Source: an uncultured Candidatus Rokubacteria bacterium
Lineage (GTDB): Bacteria > Methylomirabilota > Methylomirabilia > Rokubacteriales > CSP1-6
Assembly (NCBI GenBank): GCA_963771355.1
Contig: CAVYTA010000007.1
Span: 576,001-640,000 of the forward strand
Length of the DNA: 64,000 bases
Direction of reading: 5' to 3'
Part shown: one piece after another, positions 1-64,000 of the stretch
Layout: every line of letters starts with the position of its first letter
How positions within the stretch are numbered: the first letter of the stretch is position 1
Program-made: the position numbers and the translations under genes
Notes under the pieces: generated by a model
Told to the model about the DNA's origin: nothing
Database searches by the model: none
Seen by the model: the letters and a program-made list of their open reading frames with translations, nothing else

Positions 1-275
1 AGGATGAGATCACGACCGGAGACGGCATGGCTCAGCACCGAGAACAGGGGAGCGGTGAGCCCCATGATCCAGGAGATCATGAGGAGAAGTCCGATCCGGA
101 TGACGAGGGCCAGGGTGAGGCCGATGCGGCGGCCGAGCGTCTGCTGAGAAGCGGGGAGGCGCCCGACGAGGATGGCGATGAAGACGACGTTGTCGATCCC
201 GAGGACGATCTCCATCGCGGTCAGGGTGACCAGCGAGACGATCGCGTCGCCGGAGAGGAGGACGCTCCAGTCCAT
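1..275 (-). CDS. TerC family membrane protein (N-terminal part; runs off window start)
   Basis: Manual translation: MDWSVLLSGDAIVSLVTLTAMEIVLGIDNVVFIAIL...GRDLI; LEIVLGIDN-type TerC signature. Confidence 0.85.
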   Translation of the reverse strand, partial: MDWSVLLSGDAIVSLVTLTAMEIVLGIDNVVFIAILVGRLPASQQTLGRRIGLTLALVIRIGLLLMISWIMGLTAPLFSVLSHAVSGRDLI

Positions 276-280
276 GCCGG

Positions 281-1219
281 CTAGACCTTCGGGAGGACGT
301 CGCGCGCGAAGAGCTCGAGGGCGCCGATGTCGTCCTGGTCGAGCATCTGCAGCAGCACGCGCTGCATGCCTACCCCATCCCAGCGCTGGAGGTCCTCGAC
401 CACCTGAGTGGGCGTGCCGGCGAGGAAGCCGGCCGCGCGCCAGGCGGCCTCGCCGTCGGGCAGGGCGGGGAAGACGGCGCGCGCGTTCGCCACGCGCCGG
501 GCCACCTCCGCCGCGTCGCGGCCGATGGCCAGTGGGACCATCAGCGAGCGGGCGATGGTGTCGGGATCGCGCTTCACCGCCCGGCAGTGCTCGGCCAGCA
601 CCTGGCGCTTGGCGCGATAGCCTTCCACGTCGAGGCGGGTGACGTTCCACTCGTCCGCGAGCTCCGCCACGATGCGCAGGGTGCGCTTCTCGCCGCGCCC
701 GCCGATGACCACGCGGAGCCGCCCCCGGGGCGGCCGCGGATAGCTCTCCGCCTTCTTGAGCGGGTAGTAGGGCTGATCCAGCGTGACCGGCTCCGGCGCC
801 TCCAGCGCGCGGATGACGCGCGCGCCGCACTCGAGCCGGTCCAGGCGCTCCTTCAGCGGCGGAAACGGCACGCCGTACATGGTGTGCTCGTGCTCGTTCC
901 AGCCGGCGCCGATGCCGAGGTCGAAGCGCCCGCCCGCCAGAGTGTCGATGGCCGCGGCCATCTTGGCGAGGATGGCCGGGTGGTAGAAGGTGAGCGGCGA
1001 GACCATGGGGCCGAAGCGGATGCGCCGGGTGCGGGTGGCCAGCGCGGTGAGCGAGACCCAGGTCTCCAGCGACGGCCGCCTGGATTCGCCGCCCAGCCCG
1101 GTGAGGTGGTCGGAGCGGCAGAGGGACTCGTAGCCGAGGTCCTCCGCCGCCTGCGCGAGCCGCCACCAGCGCTCCCAGGTGAGCCCTTCCTGCCCCTCGA
1201 TCATGATGCCGACCCGCAT
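281..1219 (-). CDS. LLM-class (F420-dependent-like) oxidoreductase
   Basis: LCRSDH, GRFDLGIGAGW..EH..YG and GGRGEKRTLRIVAELADEWN motifs. Confidence 0.85.
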   Translation of the reverse strand: MRVGIMIEGQEGLTWERWWRLAQAAEDLGYESLCRSDHLTGLGGESRRPSLETWVSLTALATRTRRIRFGPMVSPLTFYHPAILAKMAAAIDTLAGGRFDLGIGAGWNEHEHTMYGVPFPPLKERLDRLECGARVIRALEAPEPVTLDQPYYPLKKAESYPRPPRGRLRVVIGGRGEKRTLRIVAELADEWNVTRLDVEGYRAKRQVLAEHCRAVKRDPDTIARSLMVPLAIGRDAAEVARRVANARAVFPALPDGEAAWRAAGFLAGTPTQVVEDLQRWDGVGMQRVLLQMLDQDDIGALELFARDVLPKV

Positions 1220-1297
1220 GGTGCGCGTCCTCCTCGGGGTGATAACAGTTCTGCCAGCTTACATCGGGTCGGTGCCGGAGGTAGACTCAATGGCGCC

Positions 1298-2555
1298 ATG
1301 GCCGACGCGGGGGCGAAGCGGCTGCTGCTCCTGATCCCCACCCGCACGTACCGCACCGAGGATTTCATGGAGGCGGCCGGCCGCCTCGACGTGGACCTGG
1401 TGGTGGCCTCCGAGCAGCCGAACGTGATGGCGGGGGAATTCCCCGACCATCTCCTCACCCTGCCCTTCGATGATCCCGCCGCGGCGGCCCGCGCCATCGC
1501 CGAGTACGCCCGCGATGCGGCCCATTCACGCGGTGGTGCCGGTGGATGACGGCACCACGCTGGTGGGGGCGGCCATCGCCGAGCGCCTCGGCCTCCGCTG
1601 CAATTCCACCGGCGCGGTGGCGACCGCGCGCAACAAGCTGCGGCTCCGCGAGCGGCTGGCCGCGGCGGGTGTGCCCGGCCCGGCCTTCACCGCCTTCGGG
1701 GTGACCGAGGACGCGCGCGCGGCGGCCCAACGGGTCCGCTATCCCTGCGTGCTCAAGCCCCTCGTGCTCTCGGCGAGCCGCGGGGTGATCCGAGCGGACG
1801 ACGCGCCCGGCTTCGTGACGGCCTTCGCACGCGTGGCGGCGCTCCTGGCCGACCCCGAGGTGCGCGCACTGGGCGAGGGGACCGACCAGATCCTGGTGGA
1901 AGACTTCGTCCCCGGCGCCGAGGTGGCCCTGGAGGGCCTGCTCACGGAGGGCGCTCTCACCGTGCTCGCGCTCTTCGACAAGCCCGACCCCCTCGACGGG
2001 CCGTTCTTCGAGGAGACCATCTACGTGACGCCGTCGCGCCTGCCCGAGGCGACCCAGCGGGCCATCGCGGAGGTCACCGCGCGCGCGGCCCGCGCGCTCG
2101 ATCTCACGGATGGCCCCATCCACGCCGAGCTGCGCCTGCCCCCCGCGGCCGCCGGGCCGGCGCCGGTCGTGATCGAGCTGGCCGCGCGCTCCATCGGCGG
2201 ACTCTGCTCCCGCACCCTGCGCTTCGGCACCGGGCTCACGCTGGAAGACATCATCCTCCGCCGCGCCCTGGATCTGCCCATCGCGTCGCTGGAACGGGAG
2301 CGGGCCGCCGCGGGGGTGATGATGATCCCCATCCCGCGTGCCGGCGTGCTGGACAAGGTGAGGGGGGTCGAGGCGGCCGGCGCGCTGCCGCACGTGGAGG
2401 ACGTGACCATCAGCGCGCATCCCGGCGAGACGCTGGTGCCGCTGCCCGAGGGCCACCGCTATCTCGGCTTCATCTTCGCGCGCGCGGCGACGCCGGCGGG
2501 GGCGGAGCAGGCGCTCCGCGCGGCCCATGCCGCGCTCGCCTTCGACATCCACTGA
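1298..2555 (+). CDS. ATP-grasp domain ligase (apparent frameshift at ~1510)
   Basis: N-terminus MADAGAKRLLLLIPT..YRTEDF in one frame; YPCVLKP..SASRGV, VEDFVPG.EVALEG and HAELR..IELAAR in the next frame. Confidence 0.8.
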
Positions 2556-2566
2556 GGAGGCCCGTC

Positions 2567-4552
2567 ATGCGTGGCATGCGCCCGGACGATCTCACCCGCA
2601 TCCGCTTCGTGTCCGATCCGCGGATCTCGCCCGACGGCCGTCGCGTGGCGTTCGTGGTGACCACGCTCTCCGAGGAGAAGGACGAGTACCTGTCGAATAT
2701 CTGGTTGGTAGAGTCGGAGGGCGGCGCGCCCCGTCGCTTCACCGCCGGCCCCGGCCGCGATACCGCGCCGCGCTGGTCGCCCGACGGCTCCCGCCTGGCC
2801 TTCATCTCCGAGCGCGAGCGTGGCAAGAAGGGCCAGCTCCTCGTCATGCCCGCCGACGGCGGCGAGCCCACCGCCCTCACCGAGCTCAAGAACGGGGTCA
2901 GCGGAGCGGAGTGGTCGCCGGACGGGACCCGGCTGGCCTTCGTGTCCAAGGTGGGCGGCTGGGAGGAGCCCGAGAGCGAGGACGAGCGGCGGAAGTCCAA
3001 GCCCGCGCGGATCATCACCACGCTCAAGTACCGGTTCAACGGCGAGGGCTGGATCCACGACCGGCGCCCGCATGTGTTCACGGTGTCGGCGGCGGGCGGG
3101 GCCCCGCCCGTCCAGCTCACCGACGGCGACTGGGGGGATGCCCAGCCCGCCTGGTCGCCCGACGGGCGCTGGATCGCGTTCGCCTCCGCCCGCCATGACG
3201 ACCGCGACCTGGACGACGCGTCCGACATCTGGATCGTGGCGGCGGCGGGCGGGGGGCCGCGGCGAATCACCGACACGCTCGGGCCCGCCATGTTTCCCGC
3301 GTTCTCGCCGGACGGGCACACCCTCGCCTATCTCGGCCGGCGCCACCGCGCGGAGTTCGGCCGGAACTGGCGCATCCTTACGGTGCCCGTGGAGGGCGGC
3401 ACCCCGCAGAGCCTCACCGACGCGCTCGACCGCTCCGGCGCCGCGCTGGAGCGGCCGCCGCTCTGGTCGCCCGACGGGAACTGGATCACCTTCGGCGTGG
3501 AGGATCACGGCACGCTGGTGCTCTACCGCGTGCGCCGCGACGGGGATGGCGCGCCCGCGGGGCCCCCGGCCGCCATCGTCACCGGGGATCGCGTGGTGAA
3601 CGGCGTCTCGCTCTCCGCCGACGGGCAACGTCTCGCCTTCACCGCCACCGACGCGGTCACGCCCACGGAAGTGTTCACCTGCGGCCCGGATGGGAGCGGC
3701 GAGCGGCGGCTCACCGACGAGAACCGAGCGTGGCGGGCGTCGGTGACCCTCGCCGCGCCCGAGCGCTTCGCCTTCGAGCGGGCGGGCTTCACCGTGGAGG
3801 GCTGGATGATGAGGCCGGTCGGCTTCACCGCGGGCCGGCAGTATCCCGCGCTGCTCAGCATCCACGGAGGCCCGCACGCGCAGTACGGCGTGGGCTTCTT
3901 CGACGAGTTCCAGGTCTACGCCGCCGCGGGCTTCGGGGTGATCTTCCTCAACCCGCGCGGGAGCCAGGGATACGGCGAGGCCTTCACGCGCGCGGTGGTG
4001 GGCGACTGGGGCGGGGGCGACTACGCGGACGTGATGGCGGGGCTCGACGAGGCCCTGCGGCGGGCGCCGTGGATCGATCCCGAGCGCCTGGGGGTGCTGG
4101 GCGGGAGCTACGGCGGCTTCCTCACCTCGTGGACGGTGGGCCACACCGACCGCTTCAAGGCCGCCTGCTCCGAGCGCGCGGTCAACTGCCACACGAGCAT
4201 GTTCGGCACCAGTGACATCGGGCACATCTTCAACGTGTCCGAGGTGGGCGGGCTGCCGTGGGAGGCGCCCGAGGTGTACCGGGAGCGCTCGCCGCTCACC
4301 TACGCCAAGAACGTGACCACGCCGCTCCTCATCGTTCACTCGGAAGAAGATTTTCGTTGCCCGATCGAGCAGGGCGAGCAGCTCTTCGTCGCGCTCAAGA
4401 AGCAGGGCAAGGAGGCGGTCTTCGTCCGGTTCCCCGACGAGAACCACGAGCTCTCCCGCTCGGGCAAGCCGCGCCACCGGCTCGAGCGCTTCCGCATCAT
4501 CCTCGACTGGTTCACCAAGCGACTGGCGCCGGAGGCCCCGCATGGCGGGTGA
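2567..4552 (+). CDS. S9 family (acylaminoacyl/dipeptidyl) peptidase
   Basis: WSPDG beta-propeller repeats, IHGGPH, GGSYGG nucleophile motif, D-FRC and ENHEL triad residues. Confidence 0.92.
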   Translation: MRGMRPDDLTRIRFVSDPRISPDGRRVAFVVTTLSEEKDEYLSNIWLVESEGGAPRRFTAGPGRDTAPRWSPDGSRLAFISERERGKKGQLLVMPADGGEPTALTELKNGVSGAEWSPDGTRLAFVSKVGGWEEPESEDERRKSKPARIITTLKYRFNGEGWIHDRRPHVFTVSAAGGAPPVQLTDGDWGDAQPAWSPDGRWIAFASARHDDRDLDDASDIWIVAAAGGGPRRITDTLGPAMFPAFSPDGHTLAYLGRRHRAEFGRNWRILTVPVEGGTPQSLTDALDRSGAALERPPLWSPDGNWITFGVEDHGTLVLYRVRRDGDGAPAGPPAAIVTGDRVVNGVSLSADGQRLAFTATDAVTPTEVFTCGPDGSGERRLTDENRAWRASVTLAAPERFAFERAGFTVEGWMMRPVGFTAGRQYPALLSIHGGPHAQYGVGFFDEFQVYAAAGFGVIFLNPRGSQGYGEAFTRAVVGDWGGGDYADVMAGLDEALRRAPWIDPERLGVLGGSYGGFLTSWTVGHTDRFKAACSERAVNCHTSMFGTSDIGHIFNVSEVGGLPWEAPEVYRERSPLTYAKNVTTPLLIVHSEEDFRCPIEQGEQLFVALKKQGKEAVFVRFPDENHELSRSGKPRHRLERFRIILDWFTKRLAPEAPHGG

Positions 4553-5291
4553 GGGCCGGGTCGCGCTGGTGACGGGCGCCCAGCAGGGGATCGGACACGC
4601 CACCGCGCTCGCGCTGGCCCGCGCGGGCCTGGACGTGGCGCTGAACTACCTCGACAACCGCGCCGCCGCCGAGAAGGCGGCGGCGGCGATCCGCGCGCTC
4701 GGCCGGCGCGCCCTGGTGGTGTCCGGCGATGTCTCCCACGCCGCCGACGTCGACGCCATGCTGGGGGCGGTCGCGCGGGGGCTCGGCGTCCCCGACGTCC
4801 TCGTGAACAATGCCGGCATCTATCCGCGCTCGCCCTTCCTCGAGCTCGCCGAGCGCGAGTGGGACGCGGTGCTGGGCGTGAACCTCAAGGGCTCGTTCCT
4901 CTGCGCCCAGGCGGCGGCGCGCGCCATGGTGGCGGCGGGGCGCCGCGGGGTCATCATCAACCTGGCGTCACAGGCCATCCGCGGCGCGCCGCTGGGGGTC
5001 CACTACACCGCCAGCAAGGGCGGCATCGTGGCGATGACGCGCGCGATGGCCCTGGCCCTGGCGCCCCACGGCATCCGGGTCAACGCGGTCGCCCCCGGCC
5101 TCACCGACACCGCCCAGCCCCGCTACGAGCACACCGAGGAGACCATGGCCGAGCTGAGCCGCGCCGTCCCCCTCGGGCACATGGCGGCCCCGGACGACAT
5201 CGCCGACGTGATCGTCTTCCTCGCGTCCGACGCGGCCCGCCACGTCACCGGCCAGACGATCCACGCCAACGGCGGCTCCTTCATGGCATAG
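4542..5291 (+). CDS. SDR family oxidoreductase
   Basis: TGAQQGIG, NNAGI and YTASK motifs. Confidence 0.9.
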   Translation: MAGEGRVALVTGAQQGIGHATALALARAGLDVALNYLDNRAAAEKAAAAIRALGRRALVVSGDVSHAADVDAMLGAVARGLGVPDVLVNNAGIYPRSPFLELAEREWDAVLGVNLKGSFLCAQAAARAMVAAGRRGVIINLASQAIRGAPLGVHYTASKGGIVAMTRAMALALAPHGIRVNAVAPGLTDTAQPRYEHTEETMAELSRAVPLGHMAAPDDIADVIVFLASDAARHVTGQTIHANGGSFMA

Positions 5292-5407
5292 CCCGCGCAC
5301 CTCCGCTATACTTCGATGTTGCCCGACCGCCAACTCACCCGGATAGTCTATGGGTTATCACCATACGTTTCCGAGAGGACGACCGTGACCGTGTTTCCGA
5401 GCGCGCG

Positions 5408-6466
5408 ATGACGATTCCCACCGAGCCGATTGGCAGCATCCCGAGACCGCCGGAGCTCATCGAGGCCTTCACCCGAAAGGGCCCCGAGGATCCGAGCCTG
5501 GACCCTCTCTACGAGGCCGCCGTGCGGGACACCGTGCGGCGGTTCGAGGCAACGGGGTCGCCCGTCGTCACCGATGGCGAGCAGCGGAAGTACCACAACT
5601 TCTGGACCTATCCCGTGTACGGGATGCCGAACACGATGCCCGACGGCTTCCAGATCCCCTTCGCGGCGGGACATGTCCGGCGCATGCCGCGGCTGACGCA
5701 CGGCCCCTTTCGATTTCGACGCTCCGCGGACAGCTTCCTCGAAGTGGCGCAGCGCTACGCGACGGTTCCGGTGAAGCAGGCGATCATCTCGACGTCCGCG
5801 CTGAGCCTCATGTATCCGGCCGACGGGATCCCGGGCTATTCGCGCGAGCAGTTCATCGACGACCTCCTTCGCGAGCACGAGCTCGAGATCCGCCGGTGCC
5901 TGGAGCGGGGCGCGCATTCGGTGCAGATCGACTTCACCGAAGGCCGCCTCTCGATGAAGGTCGACCCCTCCGGGCACCTCCTCAACAGCTTCATCGACTT
6001 GAACAACCTCGCGCTGTCGCGCTTCTCCGCGGAGGAGCGCCGGCGGATCGGGGTGCACACCTGCCCGGGCGGCGATCGGGATTCCACCCACAGTGCCGAC
6101 GTCGCCTACGAAGAGCTGCTGCCCAGCCTGTTCGAGCTGAAGGCCGGCCGCTTCTATGTCGCGCTGGCGGGCGAGGGGGACCAGGTGCGCGCGCTGAAGA
6201 TCATCCGCGATCATCTGAAAGCGGACCAGCGCGTGTTCGTCGGCGTCATCGCGCCGATACACCCGCGGATCGAGACGCCCGAAGAGGTCCGTGACCGGGT
6301 CCTGGAGGCGGCACAGTACATCCCCCTGGCGCAGCTCGGCACCACCGACGATTGCGGGTTCTCACCCTTCAGCGACGACACGTCGACGTCCCGTGACACG
6401 GCGTTCGCCAAGATCCGGGCGCGGGTGGTCGGTACCGCCCTCGCCGCGAAGGCGCTCGGGCTGTGA
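5408..6466 (+). CDS. Cobalamin-independent methionine synthase catalytic-domain-only (MetE C-terminal-like) protein
   Basis: PIGSIPRP, VTDGEQ, GVHTCPGGD (His/Cys Zn ligands) and TDDCGF; ~352 aa, so no N-terminal folate-binding half. Confidence 0.82.
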   Translation: MTIPTEPIGSIPRPPELIEAFTRKGPEDPSLDPLYEAAVRDTVRRFEATGSPVVTDGEQRKYHNFWTYPVYGMPNTMPDGFQIPFAAGHVRRMPRLTHGPFRFRRSADSFLEVAQRYATVPVKQAIISTSALSLMYPADGIPGYSREQFIDDLLREHELEIRRCLERGAHSVQIDFTEGRLSMKVDPSGHLLNSFIDLNNLALSRFSAEERRRIGVHTCPGGDRDSTHSADVAYEELLPSLFELKAGRFYVALAGEGDQVRALKIIRDHLKADQRVFVGVIAPIHPRIETPEEVRDRVLEAAQYIPLAQLGTTDDCGFSPFSDDTSTSRDTAFAKIRARVVGTALAAKALGL

Positions 6467-8796
6467 TGGTCGAGCACGACGACGAGGATCGGCTCCTGCG
6501 GGCGGTGACGATCCAGAATGCCAATGCCATCCTGGTGGCCCGGCGGCGCGCCGAGCAGGAGCTCCTGCAGGCGAAGGAAGCGCTGGAGCTCAAGACCGGC
6601 GAGCTCGCCCATTCGCTGGCGATGCTGCGCGCGACGCTCGAATCCACCACCGACGGCATCCTGGTGACCGACGAGCGCGGGCACGTCACCGACTTCAACG
6701 AGCGGTACCTCGCGATGTGGCGGCTGCCCCGCGAGCTGGTGGTGTCGGGAGCGCACCGGGAGATCATGGAGGCGATCGCCGCGCAGTTCACCGACGCGCG
6801 GCCGTTCGTCGACCGGGTGGAGGAGATCTACGCGGCCGCGAGCGAGGAGACCTTCGACGTCCTGGAGCTCGCGGACGGCCGGGTGTTCGAGCGATACTCG
6901 CGCGTCCAGATCGTCGACGCCCGCAACGTCGGGCGCGTGTGGAGCTTCCGCGACATCACCCAGAACCGACGGACGGAAGAGGCCTTGCGCGAGGAGACCC
7001 GGGAGCGCCGGCATCTGCTCGAGAGCGAGCGGGCGGCACGGAGCGAGGCGGAGCGCGGAAGCGCGATGAAGGACGAGTTCCTGGCCACGCTCTCCCACGA
7101 GCTGCGCACGCCCCTCAATGCCATCCTCGGGTGGTCGCAGATGCTCCGGCTCTCGACCATGAGCGAGAGCGATCGGCAGCGGGGACTCGAGATCATCGAG
7201 CGCAATACGCGCGTCCAGGCGCAGCTGATCGAGGACCTGCTCGACATGAGCCGGATCACGTCCGGCAAGCTGCGCCTCGATATCCAGGCGATGGCGCCGG
7301 CGGCGGTGGTGGAGGCGGCGCTCGACACGGTGCGCGCGGCGGCCGACGCCAAGGGGATCCGCCTGACCTCGGTGCTGGACCCGGCGGCGGGACCGGTGGT
7401 GGGAGACCCGAATCGCCTCCAGCAGGTGGTCTGGAACCTGCTCTCCAACGCCATCAAGTTCACGGGAAAGAATGGCCGGGTGCAGGTGCGTCTCCAGCGC
7501 GTGAACTCCCACATCGAGATCAGTGTCACCGACACCGGGATCGGCATCGCGCCCGAGTTCTTGCCGTACGTGTTCGAGCGGTTCCGGCAGGCGGACGCCT
7601 CCAGCACCCGCCCGGCGGGCGGACTCGGTCTGGGCCTCGCCATCGTGAAGCAGCTCGTCGAGCTCCATGGGGGCTCGGTGCGGGCGGCGAGCCCGGGACC
7701 GGACCGCGGGGCGACATTCACCGTGGAGCTTCCGCTCCTGGCCGTTCAACGCGACCGCCCCGAGGCGCGCCGGCATCCCACCGCCCAGAGCATCGCCCCT
7801 CTGGAGTTCACGCGGCTGGACCTGGCCGGCATCAAGGTGCTGGTGGTCGACGATGAGGTCGATGCGCGTGACCTGATCGCGCGGGTACTCGCCGAGTGCC
7901 GCGCGGAGGTGTTCACCGCCGGCACCGCCGAGGAGACGCTGGCCGCCATCGAACGAGTCCGGCCGCATGTGCTCGTGAGCGACATCGGCATGCCCACCGT
8001 CGACGGGTACCAGCTGCTCCGGCAGGTCCGGGCGCTCGGCCTCGCGCGGGGCGGCGGCGTGCCGGCGATCGCGCTCACCGCCTTCGCCCGCTCGGAGGAC
8101 CGGACCCGCGCGCTGCACGCGGGGTTCGTCGTCCACGTCTCGAAGCCGGTGGAGCCCGCGGAGCTGATGGCCGCGGTGGCGAGCGTGGTGGGGCGGACGG
8201 GCGAGCCCGTGCCGCGCGTGAGGGTGGACCCCCTAGGACTGCCTCAGCGCCGCGCCGATATCGTCGGGGCTCACCGGCTTGGTCAGATGGAGATCGAAGC
8301 CCGCCTCTTGCGCCCGGACGCGATCGTAGGGCTGGCCGTAGCCGGTCACCGCGACCAGCCGGATCACGGCGTTTCCCATCGCCTGCCGCACCCGCCGGGC
8401 GACTTCGTAGCCATCGAGCCCGGGAAGCCCCACGTCGATGAGGGCGACGTCCGGTTGCACCTGGAGGATCAGGGCGACGCCCGCCACCCCGTCCGCGGCC
8501 GTCCGGACCTCGTGGCCCTGCAGCGTGAGGAGGATCTGGAGCGCCTCGCGCGCATCCTCGTGATCCTCGACCACGACGATGCGTCGGGGAAGGGAGGGGG
8601 CCGGCGCGAGCTCGGGCCGAGGGGCGGCCGCCTCCGCGGCGAGGGGGAGACGCACGACGAACTCGCTGCCCTGTCCCGAGACCCGCGCTATGGGCCGCCA
8701 CGCGGCCCCCGTGCTGCTCGACGAGGCCCTTCACGACGGCGAGGCCGAGGCCGAGGCCGCCGCGCGCGCGTTGGAGGGAGACGTCGGTTTGCGTGA
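6466..8796 (+). CDS. Hybrid sensor kinase PAS-HisKA-HATPase-REC; meaningful protein likely ends at ~8220
   Basis: FLATLSHELRTPL, NLLSNAIKFT, GGLGLGL, VVDD..SDIGMP..KP; TGATG overlap with the upstream stop; the tail runs antisense into the convergent kinase. Confidence 0.88.
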   Translation: MVEHDDEDRLLRAVTIQNANAILVARRRAEQELLQAKEALELKTGELAHSLAMLRATLESTTDGILVTDERGHVTDFNERYLAMWRLPRELVVSGAHREIMEAIAAQFTDARPFVDRVEEIYAAASEETFDVLELADGRVFERYSRVQIVDARNVGRVWSFRDITQNRRTEEALREETRERRHLLESERAARSEAERGSAMKDEFLATLSHELRTPLNAILGWSQMLRLSTMSESDRQRGLEIIERNTRVQAQLIEDLLDMSRITSGKLRLDIQAMAPAAVVEAALDTVRAAADAKGIRLTSVLDPAAGPVVGDPNRLQQVVWNLLSNAIKFTGKNGRVQVRLQRVNSHIEISVTDTGIGIAPEFLPYVFERFRQADASSTRPAGGLGLGLAIVKQLVELHGGSVRAASPGPDRGATFTVELPLLAVQRDRPEARRHPTAQSIAPLEFTRLDLAGIKVLVVDDEVDARDLIARVLAECRAEVFTAGTAEETLAAIERVRPHVLVSDIGMPTVDGYQLLRQVRALGLARGGGVPAIALTAFARSEDRTRALHAGFVVHVSKPVEPAELMAAVASVVGRTGEPVPRVRVDPLGLPQRRADIVGAHRLGQMEIEARLLRPDAIVGLAVAGHRDQPDHGVSHRLPHPPGDFVAIEPGKPHVDEGDVRLHLEDQGDARHPVRGRPDLVALQREEDLERLARILVILDHDDASGKGGGRRELGPRGGRLRGEGETHDELAALSRDPRYGPPRGPRAARRGPSRRRGRGRGRRARVGGRRRFA

Positions 8797-9811
8797 ACGG
8801 CTCGAAGATGGACTCGAGCATCTCGGCGGCGAGACCGATCCCCCGATCTTCCACGCTGAGGACGGCCTCGCCGTTCTCCCGGCGCGCGACCACGCGGATC
8901 GGCTCGCCGGGGGGCGAGTACTTGACCGCGTTGTCGATGAGGTTCCCCGCGATCTGCTCGAGGCGCACCGGATCGCCTTCCACCACCACCGGGCGCCCAT
9001 CGGTGACGAGCGAGACGCGATGCGCGTGCGACACGGCGGCGTGGCGGGACTCGACACACTGGCGGACGACCTCGCGGAGATCGACGGGCTCCCGCCGCAG
9101 GGCGATCTTGCCCGACATGATCCGGGACACGTCGAGCAGATCGTCGATGAGCCGGGAGAGGTGCTGCGCCTGGCGGCCGATGATGGTCCGCGACCGGCTC
9201 TCGGCCTCCGCGCGGGCCTCGAATCGGTCGAGCACGGCGGCGCCGTTGACGATGGCGGCCAGGGGATTGCGGAGCTCGTGCCCCAGCATGGCCAGGAAAT
9301 TGTCCTTGGCCCGGCTCTCGCGCTCGGCGGCGGCGCGCGCGACGCGGAGCTCCGCCTCGACGCGCTCGCGGACGGCCAGGTAGTCGCGGGTCTCGTATTG
9401 CCGGCGCCGCGCGCGGAGCGCGGTCCGGATCGCCGCCACCAGGGTGATGGCGCGGACCGGCCGCTCGAGGACGGTGACGTTCCCGGACTCGGCCAGCGTC
9501 TGGAGCATCCGGTAGTTCGTGCCGCTCACGTGCCCGCTCGTGGTGAGGATCACCAGGGGCAGGTCCGACCAGGGAGCCTGTTGCTCGCAGGCCTCGAGGA
9601 GGAGCTGGGTCGACGCCCGGGCGAGCGCCTCCTCGGTCAGCAGCACCGCGCCCGCGCCCTCCCCGATGGCCTCGCAGAGCGCGTCGATCCCCGCGCAGAC
9701 TGCCGTGGCCATGCGGGCTCTGGACAGGACCTCGCACGCGATCTCGCCGTCCCGACCCACCGGCGCCAGGATGAGGACCCGTTCCTCCGCGGCGCTACTT
9801 GACGGGGCCAT
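8233..9811 (-). CDS. KaiC-associated hybrid histidine kinase (pseudo-REC-HisKA-HATPase-REC; apparent frameshift at ~8670)
   Basis: RVLILAPVGRDG N-terminus, GHELRNPL, NAVKYS and GGLGLGL; C-terminal REC (VVEDHED..DVGLPGLDG..TKP) in ORF 8233..8655. Confidence 0.85.
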
Positions 9812-11294
9812 CCGGGGCCGACCGATTCTCGGTCTTCAAGATCGTCGGAACGCCCGACAGCACTCCCTGGAATTGCGTCAGGGGCGGGCCGACCCGGACA
9901 CCGGGGCCGAAGTGGATCTCCCGGATCGTGTTCTCGTGCCGGCCCGTCCGGTTCTTCATGACCGAGACGGCGCGCCGGACCTCGCCGGTGACCTCGAAAT
10001 ATCGGAAGAGCAGGACCGTATCGGCCAGATACGTGACGTCCACCGGGGTGGACATGCTGCTGCCGATGAGCCCGTGCTGGGCCATGAGCATCAGGGTCAC
10101 CACGCCGCGCTGGTTCAGATAGGTGAGCATCTCGTGGAGCTGCACGATGAGCGAGCGCTCCTCCGGCATGGAGGCGAGCAGCCCGTTCAGGCTGTCGATG
10201 ACCACCAGCCGCGCATCATCCCGCTCCACGCCCCGGCGCACGCCCTGGATGAACTCGCCGGGGGAGAGCTGGGCGGCGTCCACCTGCTGGAGGGTGATGC
10301 GACCCCCTTCCACGTGGGACCGCAAGGGGAGGCCGAGCGCATCCGAGCGAAGGAGAGAGGTGCCGTCCTGCTCGTCGAAGAGGTAGACCATCGCGTGGTG
10401 CCCGCGGCCGGCGGCGCTCGTCGCGTACTGGGTCGCCACGATGGACTTCCCGGCCCCGGCCGGGCCCATGAGGAGGACGCTCGTCCCCCGGACCAGGCCT
10501 CCGCCCAGCAGGACGTCGAGCTCGGGCACGCCGCTCTCGACGACTCCACCGTCGCGGAGCTGGCGATGCTCCGTCGCGACCATGCGGGGGAATACCCGCA
10601 TGCCGCCGGTGACGATCCGGAAATCGTGGTACCCACCGCGAAAATCGAGGCCGCGGAGCTTGGCGATGCGGAGCCGTCGCCGCTCGGCGCCGAACTCGGT
10701 GGCGAGCTGCTCGAGCCGGATCACCCCATGCGAGATGCTGTGGAGCTGGAGATCACTGCGGTCCGCCGTCTGGTCGTCGAGGAGCAGCACGGTGCACTGC
10801 CGGCCGCCGAAGAAATGCTTCAAGGCCAGGATCTGCCGCCGGTAGCGCAGCGGATCGCGTGCGAGCAGCCGAATCTCGGACAGGGAGTCGAACACGACGC
10901 GGGTGGGGTTGGTCCGCTCCACCTCCCGGAATACCGCGGCGGTGGTCTCGCCGAGCTCCACCTCGGAGGGATGGAGGATGGTGTACTCGTCGTCCGCGCG
11001 TGGAGATTCGGCCGGGGCCAGCTCATACAAAGCCACGTCGTCGAGCGACCAGCCGTGCGACTGGGCCACCGCGCGAAGCTCGTCGGCGCTCTCGGAGAGC
11101 GTGACGTACAGGCCGGGCTCGCCGAGGCGGGCGCCCTCGAGCAGGAACTGCAGCGCGAGCGTCGTTTTCCCGGTCCCGGGCTCTCCTTCGACGAGATAGA
11201 GCCGGTTCCCCGGCAATCCGCCCCGCAGGATGTCGTCCAGGCCCTCGATGCCGGTGGAGACGGGGGAAGGCTGGACCGGGGGATTGTTGGGCAT
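9795..11294 (-). CDS. KaiC-like double-domain ATPase
   Basis: STGIEGLDDILRGG; Walker A motifs GEPGTGKT and GPAGAGKS; two RecA-like domains. Confidence 0.9.
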   Translation of the reverse strand: MPNNPPVQPSPVSTGIEGLDDILRGGLPGNRLYLVEGEPGTGKTTLALQFLLEGARLGEPGLYVTLSESADELRAVAQSHGWSLDDVALYELAPAESPRADDEYTILHPSEVELGETTAAVFREVERTNPTRVVFDSLSEIRLLARDPLRYRRQILALKHFFGGRQCTVLLLDDQTADRSDLQLHSISHGVIRLEQLATEFGAERRRLRIAKLRGLDFRGGYHDFRIVTGGMRVFPRMVATEHRQLRDGGVVESGVPELDVLLGGGLVRGTSVLLMGPAGAGKSIVATQYATSAAGRGHHAMVYLFDEQDGTSLLRSDALGLPLRSHVEGGRITLQQVDAAQLSPGEFIQGVRRGVERDDARLVVIDSLNGLLASMPEERSLIVQLHEMLTYLNQRGVVTLMLMAQHGLIGSSMSTPVDVTYLADTVLLFRYFEVTGEVRRAVSVMKNRTGRHENTIREIHFGPGVRVGPPLTQFQGVLSGVPTILKTENRSAPDGPVK

Positions 11295-11321
11295 CGAGCT
11301 CAGGGGTGGGCGGGTCTCGGG

Positions 11322-13059
11322 CTAGAGCCGCTTGAGGGTCTTCTCATGCGCCTGCCAGATCGGCCGCGGCAGGCGGTCGCCGAAGGTCTTGTAGAACTCC
11401 CCCAGCTCGTCGAGCGCGCGCACCCAGTCTTCCTTGCCCACCCGCAGCGCCTCCGCCAGCCGGTCCGGCGGCATGTCCAGTCCGGACAGGTCGAGCCCGT
11501 CCGGAGTGGGCACATTGCCAATGGCGGTCTCGGTGGCCTGGCCCCCACCCTGGATGCGCTCGAGGATCCACTTCAGCACGCGGACGTTCTCGCTGTAGCC
11601 GGGCCAGAGGTACTTGCCGTCGGCGTCCCGACGGAACCAGTTCACGCGGAAGATCTTGGGCGGGTTCTTGAGCCGGGGCCCCATGGCGAGCCAGTGCTGC
11701 AGGTAGTCGGCCATGTTGTAGCCGCAGAAGGGGAGCATGGCCATGGGATCGCGCCGCACCACGCCCACCTCTCCGGTGATGGCGGCGGTCGTCTCGGTGC
11801 CCATGGCCGAGCCGAGGAAGACGCCGTGGTCCCAGTCGAAGGCCTCGAAGACCAGCGGCACCACCCGCCCGCGCCGCGAGCCGAAGATGAAGCCGGAGAT
11901 AGGCACGCCCTCGGGATCCTCCCAGTTGGGCGCGATGGACGGGCACTGCGACGCGAGCACGGTGAAGCGGGAATTGGGATGCGCGGCGGGTCCGCCCCCG
12001 GGCTGCCAGGCCTTGCCCTGCCAGTCGAGCGTTCCCGCCGGCGCCGGCTTGTCCATGCCCTCCCACCAGGGCTCGCGATCCGGCGTCATCGCGACATTGG
12101 TGAAGATGGTGTTGGAGCGCACCATGGTCATCCCGTTGGGATTGGTCTTGGGCGAGGTGTTCGGCGCCACCCCGAAGAAGCCCCGCTCGGGATTGACGGC
12201 GCGGAGCTGGCCCTGCTTGTCCACGTGGATCCAGGCGATGTCGTCGCCCACCGTCCAGCAGCGGTAGCCGGGCAGCCGCGAGATCACCATGGCGAGATTG
12301 GTCTTGCCGGACGCGCTCGGCATGGCGCCGGCGAGGTAGGTGACCTTGCCGGTCGGGTCCTCCACGCCGAGGATCAGCATGTGCTCGGCGAGCCAGCCCT
12401 CCTGGTGCGCCTGCGCGGAGGCGATGCGGAGGGCGTGGCACTTCTTGCCCAGCAGCGCGTTGCCGCCGTAGCCGGAGCCCACGCTCCAGATGAGCTTTTC
12501 CTCGGGGAAGTGGAGGATGAAGCGGCGGTCCGGGGAGAGATCGCCGAGGGAGTGAAGTCCCGGGACGAAGTCGTCGTCGGCGCGCATGTGCTCGAGGGCC
12601 ACCGCTCCCACCCGCGTCATGATGTGCATGCTCGCGGTGGCGTAGGCGCTGTCCGACACCATCAGGCCCACGCGGCTCATCGACGAGCCCGCGGGTCCCA
12701 TGAGGTAGGGGATGACGTACATGGTCCGCCCGCGCATGCTCCCGCGGAAGAGACCGCCCACGCGCCCCTTCGCCTCCGTCGGGGTCCATCCAGTTATTGG
12801 TCGGACCCGCGTCGTCCTTTTCACGCGAGCAGATGAACGTGAGCTGCTCGGTGCGGGCGACGTCGGTGGGATGGCTGCGGTGGAGATAACAGTTCGGGTA
12901 GGTCTTCTCGTTGAGCGGTACCAGCGTGCCGTCGGCGAGCATCTGCCCCACCAGCCGGTCGTACTCCGCCTTGGAGCCATCGCACCAGACGACGTCGGCG
13001 GGTTTGGTGAGGGCGGCTACCTCGTCCACCCACTTCTCGGCGACAGTCGTCATGGCCAT
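11322..13059 (-). CDS. pckG: Phosphoenolpyruvate carboxykinase (GTP) (apparent frameshift at ~12782)
   Basis: SGYGGNALLGKKC, PSASGKTNLAM, GDDIAW, AHPNSRF and RRDPMAMLPFCGYN motifs. Confidence 0.93.
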
Positions 13060-13161
13060 AGCGATGTCCTCGCGGCGTAGGGATGGAAGGCCAGAAGGCT
13101 ACGGCTCGGGCGCTACTCTAGCAGAAAAGCCCGCGCGAGGATTTCAAAGTCGCTTCTGGCC

Positions 13162-14529
<1,368 letters not shown>

Positions 14530-14543
14530 GGGCGATGTGCGAG

Positions 14544-14559
14544 TGCAACCGCCATGCCC
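14544..14559 (-). promoter_or_regulatory. sigma54 promoter for bEBP #1
   Basis: GGGCATGGCGGTTGCA (GG-N10-GC), just upstream of ATG 14529. Confidence 0.75.
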
Positions 14560-14796
14560 GGTCCCGCGCAGCCATTTGGCGCGGGTTTAGCGCAACTTAC
14601 AGCGAGAGGAAGGAAAGTCCCAGAACCTATTTACCGTGTAAATTTCGACCCAAAACGCCGCCACGATGGCTCGCGGCGTGTCGTCGGGTGGCTCGTCCGC
14701 CGAAGGAGTCGAGCACGGCGAAGAGCGCGCGCGCTCCTCGCCGTGCTCCGCATGCACCCACCGACCGCGGCCGGCGGGCGCTGATTGTCCCGAGTC

Positions 14797-15045
14797 CTAG
14801 CGCCGACGTGGCGGCGTGGAGGGGCGACTCTCGTCGGCGACGTCCCAGTCCGTCTCCTCGAGGAAGTCATCGAGCTCCTGCTCCGCCTGGTCCTTGGCGT
14901 AGCCGTAGCGCTCCTGGAGGAGGCCGGCCAGCTTCTCGAATCGGCCGGCGGACTTGTCCAGCTCGTCGTCGGTGAGCTCGCCCCACTTTTCCTTCACGGT
15001 GCCCTTGACCTTCTTCCACTTGCCTTCAAGGATGTCACGGTTCAT
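14797..15045 (-). CDS. CsbD family stress protein
   Basis: MNRDILEGKWKKVKGTVKEKWGELTDDEL...LQERYG; SD AAGGAGG. Confidence 0.93.
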   Translation of the reverse strand: MNRDILEGKWKKVKGTVKEKWGELTDDELDKSAGRFEKLAGLLQERYGYAKDQAEQELDDFLEETDWDVADESRPSTPPRRR

Positions 15046-15248
15046 AGCGCCCTCCTTGCTTGGGGAACGGGAGCAATATCCATGCAAGCCACTTCTTGCC
15101 GCGTAAGTGCGCGCCCGCTCGCGGATCGTGCGGACCGCGCCGGAGAAAGGCCGTCACATCGCGGGAGGGCGGGGGAGTCCCTACCGGGTAAAACGCCGTG
15201 ATTCTGTAAAACGCCGGGCGTCCATGAACGGTCGTCATCATGGCGGGA

Positions 15249-15264
15249 CGGTATTCAACTTGCA
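15249..15264 (+). promoter_or_regulatory. sigma54 promoter
   Basis: CGGTATTCAACTTGCA upstream of the gene at 15292. Confidence 0.65.
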
Positions 15265-15291
15265 CCATGGCGGAGGCGGGAGGACCAACAC

Positions 15292-15513
15292 ATGAAAGGG
15301 ATCACCATCGTCGGGGTGCTGCTCATCGTCCTGGGGGTCATCGCGCTCGGCTACGAGGGCATCACCTACACCACGCGCGAGAAGGTCCTCGACATCGGGC
15401 CGCTGAAGGCCAGCGTGGACAAGAAGAAGACCATCCCGCTCTCGCCGGCCCTGGGCGCGCTGGCGCTGGTCGGGGGGATCGTGCTGGTGGTGGTGGGCGC
15501 GCGGCGCGGGTAA
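15292..15513 (+). CDS. Small two-TM membrane protein (DUF3185-like)
   Basis: GVLLIVLG..TREKVLDIGPL..KTIPLSP; SD GGAGG. Confidence 0.8.
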   Translation: MKGITIVGVLLIVLGVIALGYEGITYTTREKVLDIGPLKASVDKKKTIPLSPALGALALVGGIVLVVVGARRG

Positions 15514-15525
15514 CTGCCGGTGCGC

Positions 15526-18156
15526 TCAGACCGGCCGGCCGGCGGCCGGAGCGCTGCCGGCGAGAAGCTGGACGAGCAGGGCGATCAGGGTGGCGGTGTT
15601 CACCGGCTTCGGCACGTGCAGGTCATAGCCGGCGTCGAGGATGCGCCGCCGGTCGTCCTCGCTCGCGTAGGCCGTCAAGGCCACGGCGCGGATGCGCCCG
15701 CCGCGCGTCGATTCGAGACGGCGCATGCGCTCGATGAGGCTGATGCCGTCCTCGCCCGGCATCCCGATGTCGGACACGAGCACGGCCGGCCAGCGCCGCG
15801 CCGCCTCCCCCATCGCCTCCGCCACCGAGGCGGCCGTGCTCACGTGGGCGCCCAGGCGGGCGAGGCTCACCGAGACCGCCTCGCGCGCGTCGGCATCGTC
15901 GTCGACCACGAGCACCGCGAGGTCCCGTAGCACCTCCCCCGCTGGTGCGGCGAGCTCCAGGCCCGCCGGACCCCGCCAGGGCCGCGTGCTCGCGGTGAGG
16001 GGCAGCATGACCGTGAAGGTGGTCCCCCGGGCCTCGCCGGGGCTTTCCGCCCGGATGGTGCCGTGGTGCAGCTCCACCAGCTGGCGCGCGATGGCCAGCC
16101 CCAGGCCGAGGCCGCCCTGCGGCCGGGTGGTGCTGCTGTCGCCCTGACGGAAGCGGTCGAAGATGTGTGGGAGGAGCGAGGGCGCGATGCCCTGACCCGA
16201 ATCGTGGACTTCCACCTCGGCGTCGGTGCCGCGCCGGCGGAGCCGGACCTCGATGCGCCCGCCCACCGGGGTGAACTTGAGCGCATTGGACAGGAGGTTC
16301 CACATCACCTGCTGCAGGCGGGTGGCGTCGCCGAGCACCGGCCCGACGTCCGGGTCGAGGGTCCTGACGACCGTGAGGTGCTTGGCCTCCGCGGTGGCCC
16401 GCACCGTTTCCACCGCGGACTCGATCACCGCCTGCAGCTCGATGGGGCCCAGCTCCAGGCGGAGCTTGCCCGACGCGATTCGCGAGATGTCGAGCAGGTC
16501 GTCGATGAGCTGCGCCTGGAGCGCGGCGTTGCGGTCGATGGTGTCGATCCCTCGCGCCAGCGTGTCCGGGTCCAATGGGCGCTGGCGGAGCACGCCGGCC
16601 CAGAGACGGAGCGCGTTGAGGGGCGTGCGCAGCTCATGGGACAAGGTGGCGAGGAACTCGTCCTTGGCCCGGTTGGCGCGCTCCGCGTCGCCGCGCGCAC
16701 GCTGCTCGCGCTCCAGTAGCTCCGAGCGCTCCGCCTCCGCCCGCTTCCGATCGGTGACGTCGAGGGCGACCAGGATGGCGAAGGGGGGCCGGCCGGTCTC
16801 CCGGATGGACGAGACCGATACGCTCGCCCACACCGACGTCCCGTCGGGACGGCGCAGCCGTACCTCGCGGGTCTGGTTGTGCCCGTGCTCCAGGGGGTCG
16901 GCGAGCAGGCGCCGCCCGTCCGCGGCGTCGTCCGGATGGATGAACTGCTCGAGTCGCGAGCCCAGCACCTGCTCGCGGGGGCGGCCCACCATGTCGCAGA
17001 GCCGGTCGTTGGCGAGGGTGAAGCCGCCCTCGAGGTCGAGCTGGGCGATGCCGGCGATGCTGCGGTCGATGATCGCGCTGAGGCGCTCCTCGCGGTCGCG
17101 CAGCGTTCGCTCTCCCTCCGCGCGCTGGAAGCCGGCGGTGAGGAGCGCGTCGGCCATGGAGTGGATCTCCTTCACCGGCGAGGGCGGATGGGTGGTCATC
17201 CGCCCCGAGCACAGGGCGTAGGCGGAGGCGGACAGCGCTTGCAGCGGACGCGTGATGCGCCGCCCCAGGATGGTGGCGGCTAGCCCGCTCAGGAGCAGGA
17301 AGCCCACGCCGCCCATCACCACCGCACCCAGCGAGCGCCAGAAGGGATACTCCACCACCGCGGTGGGAACGGCCACCACCACCGTCCAGCCCGCCGCCCC
17401 CGTGCGCGCGTTGGCGAAGTACACGGCGCGCCCCGTCGCGTCGGAGCCCTGGTGCCAGCCGGGCGCCTTCATGTCGCCCCCCGCGGTGACGGCCAGCGCC
17501 GAGCGCCGGCCGACCGCCTCGGCGTGTCCCGGATGCTGGGCGAGGATGCTGCCGTGCGCGTCGACCACCGAGGCCGACCATTCATCGGGATGCTTCTGCT
17601 CGGCAAGAATGTCCCGGAGCGAGCCCGGGGTGACGCTGGCGCTCAGGACGTAGAGGAGGGACACGTCGCGGAATACCGGCAACCGCACCATGTAGCTGCG
17701 ATCATCGGATCGCGGGCCGGCCATGAGTCCGCTCACCGCGGGGAAGCCGGACGACACCGCCCGCGTGAAGCTCTCGCGCTCCGTCACGGCCTCGGGCGAA
17801 TCCCCATAGGGAACGAGCGTGTTGAGGACGCGGCGGCCGTCGGGCTCGGCGAGCGTCACCGCCAGCCAGCCGCGCTGGGTCTCGAGGCGCCGGCGGGCAT
17901 CCGCATAGAAGAGCGAGAAGTCGCGGCGCTCGAGATTGCGCGAGGTGGCGAGGATCTTGAGGGTGCCGACGGTGTTGTTGAGCTCACGATCCACGGCGGC
18001 GGCGAGCCCACGCGCGGTGTCATGCAGCTCGCGCTCGACGGCGCCCCGGCGCTCGTCCGAGATGCTCAGCGCCAGCCAGCCGCTGAAGACCACGACGGGA
18101 AGGACGGCGGCGATCACCAGGATGAAGAGGTGGGCCCGGACGGAGAACCGCTTCAC
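15526..18156 (-). CDS. Membrane hybrid sensor kinase (Cache-like-HAMP-PAS-HisKA-HATPase-REC)
   Basis: Two TM segments, PAS (FIHPDD), FLATLSHELRTPL, NALKFT and C-terminal REC. Confidence 0.92.
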   Translation of the reverse strand: MKRFSVRAHLFILVIAAVLPVVVFSGWLALSISDERRGAVERELHDTARGLAAAVDRELNNTVGTLKILATSRNLERRDFSLFYADARRRLETQRGWLAVTLAEPDGRRVLNTLVPYGDSPEAVTERESFTRAVSSGFPAVSGLMAGPRSDDRSYMVRLPVFRDVSLLYVLSASVTPGSLRDILAEQKHPDEWSASVVDAHGSILAQHPGHAEAVGRRSALAVTAGGDMKAPGWHQGSDATGRAVYFANARTGAAGWTVVVAVPTAVVEYPFWRSLGAVVMGGVGFLLLSGLAATILGRRITRPLQALSASAYALCSGRMTTHPPSPVKEIHSMADALLTAGFQRAEGERTLRDREERLSAIIDRSIAGIAQLDLEGGFTLANDRLCDMVGRPREQVLGSRLEQFIHPDDAADGRRLLADPLEHGHNQTREVRLRRPDGTSVWASVSVSSIRETGRPPFAILVALDVTDRKRAEAERSELLEREQRARGDAERANRAKDEFLATLSHELRTPLNALRLWAGVLRQRPLDPDTLARGIDTIDRNAALQAQLIDDLLDISRIASGKLRLELGPIELQAVIESAVETVRATAEAKHLTVVRTLDPDVGPVLGDATRLQQVMWNLLSNALKFTPVGGRIEVRLRRRGTDAEVEVHDSGQGIAPSLLPHIFDRFRQGDSSTTRPQGGLGLGLAIARQLVELHHGTIRAESPGEARGTTFTVMLPLTASTRPWRGPAGLELAAPAGEVLRDLAVLVVDDDADAREAVSVSLARLGAHVSTAASVAEAMGEAARRWPAVLVSDIGMPGEDGISLIERMRRLESTRGGRIRAVALTAYASEDDRRRILDAGYDLHVPKPVNTATLIALLVQLLAGSAPAAGRPV

Positions 18157-18169
18157 AGGCGCGACGTCT

Positions 18170-18436
18170 TCACTTGGACGGGCGAGGCGCCTTCTTCTCG
18201 TCTCCGGGGGCGTTGTCGTCGATCCATTCCCGAGCCACCCGCACGCCCGTCGCCAGGGCGGCCGATTCGCTGGGGAACTCCGTGCCGTCCAGGTCGAGCG
18301 GGGTGGTGCTCACGCCGGTGGCGGTCTCATGCTGCACGGTCGCCACCGCCGCCCAGGCGCCGTCCGGACGCTGCTCGGTGGTGACCTCGATCTCGTACCC
18401 GGGAACGCCGGACGGCACGACGTGTCGCTGAATCAT
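18170..18436 (-). CDS. Hypothetical small protein (~88 aa)
   Basis: MIQRHVVPSG...; SD AGGAGG; lies between a sigma54 promoter and the kinase gene. Confidence 0.65.
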   Translation of the reverse strand: MIQRHVVPSGVPGYEIEVTTEQRPDGAWAAVATVQHETATGVSTTPLDLDGTEFPSESAALATGVRVAREWIDDNAPGDEKKAPRPSK

Positions 18437-18510
18437 TCGTGAACCCTCCTGGGCTGGACACGCGAGCTGGGCCCTGCTTGGTCCGCCTCTGTATAAAGGA
18501 ACCAATACTT

Positions 18511-18526
18511 TGCAAGCGGTGTGCCG
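18511..18526 (-). promoter_or_regulatory. sigma54 promoter
   Basis: CGGCACACCGCTTGCA. Confidence 0.85.
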
Positions 18527-18825
18527 CGAAGGTGCCCAGAAAGACGGCTGAAATGGTGCCTGGTTCTGCCGATTCGCGGGCCGGGTGCCTGACCCAGCCC
18601 CATTTTTTCCCAGGGCAGGGAATGCCTACCGTGTAGTTTCGGGGCCGCGCGCGTTGGTCCGACCCTGGCCCGACCCTTGCTCTCCGGACTGCCCGTGCAC
18701 GTCGCGCCCAGCTCGGGCCTGGCCTAGCCCAGGTTACTTCGAGGAGTCATCCACGGAGGCCCGCCCCGCCGAACGGCCGGGCGGGCGACTATCTACAGCC
18801 GGCTCGGGCTGGCGCGACGGGCTCG

Positions 18826-21346
18826 TCAGGGCAGAGCCTGATGCAAGGTCCAGTAGCGCGCCCAGGGATCGGCGCGCAGGGCCCCGAGGCGCCGTGGCAC
18901 GGTCTTCACCGTGTAGTGATCGGAGGGCAGGTCCGGCGCCAGCTCTTCCCAGGCGAGCGGGACCGAGACGGGGGCCTCCATCGTCGCGCGCGTGGAGAAT
19001 GCCGACACCGAGCTGGCGCCGCGCGTGTTCCGCAGGTAGTCGATGAAGATACGGCCCTTGCGCGCGGCCTTCGCCATGGTGGCGGTGAAGCGGTCGGGCT
19101 CGCTCCGGGCGATCGCGGTCGCCACCGCCCGGGTGAACTCGGTCACCTTCTCCCAGGACGAGGGCGCCAGCGGGACCACCACGTGGAGGCCCTTGCCCCC
19201 CGTGGTCTTCACGAAGCTCTCGAGCTTCACATCCCGCAGCGTGCGCCGGACCAGGCGCGCGGCGTCGAGCATCTGGGGCCAGCGCACTTCCGGGCCGGGA
19301 TCCAGGTCGAACACCGCGCGATCGGGCCGCTCGAGCTGCCGGGCCACCGCGTTCCAGGTGTGTATCTCGAGCACGCCCATCTGCACCAGCTCGATCAGCG
19401 CGGGCAGCGAGTCGGCGATGAGGAAGTCGCCGCCGCCGGCCTCCATGGTGATGCGCACACGCCGGAGAGCGGTGCCCGTGCCGGGGCGGGCATGGCGCTG
19501 GAAGAAGCACTTCGCGCCCACCCCTTCCGGGCAGCGCAGCAGCGTGGTGGGCCGGTCGGCGAGATGGGGCAGGATCCAGTCGGCCACCGCCTCGTAGTAA
19601 CGGGCGAGATCGCGCTTGGTCAGGCCGATCTCGGGATAGAGCACGCGGTCGGGGTGGGTGAGCTTCACGCCCGCGATGGTATCGGCCGCGCCGGAGGCGG
19701 CCGGAGGACGAGCGGCGGTGGTGCGGTGGCGCGCTCGCGAACGACCGCGCGGGCGGGCTTGTCCTCTCGTAAACCCTGGAACGAGGGATGGCGCATACGC
19801 CCATCGCCCGTCCACTCGGTGAAGGCGACTTCGCCGACGAGCTGGGGCTCCACCCAGTGGACTCGTTGAAAACGGGGCGCCGCGCCGAAGGGGCTGTCGC
19901 GCCGTCGGAGGCGCCGGAGGCGGGGGGCGAGCACGCGGAGGTCCGCGTCCGAGAAGCCCGTGCCGACCTTCCCCGCGTAGCGGAGCTGTGCGCCATCGCG
20001 CACCCCGACCAGGAGGGCGCCGAGCCCCACGCGCGCGCCGTCCGGCTCCGTGTAGCCGCCGATCACCACTTCCTGTCGCTTGAGACACTTGGTCTTGAGC
20101 CAGGTCATGCCGCGGCCGGAGGTGTACGGGGCGTCCCGCCGCTTGGACACCGCGCCCTCGAGGCCGAGCCCGCAGGCGCGGCGAAGGAACGCATCGCCGC
20201 CGCCCGTCACGTGTGCGGAGTAGCGCACGGGTCCGTCGGTCGCCTTCGCCTTCGAGAGGAGCGCCTCCAGGGCGGCCTTCCGGCTCTCGAGCGGCGCCCC
20301 GCGGAGATCGCGTCCGTCCAGATACAAGAGGTCGAAGGCCATGTAGACGAGCGTGCCGGCGTCTTGGCCTTCGCCCAGCCGTTGCTGCAGCGCTTGAAAG
20401 CTCGTGGTGCCGTCGGGCTTGAGCACCGCCACCTCGCCGTCCAGCAGGGCGGTGCGCGCGGGCAGGCGCGCAGCGGCGGTGGCGATGCCGGAGAAGCGGG
20501 CCGTCCAGTCCTTGTCGTTGCGGCTCAGCAGCCGGACGCCCCCCTGGTCGAGCCGGCAGAGAATACGATAGCCGTCGAACTTGATCTCGTGCAGCCACGC
20601 GTCACCCTCGGGCGCCTGGTCCACCAGCGTGGCGAGCTGCGGGGGCACGAAGCGCGGGAGCGCCGCGGACCGCGCGCCCGGGACCACACGAGGTGAGGGG
20701 GCCGCGACGCCGCGGGTCCGAGCGACGCGCTTGCGCCCTTCGCGTCGGGCCGGGCCGTTCTCGGAGGGCGCCGCGGCGGACGCGGCGGCGTCCTCACGCT
20801 CCTTGATCAGGAGCCAGGGCTCGCCTCGGCCCTCCTTGTCGCGCATGCGCACGAGCACCCAGCCGCCCCGCAGGCGCCGGCCATGGAGGACGAACTTGAG
20901 ATTGCCTTTGCGATATCCCTCGCGCGGGTCGCCCACCGGCGTCCAGGTGCCGCGATCCCAGATCTCGACCTTGCCGGCGCCGTACTCGCCGGCCGGGATC
21001 GTCCCCTTGAAGGTGGCGTACTCGAGGGGATGATCCTCGACGTGCATGGCGAGCCGCCTCACCTTGGGATCGAGGCTCGGGCCTTTCGGCACCGCCCAGC
21101 TCTTGAGCACGCCGTCCATCTCGAGACGGAAGTCGTAGTGAAGGCGGGAGGCGGCGTGCTTCTGAACGACGAAGATGGGGCCTCGCGCCTTTTTCTTGGA
21201 CCCCTTGACCTTCTTGGGGTCCCCTCGCGGGGCCCGTTGCCCGCGGCTCCGGCGTGGCCGCGAAGTCGCGCTTCCGATCGTACTCGGCGAGGCGAGAGCG
21301 GCGGCGCGCGGGCGCCTCAGACCGCGACGGCACCGGGATTGCCCAT
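18826..21346 (-). CDS. ligD: NHEJ DNA ligase D (phosphoesterase-ligase-polymerase; apparent frameshifts at ~21343?, ~21240 and ~19730)
   Basis: [57 protein letters not shown] and IFIDYLRN motifs; start position uncertain. Confidence 0.9.
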
Positions 21347-21592
21347 CGGCTCCTCAGGTACCGCCGCTCCGCTCGGGTAGATGTCGTCGGAGCCGTAGCG
21401 GAGTCGAGCGGGCACCGCGGCATCGTCCACCGCGCTGGCTCCGAATTCTTCGGGATGCTGATGCCTGAAGCAGGCCCGGATCATCTCGATGGCCGAGCGC
21501 GGTACTGGGGCAAAGCGGCCGGGTAAAATCTCACCGGCCGAAGTCACTTCCCTCTGATGGACCAGGTCCAGACGTAGAGACAATGTCGCCAT
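21317..21592 (-). CDS. Possible small hypothetical protein (91 aa) upstream of ligD
   Basis: ATG 21592 sits at the predicted start site of the sigma54 promoter at 21605-21620; no homology recognised. Confidence 0.35.
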
Positions 21593-21604
21593 AACACGCC
21601 GTGA

Positions 21605-21620
21605 AGCAAGAGCGATGCCA
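21605..21620 (-). promoter_or_regulatory. sigma54 promoter (towards ligD)
   Basis: TGGCATCGCTCTTGCT. Confidence 0.85.
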
Positions 21621-21645
21621 GAGCCCGATCGTTCACCAAGTTTCG

Positions 21646-21661
21646 CGGCACGTCTCTTGCT
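21646..21661 (+). promoter_or_regulatory. sigma54 promoter (towards the kinase-DUF748-REC operon)
   Basis: CGGCACGTCTCTTGCT. Confidence 0.85.
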
Positions 21662-21673
21662 GCGGCTCTCATC

Positions 21674-22906
21674 ATGGACGCGCATACCGGGGGAGAGGAA
21701 ACCCAGCATCTTCGAGCGGAGCTGAAGCGCGAGCGGGCGGCCCGGGTTGCGGCCGAAGCAGCCAACCGGTCCAACGACGAGATGCTCAACGCGATCTCGC
21801 ACAAGCTCCGCAATCCTCTCAATACCATCATGCTCTGGAGCCAGGTACTGCGAGAGCAGCCCGGGGATCCCGCGCTCGTGACGCGGGCCCTGGATGGGCT
21901 GGAGCACGCGGCGCGTCTGCAGATCCGCATGATCGACACGCTCCTCGACATGTCCCGTATCGCACTGGGCCGGTTGCGGCTGGAAGTTCAGGACGTCCCG
22001 CTCCGGCCCATCGTCGAGAGCGCGGTGGAGGCGTCGCGGCCGCTCGCGGCCGCCAAGGCCATCACGCTGGACACGAATCTCGCCGCCGGCCTGATCGCGG
22101 TGTCGGGGGACGCGACTCGTCTGGGTCAGGTGATCTGGCACCTGCTCTCGAATGCGATCCAGCACACGCCGCGCGGGAGCACCGTACGGATCGGGCTCAC
22201 CCGGACCCAGAGCCTGGCGCGAGTCACGGTGCGTGATTCCGGGGCCGGAATCGAGTCGTCGCGGATTCCCACGATCTTCGATCTCCACCAGACCAGCAGC
22301 GGCGGGACCTCGACCGACGACGCGCCCGGCCTGGGCCTTTCGCTGACGCGCCACATCGTGGAGCTGCACGGCGGCACGGTCCACGCCGAGAGTCCCGGCC
22401 ACGGCGAGGGCGCCACGTTCTCCTTCGAGCTGCCGTTGCTCGGATCGAGCACGCCGGCGGTGGTCGACCACTCCGGCGAGCCGGGTGGCAACGGCGTCGG
22501 GACACCCATCCCGGTGTCCCTGGGCGGCTTGCGCATCCTGATCGTCGAGGATGAGCCCAGCGCGCGCGACAGCATGCGCATCATCCTCCAGCGCTGCGGC
22601 GCCGAGGTGGCGGCGGTGGGCTCGGCTCGTCAAGCGCTGGAGACGCTCGCCGAAGGCCGCTTCGACGTCCTGGTGAGCGACATCGCGATGCCCGGCGGGG
22701 ACGGCTACGAGTTGCTGCGCCGTGTGCGGGCGCTGGCGCCCGAGGATGGTGGGCAGATCCCCGCCGTCGCCGTCACCGCGCAGGGCCCGGAGTCGCGGTC
22801 CCGCGCCCTCGCGGAGGGCTTCCAGCTCTACCTGAACAAGCCGGTCGACGCCGCCCACCTGGTTCGCCTCGTCACCGCGCTGGGCGGGCGCGCCCGCGGG
22901 GCCTAG
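21674..22906 (+). CDS. Sensorless hybrid histidine kinase, degenerate (HisKA-HATPase-REC)
   Basis: ISHKLRNPL H-box, LLSNAIQHT, APGLGLSL and REC SDIAMPGGDG. Confidence 0.85.
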   Translation: MDAHTGGEETQHLRAELKRERAARVAAEAANRSNDEMLNAISHKLRNPLNTIMLWSQVLREQPGDPALVTRALDGLEHAARLQIRMIDTLLDMSRIALGRLRLEVQDVPLRPIVESAVEASRPLAAAKAITLDTNLAAGLIAVSGDATRLGQVIWHLLSNAIQHTPRGSTVRIGLTRTQSLARVTVRDSGAGIESSRIPTIFDLHQTSSGGTSTDDAPGLGLSLTRHIVELHGGTVHAESPGHGEGATFSFELPLLGSSTPAVVDHSGEPGGNGVGTPIPVSLGGLRILIVEDEPSARDSMRIILQRCGAEVAAVGSARQALETLAEGRFDVLVSDIAMPGGDGYELLRRVRALAPEDGGQIPAVAVTAQGPESRSRALAEGFQLYLNKPVDAAHLVRLVTALGGRARGA

Positions 22907-22908
22907 CC

Positions 22909-24537
22909 ATGCCGCGATCGGGCCGGCTCCGGATGCCGGGACTGCGGCTTCCGAAAGGCCGCTGGCCCTACTGGGCTCTCGGTACCCTCGCGGTGGTGGC
23001 GCTGCTTGCCTATTCGGCGGCCTTTCTCATGGATGAGCCCCTGCGCCGCTCGATGGAGGGCCGGCTCAACGAGCGGCTGAAGGGCTATACCGCGCACGTC
23101 GGCAAGCTGGACTTCCACCCCTTCGGGTTCTCGCTGGACCTCGAGGACCTCGTGCTGACGCAGGACGCGCACCCGGATCCGCCGGTGGCCCGCATCCGGC
23201 GGCTCTCCGCCAGCGTGGAGTGGCGCGCGCTACTGTCCGGGAAACTGGTGGGCGACGTGGAGATCGTGGAGCCGAAGGTGAACCTGAACCTCGCCCAGGC
23301 GCGGGCGGAGGCCAAGGATCCGACGCCGGTGGAGAAGCGGGGCTGGCAGGAGGCGCTGGAGGCCATCTACCCGCTCAAGATCAACACCTTCGTGATCCGC
23401 CGCGGCGAGCTCGTGTACACCGATGAGGAGGGGCCTTTCGCCCCGCTGACGCTTCGGGAGCTCGAGCTCGAAGCCAGCAATATCCGCAACGTGCGCTCGA
23501 AGGAGCGGACCTATCCCTCCGCGGTCCACCTCACCGCGAGCGTCTTCGAGCGGGGCAAGCTCAAGGTGGACGGGAACGCCGACTTCATGGCGATGCCGCA
23601 CGCGGCGATCCTCGCCGACGTGCGCATGGAGGGCATCGAGCTCGACTACTTCCGCCCGCTCACCCGGCACTACGACGTCGTGGTCAAGGGCGGCGTGCTC
23701 TCTGCCGACGGTCGGGTGGAGTACGCGCCCACCGTGAAAACGGTGGAGCTGCGCGACGCCCGGGTCGACGGAGTCGCCGTGGAGTACATGCACAAGGGCG
23801 CCAAGGGGGTCAAAGGCGTGAGCAAGGTGGCCGAGAAGGCGGGCACGGCAGCGGCGGAGGCGGCCACCGAGAAGCCGGGCCTGATCATCCGCGCCGCCAA
23901 CCTCGAGGTCACGCGCAGCACCTTCGCGTTCGTGAACGCCGCCGCCAAGCCCCCCTACCGTCTCTACCTCTCCGACACCAAAGTGAAGATCAAGAACTTC
24001 AGCAACCAGCGCGCGGAAGGGCCGGGAGATGTGGAGCTGGCGGCGAAGTTCATGGGCACCGGCCCCACCGCGATGCAGGTTCGCTTCCGGCCCGGCACGC
24101 CGCGGCCCGACATGGACATCAAGATCCAAATCACCGACACCCAGATGCAGCGCATGAACGACCTGTTCCGCGCCCACGGCGGCTTCGACGTGAAGGACGG
24201 GCACTTTTCCTTCTTTTCCGAGATCAAGGTCAACAAGGGCCAGGTAGACGGCTATGTGAAGCCGCTGTTCAAGGACCTGGACGTGTATGATCCGAGCCAG
24301 GATCGAAACAAGAGCGTCTTCAAGCGCGCCTATGAGGCGATAGTGGGCGCCATCGCCGAGCTGCTGGAGAACAGGTCCCGCGACGAGGTGGCCACCAAGA
24401 CCCCCGTGAAGGGACGCATCGATAATCCCAATGTCGGGACGATGGAGGCCATTGTCCGTCTCGTACAGAACGCGTTCGCCGAGGCCATTATGCCGGGCTT
24501 CGAGCGGGAGCTTCGCCGGAAGTCGTCCTCGGGCTGA
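22909..24537 (+). CDS. DUF748-like / AsmA-like envelope protein
   Basis: N-terminal TM followed by a beta-rich body; GYVKPLFKDLDV and NAFAEAIMPG C-terminus. Confidence 0.75.
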   Translation: MPRSGRLRMPGLRLPKGRWPYWALGTLAVVALLAYSAAFLMDEPLRRSMEGRLNERLKGYTAHVGKLDFHPFGFSLDLEDLVLTQDAHPDPPVARIRRLSASVEWRALLSGKLVGDVEIVEPKVNLNLAQARAEAKDPTPVEKRGWQEALEAIYPLKINTFVIRRGELVYTDEEGPFAPLTLRELELEASNIRNVRSKERTYPSAVHLTASVFERGKLKVDGNADFMAMPHAAILADVRMEGIELDYFRPLTRHYDVVVKGGVLSADGRVEYAPTVKTVELRDARVDGVAVEYMHKGAKGVKGVSKVAEKAGTAAAEAATEKPGLIIRAANLEVTRSTFAFVNAAAKPPYRLYLSDTKVKIKNFSNQRAEGPGDVELAAKFMGTGPTAMQVRFRPGTPRPDMDIKIQITDTQMQRMNDLFRAHGGFDVKDGHFSFFSEIKVNKGQVDGYVKPLFKDLDVYDPSQDRNKSVFKRAYEAIVGAIAELLENRSRDEVATKTPVKGRIDNPNVGTMEAIVRLVQNAFAEAIMPGFERELRRKSSSG

Positions 24538-24558
24538 GTTCGCCGGAAGCCGTTTCCC

Positions 24559-24909
24559 ATGGCGCACATTCTTCTCGTGGAAGATGACGTGGACAGCCGC
24601 GACGCGCTCCGGTTCCTGCTGGAGCACTCGGGCCATCGCGTCAGTGTGGCCGGCGGCGGGCGGGAAGCCATCGCCCTGGCCGCCTCGCTGGAGCCGGACT
24701 GGGCGGTCATCGACATCGGCTTGCCCGACATCGACGGCTATGAGGCGGCGCGCGGCGTCCGGCAGAGCGCGCCATCGATCCGGCTGGTGGCGCTGACGGG
24801 CTATGGGCGCCCGGAAGACCGCGCGCGCGCGTTTGCCGCCGGCTTCGATGCCCATGTGATGAAGCCGGTGGATCCCGACCGACTCGCGGAGATCCTCACG
24901 TCGCGCTGA
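24559..24909 (+). CDS. Single-domain response regulator
   Basis: LVEDD, DIGLPDIDG, ALTGYG and MKP motifs. Confidence 0.9.
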   Translation: MAHILLVEDDVDSRDALRFLLEHSGHRVSVAGGGREAIALAASLEPDWAVIDIGLPDIDGYEAARGVRQSAPSIRLVALTGYGRPEDRARAFAAGFDAHVMKPVDPDRLAEILTSR

Positions 24910-24945
24910 CGCCACCTTCGGGTGGCATTCGCGCGCGCGGTATGC

Positions 24946-24961
24946 TGGCGGGTCTCTTGCA
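24946..24961 (+). promoter_or_regulatory. sigma54 promoter
   Basis: TGGCGGGTCTCTTGCA. Confidence 0.7.
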
Positions 24962-25016
24962 ATCTCTCGCCCGTGGGGCGGGCGCCTCCACATTCCATGC
25001 CCAAGGAGACACTGAC

Positions 25017-25550
25017 ATGGCCAGTCCATCCGCGATGGTGACGGGACTGTTCTGGGATCGAGAGGCGGCGGAGCGCGCGTATCAGGCGCTGCGTAGCCGC
25101 GGCTATAGTGATGCCGATATCAACGTGATGATGTCCGCGGCCACGCGTGAGCGCTTGTTCGGCGACGAGACGCCGCCCGGGACCGCGCGGGGGAGCAAGG
25201 CACTGGAAGGCGCGGGGGTGGGCGCCGGCGTGGGCGCGGTCACCGGCGGCGTGATCGCGGCGCTCGCGGCGGCGGCGACGGTGGTCGTGCCCGGCGTGGG
25301 GCTCGTCCTCGCCGGGCCGCTCGCGGCCGCGCTCGCCGGAGCCGGCGCGGGCAGCCTGACCGGCGGGGTGATCGGTGCGCTCATCGGCGCCGGCATACCC
25401 GAGGATCACGCGAAGGTCTACCAGCATGCCCTCGAGAACGGCGGCATCGTGATGGGAGTGGGCCCGCGCACCGACGAGGACGCGCGGTATTTCGAGTCGG
25501 AATGGCGGCGGGACCGCGACCCGGCCGAGAGTCGACCGGCCAGGCGGTAA
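25017..25550 (+). CDS. General-stress-type glycine-zipper membrane protein
   Basis: VTGLF.DRE.AERAY..L..RGY; GAGVGAGVG..AGPLAAALAGAGAG..GIPE; SD AAGGAG. Confidence 0.75.
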   Translation: MASPSAMVTGLFWDREAAERAYQALRSRGYSDADINVMMSAATRERLFGDETPPGTARGSKALEGAGVGAGVGAVTGGVIAALAAAATVVVPGVGLVLAGPLAAALAGAGAGSLTGGVIGALIGAGIPEDHAKVYQHALENGGIVMGVGPRTDEDARYFESEWRRDRDPAESRPARR

Positions 25551-25607
25551 CCGCTCCCCGTGCGGGTCGGAACGGCCGGGCCGTCCGAACCCGCACGGGG
25601 CGGGCGG

Positions 25608-25850
25608 CTAGGTCGCCGAGCGCAGCGTGGTGTTGCGGGGAGAAGGACGTACCGCCTCCTGCCCCGCGTGAATGGTCTGGCCGATCGTCTGCGACGCGCT
25701 CTCCACCAGTGTCTCGGCCTCCTTCAGCTTGTTGGCCGCCTTCGCGCGAAGGTCGCGTGTGCCGACCTCGACCAGCCGATTGATCTCATTACCCCACAGC
25801 CAGTAGGCGACTCCTCCTGCAACCGCGCCAACGACAAATGCCTTGATCAT
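25608..25850 (-). CDS. Small protein with N-terminal TM and helical tail (YtxH-like)
   Basis: MIKAFVVGAVAGGVAYWLW...; SD AGGAGGAG. Confidence 0.7.
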   Translation of the reverse strand: MIKAFVVGAVAGGVAYWLWGNEINRLVEVGTRDLRAKAANKLKEAETLVESASQTIGQTIHAGQEAVRPSPRNTTLRSAT

Positions 25851-25878
25851 GGTGTTCTCCTCCTGTCTACACGGAGGG

Positions 25879-25894
25879 AGCAAGGGTAATGCCA
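25879..25894 (-). promoter_or_regulatory. sigma54 promoter
   Basis: TGGCATTACCCTTGCT. Confidence 0.8.
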
Positions 25895-25895
25895 G

Positions 25896-25922
25896 GGCGA
25901 GGCTTACCCGATAGAAACTACC
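25896..25922. promoter_or_regulatory. Candidate tandem bEBP enhancer
   Basis: GGCGAGGCTTACC-c-GATAGAAACTACC. Confidence 0.55.
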
Positions 25923-26008
25923 GGCCGCCACACGTCCCGAAGGCAGAGGGCTGATCATCCGGAACCAAAAGCGCTTTAGATTCCCTCATTCGGAGGGCGG
26001 AACTCGGT

Positions 26009-26024
26009 CGGCACGCGCGTTGCA
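26009..26024 (+). promoter_or_regulatory. sigma54 promoter
   Basis: CGGCACGCGCGTTGCA. Confidence 0.85.
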
Positions 26025-26074
26025 GAACACGTGAGGCGGAAGGTGGCCGCAGTGGCGGTCGCCGGGGAGGACAC

Positions 26075-26227
26075 ATGAGTACCATCCTGATCGTCGTGCT
26101 GGTTCTTCTCTTGGTGGGAGCGATCCCGGCGTGGCCTCACAGCCGGCAATGGGGTTACTTCCCCAGCGGCCTTCTGGGAATCGTCCTGCTGGTGCTCTTG
26201 ATCCTCGCGCTGACAGGGCGAGTGTGA
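26075..26227 (+). CDS. DUF3309 family small membrane protein (50 aa; not in ORF track)
   Basis: MSTILIVVLVLLLVGAIPAWPHSRQWGYFPSGLLG...; SD GGAGG. Confidence 0.88.
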   Translation: MSTILIVVLVLLLVGAIPAWPHSRQWGYFPSGLLGIVLLVLLILALTGRV

Positions 26228-26292
26228 TGGCCGCCGCGACAACGTCCGCTAACCGAGTCCATCGAGTCAACCGAGTCAAAGGAGGATGGCTA

Positions 26293-27171
26293 ATGCACCG
26301 TGCTACCAAGCTGAGCGCAACCGTGATGATGGGGTTGGCGCTGGCGGCCGCACCCGCGTGGGTGAATGCCGCCGACGAGAAGAAGTCGACCACCGAGGCC
26401 GTGAAGACCAACGTGAGCGACTCCTGGATCACCTCGAAGGCCAAGATCGCGCTCTTCGCCGATAGCCGCGTTCCCGGCACCTCCGTGAACGTGGAGACCC
26501 AGAAGGGCACCCTTTATCTTCGCGGCAAGGTTGACACCGACGCCGCCAAGCAGGCCGCCGAAGAGGTCGCCAAGGGCGTCGATGGCGTGAAGAGCGTCAA
26601 GAACGAGCTGCAGGTCGTCCCCGCCGGCGACAAGAAGATGGTCGAGGCGAAGGACGAAGACCTGACCAAGCAGGTGAAGACCCGCCTCCAGAACGACGCC
26701 CGCCTCAAGAAGGTGGACGTGCGGGTGGACAATGGCGTGGTGACTCTGCAGGGCAAGGTGGCCAACATCGACGATAGCGCGCGCGCCTCGCAGCTGGCCC
26801 GCTCGGTGCCCGGCGTCCGCGCGGTGAAGAACGACATGACCTTCGACAGCGCGATGGACGATTCCAGCACCATGAAGGACCGTATGAGCCGGACGAAGGA
26901 GACGATGAAGGACAAGATGAGCACGATGACGGACGGCTCCGACAAGGTGACGGGCTCGCAGACCCACGTGGCGGCGGCCCAGCAGGCGCTCCAGAAGGAG
27001 GGCTTGAACCCGGGCCCGATCGACGGCTACATGGGGCCGCGCACGACCGCGGCGGTGCGTGAGTTCCAGCAGAAGCAGCAGCTCCAGGTGACCGGCCAGC
27101 TCGACCCCGAGACGCTGGGTCGGCTGGGCGTAGGCATCGGCGGCGCCACCCGGAAGCCGCAGTCCCCGTAA
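26293..27171 (+). CDS. Secreted OsmY-like protein with 2 BON domains plus a C-terminal peptidoglycan-binding domain
   Basis: Signal peptide; DSWITSKAK..VETQKGTLYLRG; second BON domain; PGPIDGYMGPRTTAAVREFQ. Confidence 0.9.
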   Translation: MHRATKLSATVMMGLALAAAPAWVNAADEKKSTTEAVKTNVSDSWITSKAKIALFADSRVPGTSVNVETQKGTLYLRGKVDTDAAKQAAEEVAKGVDGVKSVKNELQVVPAGDKKMVEAKDEDLTKQVKTRLQNDARLKKVDVRVDNGVVTLQGKVANIDDSARASQLARSVPGVRAVKNDMTFDSAMDDSSTMKDRMSRTKETMKDKMSTMTDGSDKVTGSQTHVAAAQQALQKEGLNPGPIDGYMGPRTTAAVREFQQKQQLQVTGQLDPETLGRLGVGIGGATRKPQSP

Positions 27172-27198
27172 GGGCGACCCGGCAACAGGGTGGATCGG

Positions 27199-27235
27199 CG
27201 GGCCGGGGAGGCGACTCCCCGGCCCGTTTTCTTTT
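27199..27235 (+). terminator. Rho-independent terminator
   Basis: CGGGCCGGGGAG-GCGA-CTCCCCGGCCCG followed by TTTTCTTTT. Confidence 0.9.
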
Positions 27236-27268
27236 GCGAATTTTCTCTATGGGCGAGGAGGGAATGAG

Positions 27269-27382
27269 GTGGACGACGGGGGCTGGCTGATACTGGCGCT
27301 GGTCGCGGGCGGACTCACGGCCTTCTTCTGGCTATGGCGCGAGCGCTGGCTACGCCGCCGGCGGCGCGACGGGGAACGCTAG
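27269..27382 (+). CDS. Putative 37-aa single-TM peptide (not in ORF track)
   Basis: GTG start after GAGGAGGG; MDDGGWLILALVAGGLTAFFWLWRERWLRRRRRDGER. Confidence 0.5.
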   Translation: MDDGGWLILALVAGGLTAFFWLWRERWLRRRRRDGER

Positions 27383-27627
27383 GTGGCGGTCGATCGGGTG
27401 GAGCGGACAGGAGCGACCGGCCGCCGGCGTAGCGAAGGGGTAGACAGGGGCCCGAATCGCCACGTCCGATGCTTCAGGACGGAGATCAGCAGGCCGAGCG
27501 CGAGGAGGATGAATAAGGCGCCAATGGTTCCCACGAGAAGAGGAGTCAAGTACGGCATCACCGAGAACCCGACGGGGAAGACGCTACCCACGACACCGAG
27601 TGCCATCAAGCCGATCGCAGTTCTCAA
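27379..27627 (-). CDS. Small two-TM hypothetical protein
   Basis: TTG start after SD GGAGG; own sigma54 promoter. Confidence 0.6.
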   Translation of the reverse strand: MRTAIGLMALGVVGSVFPVGFSVMPYLTPLLVGTIGALFILLALGLLISVLKHRTWRFGPLSTPSLRRRPVAPVRSTRSTAT

Positions 27628-27654
27628 TGTAGGAATTCCTCCAGTGGTCCCCTA

Positions 27655-27670
27655 CGCAATACAGGTGCCA
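27655..27670 (-). promoter_or_regulatory. sigma54 promoter
   Basis: TGGCACCTGTATTGCG. Confidence 0.88.
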
Positions 27671-27757
27671 GTCCTGGGACCTGGACGAAAGTGCTATCCT
27701 ATCGACACGATGTCTTGCCGGATCGGGGTGGCAGGCATCCGCCTGGAGTCACGAACA

Positions 27758-27784
27758 GGTAAATTTTTCCGGATAGATCTTTCC
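27758..27784. promoter_or_regulatory. Candidate tandem bEBP enhancer
   Basis: GGTAAATTTTTCC-g-GATAGATCTTTCC. Confidence 0.6.
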
Positions 27785-27804
27785 ATTCGGACCGACTGCT
27801 CGGA

Positions 27805-30800
27805 ATGAGCCTCTTCGTGTCGGGACCGATCCGGGCCGACCTGCTCAGTGCAGAGCGCCTCGAGCTGAAGGCCGAGTCCATCGCCCGGGACCGAGTGGTC
27901 GAGGGCAAGGTCGTCGATGCCTCCCTGCTTGGCCGCGTGCGGGACAACGGCCGGGTCTTGCTCCGGTGTTACCGGGCGCTCGCCGCGGTCATCGAGGAAG
28001 AGCGAGCCACCACCCCCGCCGCGGAATGGCTGGTCGACAACTTCCACATCGTCGAAGACGTCCTCAACGAGATCCGCACCGCCCTGCCGCCCGGCTTCTA
28101 CCGCCAGCTTCCCCGGCTCGGCGAGGGCCCGTTCACCGGCTCACCGCGCGTGGTCGGGCTTGCCTCGACCTTCGTGGCGCACACGGACAGCCGCTTCGAT
28201 CCCCTCGCGCTCCAGCGCTTCGTCTTGGCCTTCCAGCGCGTGCAGCCGCTCCAGATCAGCGAGCTGTGGGCGGTACCCATCGCCCTCCGCTTGACCTTGG
28301 TGGAGAACCTGCGCCGGCTCGCCGAGGAGATCGTCGAGGGCCGCGCGGATCGGCTCGCCGCGGATCGGCTCGCCGACATCCTGCTCGGACAGGGCGAAGG
28401 CCCTCCGGATCCCCTCGCGTTCCGGAGCCTGGGCGATCAGGTGCCGAGCACGCCCTTCGCCGTGCAGCTCGCCCAGCGCCTGCGCGATCAGGATCCCGAC
28501 GCCACCCCCGCCGCCCACTGGCTGGAGGAGCGGCTGGCCACCGTCGGAACCTCGTCGCAGGAGCTGGTGCGCGCCGAGCATCAGCGCCAGGGGGCGGCCA
28601 ACGTCAGCGTCCGCAACGTGATCACGAGCCTCCGCGTCATGGGGACGTTCGACTGGCACGAGTTCTTCGAGAGCGTGAGTCTCGTGGACCGGGTGCTGCG
28701 CGAGGAGAGCGCGTTCGGCGCGATGGACTTCGCCACCCGCGACCGGTACCGGCATGGCATCGAGGATCTCGCCCGCGGATCGGGCCGCACGGAGATGGAC
28801 GTCGCCCGCCAGGCTCTCGCGCTGGCGGGGGGAAGGGAAGACCCGGGCCACTACCTCATCTCGAAGGGCCGGCCCCGACTCGAGGAATCGCTCGACTATC
28901 GCACGTCGGTGCGGCAGCGCCTCGTCCGCGCCTACATGGCGTCCGCGACGTGGAGCTACCTCGGCTCGACCTTCATCGTCACCGCGTTCCTGCTGTGGTC
29001 GCCGCTCTTCTTCACCCATCATCTCGGGGTGAGCACGGCGCTGCTCGTGGTGCTCGGCGCCCTCGCGATATTTCCCGCCTCCGACGCCGCCACCGCGCTG
29101 ATCAACCGCGCGATGATGGAGCTGCTGCCCCCGCGCCCGCTGCCGCGGCTGGAGCTCGCCCGGGGCGTGCCGCCCGAGCTCAAGGCCCTGGTGGTTGTCC
29201 CCACGCTCCTGACGGACGAGGCGCAGATCGCCGAGCAGATCAGCCGCCTCGGGGTCCACTATCTCGCCAACTCCGACGGCGCGCTGCGGTTCGCCCTCCT
29301 CTCGGACTGGACCGACGCGCCCGGCGAGCACGCTCCCAGAGACGACGCGCTGCTCGCGGCGGCACGGGCGGGCATCGACGCGCTCAACCGCCAGTACGGG
29401 GCCGCCGCCGGGGGGGAGCCCCGCTTCTACCTCTTCCATCGCCGCCGCGTGTGGAGCGCGGGCGAGGGGACCTGGATGGGCTGGGAGCGCAAGCGGGGCA
29501 AGCTGCACGAGCTCAATCGGCTGCTGCGGGGCGCCGCCGACACCACCTTCCTCACCGCACCGGCGCCCTCCTCCGTGCCCGAGGACATCCGCTACGTGAT
29601 CACGCTCGATGCCGACACCCACCTGCCTCGCGGCGCGGCGGCGCGCCTGGTGGGAACGCTCGCCCACCCGCTCAACCGGGCGCGGCTCGACCCGCGCGAG
29701 CGTCGAGTGGTCGAGGGCTACGGGATCCTGCAGCCCCGCATCGCCCCCACGCTGCCCACCGACCGCGAGGGCTCGATCTACCAGCGGATCTCGTCCGGTC
29801 CGGCGGGCATCGACCCCTACGCCTCCGCGGTGTCGGACGTCTATCAGGACCTCTTCGGGGAGGGCTCGTATACCGGCAAGGGCATCTACGACGTCGATGC
29901 TTTCGAGAGCGCGCTCGCCGGGCGGGTGCCGGAGGGCGCGCTCCTGAGCCACGACCTGTTCGAGGGGCTATTCGCGCGGGCCGGGCTGGTCAGCGACATC
30001 GAGCTCTTCGAGGAGTTTCCGGCGCGCTACGAGGTCGCGGCGGCGCGGCAGCATCGCTGGGCGCGAGGTGACTGGCAGCTTCTCCCCTGGATCCTGCGCG
30101 GAGCGGCGGGCCGGGGCGCGGCGCGCGGGAGCATCACTCCGATCGGCCGGTGGAAGATGTTCGACAACCTGCGGCGCACGCTCTCCGCGCCCGCCGCCTA
30201 CCTCACCTTGCTCGTGGGCTGGACCTTGCCCGACGGGGTCGCGCTGATCTGGACCAAGTTCGTCCTGCTCGCCATCGCCATTCCGGCATTCATCCCGGTG
30301 TCGACGGAGATCCTGCCCCAGCGGCCCGGCATATCCAAGCGCGCCTACCTGCGGAGCGTGGCCGGGAGCCTCCTCCTGGCGATCGCCCAGGTCACCCTGT
30401 CGCTTGTCCTCCTCGCCCACCAGGCCTGGCTGATGGCCGACGCGGTGGTCCGGACCCTGGCGCGCCTCCTCTTCACGCGGCGTCGGCTCCTCGAGTGGGT
30501 CTCCGCCGCCCAGGTCAAGTCGAGCTCGACCCTCGAGCTGCGCAGCGTGTACGCACGCATGGCCGGGGCGCCCGTCCTCGCGCTGATCGCGGGCGTGGTG
30601 GCGATGTTGGCCCCGGGCGCGCACTGGATTCTCGCCGTCCCGCTCGTCACCTTCTGGCTGCTCTCGCCCGCCGTCGCCCGCTGGATCAGCCTGCCCCCCC
30701 GCGCCCGGCCGGCCGAGCAGCTGTCCCCCGGCGAGCGCGAGACCCTGCGCGCCACCGCGCGGCGAAGCTGGCGCTTCTTCGAGACGTTCGTGACCGCGGC

Positions 30801-33800
30801 GGAGAACGCGGTGCCGCCGGACAATTTCCAGGAAGACCCGCGCCCCGTGGTCGCCCGGCGGACCTCCCCCACGAATATCGGCCTCTACCTGCTCTCCACG
30901 GTGTCCGCCCGTGACTTCGGCTGGCTCGGCACCCTCGACATGGCGGACCGGCTGGAGGCCACCCTCGGCACGCTGGACCGGCTCGAGCGCTTCCGGGGGC
31001 ATTACTACAACTGGTACGACACCGGCGACCTCCGTCCGCTCGAGCCCCGCTATGTCTCCACCGTCGACAGCGGGAACCTCGCCGGCCATCTCTGCGTGCT
31101 CGCGGTGGCGGCGCGGGAGCGGACCGAGCGGCCCTTCGTGGAGGTGGAGGCGGCGGGGGGCATCGTGGACGCGCTGCGGCTCGTTGCCGAGGCCGCCCCC
31201 CTCACGCCGGGCGGAGCGGCGGAGCCCCTGCGGGCCGCGGTGGAGCGACTCATCGAGCGCCTCGCCACGCCGCCGGTGGCGGCCGGGGAGTGGGAGGTCC
31301 GCCTGCGCGCCCTCGCGTCGGACGCCGACGGCCTCACCGCGCTGGCGGAGGGGCTGGAAGGGGAGTCCCGGGGGCCGGCGCTGGCCTGGGTGAAGACGGT
31401 TCAGGCGACGATCACCGCCCATCGCCGCGACCTCGAGGCGCTGGCGCCCTGGGCCGAGCCGCTCGAGGCGCTTGCCGCCAGCGTGCCGGACGGGATGCTC
31501 GCCGGCCGGGAGGCGGTGGCGCGCGTGCGGAGCACGATCCCCGCGCTCCGCGACATGCCGGCCTGCGCCGAGGCGGCCGCGCAGGAGCTGGTCGAGCTCC
31601 TGGCCGCGGGCCGGGGCCAGGGCGTCGGGCTGGACGCCGGACGCGTCGGCAAGGTCATCGAGGCCATCGAGCGGTCGGGGCTGGCCGCCGCCGCGCTGGT
31701 CCGCCGCCTGGAGGAGATCTCCCGCGCCGCGCGGGAGCTCTTCGAGGCGATGCACTTCGGGTTCCTCTACGACGAGAGCCGCCACCTGTTCACCATCGGC
31801 TATCGGGTCTCGGATGGCTCGCTCGACGGCGGGCGCTACGACCTCCTGGCCTCCGAGGCGCGCCTCACCAGCTTCATCGCCGTCGCCCGCGGCGACGTCC
31901 CCGCCTCCCACTGGTTCCGGCTCGGGCGGCCCATGACGCCGGTGGAGCTGGGTACCGCGCTGCTGTCGTGGTCCGGCTCGATGTTCGAGTACCTCATGCC
32001 CGGTCTGGTCATGCGGACGCCCGCCGGGAGCCTGCTCGACCAGACGAGCCGCCTGGTGGTGCAGCGGCAGAAGGCGTATGCCCTGGCCCACGCGGTCCCG
32101 TGGGGCATCTCGGAGTCCGCCTACAACGTGCGGGACCTCGACCTGACCTATCAGTACTCGAGCTTCGGCGTGCCCGGCCTCGGCCTCGAGCGGGGGCTCG
32201 GCGAGGATCTCGTCATCGCGCCCTACGCGACGGCCTTGGCGGCGATGGTCGACCCGCCCGCCGCCGCGCGGAACTTCACCGAGCTGGCGCGCGTGGGGGG
32301 GCTGGGGGCGTATGGGTTCTACGAGGCGCTGGACTACACGCGCTCGCGCGTGCCCGAGGGCACCCGCGTGGCGGTGATCCGCGCCTACATGGCCCATCAC
32401 CAGGGCATGACGGTGGTCGCGCTCGCCAACGTCCTCCTGGACGGGCGCATGCGTGAGCGCTTCCACGCCGAGCCCATCGTCCAGGCCACCGAGCTTCTGC
32501 TCCAGGAGCGTCCGCCCCACGACGTCCCCGTCATGCGGCCCCGCAGCGAGGAGGTGAGCGCGCCGGGCCACCTCCGCGAGTCGGTGGCGCCCGTCGCGCG
32601 CCGCTTCACCTCGGCCTCCGATCCGCTGCCCCGCACCCATCTCCTGTCCAATGGGCGATACGTGGTGATGCTGACCGCCGCGGGCGGGGGCTATAGTCAC
32701 TGCGGCCCGCTCGCCGTCACGCGCTGGCGGGAAGACGTGACTCGCGACGCCTGGGGCAGCTTCGTGTTTCTTCGTGACGTCCTCACCGGGCAGGTCTGGT
32801 CGACGGGCTATCAGCCGAGCGGCGTGGAGCCCCAGGCCTACGCGGCGACCTTCCTCGAGGACCGCGCGGAGATCCAGCGGCGGGACGGCAATCTCTTCAC
32901 GACCCTCGAGGTGCTGGTGTCGCCCGAGGACGACGCCGAGATCCGCCGGGTGTCGCTCACCAATGTCGGGAAGCGACGTCCGGGAGATCGAGCTGACGTC
33001 CTACGCCGAGCTGGTGCTGGCGCCCCCGCGGGCGGACCTGGCGCATCCCGCCTTCTCCAACCTGTTCGTGCACACCGAGGCCGTCGCCGAGCTGGACACG
33101 CTCCTGGCCACGCGCCTGAGCCGCGTCCCCGAGGAGCCGCGCGTCTGGGCCGCCCACGTGGTGACGGTGGAGGGCGCGACCGCGGGAGGCTCCCAGCACG
33201 AGACGGACCGCGCCCGCTTCCTCGGCCGGGGGCGCGGCATCCGGACGCCGATGTCGATGATCGAGGGCCGGCCGCTCTCGAACACCACCGGCGCGGTGCT
33301 CGACCCCATCTTCAGCCTCCGCCGGCGCGTGCGGCTGGCGCCGGGCGCGAGCGCGCGCATCGTGTTCACGACCCTGCTCGCCCCCTCGCGGGCGGCGGCG
33401 CTGGCCCTGGCCGACAAGTACCGCGACCCCGCGACGTTCGAGCGCACGGCCACGCTGGCGTGGACGCAGGCGCAGGTCCAGCTCCATCACCTCGGCATCG
33501 CGCCCGACGAGGCCCACCTCTTCCAGCACGTGGCCAATCGCATCCTGTACTCCGATCCGCGTCTGCGGGCCCCGGCGCGCACGCTGGCACGGAACTCGGT
33601 CGGTCCCTCCGCGCTCTGGGCGCATCGGATCTCCGGCGACCTGCCCATCGTCCTGGTCCGGATCGACGAGGTGGAGGACCGCGGCATCGTGCGGCAGATC
33701 CTGCGCGCCCACGAATACTGGCGCATGAAGGGGCTGGCGGTGGATCTCGTCATCCTCAACGAGAAGCCGCCGTCGTATCTCCAGGATCTCCAGGGCACGC

Positions 33801-36487
33801 TCGAGGGCCTGGTGCGGGCAGGGAGGCCCACGCTCACCGCGACCCCCGAGGGCGGCGTGTACGTCCTCCGGACCGACCTCCTCTCCCCGGTGGAGCGTGA
33901 CTGCCTCCAGGCGGCGGCCCGCGTGGTGCTGCTGAGCCGCCAGGGCACCCTCGCCGAGCAGGTCGCGCGCGCCGACCATGTCCCGCCCGCCGAGCGCGTG
34001 ACGTCCGCGCGGCGTCGCGAGGCGCTGCCGGACGCCCGGCGCGACCCTGCTCCCGAGACGATCGTCCCGCGGCCCGATCTGGAGTTCGGCAACGCGCTGG
34101 GCGGCTTCGTGGAGGACGGGCGCGAGTACATGACCGTGCTCGGCGAGGGGCAGTGGACGCCGGCCCCGTGGATCAACGTGGTGGCCAACGCGCGTCTCGG
34201 CTTCCAGGTGTCGGAATCCGGCGCGGGGTATGTCTGGGCGGAGAACAGCCGGGAGAACCAGATCACCCCCTGGTCGAACGATCCCGTGTCCGACCCGCCG
34301 GGCGAGATCCTCTACGTGCGGGACGAGGAGTCGGGCCAGCTCTGGGGTCCGACGCTCCTGCCCATCCGCGAGGACGCCTGGCCCTATGTGTGCCATCACG
34401 GGCAGGGCTATAGTCGCTTCGCGCACACCTCGCATGGGATCGCGCTCGAGCTCACCCAGTTCGTCCCGCTCGACGACCCGGTGAAGATCTCGCGCCTCCG
34501 CATCGAGAACCGCTCCAAGCGCGCGCGCCGGCTGAGCGTCACCGCCTACGTGGAGTGGGTGCTCGGCGCCTCGCGGGGGATGACGGCGCCCCACATCGTG
34601 ACCGAGGTGGACGAGCGCACCGGAGCGCTCCTGGCGCGCAATGCCTGGACGCAGGACTTCCCCGGGCGCGTCGCGTTCCTCGACCTGCGGGGAGCCCAGA
34701 CGTCATGGACGGGCGACCGCGCCGAGGTGCTCGGGCGCAACGGGACGCTCGACCATCCGGAGGCGCTCGAGCGCGGCGCGCGCCTGTCCGGCACGGTGGG
34801 AGCGGGCCTCGATCCCTGCGGCGCGCTCCAGGTGTCGCTGCTCATCCCGCCGGGCGGCGAGGCCGAGCTGGCGGTGCTGCTCGGCCAGGGGACGTCGGCG
34901 GACGAGGCGCGCGCGCTGGTGGAGCGCTACCGCGCTGCGGATCTCGACGCGGTGCTCGATGCGGTGATCGTGCGCTGGGACGACCTGGTCGCCGCGGTGC
35001 AGGTGAAGACCCCGGACCGGTCGCTCGACCTCATGCTCAATCGCTGGCTCCTCTACCAGACGCTCTCCTGCCGCATCCTCGGACGCTCGGGCTTCTACCA
35101 GGCGGGCGGGGCCTATGGGTTCCGCGACCAGCTCCAGGACGTGATGGCGCTGGCGGTGGCCGCGCCCGACGTCACCCGGGCCCAGATCTGCCGGGCCGCC
35201 GCCCACCAGTTCGTCGAGGGCGACGTGCAGCATTGGTGGCATCCCCCGTCCGGCCGCGGGGTGCGCACGCGCATCTCCGACGACCTGCTCTGGCTGCCCT
35301 ATACGGCGGCGCACTACATGGCGGTGACCGGGGACCGCGGGCTCCTCGACGAGGACATCTCCTTTCTCGAGGGCCCTCCGCTGCCTCCGGGCGAAGCGGA
35401 GGCCTACTTCGAGCCCACCGTCTCGCGGCAGCGCGCCTCGTTGTTCGAGCACTGCGCCCGGGCGCTGGACCAGCGCCTCGCGGTGGGGGCGCACGGGCTG
35501 CCGCTGATGGGGTCGGGCGACTGGAACGACGGTATGAACCGGGTCGGCCATCAGGGGCGCGGGGAAAGCGTCTGGCTCGGCTGGTTCCTCCACGCCACCC
35601 TCACCGAATGGGCGCCCATCGCGGATGCGCGCGGCGAGCGTGCGCGCGGCGAGGCGTGGCGCGCGCACGCCGCCGCGCTGCGCTCCGCGCTCGAGACTGC
35701 GGGCTGGGACGGGGACTGGTACCGTCGCGCGTACTTCGACGACGGCACGCCGCTAGGCTCGGCCGAGAACGCCGAATGCCGGATCGACTCCATCGCCCAG
35801 TCCTGGGCCGTGCTCTCGGGCGCCGCCGATCCGCGGCGCGCCGCCCGGGCCATGGCCGCGGTGGAGGAGTATCTCGTGCGGCGCGAGCAGGCGCTCGTCC
35901 TCCTCTTCACGCCGCCGTTTTCCCGGACCGCGCGCGATCCCGGCTACATCAAGGGCTACCCCCCCGGCGTCCGCGAGAACGGCGGTCAGTACACGCATGC
36001 CGCGATCTGGGCCATCATGGCCTGGGCCACGCTCGGGGACGGTGACCGCGCCGGCGAGCTCCTCTCCATCCTCAATCCCATCAACCACACCGCCACGCGC
36101 GCCGGCGTCTACCGCTATCGAGGCGAGCCGTACGTGGTGGCGGCCGACGTCTATGCGGAGCCGCCCCATGCGGGGCGGGGGGGCTGGACCTGGTACACGG
36201 GCTCGGCGGGCTGGATGTACCGCGCGGGCATCGAGTGGCTGCTGGGCTTCCGGCTACGCGGGGCGGCGCTCTTCATCGACCCCTGTATCCCGCGTGCGTG
36301 GAGCGGATTCACGCTGACGTTTCGCTACCACTCCGCGAACTACGTCATCCAGGTGGAGAACCCACACGGCGTCACCCGCGGCGTCGCGCGGGTGGAGCTC
36401 GACGGCCTTCCCATCACCCCGGGGCCCGAAGGACTCGGCCTGGTCAGCGACGGGCGCACCCACCGGGTCCGCGTCCTGCTGGGCTAG
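27805..36487 (+). CDS. ndvB: Cyclic beta-1,2-glucan synthase (GT84 plus C-terminal GH94-like phosphorylase; apparent frameshift at ~32969)
   Basis: EWLVDNF, WMGWERKRGKL, ITLDAD, LLSHDLFEG, RQHRWARGDWQ, YDLLASEARL, GAYGFRDQLQD, GDWNDGMN and RENGGQYTH; ~2900 aa once joined. Confidence 0.93.
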
Positions 36488-36617
36488 ACCGGGTCGCTCC
36501 GCCTTACCGGGTCGCTCTTGCCCGGTGGCGGCCGCGTGACGGCGCCATACTCGTCCCCGCGCGGCGAATACGGGGTGATTTCGGCACCTTGAGCCCCGCC
36601 GGTCGTACCACCTCTTC

Positions 36618-36633
36618 CGGCACGCTCCTTGCC
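36618..36633 (+). promoter_or_regulatory. sigma54 promoter
   Basis: CGGCACGCTCCTTGCC. Confidence 0.85.
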
Positions 36634-36664
36634 CCTGAGTGGAGCAAGGAAAGGAGGCCGACCC

Positions 36665-36991
36665 ATGTTGAAGAGCATGAAGGAGTGTCTCGGCTACACG
36701 ATCCTCGCCACCGACGGCGAGATCGGGGAAGTGAGCGACTTCCTTCTCGACGACGAGCTCAAGCTCCGCTACCTCGTCATCGACACCGGGCGCTGGCTGC
36801 CCGGCAAGAAGGTGATGCTTTCCACCGCCTGGATCAGCTCGGTGGATCCTCAGAAACAAACGGTGGTCATGAACATCGACAAGAAGCGCATCGAGGAAGG
36901 CCCCCTCTACGAGAACGAGCACGTGCTCGACCGCGAGTACGAGACGCGGCTGCACGAACACTATCGGTACCCGCCGTACTGGCTGATCTGA
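36665..36991 (+). CDS. PRC-barrel domain protein
   Basis: GYTILATDGEIGEVSDFLLDD..RYLVIDTG.WLPGKKV. Confidence 0.88.
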   Translation: MLKSMKECLGYTILATDGEIGEVSDFLLDDELKLRYLVIDTGRWLPGKKVMLSTAWISSVDPQKQTVVMNIDKKRIEEGPLYENEHVLDREYETRLHEHYRYPPYWLI

Positions 36992-37004
36992 GCGGGAGGA
37001 CACC

Positions 37005-37238
37005 ATGGGACGTTGTGAGGTTTGCGGGAACGAGTACCGGAAGACGCTGGAGATCAAGTACGAGGGCCGCGTGGCCACCTTCGACTCCTTCGAATGCGCG
37101 ATTCACGCGATGGCCCCCACCTGCGAGCACTGTGGATGCCGTGTGATCGGGCATGGCGTCGAGGTGGGCGAGCGCATCTTCTGCTGCGCCAACTGCGCCC
37201 AGATGGTCGGGATCAGTGAGAAGGCCGTCAATGCCTGA
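37005..37238 (+). CDS. Cys-rich metallothionein-like small protein
   Basis: CEVCGN..FDSFECAIH..CEHCGC..HG..CCANCA. Confidence 0.85.
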   Translation: MGRCEVCGNEYRKTLEIKYEGRVATFDSFECAIHAMAPTCEHCGCRVIGHGVEVGERIFCCANCAQMVGISEKAVNA

Positions 37239-37719
37239 GCGCGGGGCCCGCTTCGGGGGGCACCCGGTCCATCCGGCCCTGGTGAGCCTCCCCATCGGGC
37301 TCTGGATCTTCTCCCTGGCCGCCGACGTCGTGCGAGGGCTGGGGGGCGGCCCCGTCTGGCGAGACCTGGCGCTGTACACCCTCGGCGCCGGGATCGTGGG
37401 CGCGCTGATCGCCGCCGTGCCGGGCTTCATCGACTACTTGTCGATCACCGACGCTCGGGTGCGTGACATCGCGGTCGCCCACATGGTGACCATGCTCGTC
37501 GTGCTCGGCGTCTTCGCGTCCAGCTTCTGGCTCCGCTGGATCGGCACCCTGAGCGCCCTGCCGGTGGCCTTGTCGGTCCTCGGCGTGGCCCTCCTCGGCG
37601 TCGGCGCCTGGTTGGGGGGCGAGATGGTCTTTGTCCACGGTCAGGGGATGGCCGCCCATCCCCGCCGGAAAATCGACTCACGTGAAGAGACGGGCCCCCC
37701 GCGAAGCCGGGCCGCCTGA
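37231..37719 (+). CDS. DUF2231-like membrane protein
   Basis: GHPVHPALVSLPIG; GAWLGGEMVFVHG. Confidence 0.82.
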   Translation: MPERGARFGGHPVHPALVSLPIGLWIFSLAADVVRGLGGGPVWRDLALYTLGAGIVGALIAAVPGFIDYLSITDARVRDIAVAHMVTMLVVLGVFASSFWLRWIGTLSALPVALSVLGVALLGVGAWLGGEMVFVHGQGMAAHPRRKIDSREETGPPRSRAA

Positions 37720-37730
37720 GAGGAGACCGC

Positions 37731-38475
37731 ATGCAGGCCGAAATCGCAGCGCAGAACGACCGGGGCCGAGAGGTGAACATCGGGCAGATCGAGCGTGTGG
37801 CTTCCGTCGGCCTGGGAGCGGCGCTGGTGGTGGTGGGGCTGGCGCTGCGGTCGCGCCGGGGCCTGGGTCTCGCGCTCACCGGTGCCGGCATGGCCTATCG
37901 AGGCCTCGGCGGGCGGTGCCTCGTGTACCGGGCGCTGGGGATCCACGGCGCCAGCGGCAAGCCCACGGCGACCGGCAATCTCGGCGTGAAGGTGGAGCGC
38001 TCGGCCCCCATCGACGCGCCCCCGGAGAAGCTCTACGCCTTCTGGCGTGACTTCCGGAACCTGCCCATCGTCATGCCCAATCTCGAGCGCGTGGAGGTGC
38101 AGTCGGACACACGCTCCCACTGGGTGGTGAAGGGGCCCCCTCGGCACCGCGTTCGAGTGGGACGCCGAGATCATCAACGACGTGCCCAACGAGCGCATCG
38201 CCTGGCGGACGACGGAGGGCGCGCGCGTGGAGCACGCCGGCTCGGTGCGCTTCGAGCCGCGCCCGGATGGCGGCACCATGGTGTGGGTCGCCCTGCAATA
38301 CAACGCCCCGGGCGGCGAGTTCACCCACATGGTGTCCAAGCTCTTCGGGGAGGATCCGGGGAAGCGGCTGGAAGAGGATCTCGAGCGGCTGCGAGAGGCG
38401 TTCGGACGGGCTCACGAGGACCGTGACGGGCTGCAGCCGAAGACCGCCGACGCCCTGGGGTATCGATCGTCCTGA
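37731..38475 (+). CDS. SRPBCC/polyketide cyclase family protein with N-terminal YgaP-like TM region (apparent frameshift at ~38138)
   Basis: NIGQIER..G.C..Y.ALG; YAFWRDFRNLP..SHWVVKGP; EWDAEI..PNERIAW. Confidence 0.85.
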
Positions 38476-38551
38476 CCTATTGACGGTCGCGCATCGGGGG
38501 CGGCCGGCCGGGTAAAAATAGATCTAGACACGGGGGCTAGAGTAAAGACAG

Positions 38552-39658
38552 GTGCCCCCGTTGACGATGCCACCGGCCCGCCGCTCCCGCCCCCGCGTCC
38601 TTGCGATCGTGCTGGCATTGACGCTCGGGCTGGGCCTGGTAGGGGCCGCGGGCTCGCTCCATGCCGAGCGCGAGCCGCTGCGGGGCGTGGTCGAGTCCCG
38701 TCCCGCCGACGCCCCCCGCACCCGCACGGTTTTCCGCAACCAGGATCCGCACTTCACGCGCGGACCGTTCTTCACCCGGCTTCAGACCTTCGCCACCGGC
38801 ATGACCTGGCTCATCGCCGAGACTCGGGTGGCGGCGCTGCCCTCCGCGCGTCCGGACCTGGAGCGCCTCCGGTCCGCGGGAGGGGCACCCAGCGTCACCT
38901 GGGTCGGGCACGCCACGGTGCTCGTCCAGCTCGACGGCGTGACCTTTCTCACCGATCCCACCTGGAGCGACGTCTCGGGGCCCTTCGGGGTCATCGGCGT
39001 GAGCCGCTACACGCCGCCCGGCGTCCGCTTCGAGGACCTGCCGCGGATCGATTTCGTCCTCATCTCGCATGACCACTACGACCACCTCGACGAGGCCACC
39101 GTGAAGCGGCTGGCCCAGACCTTCAACTCGCGCTTCATCGTGCCGCGGGGGATCGGGGCGTGGCTGCGCGACCGGGGCATCACCAATGTCGAGGAGATGG
39201 ACTGGGGCGAGCGCACGCGCATCAAGGGGCTCACCGTGGTGTGCACGCCCGCCCAGCACGGCTCGGGCCGCACGCTCGTCGATCAGGGCCGGCGTCTCTG
39301 GTCCTCCTGGGCGGTGCTCGGGTCCAAGCGCTTCTACTTCGGGGGCGACACCGGCTACTTCGCACATTTCCGCGAGACCGGCGATGCGCTGGGGCCCTTC
39401 GACCTGGCGGCGCTCCCCATCGGCTCCTACACGCCGCGCTCGACTTCGCGCGCCGTGCACTTGAATCCCGAAGAGGCGCTCCAGGCCTGGGAAGATCTTC
39501 GCGCCCGCGAGTTCCTGGGCATCCACTGGGGGACGTTCACGCTCGCCCGCGAGCCGTATGACGAGCCCCCGGCCCGCATCGCTGCCGAAGTGGCACGGCG
39601 AGGCCTTCCCGCCGAGCGTATCTGGGTGCCCAAGCCCGGTCTCACCCTCGACTGGTAG
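38552..39658 (+). CDS. MBL-fold metallohydrolase (RomA/NAPE-PLD-like), probably exported
   Basis: TWVGHAT, LTDPTW, SHDHYDHLD, FGGDTGY and IHWGTF motifs. Confidence 0.88.
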   Translation: MPPLTMPPARRSRPRVLAIVLALTLGLGLVGAAGSLHAEREPLRGVVESRPADAPRTRTVFRNQDPHFTRGPFFTRLQTFATGMTWLIAETRVAALPSARPDLERLRSAGGAPSVTWVGHATVLVQLDGVTFLTDPTWSDVSGPFGVIGVSRYTPPGVRFEDLPRIDFVLISHDHYDHLDEATVKRLAQTFNSRFIVPRGIGAWLRDRGITNVEEMDWGERTRIKGLTVVCTPAQHGSGRTLVDQGRRLWSSWAVLGSKRFYFGGDTGYFAHFRETGDALGPFDLAALPIGSYTPRSTSRAVHLNPEEALQAWEDLRAREFLGIHWGTFTLAREPYDEPPARIAAEVARRGLPAERIWVPKPGLTLDW

Positions 39659-39668
39659 TCGAAGTCTC

Positions 39669-39684
39669 TGGCAGCCCCCTTGCA
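39669..39684 (+). promoter_or_regulatory. sigma54 promoter
   Basis: TGGCAGCCCCCTTGCA. Confidence 0.8.
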
Positions 39685-39743
39685 GTGCTCTCTCTGATGG
39701 TCGGAATCTGCCTTTCATTTCTGATCAATAGGGGAGGTGCATT

Positions 39744-40097
39744 ATGGCGAAGGAAAAGCAGCCTGAACGCGCCGATCTTGGCCCCGACGATGGGAGCGTA
39801 GGCTTCGCACCCGACCGGGATGGCTTCGGAGGAACTGAGCCGCCCAGACCGGACGCCGCCATCCTCCGCGACATCGTCGAGCGGATCGGCCGGCACCCCG
39901 AGCTCGATTCCGGCGGCTGCGAGATCGTGGTGAAGAAGGGCGAGGTGCGGCTGGCGGGCGTGGTGCCGAGCGGGGATGCTCGGCGGCAGATCGAGGATCT
40001 CTGCCTGTCCGTGTCCGGGGTCTGGGAATGCGAGAACGGACTGCGAGTGCGCCGGGGCGCTACGTCAGGCGGCCGAGTGGACCCAGATCGAGGTTGA
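39744..40097 (+). CDS. Single BON domain protein (no signal peptide)
   Basis: RPDAAILRDI..VKKGEVRLAG..SVSGV..NGLRV; SD GGAGG. Confidence 0.82.
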   Translation: MAKEKQPERADLGPDDGSVGFAPDRDGFGGTEPPRPDAAILRDIVERIGRHPELDSGGCEIVVKKGEVRLAGVVPSGDARRQIEDLCLSVSGVWECENGLRVRRGATSGGRVDPDRG

Positions 40098-40152
40098 GCT
40101 CCTCGGGGGCGCGGCGACCTGCCTCCGCAGCGCGAAGGCCCCTGTTATCGGG

Positions 40153-40551
40153 TCAACGAGTGGAGGCATCCACGATCCGGGTGAGGGCCGAGACGCTCCG
40201 ATCGAGCACGTCGGCGGCCTGATGGACCGTGGCGGGGTTCTCGGCATGCTCGCGGAGCACGCCGATCCACCCGGCGATGGCGTTGAGCGGCGTGCGGAGG
40301 GCGTGCGCGAGGAGCTCGCGATCGTCTTCCGCCGAGCGAATCAGGATGTCGAGATCGGCCTGGAGCGCACGGAGGCGGTGGGCGATCGGGTCCGTCTCGT
40401 GACCGCCCGGTGCCCTGTCTTCGAACTCGGCGGCCAGGTGCTGCAGCCCGGACCGGACATCATCAAGGATGGCCTGCCGAGCCGAACGCGGCCCATCGGC
40501 CGCGCTGGGAACGGGCTCGGCTTCTCGAGGAATCACGTGAGGGCGTGCCAT
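40153..40551 (-). CDS. Stand-alone HisKA/DHp-like protein
   Basis: LAHALRTPLNAIAGW..LDRSVSALTRIVD; no ATPase domain. Confidence 0.75.
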   Translation of the reverse strand: MARPHVIPREAEPVPSAADGPRSARQAILDDVRSGLQHLAAEFEDRAPGGHETDPIAHRLRALQADLDILIRSAEDDRELLAHALRTPLNAIAGWIGVLREHAENPATVHQAADVLDRSVSALTRIVDASTR

Positions 40552-40566
40552 GCGTCCCGCGCCAGG

Positions 40567-40582
40567 TGCAACTGACGTGCCC
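40567..40582 (-). promoter_or_regulatory. sigma54 promoter
   Basis: GGGCACGTCAGTTGCA; adjacent AT-rich tract with an IHF-like AGTCAAGCAGTTA at 40610-40622. Confidence 0.82.
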
Positions 40583-40690
40583 GCCTCGTTCTGAATTATT
40601 AGTAAGAACAGTCAAGCAGTTACGTGAAGGGGCCAGGGAAGAAATCACCCGGCACCCCTATTTGGGGTGTGTAAGAACTTCCCCGGAGCC

Positions 40691-40719
40691 TTGCGCTAAG
40701 CCACGGGGTTCGGCAAAAT
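40691..40719 (+). promoter_or_regulatory. Possible sigma70-type promoter of bEBP #2
   Basis: TTGCGC-N17-CAAAAT ending 6 nt before ATG 40726. Confidence 0.4.
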
Positions 40720-40725
40720 TGGGTC

Positions 40726-42081
40726 ATGACCCGTGTGCTCGTCGCAGACGACGACCAAGACTCATGTCAGGCGCTGTCGGCCCTTCTCTCCGGATGGGGC
40801 TACGAGGTGGCAGAGGCGGCGGATGGGAACGAAGCGCTGGACCGGGCCATTGTGTTCCGCCCGTCGCTGATCGTCACCGACCTCGTGATGCCCGGGATGG
40901 ACGGGCTCGCCTTGCTCAAGGCCCTTCGCGTCGAACTACCCGCCTCCACCGTGATCGTCCTCACCGGCCATGCCACCATCGAGACCGCGGTGGCGGCCAT
41001 GCGGGATGGCGCCTACGACTACCTCCCCAAGCCGGTGGACCTTCGGCGGCTCCGCGCCCTGGTGGACAAAGCACTCGAGCAGTCCCAGGTGCTCCGCGAG
41101 GTGACGCTCCTCCGCCGCCAGCTCGGCGGCACCCAGGCCATGGGGACCCTGATCGGGGCGAGCGAGCCCATGCAGGAGATCTATAAGACCATCGAGCAGG
41201 CGGCCTCGACCTCCGCCCCGGTCCTGATCTCGGGAGAGAGCGGCACCGGCAAGGAGCTGGCTGCGCGCACCATTCACTCGCTTTCCGTCCGGGGCAAGGG
41301 GCCGTTCGTGGCCATCAACTGCGGGGCCGTCCCGGAGACCCTGCTCGAGAGCGAGCTCTTCGGCCACGAGCGGGGCGCCTTCACCGGTGCGGTGGAGCGG
41401 CGCGCGGGCTATTTCGAGCTCGCGGACGGGGGCACGCTGTTCCTGGACGAGATCGCCGAGATGAGCGGGGCGCTGCAGGCCAAGTACCTGCGCGTGCTCC
41501 AGGACGGCGTGGTGCGCCGCCTCGGCGGGCGGGCGGAGCTGAAAGTCGACGTGCGCATCATCGCCGCCACGAACCGGGACCCGCGGGAGTCCATCAAGCA
41601 GGGGGCGTTCCGGGAGGATCTCTACTACCGGCTCAACGTGTTCAGCTTCACGATGCCGCCCCTCCGCGTGCGCAAGGGGGACATCCCGCTCCTCGCCGAG
41701 GCCTTCGTGACGGAGTTCGTCGGCAAGTACGACCGCGCGGCCAAGGGACTCAGCGCGGAGGCGCTGGATAGGCTGGGCCGGCACCGCTGGCCCGGCAACG
41801 TGCGCGAGCTGCGGAACTGCATCGAGCGCGCGGTGGTGGGCTGCACCAGTGCCGAGCTCACGGCCGACCTGCTGCCGCTTGATCTCCCGCTGCTCCCCGA
41901 GCCGGCCGGGGCGACGGCGCCTTCGCCTCCGCCCCTGAGCCTCGACGAAGCCGAGCGTCTCCACATCTTGCGCACGCTCGCGGCACTGGGGAGCAACAAG
42001 ACGCGGACAGCGGAGAGCCTGGGCATCAGCCTCAAGACCCTCCACAACAAGCTACGCCGGTATCGCGAATCGCCGGGCTGA
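40726..42081 (+). CDS. Sigma54-dependent response regulator (NtrC-type bEBP #2), paralog of 13162..14529
   Basis: GESGTGKE, GAFTGA, WPGNVREL and HTH NKTRTAESLGISLKTL. Confidence 0.95.
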   Translation: MTRVLVADDDQDSCQALSALLSGWGYEVAEAADGNEALDRAIVFRPSLIVTDLVMPGMDGLALLKALRVELPASTVIVLTGHATIETAVAAMRDGAYDYLPKPVDLRRLRALVDKALEQSQVLREVTLLRRQLGGTQAMGTLIGASEPMQEIYKTIEQAASTSAPVLISGESGTGKELAARTIHSLSVRGKGPFVAINCGAVPETLLESELFGHERGAFTGAVERRAGYFELADGGTLFLDEIAEMSGALQAKYLRVLQDGVVRRLGGRAELKVDVRIIAATNRDPRESIKQGAFREDLYYRLNVFSFTMPPLRVRKGDIPLLAEAFVTEFVGKYDRAAKGLSAEALDRLGRHRWPGNVRELRNCIERAVVGCTSAELTADLLPLDLPLLPEPAGATAPSPPPLSLDEAERLHILRTLAALGSNKTRTAESLGISLKTLHNKLRRYRESPG

Positions 42082-42101
42082 GACGCCCGGGCCGTCCGCC
42101 G

Positions 42102-44087
42102 CTACCGGAATATCCCGCGGAACCACTGGAAGATGTCCTTCACCACCGGGGCATCCGCGAAGAGCTCGCGCTCACAGGGCGGCGGCTCGCTGCCCTGTCG
42201 GAAGGCCTCGTTGATCGCCCCGTCGCTCCCGCACGCGCGGCGACCGGTGCCCGACTCCACCGACGCCATGACGATACCGGGCGGCGTGGTGAATGGGCGG
42301 GGTGGGGCCCGGCGCACGGCGGCCTGCATCACGGTGGCCCAGATGGGAAGCGCGATGTCCGAGCCCGTCATCCCGATGGATCGGCCGTCGTCGGCGCCCA
42401 CCCAGACGCCCACCACCAGGTCCGGCGTGTACCCGATGAACCAGGCATCGCGCAACCCGTCCGTGGTTCCGGTCTTGCCCGCCGTCACTTCCTGAAGCCC
42501 CCAGCGTGCGCTCGATCCGCCCGTGCCACGCCGCATCACTCCGCGGAGCATATGGGTCACGATGAACGCCGATTCCGCGGACACCGCGCGATCGGGGCGC
42601 GGCTGTTCGCGCAGCGTCGCCTGCGGACCCGCGTCATCGAGTGTGGTCGGCCGCACCCGGAGGCCACCGTTGGCCAGGGTCGCGAAGGCGGTGGTCATCT
42701 CCAGAAGGGTGACCTCGGACGTCCCCAGCGCCAGAGAGGGCACCGCGGCGAGCCGGCTCTCGATGCCCATGGCCCCCGCCACCTGCACGACCTGCCGCAT
42801 GCCGACCGCTTGCCCGACCAGCGCCGCCGGCACGTTGAGCGAGTCCTCGAGGGCGCGGCGTATGGTCACCGGGCCGCGGAACTGTCCGTCGATGTTGTGG
42901 GGCGACCAATCGCCCCCGACGGCGGGAATGACGATGGGCTCATCGGAGACCACGCTGGCGGCCGTGAGGCGGTCGCCCCGTGACTCGAAGGCGGCCAGAT
43001 AGACGAGGGGCTTGAACAGCGAGCCCGGCTGGCGCCGCGCCTTCACCGCGTGGTTGAACTCGCTCGTCGTGTAGTGCCGCCCGCCCACCAGGGTGCGGAC
43101 CCGGCCGGTGCCCGGCTCCATCGCGATCACCGCCGCCTGGAGCGTCCCCGAGCGCAGACCCTTCCGGGAGCGCTCGGCCCTCGCCAGCTGATCGCGGACC
43201 GCCGCCTCCGCGATCTCCTGGAGCGAGCGATCGAGGCTGGTGGTGAGGCGCCCGCCCGGCACGCCGCCGACCAGCCGGCGGGCGGTCTCCTCGCGCGCCA
43301 GCTCGATGAACCAGGGCGCGCGCGACGGCGGCGCGGTGGGCGGGCGGAGCGGGCGCGCCATCGCGAGCTTTGCGTCAGGCTCCGTGGCAACGCCCTGCGC
43401 CACCATGGCGTCGAGCACGCGGTCGCGGCGGACGCGAACGAGGGTGGGTTCGTCCGAGTACACCCGATTCGGGGCCCGAATGGCCGCGGCCAGCAGCGCA
43501 GCCTCGTCGAGCCGGAGGGCGGAGATGTCCTTGCCCAGGAGGTGGCGTGCGCCCGCCGCCACGCCCAGCACGGCGGCGTCGCGCTCCTGCCCCAGATAGA
43601 CGGTATTGAGGTACGTCTCGAGGATGCGCTCCTTGCTATAGCGCATCTCCAGCAGCAGGGCGATCGCGACTTCCCGCACCTTTCGGGTCCAGGTGCGCTC
43701 CCGGGTCAGGAAGAGACCACGGGCGAGCTGCTGGGTGATGGTGCTCGCTCCCCGGACCACCTCCCCGCCGCGCGCATTGTGAACGGCGGCCCGCGAGACA
43801 GCGAGGAGATCCACGCCGAGGTGGTTCATGAAGCGGCGGTCCTCCGCCGCGATCACCGCGCCGACCACGACGGGCGGCATCTGGTCGAGCGGGAGCCAGA
43901 TCTGATAGCGGCCGTTCAACCCATGAAAGGTGGCGATCTCACGGCCCTGCGCGTCCAGGTACACGACGGGCAGGCTCGCTTCGCTCCCGTCGGGGAGGGG
44001 GTAGGACCACCAGCCCCACGCCAGGACGAACACCGCGACACTGGCCACGACCGCGAGAGAGAGAAGCGCGACGTATCGAATTCGCAC
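42102..44087 (-). CDS. Class A penicillin-binding protein (transglycosylase-transpeptidase)
   Basis: AEDRRF..H.GVD, GASTITQQL, SLFK, SLN and KTGT motifs. Confidence 0.93.
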   Translation of the reverse strand: MRIRYVALLSLAVVASVAVFVLAWGWWSYPLPDGSEASLPVVYLDAQGREIATFHGLNGRYQIWLPLDQMPPVVVGAVIAAEDRRFMNHLGVDLLAVSRAAVHNARGGEVVRGASTITQQLARGLFLTRERTWTRKVREVAIALLLEMRYSKERILETYLNTVYLGQERDAAVLGVAAGARHLLGKDISALRLDEAALLAAAIRAPNRVYSDEPTLVRVRRDRVLDAMVAQGVATEPDAKLAMARPLRPPTAPPSRAPWFIELAREETARRLVGGVPGGRLTTSLDRSLQEIAEAAVRDQLARAERSRKGLRSGTLQAAVIAMEPGTGRVRTLVGGRHYTTSEFNHAVKARRQPGSLFKPLVYLAAFESRGDRLTAASVVSDEPIVIPAVGGDWSPHNIDGQFRGPVTIRRALEDSLNVPAALVGQAVGMRQVVQVAGAMGIESRLAAVPSLALGTSEVTLLEMTTAFATLANGGLRVRPTTLDDAGPQATLREQPRPDRAVSAESAFIVTHMLRGVMRRGTGGSSARWGLQEVTAGKTGTTDGLRDAWFIGYTPDLVVGVWVGADDGRSIGMTGSDIALPIWATVMQAAVRRAPPRPFTTPPGIVMASVESGTGRRACGSDGAINEAFRQGSEPPPCERELFADAPVVKDIFQWFRGIFR

Positions 44088-44099
44088 GAGCTAGGACAG

Positions 44100-44115
44100 G
44101 GCAAGACTGGTGCCG
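44100..44115 (-). promoter_or_regulatory. sigma54 promoter (PBP)
   Basis: CGGCACCAGTCTTGCC. Confidence 0.82.
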
Positions 44116-44188
44116 AGAGTCGCGTGACGCCAAGTATGGGAAAGATCAAGCCTCGGCATCGTAACCGGCGCAGTGGCCCTCACGAGAG

Positions 44189-44215
44189 AGTAAGAGATTC
44201 CCGGTAGCCCTTACC
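44189..44215. promoter_or_regulatory. Candidate tandem bEBP enhancer
   Basis: AGTAAGAGATTCC-c-GGTAGCCCTTACC, centred between divergent sigma54 promoters. Confidence 0.65.
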
Positions 44216-44288
44216 AGGCTTCCCTGGCCCTCACGCGTGCGGAGGCATGTTTCGCCAGCACGACGCGAGCTTGCGGCCGGCCGCCGAT

Positions 44289-44304
44289 GGGCGTGCCTCT
44301 TGCA
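44289..44304 (+). promoter_or_regulatory. sigma54 promoter
   Basis: GGGCGTGCCTCTTGCA. Confidence 0.6.
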
Positions 44305-44317
44305 GACATCTGGGGGC

Positions 44318-44470
44318 ATGAGCGCCTTAGAGCGTCGACCGCCACCGCCTCCACAGCCGCCGCCGCCCCCGGGACCCCCCGAGCCGCCGCCACCTCCGTC
44401 GCCTCCCCCGCCGCCGGTGGTCGAATACTTCAGCCCCGCCGGGATCTGCGTGGCCAGTACCTGGCGGTGA
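44318..44470 (+). CDS. Putative proline-rich mini-protein (50 aa)
   Basis: MSALERRPPPPPQPPPPPGPPEPPPPPSPPPPPVVEYFSPAGICVASTWR; ATG just after a sigma54 promoter. Confidence 0.45.
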   Translation: MSALERRPPPPPQPPPPPGPPEPPPPPSPPPPPVVEYFSPAGICVASTWR

Positions 44471-44699
44471 GTCGCGGCGCCAGAATCCACGCCGCGCCCG
44501 CCAGCAGCAGCGCGAGCGCGAATCCCCCCGTCTGACGAGCGGGAAGCCAGGTCCAGCCCGCGAGGGCGTGCCGGCGACGATCGAGCTCGGCCACCAGATC
44601 GTCGAGCCGCTCCCGGACCCCCGAGATCTCCTCTCCGAGTGCGCTGACGCGGTCCCCGGCGCCGTTGGCTTCCACTACGCGAGTCGTTCCTTCGCCCAT
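44430..44699 (-). CDS. Small coiled-coil/TM protein (DUF3618-like) downstream of the holin-like gene
   Basis: EEISGVRERLDDLVAELDRRRH plus a C-terminal TM; alternative GTG start at 44675. Confidence 0.65.
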   Translation of the reverse strand: MGEGTTRVVEANGAGDRVSALGEEISGVRERLDDLVAELDRRRHALAGWTWLPARQTGGFALALLLAGAAWILAPRLTARYWPRRSRRG

Positions 44700-46141
44700 T
44701 GCAGGTCCTCCTTGACGGTCTTGCGCGTGAGATCCAGCGGTGCCTGCACGCGGCGGCTCCAGGCCACCGCCCCCAGGACGGCGGCCACGACCAGCAGCAG
44801 CCCGCCCAGGGCCAGCGCGGCGACCCAGGCCGGCAGCCAGGCGGCCAGCGCGAGGACGGCGGCCATCAGCAGCAGATTGAGCGCGAGCAGGGCCAGAAGC
44901 GCCGCGGCGCCGAACAGCTTGACCATGCCGAGCGCGGCGTGGAAATCCTCGTCGAGCTCGGCGCGCGCCAGCTCTACCTCTTTATGGATGAGGACGGAGC
45001 TGAGGCCGACGATGCGGCGCATGAGCGCCACCGTGGAGAGCGCCCGCGGATTGTCCGCCGGCGCCGTGGTCACCGGGGTGGGGGCCATCGAAGGTGCCAT
45101 GATGTTGTCCTTTCCGAGTAGACGCGCCTCCAGCAGCTGCGGCCGGCCGGCCAGCGCCCGGTCGAGCTGCAGTATCTGCCGATAGACGACCTGCCACTCA
45201 TCGAACGGGAGCGGCCGCTCTGCCATCTCGGCCGTGATCGCATCGAGCCGTGAGCGGAGCGCCCAGGCATTGCGGTGCGCCTCCGGATCTCGCCGGTAGG
45301 CCGCCCACACTCGCTGGATCTGGCGCTCGATGTCCTGCGCCTCCGCGGTGACGGACTGGAACATGTCGGGCCGCCCGCTGAGCGCCTCCACCACCAGCAC
45401 GTGGACGCGCGCGGATGCCTCGACGGGGCCCCGCAGCAGCAGCGCGTTCGGATACAGCGCCAGCTCGAGCTCGCCGGCACGGAAATAGGCGGACTCGGCG
45501 GTGAGGAGGCCGGAGAGCGCGCTGCCCCCGATGCGCGTGAGGATGCGCGTGGGCAGCGCGCTCCACCAGGGCGGGCTCAGGGCCACCACGGAGATGCCAT
45601 GGCGGCGCAGCGTCTCGGCGACCAGCGCCGCCGCGGCGGGGTACGACTCGGACGTGGTCACCAGCGGCACGTGGACGTCCCGGTGTCCACGGAGCGCCGA
45701 GGCCACGCGCAGGACGGGGACGGTGACCAGGAGGACGAGAAAGGCCAGGGCCAGCCCTGCGGTGATGGGGAATCCGCGCAGGATGCTTTGGAAGAGACCC
45801 GGGCGCATTGCCCCTTTCTCCGCGGGCGGCGGTCGCAGCCCGACGCCAATCGAGATCGGGACGGCTAGCGCCAGCGCGATCCAGCCCAGGCGGACGAGCC
45901 ACGCGGGTAGAGCGTCCGGCAGCGGCACGAAGGCGAGGAAGAAGGCCGCGGCCTTGGGCGCCGCCACGCCGATCAAGAGCAGCGGCCAGGCGGCGGCCGA
46001 CGCCACCAGTCCCGACAGGAGCATCCGGCGTCGTCCGCTCACGCGGCCGAAGAGCGCCACCACCGCCCAGTCGAACAGAGCGGTGAGGATCTTCCCCACC
46101 GACCGGCTGATGAGGCTGAGGATGGCCTGGATCAGCGCCAT
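44675..46141 (-). CDS. Multi-TM membrane protein with C-terminal YqjE/phage-holin-like domain
   Basis: MALIQAILSL...; C-terminal LIHKEVELARAEL..TVKEDLQWAKE. Confidence 0.75.
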   Translation of the reverse strand: MALIQAILSLISRSVGKILTALFDWAVVALFGRVSGRRRMLLSGLVASAAAWPLLLIGVAAPKAAAFFLAFVPLPDALPAWLVRLGWIALALAVPISIGVGLRPPPAEKGAMRPGLFQSILRGFPITAGLALAFLVLLVTVPVLRVASALRGHRDVHVPLVTTSESYPAAAALVAETLRRHGISVVALSPPWWSALPTRILTRIGGSALSGLLTAESAYFRAGELELALYPNALLLRGPVEASARVHVLVVEALSGRPDMFQSVTAEAQDIERQIQRVWAAYRRDPEAHRNAWALRSRLDAITAEMAERPLPFDEWQVVYRQILQLDRALAGRPQLLEARLLGKDNIMAPSMAPTPVTTAPADNPRALSTVALMRRIVGLSSVLIHKEVELARAELDEDFHAALGMVKLFGAAALLALLALNLLLMAAVLALAAWLPAWVAALALGGLLLVVAAVLGAVAWSRRVQAPLDLTRKTVKEDLQWAKERLA

Positions 46142-46151
46142 GCGGGGCCCG

Positions 46152-47168
46152 TCAGGACTTCTTGCGCCGTCGCCGCGCCTCCCCGCGCCGCTTGCCGCGC
46201 GGGGCGCGGAGCGTCCGGAGCTGGGGGAGAATCTCCTCGGCGTAGAACTCGAAGAAGGCCTTCTGCTCCCGGCCGACCTGATGTACGCAGATGTGGTCGT
46301 AGCCCGCGTCGGCGTACTTGCGAATGGCGGCCAGATGCCGCGCGGGATCCGGTCCGCAGGTGATGGACTCCGCCACCTGCTCCTCGGTGACGAGCTCCGC
46401 CACCGACTCGAAGTGGGCGGGCAGCGGAAGCTCCCACGAGAGGTTACTTTCCATGGCGGAGGTGGGCCACTGCTCACGCGCGGTCCGGCGAGCGGTGGCC
46501 TCGTCCTTGGCATAGCAGACGGTCAGCTCCGCGTACCTTGGCTTGCCGGCCCCGCCCGCCTCGTCGAAGGCGGTCAGGAGCGAGGGATCCGGATCGGTGC
46601 CGATGACCCCGTCACCCAGACGGCCGGCCTGCTCGGCGCTGCGCGGGCCGCCCGCCGCCACGAAGAGTGGTGGCAGTACGTCGGGCAGCGTGTAGAGACG
46701 CGCGTTTTCCACCGTGAAGTAACGTCCGTGATGGCTCTGATTGCCCCCCTCCCAGAGCTGGCGGATCACTCCGATGGCTTCCTCCAGCCGCTCCTGCCGT
46801 ACCTCGGTCTCCGGCCATCCCTGCCCCACCACGTGCTCGTTCAGGTTCTCGCCCGTTCCCACGCCGAGGAAGAATCTCCCCGGCATGAGGGCCGCCGCGG
46901 TCGCGGCGGCCTGCGCGACGATGGCCGGATGCAGGCGCGTGGTGGGACAGGTAACCGCGGTACCGAGGGTCAGGCGCTGGGTCGCGTGGGCGATGGCGCC
47001 GATGACGCCCCACACGAAGGGACTCTGACCCTGCTTGTCGATCCAGGGGTGATAGTGGTCGGAGATGAGCGCGAAGCCGAAGCCCGAGTCCTGCGCCATC
47101 TGCGCATAGCGGACCAGGTCCAGCGGCGACTGCTCCTCGCTCGAGAGCTTGTAGCCGAGACTCAGCAT
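46152..47168 (-). CDS. LLM-class F420-dependent oxidoreductase (G6PDH-like family)
   Basis: GYKLSSEE, ISDHYHPW..QGQSPFVW, GTAVTCP and GTGENLNEH motifs. Confidence 0.9.
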   Translation of the reverse strand: MLSLGYKLSSEEQSPLDLVRYAQMAQDSGFGFALISDHYHPWIDKQGQSPFVWGVIGAIAHATQRLTLGTAVTCPTTRLHPAIVAQAAATAAALMPGRFFLGVGTGENLNEHVVGQGWPETEVRQERLEEAIGVIRQLWEGGNQSHHGRYFTVENARLYTLPDVLPPLFVAAGGPRSAEQAGRLGDGVIGTDPDPSLLTAFDEAGGAGKPRYAELTVCYAKDEATARRTAREQWPTSAMESNLSWELPLPAHFESVAELVTEEQVAESITCGPDPARHLAAIRKYADAGYDHICVHQVGREQKAFFEFYAEEILPQLRTLRAPRGKRRGEARRRRKKS

Positions 47169-47172
47169 GCTG

Positions 47173-47862
47173 CTAGCCGCCATTGCGCCGAAGGGCTGCG
47201 ATGCGATCGTCGGTGGCGGGATGGGTCGAGAAGAAGCCGCCCTCGCTTCCGCCCTCGGTCTGGAGCAGCCAGGTCAGCGTCTCTTCCATCACCTTCGGGG
47301 AATGCCCGGCGCGCTTGAGGAGCTCCGCCCCGTGCGCGTCGGCCTGGTACTCCTCCTGGCGGCCGTACGCCCGGGAGATGAGGGTGCCCGCCACCGGGGC
47401 GAGCTGACCGCTGCCCGGAATGATCTGATCGAGAATCACCATGCCGATGGCGACGCCCGTCTGCACGCGCTGCTGCTTGGCCACGTGGCGCAGGTCGTCA
47501 TGGGCCACCTCGTGGGCGAGGACGCCGGCCAGGTGCTGGTCATTGGCCTTGCGCAGGAGGCCGGTGGTGACGAGGAACTGCCCGTCGCCGGCGCTGCCCG
47601 CGTTGACGCGATCGTCGTCTACGATGGCGACCTTCACTTGATTCAGGGGCCGCTTGTTGTCGGCAGCCTGAAGGAGAGGCAGCATCACCCGCTTCAGCCG
47701 CTCGGCCTGGGCGGGATCGATGCGCGCGGTGGAGGACCGCGGCGCGCTCGCGGTGGGATTCCCGCCGCTCGACGACGACGGCGGGGCGGGGCTGGACACT
47801 GGCGCCGCGCAGGCGGCGGCGAGGGAGAACGCGGCGAGGAGCGCAGTGAGGGTGGTTTTCAT
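47173..47862 (-). CDS. M48 family metallopeptidase lipoprotein
   Basis: Lipobox LAAAC, HEVAH, EYQAD and STHP motifs. Confidence 0.88.
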   Translation of the reverse strand: MKTTLTALLAAFSLAAACAAPVSSPAPPSSSSGGNPTASAPRSSTARIDPAQAERLKRVMLPLLQAADNKRPLNQVKVAIVDDDRVNAGSAGDGQFLVTTGLLRKANDQHLAGVLAHEVAHDDLRHVAKQQRVQTGVAIGMVILDQIIPGSGQLAPVAGTLISRAYGRQEEYQADAHGAELLKRAGHSPKVMEETLTWLLQTEGGSEGGFFSTHPATDDRIAALRRNGG

Positions 47863-47867
47863 GGCGG

Positions 47868-48194
47868 CTACCCGCTCGTCTTCACGGAGAGATTGTTGAC
47901 CACCGCATTCACACCCTTCACGCTCCAGGCGATGTTCGAGGCGCGCTGCTTCATCTCCTGGCTGTCGACGAGCCCGTTGAGATAGACGGTCCGATGATTC
48001 GTGTCGACATCTACCTTGGTGAGGGTCGACACCTTCTCGGCGGCAAGCTTGGCCTTGACCTGGGTGGTGATGGTGGCGTCGTCGACGCTCTCCCCGGCGG
48101 TCTTGGCCACGCCGGAGGAGCAAGCGGCCAGGACCAGCATCGCCAGCAAAGCGACGGACAGCAGTCTCAGATCTCTCAGACGTAGCATGGCCAT
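47868..48194 (-). CDS. BON domain lipoprotein
   Basis: LAAC lipobox; DDATITTQVKAKL..VYLNG..VVNNL. Confidence 0.9.
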   Translation of the reverse strand: MAMLRLRDLRLLSVALLAMLVLAACSSGVAKTAGESVDDATITTQVKAKLAAEKVSTLTKVDVDTNHRTVYLNGLVDSQEMKQRASNIAWSVKGVNAVVNNLSVKTSG

Positions 48195-48256
48195 TTTCTC
48201 CTTTTCTTCGTCTCGTTCTTCTGGAGCGTGACTTGAGGCGCTATGGCCACTCTCCG

Positions 48257-48272
48257 GGCAAGTGATGTGCCA
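48257..48272 (-). promoter_or_regulatory. sigma54 promoter
   Basis: TGGCACATCACTTGCC. Confidence 0.88.
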
Positions 48273-48378
48273 GACCGGCCCGCGAGCGAGGGACCGGCGA
48301 AGCGAGCGGAATCGTTGCCGCCGCGCAGTCGGATGGAGGCGAACTTCGTTACATAGCAGCGGGGAAAAGCGTTCTTCG

Positions 48379-48396
48379 GCCGGTAGTCCTGACCCG
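48379..48396. promoter_or_regulatory. Candidate enhancer; exact 18-bp copy at 52385-52402
   Basis: GCCGGTAGTCCTGACCCG. Confidence 0.65.
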
Positions 48397-48498
48397 GCTT
48401 CCTTTGGCAGTGCGCTCCGCTGGACCAGCAACTGCACATCGCCCGCCTTATCCGGGCGCTCCGGGCGACACCCCAGACCAATAGGGAGGGCAACTCGC

Positions 48499-48514
48499 TG
48501 GCACTGTGATTGCG
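48499..48514 (+). promoter_or_regulatory. sigma54 promoter
   Basis: TGGCACTGTGATTGCG. Confidence 0.88.
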
Positions 48515-48561
48515 TGCTCCGGAACCCGTGCGCACCGCTTAGAAAAAGGGAGATCAAGGTC

Positions 48562-48867
48562 ATGGACAGGAAGAAGAGGGAGTCGAAGCAGACAGACGAC
48601 GACCAGTCGCGCGAACCTGGCCGTCATCCCCAGGCGCCAGAGCCCGAGCACCGGCACCCGGATTCGAATCGTCCTGACACGCTCCGACCGGGCCCCGGTC
48701 AGCGAGAGTCGGCCGCTGAGCGAGAGTCGAAGCAAGGGGCGCGTCAGGGCGACGAGAGCCAGGTGGCGAGCGCGGAGCTGGACGACGAAGACGACGAGGA
48801 CGATAGACGACGAGAGACGACGATGACGATGACGACAGCGACGACGTGGACACCGACGACGAGGTAA
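48562..48867 (+). CDS. Highly hydrophilic/acidic low-complexity protein (true end may be 48884)
   Basis: MDRKKRESKQTDDDQ...DDEDDEDD; the GAC-rich tail reads as poly-Asp in an alternative frame. Confidence 0.65.
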   Translation: MDRKKRESKQTDDDQSREPGRHPQAPEPEHRHPDSNRPDTLRPGPGQRESAAERESKQGARQGDESQVASAELDDEDDEDDRRRETTMTMTTATTWTPTTR

Positions 48868-48895
48868 GGGCGGCTCGGCCGTGAGGAGGAAAGTC

Positions 48896-49261
48896 ATGAA
48901 GACCTGGCCGAGTCGAGCATTTCGCGCGATGGGACTGGGAGTCGTCCTTGGGGCGGCGGCGTTCATGGGGCTGGGACCCCTGGCGCCGCCGCCGGCCTGG
49001 GCCGAGCCGGAAGTGGCGATCATCGAAACCCGCGCTGCTCTCGAGGATGAGTCCAGCGACGGCGTCAATGCGGCACTCAGAAAGGCGCTGGAGAAGGCGA
49101 TCCGGGGTGCCGCCGCCATGGGGCTTGGCCAGGTGCGGATCAACAGCGCCTATCGGGGGCCGAGCTTCGTCGTGATCCAGATCCTCGCGACCACCGAGAC
49201 GGAGGGCGAGACGAGCGCGGGGCCCCGGGTCGGCGAGGCCACGCCGGGCAACCGGTTCTAG
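48896..49261 (+). CDS. Secreted hypothetical protein
   Basis: SD GAGGAGG; signal peptide ending AWA. Confidence 0.7.
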   Translation: MKTWPSRAFRAMGLGVVLGAAAFMGLGPLAPPPAWAEPEVAIIETRAALEDESSDGVNAALRKALEKAIRGAAAMGLGQVRINSAYRGPSFVVIQILATTETEGETSAGPRVGEATPGNRF

Positions 49262-49296
49262 CAAGTATCGCGAACGGTATCACCGGGGCTGAGGGA

Positions 49297-51168
49297 TCAG
49301 CGTGCCTCCTCCGGTACGGAGGACAGCTCGGGCCAGGAGGAGCGAGACTCCGCCGCGGCGGGGTCCTCCGGGCGGGCGGCGAGCCGCAGGGCCGCCGCAC
49401 GGGCCTTGATGAGCGACGTGACGAACGCGTCGGCTCCCGCGGCGCGGAGCGCGCGACGCCTCGCGGCAGTTCGCGCGACGCCGCACTGATAGACGAGGAT
49501 GGGTGTGTCCGGCGCCGCCTCGCGCAGCCGCTTCACGAGGTGGCGCAGGCGGCGGCCGCCGCCAGGACCGACGGCGCCGACGCAGACGAGGGCGGCGCCC
49601 GCTGCCTGGAGCGCGCCGACTGTCTCCACCGAAGGCGGACCCGGGGGAACGACGTGCACGAGGAAGCCGGCGGGGGTGAGCAGTCGTCCCAGCATGGCCA
49701 GCGCCGTCTCGTCCACCGCGTCACGAAGCGGCACCGCGGCCACCACCGTGGCGGCCGTCATCGAATCCGGCGCGCCCGCGGGCGCGGCCGGCGCATCGGC
49801 GGGCTCATACTCCACCAGCTTCCGGGTGACCTCCACGATACGCGCGTACTCCGCGCGCGAGAGCTGGCGCGCGAGCCGGTCGCGACGGGCGCGCGCGAGG
49901 GCGGGCAAGACCAGAGTGTCGAAGGCCGTCTCCAGGGAGGATGCCTTCACCGCCTCTGTCATCAGATCCGCCGCCTCGTTCTCGTCCCCGGCCAGCAGCC
50001 GCTGATAGAGGGTGACCGACGGCTTCACGCCTGAGTCGTCGCTCAGCAGGATCCCGATGAACTCGAGCCCGTCGACCGTCCGCGCGAAGACGACGAGGAG
50101 CACGGTCAAGGGCGTGGAGAGAACCAACCCAATTGGTCCCCACAGCCAGGTCCAGAAGGCGGCGCCGACCAGGAGCGCGAGCGCGGACACCCCGGCGCTC
50201 CAGCTGAAGAGCAGTGGCTCGAGCACGAAGGCCACGGTCACCTCGGTGACGATGAAGAGCCCCATGATGAGCAGCGGCCTGGTCCAGCCGTCGAAGACGG
50301 CCAGGCTCAGCATGATGGGAAGGAGCGCGGCCACCCACGCGCCGACGTAGGGGATGAAGCGCAGCATGCCCGCGAAGAAGCCGAGGGCAAGCGCGAAGGG
50401 CACGCCGAGGAGGTAGAGGCCCACGCCGATAGCGAGGCCGAAGCTTCCGTTGATGAGGGATTGCATGAGGAGGTAGCGGCTGATCCGATTGCCCGCCTCG
50501 TCGAGGAGCCGCGTGGTCGTCGCCAGATGGTGATGGCCGAAGAGTCGCACCACGCGCGCCCGGAGCTCTCGCTGCTGGATGAGGACGAAGAAGAGGAGAA
50601 CGATGACCAGGGTCGCCGAGCCGAGCGCCTCGAGCAGGTTCGGGATCGACCACAGCGCAGGCGAGGAGACCACCACCGGCACCGGCTTCTCGGCGCCGGG
50701 ATCGGGGGGGGTGCTTTTCTCGATTTGCTTCATGACGTCCTTGGCGGTGGCTTCCATCTTCTCCAGCGTCCCGCCGCGCCGCGCCTGCTGGATGTCCGAG
50801 ATCTTGCGGGTGATGGTCACCCGGTACTTCGGCAGCTCATTGGCGAGCGTGGCGATCTGAGCGGTGAGGGCCCAGCCCAGCGCGGCCGCGACGAGGAGGG
50901 CGAACAGGCCGACGGTCACCGCCGCCGGCACCCGCGGTAGGCCCCAACGCCGCAGGAGGTTCACCAGCGGAGTGAGGAGAAAGGCGAGCAGCAGCGCCAG
51001 CGCGACGGGGATCGCGACCACGCGCGCCCAGTAGAGACAGGCCACCGTCAGGACCATCCCGGCCAGGACGACGAAGCGCCGGCTGACGGCGGGGGTGGAG
51101 CGCGGGTGCCGCGGTGGCCGTCCGGCGCGCGGGCGCGCCGGCCCCCCCGCGGCACCCGCCCGGCTCAC
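49297..51168 (-). CDS. AI-2E family transporter with C-terminal soluble domain
   Basis: IPVALALLLAFLL.P, RFIPYVG and WLWGPIGLVLSTPLT motifs. Confidence 0.88.
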   Translation of the reverse strand: MSRAGAAGGPARPRAGRPPRHPRSTPAVSRRFVVLAGMVLTVACLYWARVVAIPVALALLLAFLLTPLVNLLRRWGLPRVPAAVTVGLFALLVAAALGWALTAQIATLANELPKYRVTITRKISDIQQARRGGTLEKMEATAKDVMKQIEKSTPPDPGAEKPVPVVVSSPALWSIPNLLEALGSATLVIVLLFFVLIQQRELRARVVRLFGHHHLATTTRLLDEAGNRISRYLLMQSLINGSFGLAIGVGLYLLGVPFALALGFFAGMLRFIPYVGAWVAALLPIMLSLAVFDGWTRPLLIMGLFIVTEVTVAFVLEPLLFSWSAGVSALALLVGAAFWTWLWGPIGLVLSTPLTVLLVVFARTVDGLEFIGILLSDDSGVKPSVTLYQRLLAGDENEAADLMTEAVKASSLETAFDTLVLPALARARRDRLARQLSRAEYARIVEVTRKLVEYEPADAPAAPAGAPDSMTAATVVAAVPLRDAVDETALAMLGRLLTPAGFLVHVVPPGPPSVETVGALQAAGAALVCVGAVGPGGGRRLRHLVKRLREAAPDTPILVYQCGVARTAARRRALRAAGADAFVTSLIKARAAALRLAARPEDPAAAESRSSWPELSSVPEEAR

Positions 51169-51266
51169 GGCCAGTTACCGGGAAGAAAGTCGAGCAGGAA
51201 CGCGATGGCCGCCAGGACAAGGACGAGGAAGACGTGGACGCCGGGTGGCTGCCGAAGGGTCAGCAT
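51165..51266 (-). CDS. Putative 33-aa TM peptide (not in ORF track)
   Basis: MLTLRQPPGVHVFLVLVLAAIAFLLDFLPGNWP; SD GAGGG; GTGA overlap with the AI-2E start. Confidence 0.55.
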   Translation of the reverse strand: MLTLRQPPGVHVFLVLVLAAIAFLLDFLPGNWP

Positions 51267-51274
51267 GGTGTCCC

Positions 51275-51607
51275 TCACCCTTTCTTCTGGACGATGAGAT
51301 GGTTGACGACGCCGTTCACGTGAGTGACGCTCCAGGCGATCTCGGCCGCGCGCTGGCGCGTCTCCTCGCTGTCCACCACGCCGGTCAAGTACACGGTGCG
51401 CAGGTTGGTCTCCACCCCCACGCGGGTGAGGGTGGCGAGCTTCTCGGCGGCGAGCCGGCTCTTCACCGCCGCGGTGATCTGCGCGTCATCCGCGTTCTCG
51501 CCGGCAGTCTGGCCGGTCAGGGACGAGCAGGCCGCCAGCAGGGTCACCAGCGCCAGCAGGGTGAGCGTCGCGAACGGGGACCGAGATCGCCGGGACCGCG
51601 GGCGCAT
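51275..51607 (-). CDS. BON domain lipoprotein (paralog of 47868..48194)
   Basis: LAACSS..TAGE..DDAQITAAVKSRLAAEK. Confidence 0.9.
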   Translation of the reverse strand: MRPRSRRSRSPFATLTLLALVTLLAACSSLTGQTAGENADDAQITAAVKSRLAAEKLATLTRVGVETNLRTVYLTGVVDSEETRQRAAEIAWSVTHVNGVVNHLIVQKKG

Positions 51608-51609
51608 CG

Positions 51610-52200
51610 TTATTTCCTCGGTTCCCCGAGCTGCTCGAGGAGGGTCTTGAGCTCGTCGGCGTGCTCCTCCTCGTTGCCGAGCACACCCTCGAGCATGCGC
51701 CGGGTGGTCGGATCGCCCTCGCCCACGAACCGGATCATCTCCAGGTACGACTCGATGGCAATGCGCTCTGCCACCAGGTTCTCTCGAATCATGTCCACGA
51801 GGTCTCCGCCCTCCACGTACTCGCTGTGGCTGCGCGTGGCCAGGCCCTCGGGGGAGAAGTCGGGCTCCCCGCCGAGCTGCACGATGCGCTTGGCGATCTT
51901 GTCCGCGTGGCCCTGCTCCTCGGTGGCGTGCTTCATGAATTCCTCGGCGACCGCCTGGGCGTGGATTCCCGCCGCCATGAAGTGATGCCGGCGGTAGCGG
52001 AGCACGCAGATGAGCTCGGTGGCGAGCGCGGTATTGAGGAGGCGGATGACCGCCTCACGATCCACCTGGTGGCTCTCGGTCACGGCGCCGTCATCCATGT
52101 GCTCGCGGGCCCGCCGACGCAGCTCCTTCACGTCGGACAGGAAGTCCCCGCCGCCTCCCTCCTGCCCCTTCCCCTTGTCGCGCATGTCCCCAGTTTTCAC
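51610..52200 (-). CDS. Ferritin-like / bacterioferritin family protein
   Basis: ATELICVLRY, EEQGHAD, AERIAI..Y and EEEHAD di-iron motifs; GTG start after AAGGAG. Confidence 0.9.
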   Translation of the reverse strand: MKTGDMRDKGKGQEGGGGDFLSDVKELRRRAREHMDDGAVTESHQVDREAVIRLLNTALATELICVLRYRRHHFMAAGIHAQAVAEEFMKHATEEQGHADKIAKRIVQLGGEPDFSPEGLATRSHSEYVEGGDLVDMIRENLVAERIAIESYLEMIRFVGEGDPTTRRMLEGVLGNEEEHADELKTLLEQLGEPRK

Positions 52201-52259
52201 GTCGCGCTCCTTTTGGGTGTTCGAGCTCCGGCCGTTCGCGTCCAGACAGACGATCGAAC

Positions 52260-52275
52260 GGCAAACCCCGTGCCA
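52260..52275 (-). promoter_or_regulatory. sigma54 promoter
   Basis: TGGCACGGGGTTTGCC. Confidence 0.88.
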
Positions 52276-52368
52276 GCGAGGGACGGGTGGGGGCGGTCGA
52301 ACTGAAGCCTGCGGAATCTCAGGAAGCCGGGACAGACGATCCCGCGGCGACGACGCCGGCGCCAAGCA

Positions 52369-52402
52369 TGTCAAACTTACCGAAGCCGGTAGTCCTGACC
52401 CG
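52369..52402. promoter_or_regulatory. Candidate enhancer pair
   Basis: TGTCAAACTTACC followed by GGTAGTCCTGACC. Confidence 0.62.
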
Positions 52403-52502
52403 ATGCCGCTCCGAGTGGGTGGTGGCGCATCCGGGGGGTCGCCTCCGCGAGAGCGTGTGAAAAATCAGCGCGGAGCCCGCGGAGTGGCAGGTGATGGCGG
52501 GC

Positions 52503-52518
52503 TGGCACGGAAGATGCC
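52503..52518 (+). promoter_or_regulatory. sigma54 promoter
   Basis: TGGCACGGAAGATGCC. Confidence 0.82.
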
Positions 52519-52531
52519 AGATAGTCCGTTC

Positions 52532-53792
52532 ATGAGACTTCGCCGGTCCATCATTGGTGCCACTCCGCTCTTCGTCGCAGTGTTTCTCCTCACCGCGTCC
52601 TGCGCGAAGGTGCAGCCGCACTTCACCGTGCCGAAGATGACGGTTTCCGATCCGTCCTTCATCCCGACCATGGAGGCGTATACGGCCTCCACGGTGAGCC
52701 GGGGAAACCGGGTGGACTTCCTGCTGAACGGCCAGAAGATCTTCCCCGCCCAGCTCGCCGCCATTCGCTCCGCGCAGCGCACCATCACCTATGCGCAGTA
52801 TTTCTACGAGGACGGGAAGCCGGCGGTCCTCCTGGTGGAGGCCATCAGCGAGCGCTGCCGAGCGGGAGTTCGCGGCCACGTGCTCCTGGACGCTTTCGGC
52901 AGCCTCAAGATGCCGCCCGAGCTCCGGCAGCAGCTGCAGGACGCGGGCTGCGAGGTCGCCACCTTCCGGCCGCTGCGGCCGTGGGCGCTGGACGAGGCCA
53001 ATAACCGGAATCACCGCCGCATCCTGGTGGTGGACGGCAAGGTGGGCTTCACCGGCGGATCGGGGGCCAGCTCCAAGTGGATGGGCAATGGGCGGCGCGA
53101 GGGTCACTGGCGGGAGACCGACGCGCGCATGGAGGGCCCGGCGGTGAATGATCTGCAGGGTGCCTTCGCGGAGAACTGGCTGGAGGCGACCGGCCACGTG
53201 CTGGGCGGCGACGGCTACTTCGCGCCCCAGCCCGCCCGCGGCACGGTACGGGCCCAGGTGGTGCGGAGCTCGCCCACCAACGGCAGCTTCGCGGTGTACA
53301 CCATGTATCTCCTCGCCATGTCGTCGGCCCGGCGAAACATCTACATGACCAATCCCTATTTCCTGCCCGACGAGCAGATGCGCAAGGCCCTGGTCGAGGC
53401 GAGGCGTCGAGGGGTGCGGGTGGTCCTGCTGCTGCCCGGCGCCATCGACAACAACATCGTCCGCCAGGCCAGCCGCGGCGGGATTCGGAGAGCTGCTGGA
53501 CGCGGGTATCGAGATCCACGAGTACCGCTCGGGACTGCTCCACGCGAAGACCATGGCGGTGGACGGCCTCTGGGCGACGGTCGGGAGCACCAATGTGGAC
53601 AACCGGTCCTTCGCGCTGAACGACGAGCTGAACCTTGCCCTCTACGACGCGGAGACGGCGGCGGGCCTCGAGAAGATCTTCATCGACGACCTGCAGCACT
53701 CGCGGCCGGTGGACCCGGCCGTCTGGCGGGCGCGCGGTCCGATGACCCGGATGCTCGAGCTGATCTCCATGCCCTTCAAGCCCCAGCTCTGA
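52532..53792 (+). CDS. Cardiolipin synthase-like phospholipase D (apparent frameshift at ~53480)
   Basis: NHRRILVVDG and LHAKTMAVDG PLD motifs, NPYFLP and GSTNVDNRS. Confidence 0.88.
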
Positions 53793-53805
53793 GGGCGGCG
53801 CGTCC

Positions 53806-54432
53806 ATGCTGAACTCGATCCGGCTGGCCGCCCTGACGCTGAGCGCGCTGACCCTGGGCCTGAGCTTTGCCCACGTGCTCGAGATGCCGGCGAAGCTCGC
53901 CTATGCCCCTGCTGTCTACGTGGCCCTGCAGAACTCGCTGTACGTGTCCTTCGGACCGCCGCGGGTCGGGGCCTTCGTGGAGCCGGGGGCCATTCTCGCC
54001 ACCGGGCTCCTCGCGTATCTGGTCCGCCGCCGCCGGCCCGCGTTCTGGCTGACGGTGGGGGCGGAGATCTGCCTGCTGCTGGCCTTTCCGGTGGTGTTCT
54101 TCCTCTTCACCGACCCGGCCAATGCCGTGTTCCAGGGGGCGGCTTCCGTGCCCCCGGACTTCGAGCGCTACCGCATCCAGTGGGAGTATTCCCACGCGGC
54201 GCGGTTCGTCCTCCAACTGGCCGCCTTCGTGCTCCTCGCGCGGTCGGTGCTGCACCGGCCGCGCGTGCCGCGAAGCGAGCTCTCGCCCTACACCATGAGC
54301 GCGATCCAGACGGAGGGCCCCCCGAGCTACTCGCCCTCGTCGCCGCTGTTTGGAGACGGGCCGCCGTCGATGACCATGGTGGCCCCGTTCATGAAGCCGG
54401 ACGCGTCGGAGGCGAGAAAGACGCAAGGGTAG
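53806..54432 (+). CDS. DUF1772-like membrane protein
   Basis: FAHVLEMPAK..QWEYSHAARF; the C-terminal tail overlaps the convergent SDR. Confidence 0.7.
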   Translation: MLNSIRLAALTLSALTLGLSFAHVLEMPAKLAYAPAVYVALQNSLYVSFGPPRVGAFVEPGAILATGLLAYLVRRRRPAFWLTVGAEICLLLAFPVVFFLFTDPANAVFQGAASVPPDFERYRIQWEYSHAARFVLQLAAFVLLARSVLHRPRVPRSELSPYTMSAIQTEGPPSYSPSSPLFGDGPPSMTMVAPFMKPDASEARKTQG

Positions 54433-55124
54433 GCGATCTCCTCCACCTTGCCCCAGCGGCCGAGGCCGACGCGGTTGGCCACGCCGTCATAGACCTTCTT
54501 GGCGTCCGGATTGGTCTTGTGGAGCACGTCCAGGTACCCCTCCGTCTCCACCGGGCCCGGCGCGATGCAGTTGACGCGGATGCCCTTGCGCCCCCACGCC
54601 ATGCCCAGGGTGCGCGTGAAATTGATGACCGCGGCCTTCGAGGCGCCGTAGTGCGACATCATGGTCGAGCCATAGACACCCGCGACGGATGAGATGTTGA
54701 TGATGACGCCGCCGCCCTGGGCCATCATCTGGCGGCCCGCCCACTTGCAGCCGAAGAAGACGCCGTTGAGGTTGATCCCCACCACGGTGTTCCAGCCGTT
54801 CATCGAGATGTCCTCGACCTTGGCGCGGAACGAGGCCCCGGCGTTGTTCACCATGACGTCGAGCTTGCCCAGGTCCTTCACCGTCTTCTCGACGAGGCCC
54901 TTGACCTGGTCTTCCTGGCGCACGTCCACCGCGAGGGCGAAGGAGCGGCGGCCCAGCTTCTTGATCTCCGCGGTGACGGGCTCGAGGTGCTCGATCTTGC
55001 GGCTCGCGATGGCCACGTCCGCGCCGGCGCGCGCGTACTCGATGGCGATGGACTTGCCGATGCCGACGCCGCCTCCGGTGACGATGGCGACCTTGCCTTC
55101 CAGCGAGAACGGCGACGCTGCCAT
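54327..55124 (-). CDS. SDR family oxidoreductase
   Basis: TGGGVGIG, NNAG and YGASK motifs. Confidence 0.9.
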   Translation of the reverse strand: MAASPFSLEGKVAIVTGGGVGIGKSIAIEYARAGADVAIASRKIEHLEPVTAEIKKLGRRSFALAVDVRQEDQVKGLVEKTVKDLGKLDVMVNNAGASFRAKVEDISMNGWNTVVGINLNGVFFGCKWAGRQMMAQGGGVIINISSVAGVYGSTMMSHYGASKAAVINFTRTLGMAWGRKGIRVNCIAPGPVETEGYLDVLHKTNPDAKKVYDGVANRVGLGRWGKVEEIAYPCVFLASDASGFMNGATMVIDGGPSPNSGDEGE

Positions 55125-55162
55125 GACGGGGGCCTCCTGGGTTGGGGATGTGAGGGAGCGGA

Positions 55163-56059
55163 TTATACTCCGCGCGCGAGCTGGGCGAAGGCCGGCGGCG
55201 CGGGGCTGTCGAAGCGGATGGGCGCGCGGGTGCCGGGGTGGATGAAGCCGAGGCGCGTGGCGTGCAGGCACAGGCGCTTGAGCGGGTCGCGGGGACTGCC
55301 ATGCTCCGCGTCGCCGATCACCGGATGGCCGAGGGCGGCGAGCTGCACCCGTATCTGATGGCGGCGGCCGGTGCCGAGCGCGATCTCGAGCAGCGTCGCA
55401 TCGCGCCGCCGCTCGAGCACGCGGTAGTGGGTGATGGCCTCCCGCCCCACCGCGCTCCGCGGGGGGTGCCCGGCGCCCCGCCCGGTCCCGCGCGACCACG
55501 CGATGCGCACGCGGTGCGCGGGGTCCTCCACCAAGCGGTTGCTCAGGGTGCCCGAGTCCAGCCGCACCGCGCCTTCCACCACCGCCACGTAGCCGCGGTC
55601 CACGTCGCGGGCGGCGAACTGCGCCTGGAGCGCCTCCTTGGCCGACGGCGTCTTGGCGAACACGAGCAACCCCGAGGTCTCGCGGTCGAGCCGGTGGACG
55701 ATGTACGGCCGCCCGTCCTTGCGCTGGGCCGCGAGGTGATCCCAGAGGATGCGATAGGCCGTCCGCGTGCGCTCGCGCTCGGTGCCGATGGTCAGGAGCC
55801 CCGGCGGCTTGTCCACCACCAGGAGCGTCTCGTCCTCGTGGACGATGCGCAGCCCGAGCGGGAGCCGCGCCGCCCGCGGAGGCGCCACCGTGGGCGGCCC
55901 CAGCGTGATCTTGTCGCCGCGCGCCAGATCGGTGCGCGCGTCCCGCGCCACCGTGCCGTTGACGCGCACGCGCCCCGCGGCCAGCCATTGCTTCATGCTG
56001 CGCCCGGAGGCCTCGGGGAATTGCGCGCGCAAGCGCTCCGACAGGGTGCTCACCCTCAC
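55163..56059 (-). CDS. RluA family pseudouridine synthase
   Basis: VDKPPGL, HRLDRETSG, TGRRHQIR and LHA motifs; start 56059 or 56053. Confidence 0.9.
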   Translation of the reverse strand: MRVSTLSERLRAQFPEASGRSMKQWLAAGRVRVNGTVARDARTDLARGDKITLGPPTVAPPRAARLPLGLRIVHEDETLLVVDKPPGLLTIGTERERTRTAYRILWDHLAAQRKDGRPYIVHRLDRETSGLLVFAKTPSAKEALQAQFAARDVDRGYVAVVEGAVRLDSGTLSNRLVEDPAHRVRIAWSRGTGRGAGHPPRSAVGREAITHYRVLERRRDATLLEIALGTGRRHQIRVQLAALGHPVIGDAEHGSPRDPLKRLCLHATRLGFIHPGTRAPIRFDSPAPPAFAQLARGV

Positions 56060-58605
56060 TCGCTCCGCAAGACGCCGAGCGGCTTCTGGCCGAGGAGCCG
56101 GAAGCTGCCGAGGAAGCCCACCGCGAGGGCGAGGAGCGTGGCGCCGGTCACGCCGGCGGCGAGGATGGCGGGCTGCCAGTGCCACGGGACCTCGATCAGC
56201 CAGCGCTGCACGCCCCAGGCCAGCGCGACGGCCAGCCCGGTGCCGGCCACGCCCGCCGCCACGCCGAGGAGTGCGTACTCCACCGCGAAGCCGCGCGCCA
56301 CCACGCCGCGCGTGGCGCCGAGCGCCTTGAGGATGACCGAGTGATAGAGCCGCTCGTGCCGCGTGACGGACAGCGCGCCCGCCAGCACCACGATTCCCGC
56401 GAGCACGCTCACTCCCGCCACCAGGCGCACCGCCTGCGCGATCTGGTTCACGATGCCCGACGCGCGCTCCAGCACCTCGCGGACCGGCACCGCGGTGATG
56501 TTGGGGAAGGCGCCCACCACCGCCGACTGCAGGCGCTCCTCGTCCGCGCGCGGCGCCTCGGCGGTGGCGAGATAGGTGGCGGGCGCGCCCTCGAGCGCGC
56601 CGGGCGAGAAGATCACGAAGAAGTTGGCGCCGAAGGTCCGCCACTCCACCCGTCTCAGGCTGGTGACGCGGGCGCTGACCGGCACTCCCTGGATGTCGAA
56701 GGTGAGCGTGTCGCCAAGCCCCACGCCGAGGTTCCGCGCCAGCTCCTCCTCCACGGAGATCTGCGGCTCGCGGGCGGCGTCGGCCGCTGTCCACCAGCGC
56801 CCGGCCACCACGGTGTTCCGGCCGGGCGGCGACGCCGCCCAGGTCAGCACGTACTCGCGCGAGAGATACCAGGCTTCCTCGCGGCGCCGCGCGTCCCGCG
56901 CGATGGGCGCGCCATCCACGGCGGAGAGCCGGGCCCGCACGGTGGGAATGAGAGTGGGCGGCGTGCCGGTCTCGCGCGCGATCAGCCGCGCGAAGCCGTC
57001 CGCCTGATCCGGCTGGATATCGATGAAGAAGAAGGCCGGCGCGCGCTCGGCGGCCGGCCCCGCCAGCTCGCGGCGGAGGTTGCCCTCCAGCACCGCCACC
57101 GAGACGATCAGCATCACCGCGAGGCCGAGCGTCACGAGCACCGAGCCCGCCTGGCCTCCGGGCCGGTGAAGCGCCGCCACGCCCTGGCGCCAGGCCAACC
57201 AGCGCGCGCGCGGAAGCCGCCGCGCCCCCGCGAGGGTCAGCCGCGCGATGAGGAAGAGCAGCGCCAGCCCGCCCGCGAAGCCGCCGATGAAGAGGGCGCC
57301 CACCTTCCATGCACCCGCCTGCCACAGGGCGAGCGCGGAGAGCCCGACCGCCACCGGCAGCGCGGCCAGCAGCTGCCGGCGGTTCGAGCGCCGGGTCTCG
57401 ACTTCGTAGCGGAGGACCAGGGAGGGCGGGATATCGCGGATCGCCAGCAGCGGCGGCAGCGCGCAGAGCAGGGTGACGCCGAGCCCCATGGCGACGCCGC
57501 GCAGGATGGCCAGGGGCGAGACGCCGATGGCGAGCGGGAAGGGGAGGAGCGGGGCCAGCCACGGCGCGAGGAGTGGCGGCACCGCGCTTCCGATGGCCGC
57601 GCCCACGAGGCTGCCCGCCAGTCCCAGCGCGCCGGTCTGGAGGAGATAGGCGGCGAGGAGACGGCGCCACGGCGTGCCCAGGCTCTTGAGGATGGCGAGG
57701 GTGGCGCGGCGGCGGCGCAGGAACGCCTGCACGCTCACGCCCACGCCGATGCCGCCCACGAGCAGCGCGACGAGGCCGGTGAGGCCGAGATACATGGTGA
57801 GCTGATCCCAGAAGCGGCGCAGCCCCGGCTGAGCCTGGCGGTAGGTGCTGACGCGAAGGCCGGGATCGTCGAGCCGCGAGACGAGTGCCGTCCGGACCGT
57901 CTCCGGGTCGGCGCCGTCGGGAAGCCGGACCAGCGTGCGGTGGCGCACGCGGCTGCCGGGCCGCACGAGGCCGGTGGCCTCGAGGTCGGCGGCGGCGATG
58001 AGCACGCGCGGTCCCAGGGAGAAGACGCCGACCGCGCGATCGGGCTCACTCTCCACGAGGCCGGCGATGCGAAAGGCGATCTCGCCGATGCGCAGGGTGT
58101 CGCCCACCGCGAGGCCGAGCCGGGTGAGCAGCGCCGACTGGACCAGCGCGCGGCGCTCCCCGATGAGCGTCTCCAGCGGCGCGGCCGGCGACGTCACCAG
58201 GCGACCGTAGAACGGATAGCCGGCCTCCACCGCCTTGATCTCGACGAGCTGCACGCGCGACGGCGCGGCGGGATGAGGGGACACCTGACCGTCGGCGGCG
58301 GCGGGCACCTCAGCCTGCGCCATCGCCGCGAGCTCGAGGACGCGCGTCGAGCGGGCGCCGGAGCGCGCGAGCCCGTCCACCGCCGTGGCCGAGTCCGGCC
58401 CGAGCGGCTGCGACGCGCGAATCTCGAGGTCCGCGCCCATGAGGGTCTTGCCGGATTCCGCCACCGTCCGCTCGAGGCTGCGCCCGAGCGTGCCGACGGC
58501 CACCAGCGCGGCCACGCCGAGGGTGACGCAGGCCACGAGGTAGCTGAAGTGCCGGCCCGCGCCGCGCAGCTCGCGGGCGGCCTGCCGGACGGCCCAGTTA
58601 GACAT
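56056..58605 (-). CDS. ABC transporter permease (YbbP-like, FtsX family)
   Basis: ARELR, GADL, YPFYG and FFIDIQPDQ motifs; two TM blocks. Confidence 0.9.
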   Translation of the reverse strand: MSNWAVRQAARELRGAGRHFSYLVACVTLGVAALVAVGTLGRSLERTVAESGKTLMGADLEIRASQPLGPDSATAVDGLARSGARSTRVLELAAMAQAEVPAAADGQVSPHPAAPSRVQLVEIKAVEAGYPFYGRLVTSPAAPLETLIGERRALVQSALLTRLGLAVGDTLRIGEIAFRIAGLVESEPDRAVGVFSLGPRVLIAAADLEATGLVRPGSRVRHRTLVRLPDGADPETVRTALVSRLDDPGLRVSTYRQAQPGLRRFWDQLTMYLGLTGLVALLVGGIGVGVSVQAFLRRRRATLAILKSLGTPWRRLLAAYLLQTGALGLAGSLVGAAIGSAVPPLLAPWLAPLLPFPLAIGVSPLAILRGVAMGLGVTLLCALPPLLAIRDIPPSLVLRYEVETRRSNRRQLLAALPVAVGLSALALWQAGAWKVGALFIGGFAGGLALLFLIARLTLAGARRLPRARWLAWRQGVAALHRPGGQAGSVLVTLGLAVMLIVSVAVLEGNLRRELAGPAAERAPAFFFIDIQPDQADGFARLIARETGTPPTLIPTVRARLSAVDGAPIARDARRREEAWYLSREYVLTWAASPPGRNTVVAGRWWTAADAAREPQISVEEELARNLGVGLGDTLTFDIQGVPVSARVTSLRRVEWRTFGANFFVIFSPGALEGAPATYLATAEAPRADEERLQSAVVGAFPNITAVPVREVLERASGIVNQIAQAVRLVAGVSVLAGIVVLAGALSVTRHERLYHSVILKALGATRGVVARGFAVEYALLGVAAGVAGTGLAVALAWGVQRWLIEVPWHWQPAILAAGVTGATLLALAVGFLGSFRLLGQKPLGVLRSE

Positions 58606-59284
58606 GCGGGCCGAGGCTCGCCTCGTCCGCCACCACCCGCCCGTCACGGAGCGTGATGAGCCGGTCGGCGTGTGCGGCCAGCGCGGGATCGTGAGTGACG
58701 AGGACGAGGGTGCTGCCCAGGGTGCGGTTGAGGCCGAGGATCAGCTCGATGATCTGCTTGCCGGTGGCGGAGTCGAGATTGCCGGTGGGCTCGTCGGCGA
58801 GGAGCACCGGCGGCCGGCGCGCCACCGCGCGCGCGACGGCCACGCGCTGCTGCTCGCCGCCCGACAGCTGCACCGGATAGTGCTCGGCGCGATCGGCGAG
58901 CCCGACCTCGCCCAGGAGCGCGCGGGCGCGCGGGAGCGCGTCCAGCTCGCCCGCCAGCTCCAGCGGCACCGCGACGTTCTCCAGCGCGGTGAGGGTGGGA
59001 ATGAGGTGAAAGGACTGGAAGATGTAGCCGATGGTGTCGAGGCGGAAGCGCGCGAGGGCGTCCTCGCCGAGCGCGGTGACCTCCGCGTCCGCCACGCGGA
59101 TGCGGCCGGACGAGGGCCGATCGAGCCCGGCGATGAGGCCGAGCAGCGTGGACTTGCCGCTGCCCGACGGCCCCGCGATGGCCACGAACTGGCGCGCGGG
59201 GATCGTGAGAGTCACGTCCGCGAGCACGTCGACGGAGCGGTCGCCGCTGGTGAAGCGCATGCCGACGCCCGCGATCTCGATCAT
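58598..59284 (-). CDS. ABC transporter ATP-binding protein (YbbA-like)
   Basis: GPSGSGKST, LSGGEQQR and DEPTGNLD motifs. Confidence 0.93.
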   Translation of the reverse strand: MIEIAGVGMRFTSGDRSVDVLADVTLTIPARQFVAIAGPSGSGKSTLLGLIAGLDRPSSGRIRVADAEVTALGEDALARFRLDTIGYIFQSFHLIPTLTALENVAVPLELAGELDALPRARALLGEVGLADRAEHYPVQLSGGEQQRVAVARAVARRPPVLLADEPTGNLDSATGKQIIELILGLNRTLGSTLVLVTHDPALAAHADRLITLRDGRVVADEASLGPHV

Positions 59285-59334
59285 GATTGCGTCTCATACT
59301 ACACTGGAGACACGGAGGAGGCGGGGACGCGGAC

Positions 59335-59970
59335 ATGCTGGGCACGCACGATCTCTGGGCATTCCTCCTGGCCAGCGTTCTCCTCTGGATCACGCCCGGC
59401 CCCGACAACATGTACATCCTCGCGCGCAGCATCGCGCAGGGCCGGCGCGCGGGCCTGGTGTCGGCGCTCGGCATCGGCTCCGGCGTGCTCGTGCACACGC
59501 TCGCCGCGTCGCTGGGCCTCTCCGCCATCCTCGCCACGTCGGCGTGGGCCTTCCTGGCGGTGAAGGTGGCGGGCGCGGCCTATCTGATCTACCTGGGGAT
59601 CGCCGCGCTCCGTCGTCCCGTCGCGCCGCTCGCCGCGCCCACGCTCGATCCGGCCTCCCCGTGGGTCGTGTACCGGCAGGGCGTGCTCTCGAATATCCTG
59701 AATCCGAAGGTCGCGGTGTTCTTCCTCGCCTTCCTGCCGCAGTTCGTGGATCCGGCCGGCGGCTGGGGCCCGCTGCCCTTCCTCGTGCTGGGCGGGCTCT
59801 TCGTGACCGGCGGCACGCTCTGGTGCGTGCTCTTCGCGCTCGGCGCCAGCACCGCCACCTCGACGCTGCGGCGGTCGCCGCGGCTGCTGGTCGGGCTCGA
59901 GCGGCTGTCGGGCTGCGTCTACATCGCGCTGGGGCTGAACCTCCTCCGCTCCCGGCCCCAGTCCGCGTGA
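59335..59970 (+). CDS. LysE/RhtB family translocator
   Basis: TPGPD, GAAYLIYLG and NPKVAVFF..FLPQF motifs. Confidence 0.9.
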   Translation: MLGTHDLWAFLLASVLLWITPGPDNMYILARSIAQGRRAGLVSALGIGSGVLVHTLAASLGLSAILATSAWAFLAVKVAGAAYLIYLGIAALRRPVAPLAAPTLDPASPWVVYRQGVLSNILNPKVAVFFLAFLPQFVDPAGGWGPLPFLVLGGLFVTGGTLWCVLFALGASTATSTLRRSPRLLVGLERLSGCVYIALGLNLLRSRPQSA

Positions 59971-60599
59971 CGCGCCGCCGATTCGCCGTTGTTCTGGCTC
60001 TGGCTGTCCTGTGGAGCGCGCTGGGCTCCGCAACGGCCCCTGCCCAGCCTGATCGCGTCATCGTGGCATTCGGCGACAGCCTCACCGCGGGACAGGGGGT
60101 CGCCCCCGATGAGAGCTATCCCGCGCTCCTCGCCGCCAAGCTCCGCACCGAGGGCTACTCGTACCGCGTGGTCAACGCCGGCGTGTCCGGCGACACCACC
60201 GCGGGCGGCCTGCGCCGCGTGGACTGGGCGCTGAAAAACAAGCCCGACATCGTGCTGCTCGAGCTGGGCGCCAACGACGCCTTCCGCGGCCAGGATCTCG
60301 ACCGCGTGCGCGCCAACCTCGACGCGATGGTGACCCGCTTCGAAGCCGGCGGCGCGCGGGTGCTCCTCCTGGGCATGCGGCTGCCGCCGAACTACGGCGC
60401 GGGCTACGCCGGGCGCTTCGAGAAGGTCTACGCGGAGGTGGCGGAGCGCCGCAAGGTCGCCTTCATGCCGTTCTTTCTCGACGGGGTCGGCGCCGTCGCG
60501 CGGCTCAACCAGCCGGACGGCATTCATCCCACCGCGGCCGGCTACCGCATCATCGTCGAGCGGCTCTGGCCGTACCTGGAGCCCTTGCTGCGGCGCTAA
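59967..60599 (+). CDS. tesA: Arylesterase / acyl-CoA thioesterase I (SGNH family)
   Basis: FGDSL, NAGVSGDTT, ELGAND and DGIHP motifs; divergent from ybbA-ybbP. Confidence 0.88.
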   Translation: MTRRRFAVVLALAVLWSALGSATAPAQPDRVIVAFGDSLTAGQGVAPDESYPALLAAKLRTEGYSYRVVNAGVSGDTTAGGLRRVDWALKNKPDIVLLELGANDAFRGQDLDRVRANLDAMVTRFEAGGARVLLLGMRLPPNYGAGYAGRFEKVYAEVAERRKVAFMPFFLDGVGAVARLNQPDGIHPTAAGYRIIVERLWPYLEPLLRR

Positions 60600-60688
60600 C
60601 GTTGATTTGCTGCGGCTTTCGGCCTAGGATGTGGCCGGCAGCGTAGCCCGCATTTGACCCGAACGCCGACCCTCAGTCAGGGGGATCC

Positions 60689-63600
60689 ATGACCACGAAG
60701 CACGACGCGTTCTCGCTGGACGCCAAGTACACCCAGGAAGACGGCACCGTCTTCCTTTCCGGTATCCAGGCGCTGGTTCGCCTGCCCCTCGATCAGCACC
60801 GAGGCGACCGCCGCCGCGGCCTCCGCACCGCCACCTTCATCTCCGGCTATCGCGGCTCGCCCCTGGGCGGGCTGGACCAGACGCTGGAGCGCTACGCGAA
60901 GCTCTTGACCGAGCACCACGTGGTGTTCTCCTCCGGGCTCAACGAGGATCTGGGCGCCACCGCCGTGTTCGGCAGCCAGATGGTCAATTCCTTCCCGCGG
61001 CCCAAGTACGACGGCGTGCTCGGCATGTGGTACGGCAAGGCCCCTGGGGTGGACCGGACCGGCGACGTGTTCAAGCATGCGAACTACGCGGGGGTGGGGA
61101 AGAACGGCGGCGTGCTGGCCCTGGCCGGCGACGATCCCATCTCCAAGTCGTCCACCTTGCCCAGCCACTCCGAGTGGGCGCTGGCGGACGCCTTCATGCC
61201 CACGCTCTACCCGGGCAACGTGCAGGAGATCCTGGACCTGGGCCTGCACGGCTTCATGCTCTCGCGCGTCTCCGGGCTCTGGGCGGCCCTGAAGATCGTG
61301 ACCAACGTGGCCGACGAGACGGGCACCATCGAGGTCGGGCTCGACCGCGTCCAGCCCGTGATCCCCACCGTGGAGCTGGACGGCAAGCCCTTCCAGCACC
61401 AGATCAACCTGAACATCATCCCGCCCTATGGGCTGGACATGGAGCGCACGCTCCACCTGGCCCGGCTCGAGCTGGCCCGCCGCTACGCGTGGGAGAACAA
61501 GCTCAACCGCATCACGGTGCCCACGCCGGACGCGTGGCTCGGGATCCTCACCACCGGCAAGACCTACTACGACGTGCGCCAGGCTTTCGAGGAGCTGGGC
61601 CTGGACGAGGCCGCCCTCCGCCGCTACGGCGTCCGCATCCTCCAGATGGGGCTCATGTACCCGATGGAGCCGCGCATCATCCGCGAGTTCGCCCGCGGTC
61701 TCGAGGAGATCCTCGTGGTCGAGGAGAAGCGGCCCTTCCTCGAGATGGCGGCCAAGGACGTGCTCTACGGCTGGCCGGATCGGCCGCGGGTGGTGGGCAA
61801 GCAGGACGAGGAGGAGCGCGCGCTCATTCCCTCCACCGGCGAGCTGGATTCCGACACCATCGCGCGCGCGCTGGCCCGGCGGCTGGGGCGGAAGGCGCGC
61901 ATCGAGTCCGTGGAGGCGCGCATCCAGCACCTGGACGAGCTGAAGCGCCGGCCGCGCACGCTCACGCTGGCGCGCACCGCCTTCTTCTGCTCGGGCTGCC
62001 CGCACAACCGCTCCACCGTGGTGCCGGCGGGCGCGGTGGCGGCGGCGGGCATCGGCTGCCACGGCATGGCCATGGGCATGGACCGCGGCATCATCGGCGT
62101 CACCCACATGGGCGGCGAGGGCGCGCAGTGGGTGGGCATCGCGCCCTTCACCGAGACGCCGCACATGTTCCAGAACATCGGCGACGGCACGCTCTTCCAC
62201 TCGGGCAAGCTCGCCATCGACTACGCGGTGGCGGCCGGCGTCAACATCACCTACAAGATTCTCTACAACGCGGCGGTGGCGATGACGGGGGGGCAGACCG
62301 CCGCGGGCGCCATCGGCATCCCCGCCCTCACCCGTCAGCTGCAGGCGGAAGGGGTCAAGAAGATCCTCATCACCACCGACGACCCCGGCAAGTACAAGGG
62401 CGTGCCGGTGGCGGCGGAGGTGTGGCACCGCGACCGGCTCATCGAGGCGCAGTCCCTCCTGGCCGCCACCCCGGGCGTCACCGTGCTCATCCACGACCAG
62501 CAATGCGCGGCGGAGAAGCGGCGGCTGCGGAAGCGCGGGCGTCAGGCCGATCCCGAGCAGCGCGTGTTCATCAACGAGCGAGTCTGCGAGGGCTGCGGCG
62601 ACTGCGGCAAGAAGTCGAACTGCCTCTCGGTGCAGCCGGTGGAGACCGAGTTCGGCCGCAAGACCCAGATCCACCAGTCCTCCTGCAACAAGGACTACTC
62701 CTGCCTGCTCGGCGACTGCCCGTCGTTCCTCACCGTAGAGCACGTGGGCGAGCCGATGAAGAAGGAGAAGCGGCTGCCCGCGCTGGACGCGGAGCTGCCC
62801 GAGCCTACCGTCAAGGTGCGCACCGACGGCTTCGCCGTCCACATGATGGGCATCGGCGGCACCGGGGTGGTGACGGTGAGCCAGATCCTCGGTACCGCGG
62901 CGCTGCTCGACGGGCGGCACGTGCGCGGGCTCGATCAGACGGGACTCAGCCAGAAGGGCGGCCCCGTCGTCTCCGACCTCAAGATCTCGTCGCAGCCCCT
63001 GGTGACCGCCAACAAGGTGTCGGCGGGCGGCTCCGACCTCTACCTGGGCTTCGACCTGCTGGTGGCCACCGATCCCAACAACCTCGACAAGGCGGAGTCG
63101 GGACGCACCGTGGCCGTCGTCTCCACCAGCCAGATCCCCACCGGGCAGATGGTGGTGGACACCGCCGTGCACTTCCCCGAGCTGGCCAGCACCTTGCTCA
63201 ATATCGACCGCGTCACCCGCAAGGACGACAACGTCTACCTGGACGCCCAGGCGATGGCGGAAGGTCTCTTCAACGACCACATGGCGACCAACCCCCTCAT
63301 GCTCGGCGCGGCCTATCAGACGGGGGCGCTCCCGATCTCGGCGGAAAGCATCGAGCGCGCCATCCGCCTCAACGGCGTCTCGGTGGAGATGAACCTCCTC
63401 GCCTTCCGCTGGGGGCGCATGGCGGTGGTCGACGCCAAGCGCGTGGAGGCGGCGGTGCGCACCGCCACCGGCCGCGAGGTGACGCCGATCGCGCTGGACC
63501 CCGACGCCCTCGCCCTGGTCGACTCGATCAAGGCGGCGGCGGCCGGCACCGAGCTGCGGCGCCTGCTCGAGCGGCGCGTGCCCGAGCTGATCGCGTACCA

Positions 63601-64000
63601 GGATCTGCCCTACGCGCGGCGGTACGTGGAGATGGTGGAGAAGGTGGCGCAGGCGGAGATCCAGAAGGTACCGGACCGATCTGGGCTGGCGGAGGCGGTG
63701 GCGCGGAACCTGTTCAAGCTCATGGCCTACAAGGACGAGTACGAGGTGGCCCGGCTGCATCTCGAGGCCACCCTCGAGGCCGAGCTCCGCGCCCGCTTCG
63801 GCGAGCGCATCCGCTACGCGTGGCACCTGCACCCGCCGCTGTTCCGCGCGCTGGGGCTCAAGAAGAAGCTCAAGCTCGGCCCCTGGTTCCGGCCCGTCTT
63901 CCGCGCCCTCTACGCCTTCCGCCGGCTGCGCGGCAGCCCGCTCGACCCCTTCGGCTACGCGGAGGTGCGGCGGGTGGAGCGGGCGCTCGTGGACGAATAC
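60689..64000 (+). CDS. Fused indolepyruvate:ferredoxin oxidoreductase family protein (runs off window end; not in ORF track)
   Basis: FISGYRGSPLGG, WYGKAPGVDR, FCSGCPHNRST, CEGCGDC and KLMAYKDEYEVARL motifs. Confidence 0.92.
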   Translation, partial: MTTKHDAFSLDAKYTQEDGTVFLSGIQALVRLPLDQHRGDRRRGLRTATFISGYRGSPLGGLDQTLERYAKLLTEHHVVFSSGLNEDLGATAVFGSQMVNSFPRPKYDGVLGMWYGKAPGVDRTGDVFKHANYAGVGKNGGVLALAGDDPISKSSTLPSHSEWALADAFMPTLYPGNVQEILDLGLHGFMLSRVSGLWAALKIVTNVADETGTIEVGLDRVQPVIPTVELDGKPFQHQINLNIIPPYGLDMERTLHLARLELARRYAWENKLNRITVPTPDAWLGILTTGKTYYDVRQAFEELGLDEAALRRYGVRILQMGLMYPMEPRIIREFARGLEEILVVEEKRPFLEMAAKDVLYGWPDRPRVVGKQDEEERALIPSTGELDSDTIARALARRLGRKARIESVEARIQHLDELKRRPRTLTLARTAFFCSGCPHNRSTVVPAGAVAAAGIGCHGMAMGMDRGIIGVTHMGGEGAQWVGIAPFTETPHMFQNIGDGTLFHSGKLAIDYAVAAGVNITYKILYNAAVAMTGGQTAAGAIGIPALTRQLQAEGVKKILITTDDPGKYKGVPVAAEVWHRDRLIEAQSLLAATPGVTVLIHDQQCAAEKRRLRKRGRQADPEQRVFINERVCEGCGDCGKKSNCLSVQPVETEFGRKTQIHQSSCNKDYSCLLGDCPSFLTVEHVGEPMKKEKRLPALDAELPEPTVKVRTDGFAVHMMGIGGTGVVTVSQILGTAALLDGRHVRGLDQTGLSQKGGPVVSDLKISSQPLVTANKVSAGGSDLYLGFDLLVATDPNNLDKAESGRTVAVVSTSQIPTGQMVVDTAVHFPELASTLLNIDRVTRKDDNVYLDAQAMAEGLFNDHMATNPLMLGAAYQTGALPISAESIERAIRLNGVSVEMNLLAFRWGRMAVVDAKRVEAAVRTATGREVTPIALDPDALALVDSIKAAAAGTELRRLLERRVPELIAYQDLPYARRYVEMVEKVAQAEIQKVPDRSGLAEAVARNLFKLMAYKDEYEVARLHLEATLEAELRARFGERIRYAWHLHPPLFRALGLKKKLKLGPWFRPVFRALYAFRRLRGSPLDPFGYAEVRRVERALVDEY

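Follow-up and report, generated by a model that had tools for sequence, protein, structure and literature searches.

The three textbook general stress responses of bacteria each depend on a dedicated sigma70-family factor. Among these factors, RpoS (Gamma- and Betaproteobacteria) and SigB (Bacillota) are set by proteolysis or partner switching, and their regulons typically include CsbD/YjbJ, OsmY/BON proteins, KatE, YqjE, YmgE and trehalose genes. Typical members of the NtrC activator family serve one or a few operons, not some 20 stress-type promoters. For EcfG, the accessible text of PMC7083833 gives csbD, catalases and ku-ligD among the direct targets. In the NmpRSTU system of Myxococcus xanthus, as far as PMC11841059 could be consulted, an NtrC-like activator, a multi-component phosphorelay, tandem palindromic enhancers and sigma54 promoters control USP and CBS targets. 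Enrichment of USPs under sigma54 has been described in Planctomycetia (accessible parts of PMC12316311).

We analyzed a stretch of 64,000 nucleotides, here called the window (contig CAVYTA010000007.1, positions 576,001 to 640,000), from an uncultured Candidatus Rokubacteria bacterium of the order Rokubacteriales (assembly GCA_963771355.1). The host genome is 5.5 Mb, has a GC content of about 70% and is 99.8% complete. A sequence-only reading had listed 18 sigma54 promoters within about 38 kb of the window and proposed that the general stress response is wired there to sigma54 and NtrC-type activators (bEBPs) in one island. The parts of such a system are known, and no published account of a sigma54-wired general-stress set was found in the literature searched, which consisted mostly of sources other than subscription journals. 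A term search for CsbD gave no result in the accessible main text of one comparative sigma54 paper (PMC3162934) or in the accessible text of another including 11 supplements (PMC12316311).

Sigma54-type motifs inside and outside the island

All 18 listed coordinates carried GG-N10-GC on the strand given, with minus-strand numbers marking the low end of the 16-mer. The element had been described as mostly (T/C)GGCAC-N5-TTGC; this form was matched exactly at 9 of 18 sites, which is half and not most of them. We then scored the sites with a sigma54 matrix trained on 54 TGGCA-N6-TTGC sites from intergenic DNA beyond the window, in which strong sites were those of at least 9 bits. Fourteen of the 18 sites were strong. 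The remaining four (15249, 26009, 44289 and 52503) were weaker (scores in Table 1), and 44289 is doubtful as a sigma54 site. Two further sites had been overlooked, namely 18666-18681(+) and a variant with TG for GG before csbD at about 15073-15088(-). A strict match outside the list of 18 also occurs at 21328(+), in the 5' region of ligD.

The strict motif was found 10 times in the island against 0.33 times per 39 kb in the remaining genome, and eight wrong-spacing patterns gave 0-1 island matches each. The intergenic DNA of the island (3,511 bp) contained 17 matches, a density not approached by 300 dinucleotide shuffles (mean 0.29, maximum 3). Using our own gene caller, sites were found ahead of 15 of 24 lead genes in the island and 113 of 1,973 elsewhere, a comparison with hand-picked starts and 220-nt upstream windows in the island and 200-nt windows outside it; 9 of the 24 island lead genes scored below 9. 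As the earlier reading had noted for the flanking genes, the window flanks had no intergenic matches of at least 9 bits, and the sole match outside the island (63184) was intragenic.

The assignment of the targets to stress-type families was borne out by Pfam, which identified CsbD, four BON proteins, DUF3309, PRC, LigD, ferritin-like, PLD/cardiolipin synthase and YqjE-like proteins. The signalling genes identified by Pfam were two hybrid kinases, a lone receiver, a HisKA-only protein, a KaiC-kinase pair and two REC-AAA+-HTH activators. The KaiC-kinase pair is probably the tail of the bEBP1-pepck transcript. An Rfam search of the window returned zero matches.

Table 1 Features of the island and adjacent genes, in window coordinates.
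Position	Strand	Feature	Sigma54-type site
8075..11294	-	KaiC-like ATPase and histidine kinase (Pfam KaiC, HisKA/HATPase)	
13162..14529	-	bEBP1, NtrC-type REC-AAA+-HTH, intact GAFTGA	14544-14559
14797..15088	-	csbD	non-canonical, sigma54-like (TG replaces GG)
15249..15513	+	73-aa membrane protein	weak, 4.7 bits
15526..18156	-	PAS hybrid histidine kinase	own site not found
18170..18526	-	DUF6566 small protein	18511-18526
18666..18681	+	no clear ORF behind site	extra site, strong, 16.4 bits
18826..21620	-	ligD (phosphoesterase, ligase, polymerase), frameshifted in assembly	21605-21620
21646..24909	+	hybrid kinase, DUF748 protein, single-domain receiver	ahead of first gene
24946..25550	+	177-aa glycine-rich protein, no Pfam match	ahead of gene
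25608..25894	-	80-aa small protein	strongest, 22.7 bits
26009..27171	+	DUF3309, double-BON/PG-binding protein	ahead of first gene, 6.7 bits
27379..27670	-	82-aa hydrophobic ORF	27655-27670
27805..36487	+	giant glucoamylase/GH94 protein, presumably cyclic beta-1,2-glucan synthase-like, frameshift-split	own site not found
36618..39658	+	PRC-barrel, Cys-rich 77-aa protein, DUF2231, YgaP/SRPBCC, MBL-fold hydrolase	ahead of first gene
39669..40097	+	BON protein	ahead of gene
40153..40582	-	HisKA-only 127-aa protein, divergent from bEBP2	present
40726..42081	+	bEBP2, NtrC-type activator	upstream site not found
42102..44115	-	class A penicillin-binding protein	present
44289..44470	+	46-aa proline-rich ORF	doubtful, -1.6 bits
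44430..48272	-	BON lipoprotein, M48 peptidase, F420-type LLM oxidoreductase, YqjE-like (holin-X domain), 89-aa ORF	ahead of first gene
48499..49261	+	101-aa highly charged ORF, 121-aa ORF	ahead of first gene
49297..52275	-	ferritin-like protein, BON lipoprotein, AI-2E transporter	ahead of first gene
52503..53792	+	PLD/cardiolipin-synthase-like gene, frameshift 53476	weaker, 7.7 bits

The proposed confinement to one island did not hold. The motif was also found at katE, ku, topIB, treY and ymgE elsewhere in the genome, and a second dense cluster of sites was located at C1:108-158 kb, a USP/CBS cluster. We annotated 91 off-island target genes with Pfam, 89 scoring at least 12.5 and two lower-scoring. 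They included three USPs, CBS proteins, topoisomerase IB, a long catalase, Ku, a TreY-like protein, YmgE and PLD, as well as ordinary sigma54 clients (urea/nitrogen, pilus, PEP-CTERM, polysaccharide and MlaC genes). The island is likely to be the core of the regulon.

Sigma factors, activators and upstream palindromes

The genome was confirmed to encode one RpoN (481-aa ORF; PF04552, E 8.6e-62), which shared 74% identity with two Candidatus Methylomirabilota records and one Deferrimicrobiaceae record and 48-51% with those of Binatia and Vicinamibacterales. A search for bEBPs in the genome gave 24 strong matches among 27. Both NtrC-type activators reported in the window have REC, AAA+ (GAFTGA) and HTH domains, and the receiver aspartate, Walker motifs and GAFTGA are all intact in bEBP1 and bEBP2.

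The earlier reading found no alternative sigma70-family factor in the window, and the absence of a stress sigma that this implied proved wrong genome-wide. Sixteen sigma70 region-2 matches were found, and the 13 scanned comprised RpoD, a second RpoD-like protein, ten ECF-type factors and one RpoS-like factor, with no SigB/F-type sigma found among these 13. The RpoS-like protein matched TIGR02394 best (309 bits, cut-off 378.7). Its gene comes after an NlpD-like M23 gene and two genes that we take, from their N-termini, to be surE and pcm, and 21 of 30 relatives had an RpoS-like match at E<=1e-60. Because the host has an RpoS-like gene in a surE-pcm-nlpD locus, the idea that sigma54 replaces a missing RpoS was ruled out. 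No sigma54 site was found near this locus (best score 5.5 bits in the host and at most 7.2 in 11 relatives). Among the genomes of a sampled betaproteobacterial family, sigma54-csbD was observed in 4 of the 9 that have rpoS and in 1 of the 10 that lack it, one rpoS call lying just below the cut-off. STAS domains were found in only two frames of about 570 aa, neither of them an RsbV-type STAS protein. The EcfG, SigB and RpoS -10 consensus sequences were found at 0 of 19 island promoters, the RpoS scan using the enteric-type consensus, which may differ from that of the RpoS-like sigma of the host. This sigma could share island promoters. The IHF consensus was likewise found at 0 of 19.

We analyzed the DNA upstream of the promoters. 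A palindrome, TTTACACGGTAAA, lies about 78 nt upstream of the GG of the bEBP1 promoter, and one TACC-N-GGTA palindrome is common to the csbD and 15249(+) promoters. A shared upstream element was clear in a sister family (f4) and weaker in the host genome, where TACC-N-GGTA was found at 10 of 20 promoters against 58 of 1,264 background sequences. With one mismatch allowed, it was found at 22 of 39 promoters in the family of the host (f1), 0 of 46 in f4 and 58 of 1,264 in the background. The reverse held for G(A/T)CA-N3-TG(A/T)C, with 29 of 46 in f4, often in tandem at 19 nt, 1 of 39 in f1 and 21 of 1,264 in the background. Both palindromes were discovered on the promoter sets on which they were counted, and since divergent promoters share DNA the counts are not independent. 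Results of held-out tests were more modest. With a training set from two relatives (G002 and G006) that is homologous to the test set, the palindrome was found at 5 of 15 island promoters, 16 of 1,264 background sequences and 6 of 149 other sigma54 promoters. The palindrome scores of 16 off-island stress-type promoters exceeded those of 121 others (p=0.017), the stress-gene list having been made by hand after earlier scores had been looked at. The palindrome was poor at katE, topIB, ymgE and a DUF892 gene.

The two island bEBPs were found in three genomes of the host genus and a different island bEBP in f4. In a quick tree, the f1 pair formed one clade and the f4 island bEBP grouped with another bEBP of the host. 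The two families thus differ in both island activator lineage and upstream palindrome. The palindromes could not be matched to activators through the helix-turn-helix type, for which there were two counter-examples: f4 has an ISLKTLHNKL-type bEBP, encoded at another locus, but its island is without TACC-N-GGTA, and the host has retained the orthologue of the f4 island bEBP, but only 3 of its 164 sigma54 promoters carry the f4 palindrome.

Distribution of the predicted wiring and RNA-library coverage

The island motif was kept before orthologues across the order, in agreement with the earlier proposal. Five relatives had a conserved island, syntenic in G002 and G006 and rearranged in G028, G030 and G025, with 18 (G002), 10 (G006), 20 (G028), 23 (G030) and 8 (G025) sites, compared with 0-6 for wrong spacing. 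The stretch around csbD in another genome (G010) was not enriched (6 against 5 and 1 for wrong spacing). We searched 31 genomes of the order for csbD and found it in 19, among them the unpublished genome G016, which contributes one. A sigma54 motif lay within 300 nt of 18 of 23 csbD genes, in 17 of the 19 csbD-bearing genomes, and wrong spacing gave 0 of 23.

Counts of the sigma54 motif were low in other lineages. In an alphaproteobacterial control, the family around a Bradyrhizobium genome, 30 csbD loci were examined of 54 matches; 20 had the EcfG motif and one, in the seed genome, the sigma54 motif. The family of a Casimicrobiaceae genome had the sigma54 motif at 5 of 30 csbD loci examined (of 44 matches). 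The motif was found at 3 of 15 csbD genes in Binatia and 3 of 13 in Vicinamibacterales, each including the seed. A Planctomycetota sample was uninformative, csbD being found in the seed genome only. The comparison of 18 of 23 in the order with these low counts indicates that the predicted sigma54 wiring of csbD is the rule in this order and patchy elsewhere. The pattern of motif plus csbD start was estimated at 440 stretches in the species collection, a count without a denominator. The 120 loci listed were mostly from Betaproteobacteria and also from Methylomirabilota, Binatia, Planctomycetota and others, and the flanks of 80 of these 120 contained 52 further correctly spaced motifs, compared with 10 and 10 for wrong spacing. 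A link of all ku genes to sigma54 was ruled out. The motif was found at only 3 of 30 ku genes examined (of 48 matches), two of them clearly of one paralogue type, so that general noise does not account for it.

Most island genes were spanned by contigs of RNA libraries made from soil and rhizosphere, which came from six distinct runs in four studies. They indicate presence only, possibly including DNA carry-over. Part of the region 24400-27700 was held by 20 runs, of which 14 were recorded as RNA, and the 26009..27171 unit was found in RNA-library contigs from four studies. Among the 64 longest pieces listed (603 more exist), several stop 9-67 nt past a predicted +1, and one crosses a site from the list of 18. 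Because these contigs cannot show start sites and the pieces are the longest ones, we did not count their ends as support. RNA contig cover was low at ligD, the 876-aa kinase and the flanks, which is not equivalent to silence. One-base differences in the RNA contigs at 38132, 51607 and 53476 abolish the frameshifts, which points to assembly errors; the frameshift at 53476, absent from the RNA contigs, is likely to be one.

Interpretation and comparison with known systems

The clustered sigma54-type sites were confirmed as a real, conserved feature. Because the survival genes lie behind sigma54-type promoters, an ATP-driven activator is likely to switch the programme on. We consider that the island is probably the core of a general-stress-type regulon, with about 16-20 promoters bearing -24/-12 motifs and driven by sigma54 and island bEBPs. 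The wiring of general stress to sigma54 and bEBPs, as first proposed, fits the motifs, rpoN, the bEBPs and the target families; its confinement to a single island and the lack of a stress sigma do not stand.

In the proposed mechanism, signals would enter through the hybrid kinases, the single-domain receiver, the HisKA-only protein and the KaiC-kinase pair. The activator bEBP2, without a sigma54 site of its own, may be produced first, as a candidate master switch; the phosphorelay inputs would activate it and then bEBP1. Either of them would act from TACC-N-GGTA palindromes, which lie about 60-125 nt ahead of the -24 element, and the phosphorylated NtrC-type activators would open sigma54-RNA polymerase at -24/-12 of the island promoters. 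Sigma54 sites also precede the genes of bEBP1, of a hybrid kinase and of the HisKA protein, from which feedback is predicted. Off-island members (ku, katE, topIB, treY and ymgE) may be under the same control. The predicted output would consist of protective small proteins, envelope remodelling, iron storage, DNA end joining and trehalose/glycogen metabolism. The RpoS-like sigma, at which no sigma54 site of its own was found, would coexist with this system.

The main rival, though unlikely, is that the promoters are true sigma54 promoters of a single-cue regulon (envelope/osmotic, oxygen/energy or a cell-type switch) and that the RpoS-like sigma runs general stress. That gene lies in the canonical locus and recurs among relatives, many of the proteins targeted in the island belong to the envelope (BON, PBP, glucan enzyme, cardiolipin synthase), and sigma54 of the host has nitrogen, pilus, PEP-CTERM and polysaccharide genes among its further clients. 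The oxygen-only sigma54 regulon of M. xanthus NmpR with USP and CBS genes, in the accessible text of PMC11841059, is a parallel. Against a single cue, the targets also include cytoplasmic protection genes (ligD, ku, long catalase, topIB, ferritin-like, trehalose/glycogen), and in Sphingopyxis, according to the accessible part of PMC7083833, the EcfG general stress response directly targets csbD, catalase and ku-ligD.

Considerably less probable is a poised, repressing or second-input role of sigma54, with transcription from overlapping sigma70/RpoS promoters. Activator-free sigma54 binding is known, a good palindrome is missing at several promoters and one RNA contig spans the 24946 site. Against this role stand the two bEBPs inside the island in three genomes of the host genus and the different island bEBP of f4, the tandem f4 palindrome at its fixed 19-nt spacing upstream, and the scan of 19 island promoters, in which no RpoS-type -10 consensus was found. 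Chance GG-N10-GC in GC-rich DNA has hardly any probability as an explanation of the sites. The bare pattern occurs 1,755 times in the window and 44289 scores below zero bits, but the spacing, shuffle, genome-wide and cross-genome controls contradict chance, which was ruled out for the 14 strong sites and may apply to 44289 and 15249.

Our preferred reading of an activator-driven stress-type regulon may extend, with about even chances, to a fourth general-stress architecture. In it, a survival regulon would be gated by sigma54 and a phosphorylated ATPase activator rather than by a dedicated stress sigma, in Rokubacteriales and patchily in Betaproteobacteria, Binatia, Vicinamibacterales and Planctomycetota, and the core promoters would stay fixed while the activator and its binding site are swapped between sister families. 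Such a version, if true, would be tight, ATP-gated and silent until activated. The host lineage consists of widespread uncultured soil bacteria whose regulation is nearly unknown, and its island genes occur in RNA libraries from soil and rhizosphere. Tests of the promoters and activators are feasible in E. coli and require no culture of the host. In metagenome-assembled genomes, the motif can help to list stress genes, many of which encode small proteins without a Pfam match, and the two families with different activators and palindromes offer a natural case of regulon rewiring.

The regulon resembles those of RpoS and SigB in its target families, and the host has an RpoS-like gene; it differs in that the island promoters are of the -24/-12 type, and the SigB motif GTTT-N-GGGWA was not found at the 19 promoters. 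With the EcfG-NepR-PhyR system of the Alphaproteobacteria it shares the csbD, catalase and ku-ligD families, whereas the ECF sigma there reads GGAAC-N16-CGTT, a motif (N16/17 scanned) present at 0 of 19 island promoters. The island bEBPs have the REC-AAA+-HTH architecture and intact catalytic motifs of NtrC, ZraR and AtoC (PDB 4l4u, 1ny5, 3dzd), but reach the cut-off of none of the named NCBIfam equivalogs shown. The Borrelia Rrp2-RpoN-RpoS cascade, in the accessible text of PMC4014564, also places a bEBP and sigma54 above a stress/adaptation programme. There sigma54 drives rpoS, whereas in the host the motif is at effector genes, and a cascade of the Borrelia type was rejected, no sigma54 site having been found near the rpoS-like locus. 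For the C1 cluster, the nearest match and precedent is NmpRSTU, which differs, in the part of PMC11841059 available, in that no set of CsbD, BON or LigD is named there and in being an oxygen-use regulon with the enhancer GCGCA-N5-TGCGC.

Predicted transcript starts and frameshifts

The predicted +1 of three genes, encoding the NtrC-type activator bEBP1, a 410-aa hybrid kinase and a cardiolipin-synthase-like protein, lies no more than about 4 nt from the start codon, which suggests that their mRNAs are leaderless. Frameshifts were found at three single positions in the window, and also in ligD and in one further gene. Because RNA contigs have a compensating one-base difference at the three positions, these frameshifts are likely assembly errors.

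Coordinates of the features described (window positions unless a contig is named)
Feature	Position
GTP-type PEP carboxykinase gene	11322-12980
bEBP1, predicted start region	14529-14559
csbD promoter	15073-15088 (-)
Site lacking a clear ORF, with stretch downstream	18666-18830
Hybrid kinase, predicted start region	21646-21674
Further frameshifted gene	27805-36487
Frameshifts	38132, 51607, 53476
Cardiolipin-synthase-like gene, predicted start region	52503-52532
f4 island (L185-L188)	G028:C4:90000-155000
Second sigma54 cluster (L002, L003)	G000:C1:108000-136500
Second RpoD-like sigma gene	G000:C6:1333846-1335321

Individual sites and genes of the island

At the csbD promoter (window and locus L012), TG replaces the invariant GG in the host genome and its relative G002, whereas GG stands ahead of a further 16 csbD genes in the order. 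A few Bradyrhizobium genomes (L346, also L050 and L142) have csbD with a sigma54 motif; the L346 copy, where the EcfG consensus is absent, was possibly gained laterally.

A strong sigma54 site, with a palindrome 5' of it, has no clear ORF downstream. The GC-rich stretch there converges on the ligD end, has no Rfam match and could be a small RNA. The PEP carboxykinase gene lies between bEBP1 and kaiC, and likewise follows bEBP1 in the relatives G002 and G006.

Sigma factors and sigma54 clusters elsewhere

The host encodes a second RpoD-like sigma (491 aa); the primary one is in the dnaG locus. In the island of sister family f4, sigma54 sites also precede ku, the gas-vesicle genes and genes for DUF1328, Fe/Mn SOD, glycogen/trehalose enzymes and an encapsulin whose cargo is ferritin.

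A second dense cluster in the host, with about 11 strong sites, encodes its own bEBP and mostly lacks the island palindrome. Its sites precede USP, CBS/BON, pyridoxamine-oxidase-like and MBL-rhodanese genes, and the cluster resembles hypoxia/dormancy loci.
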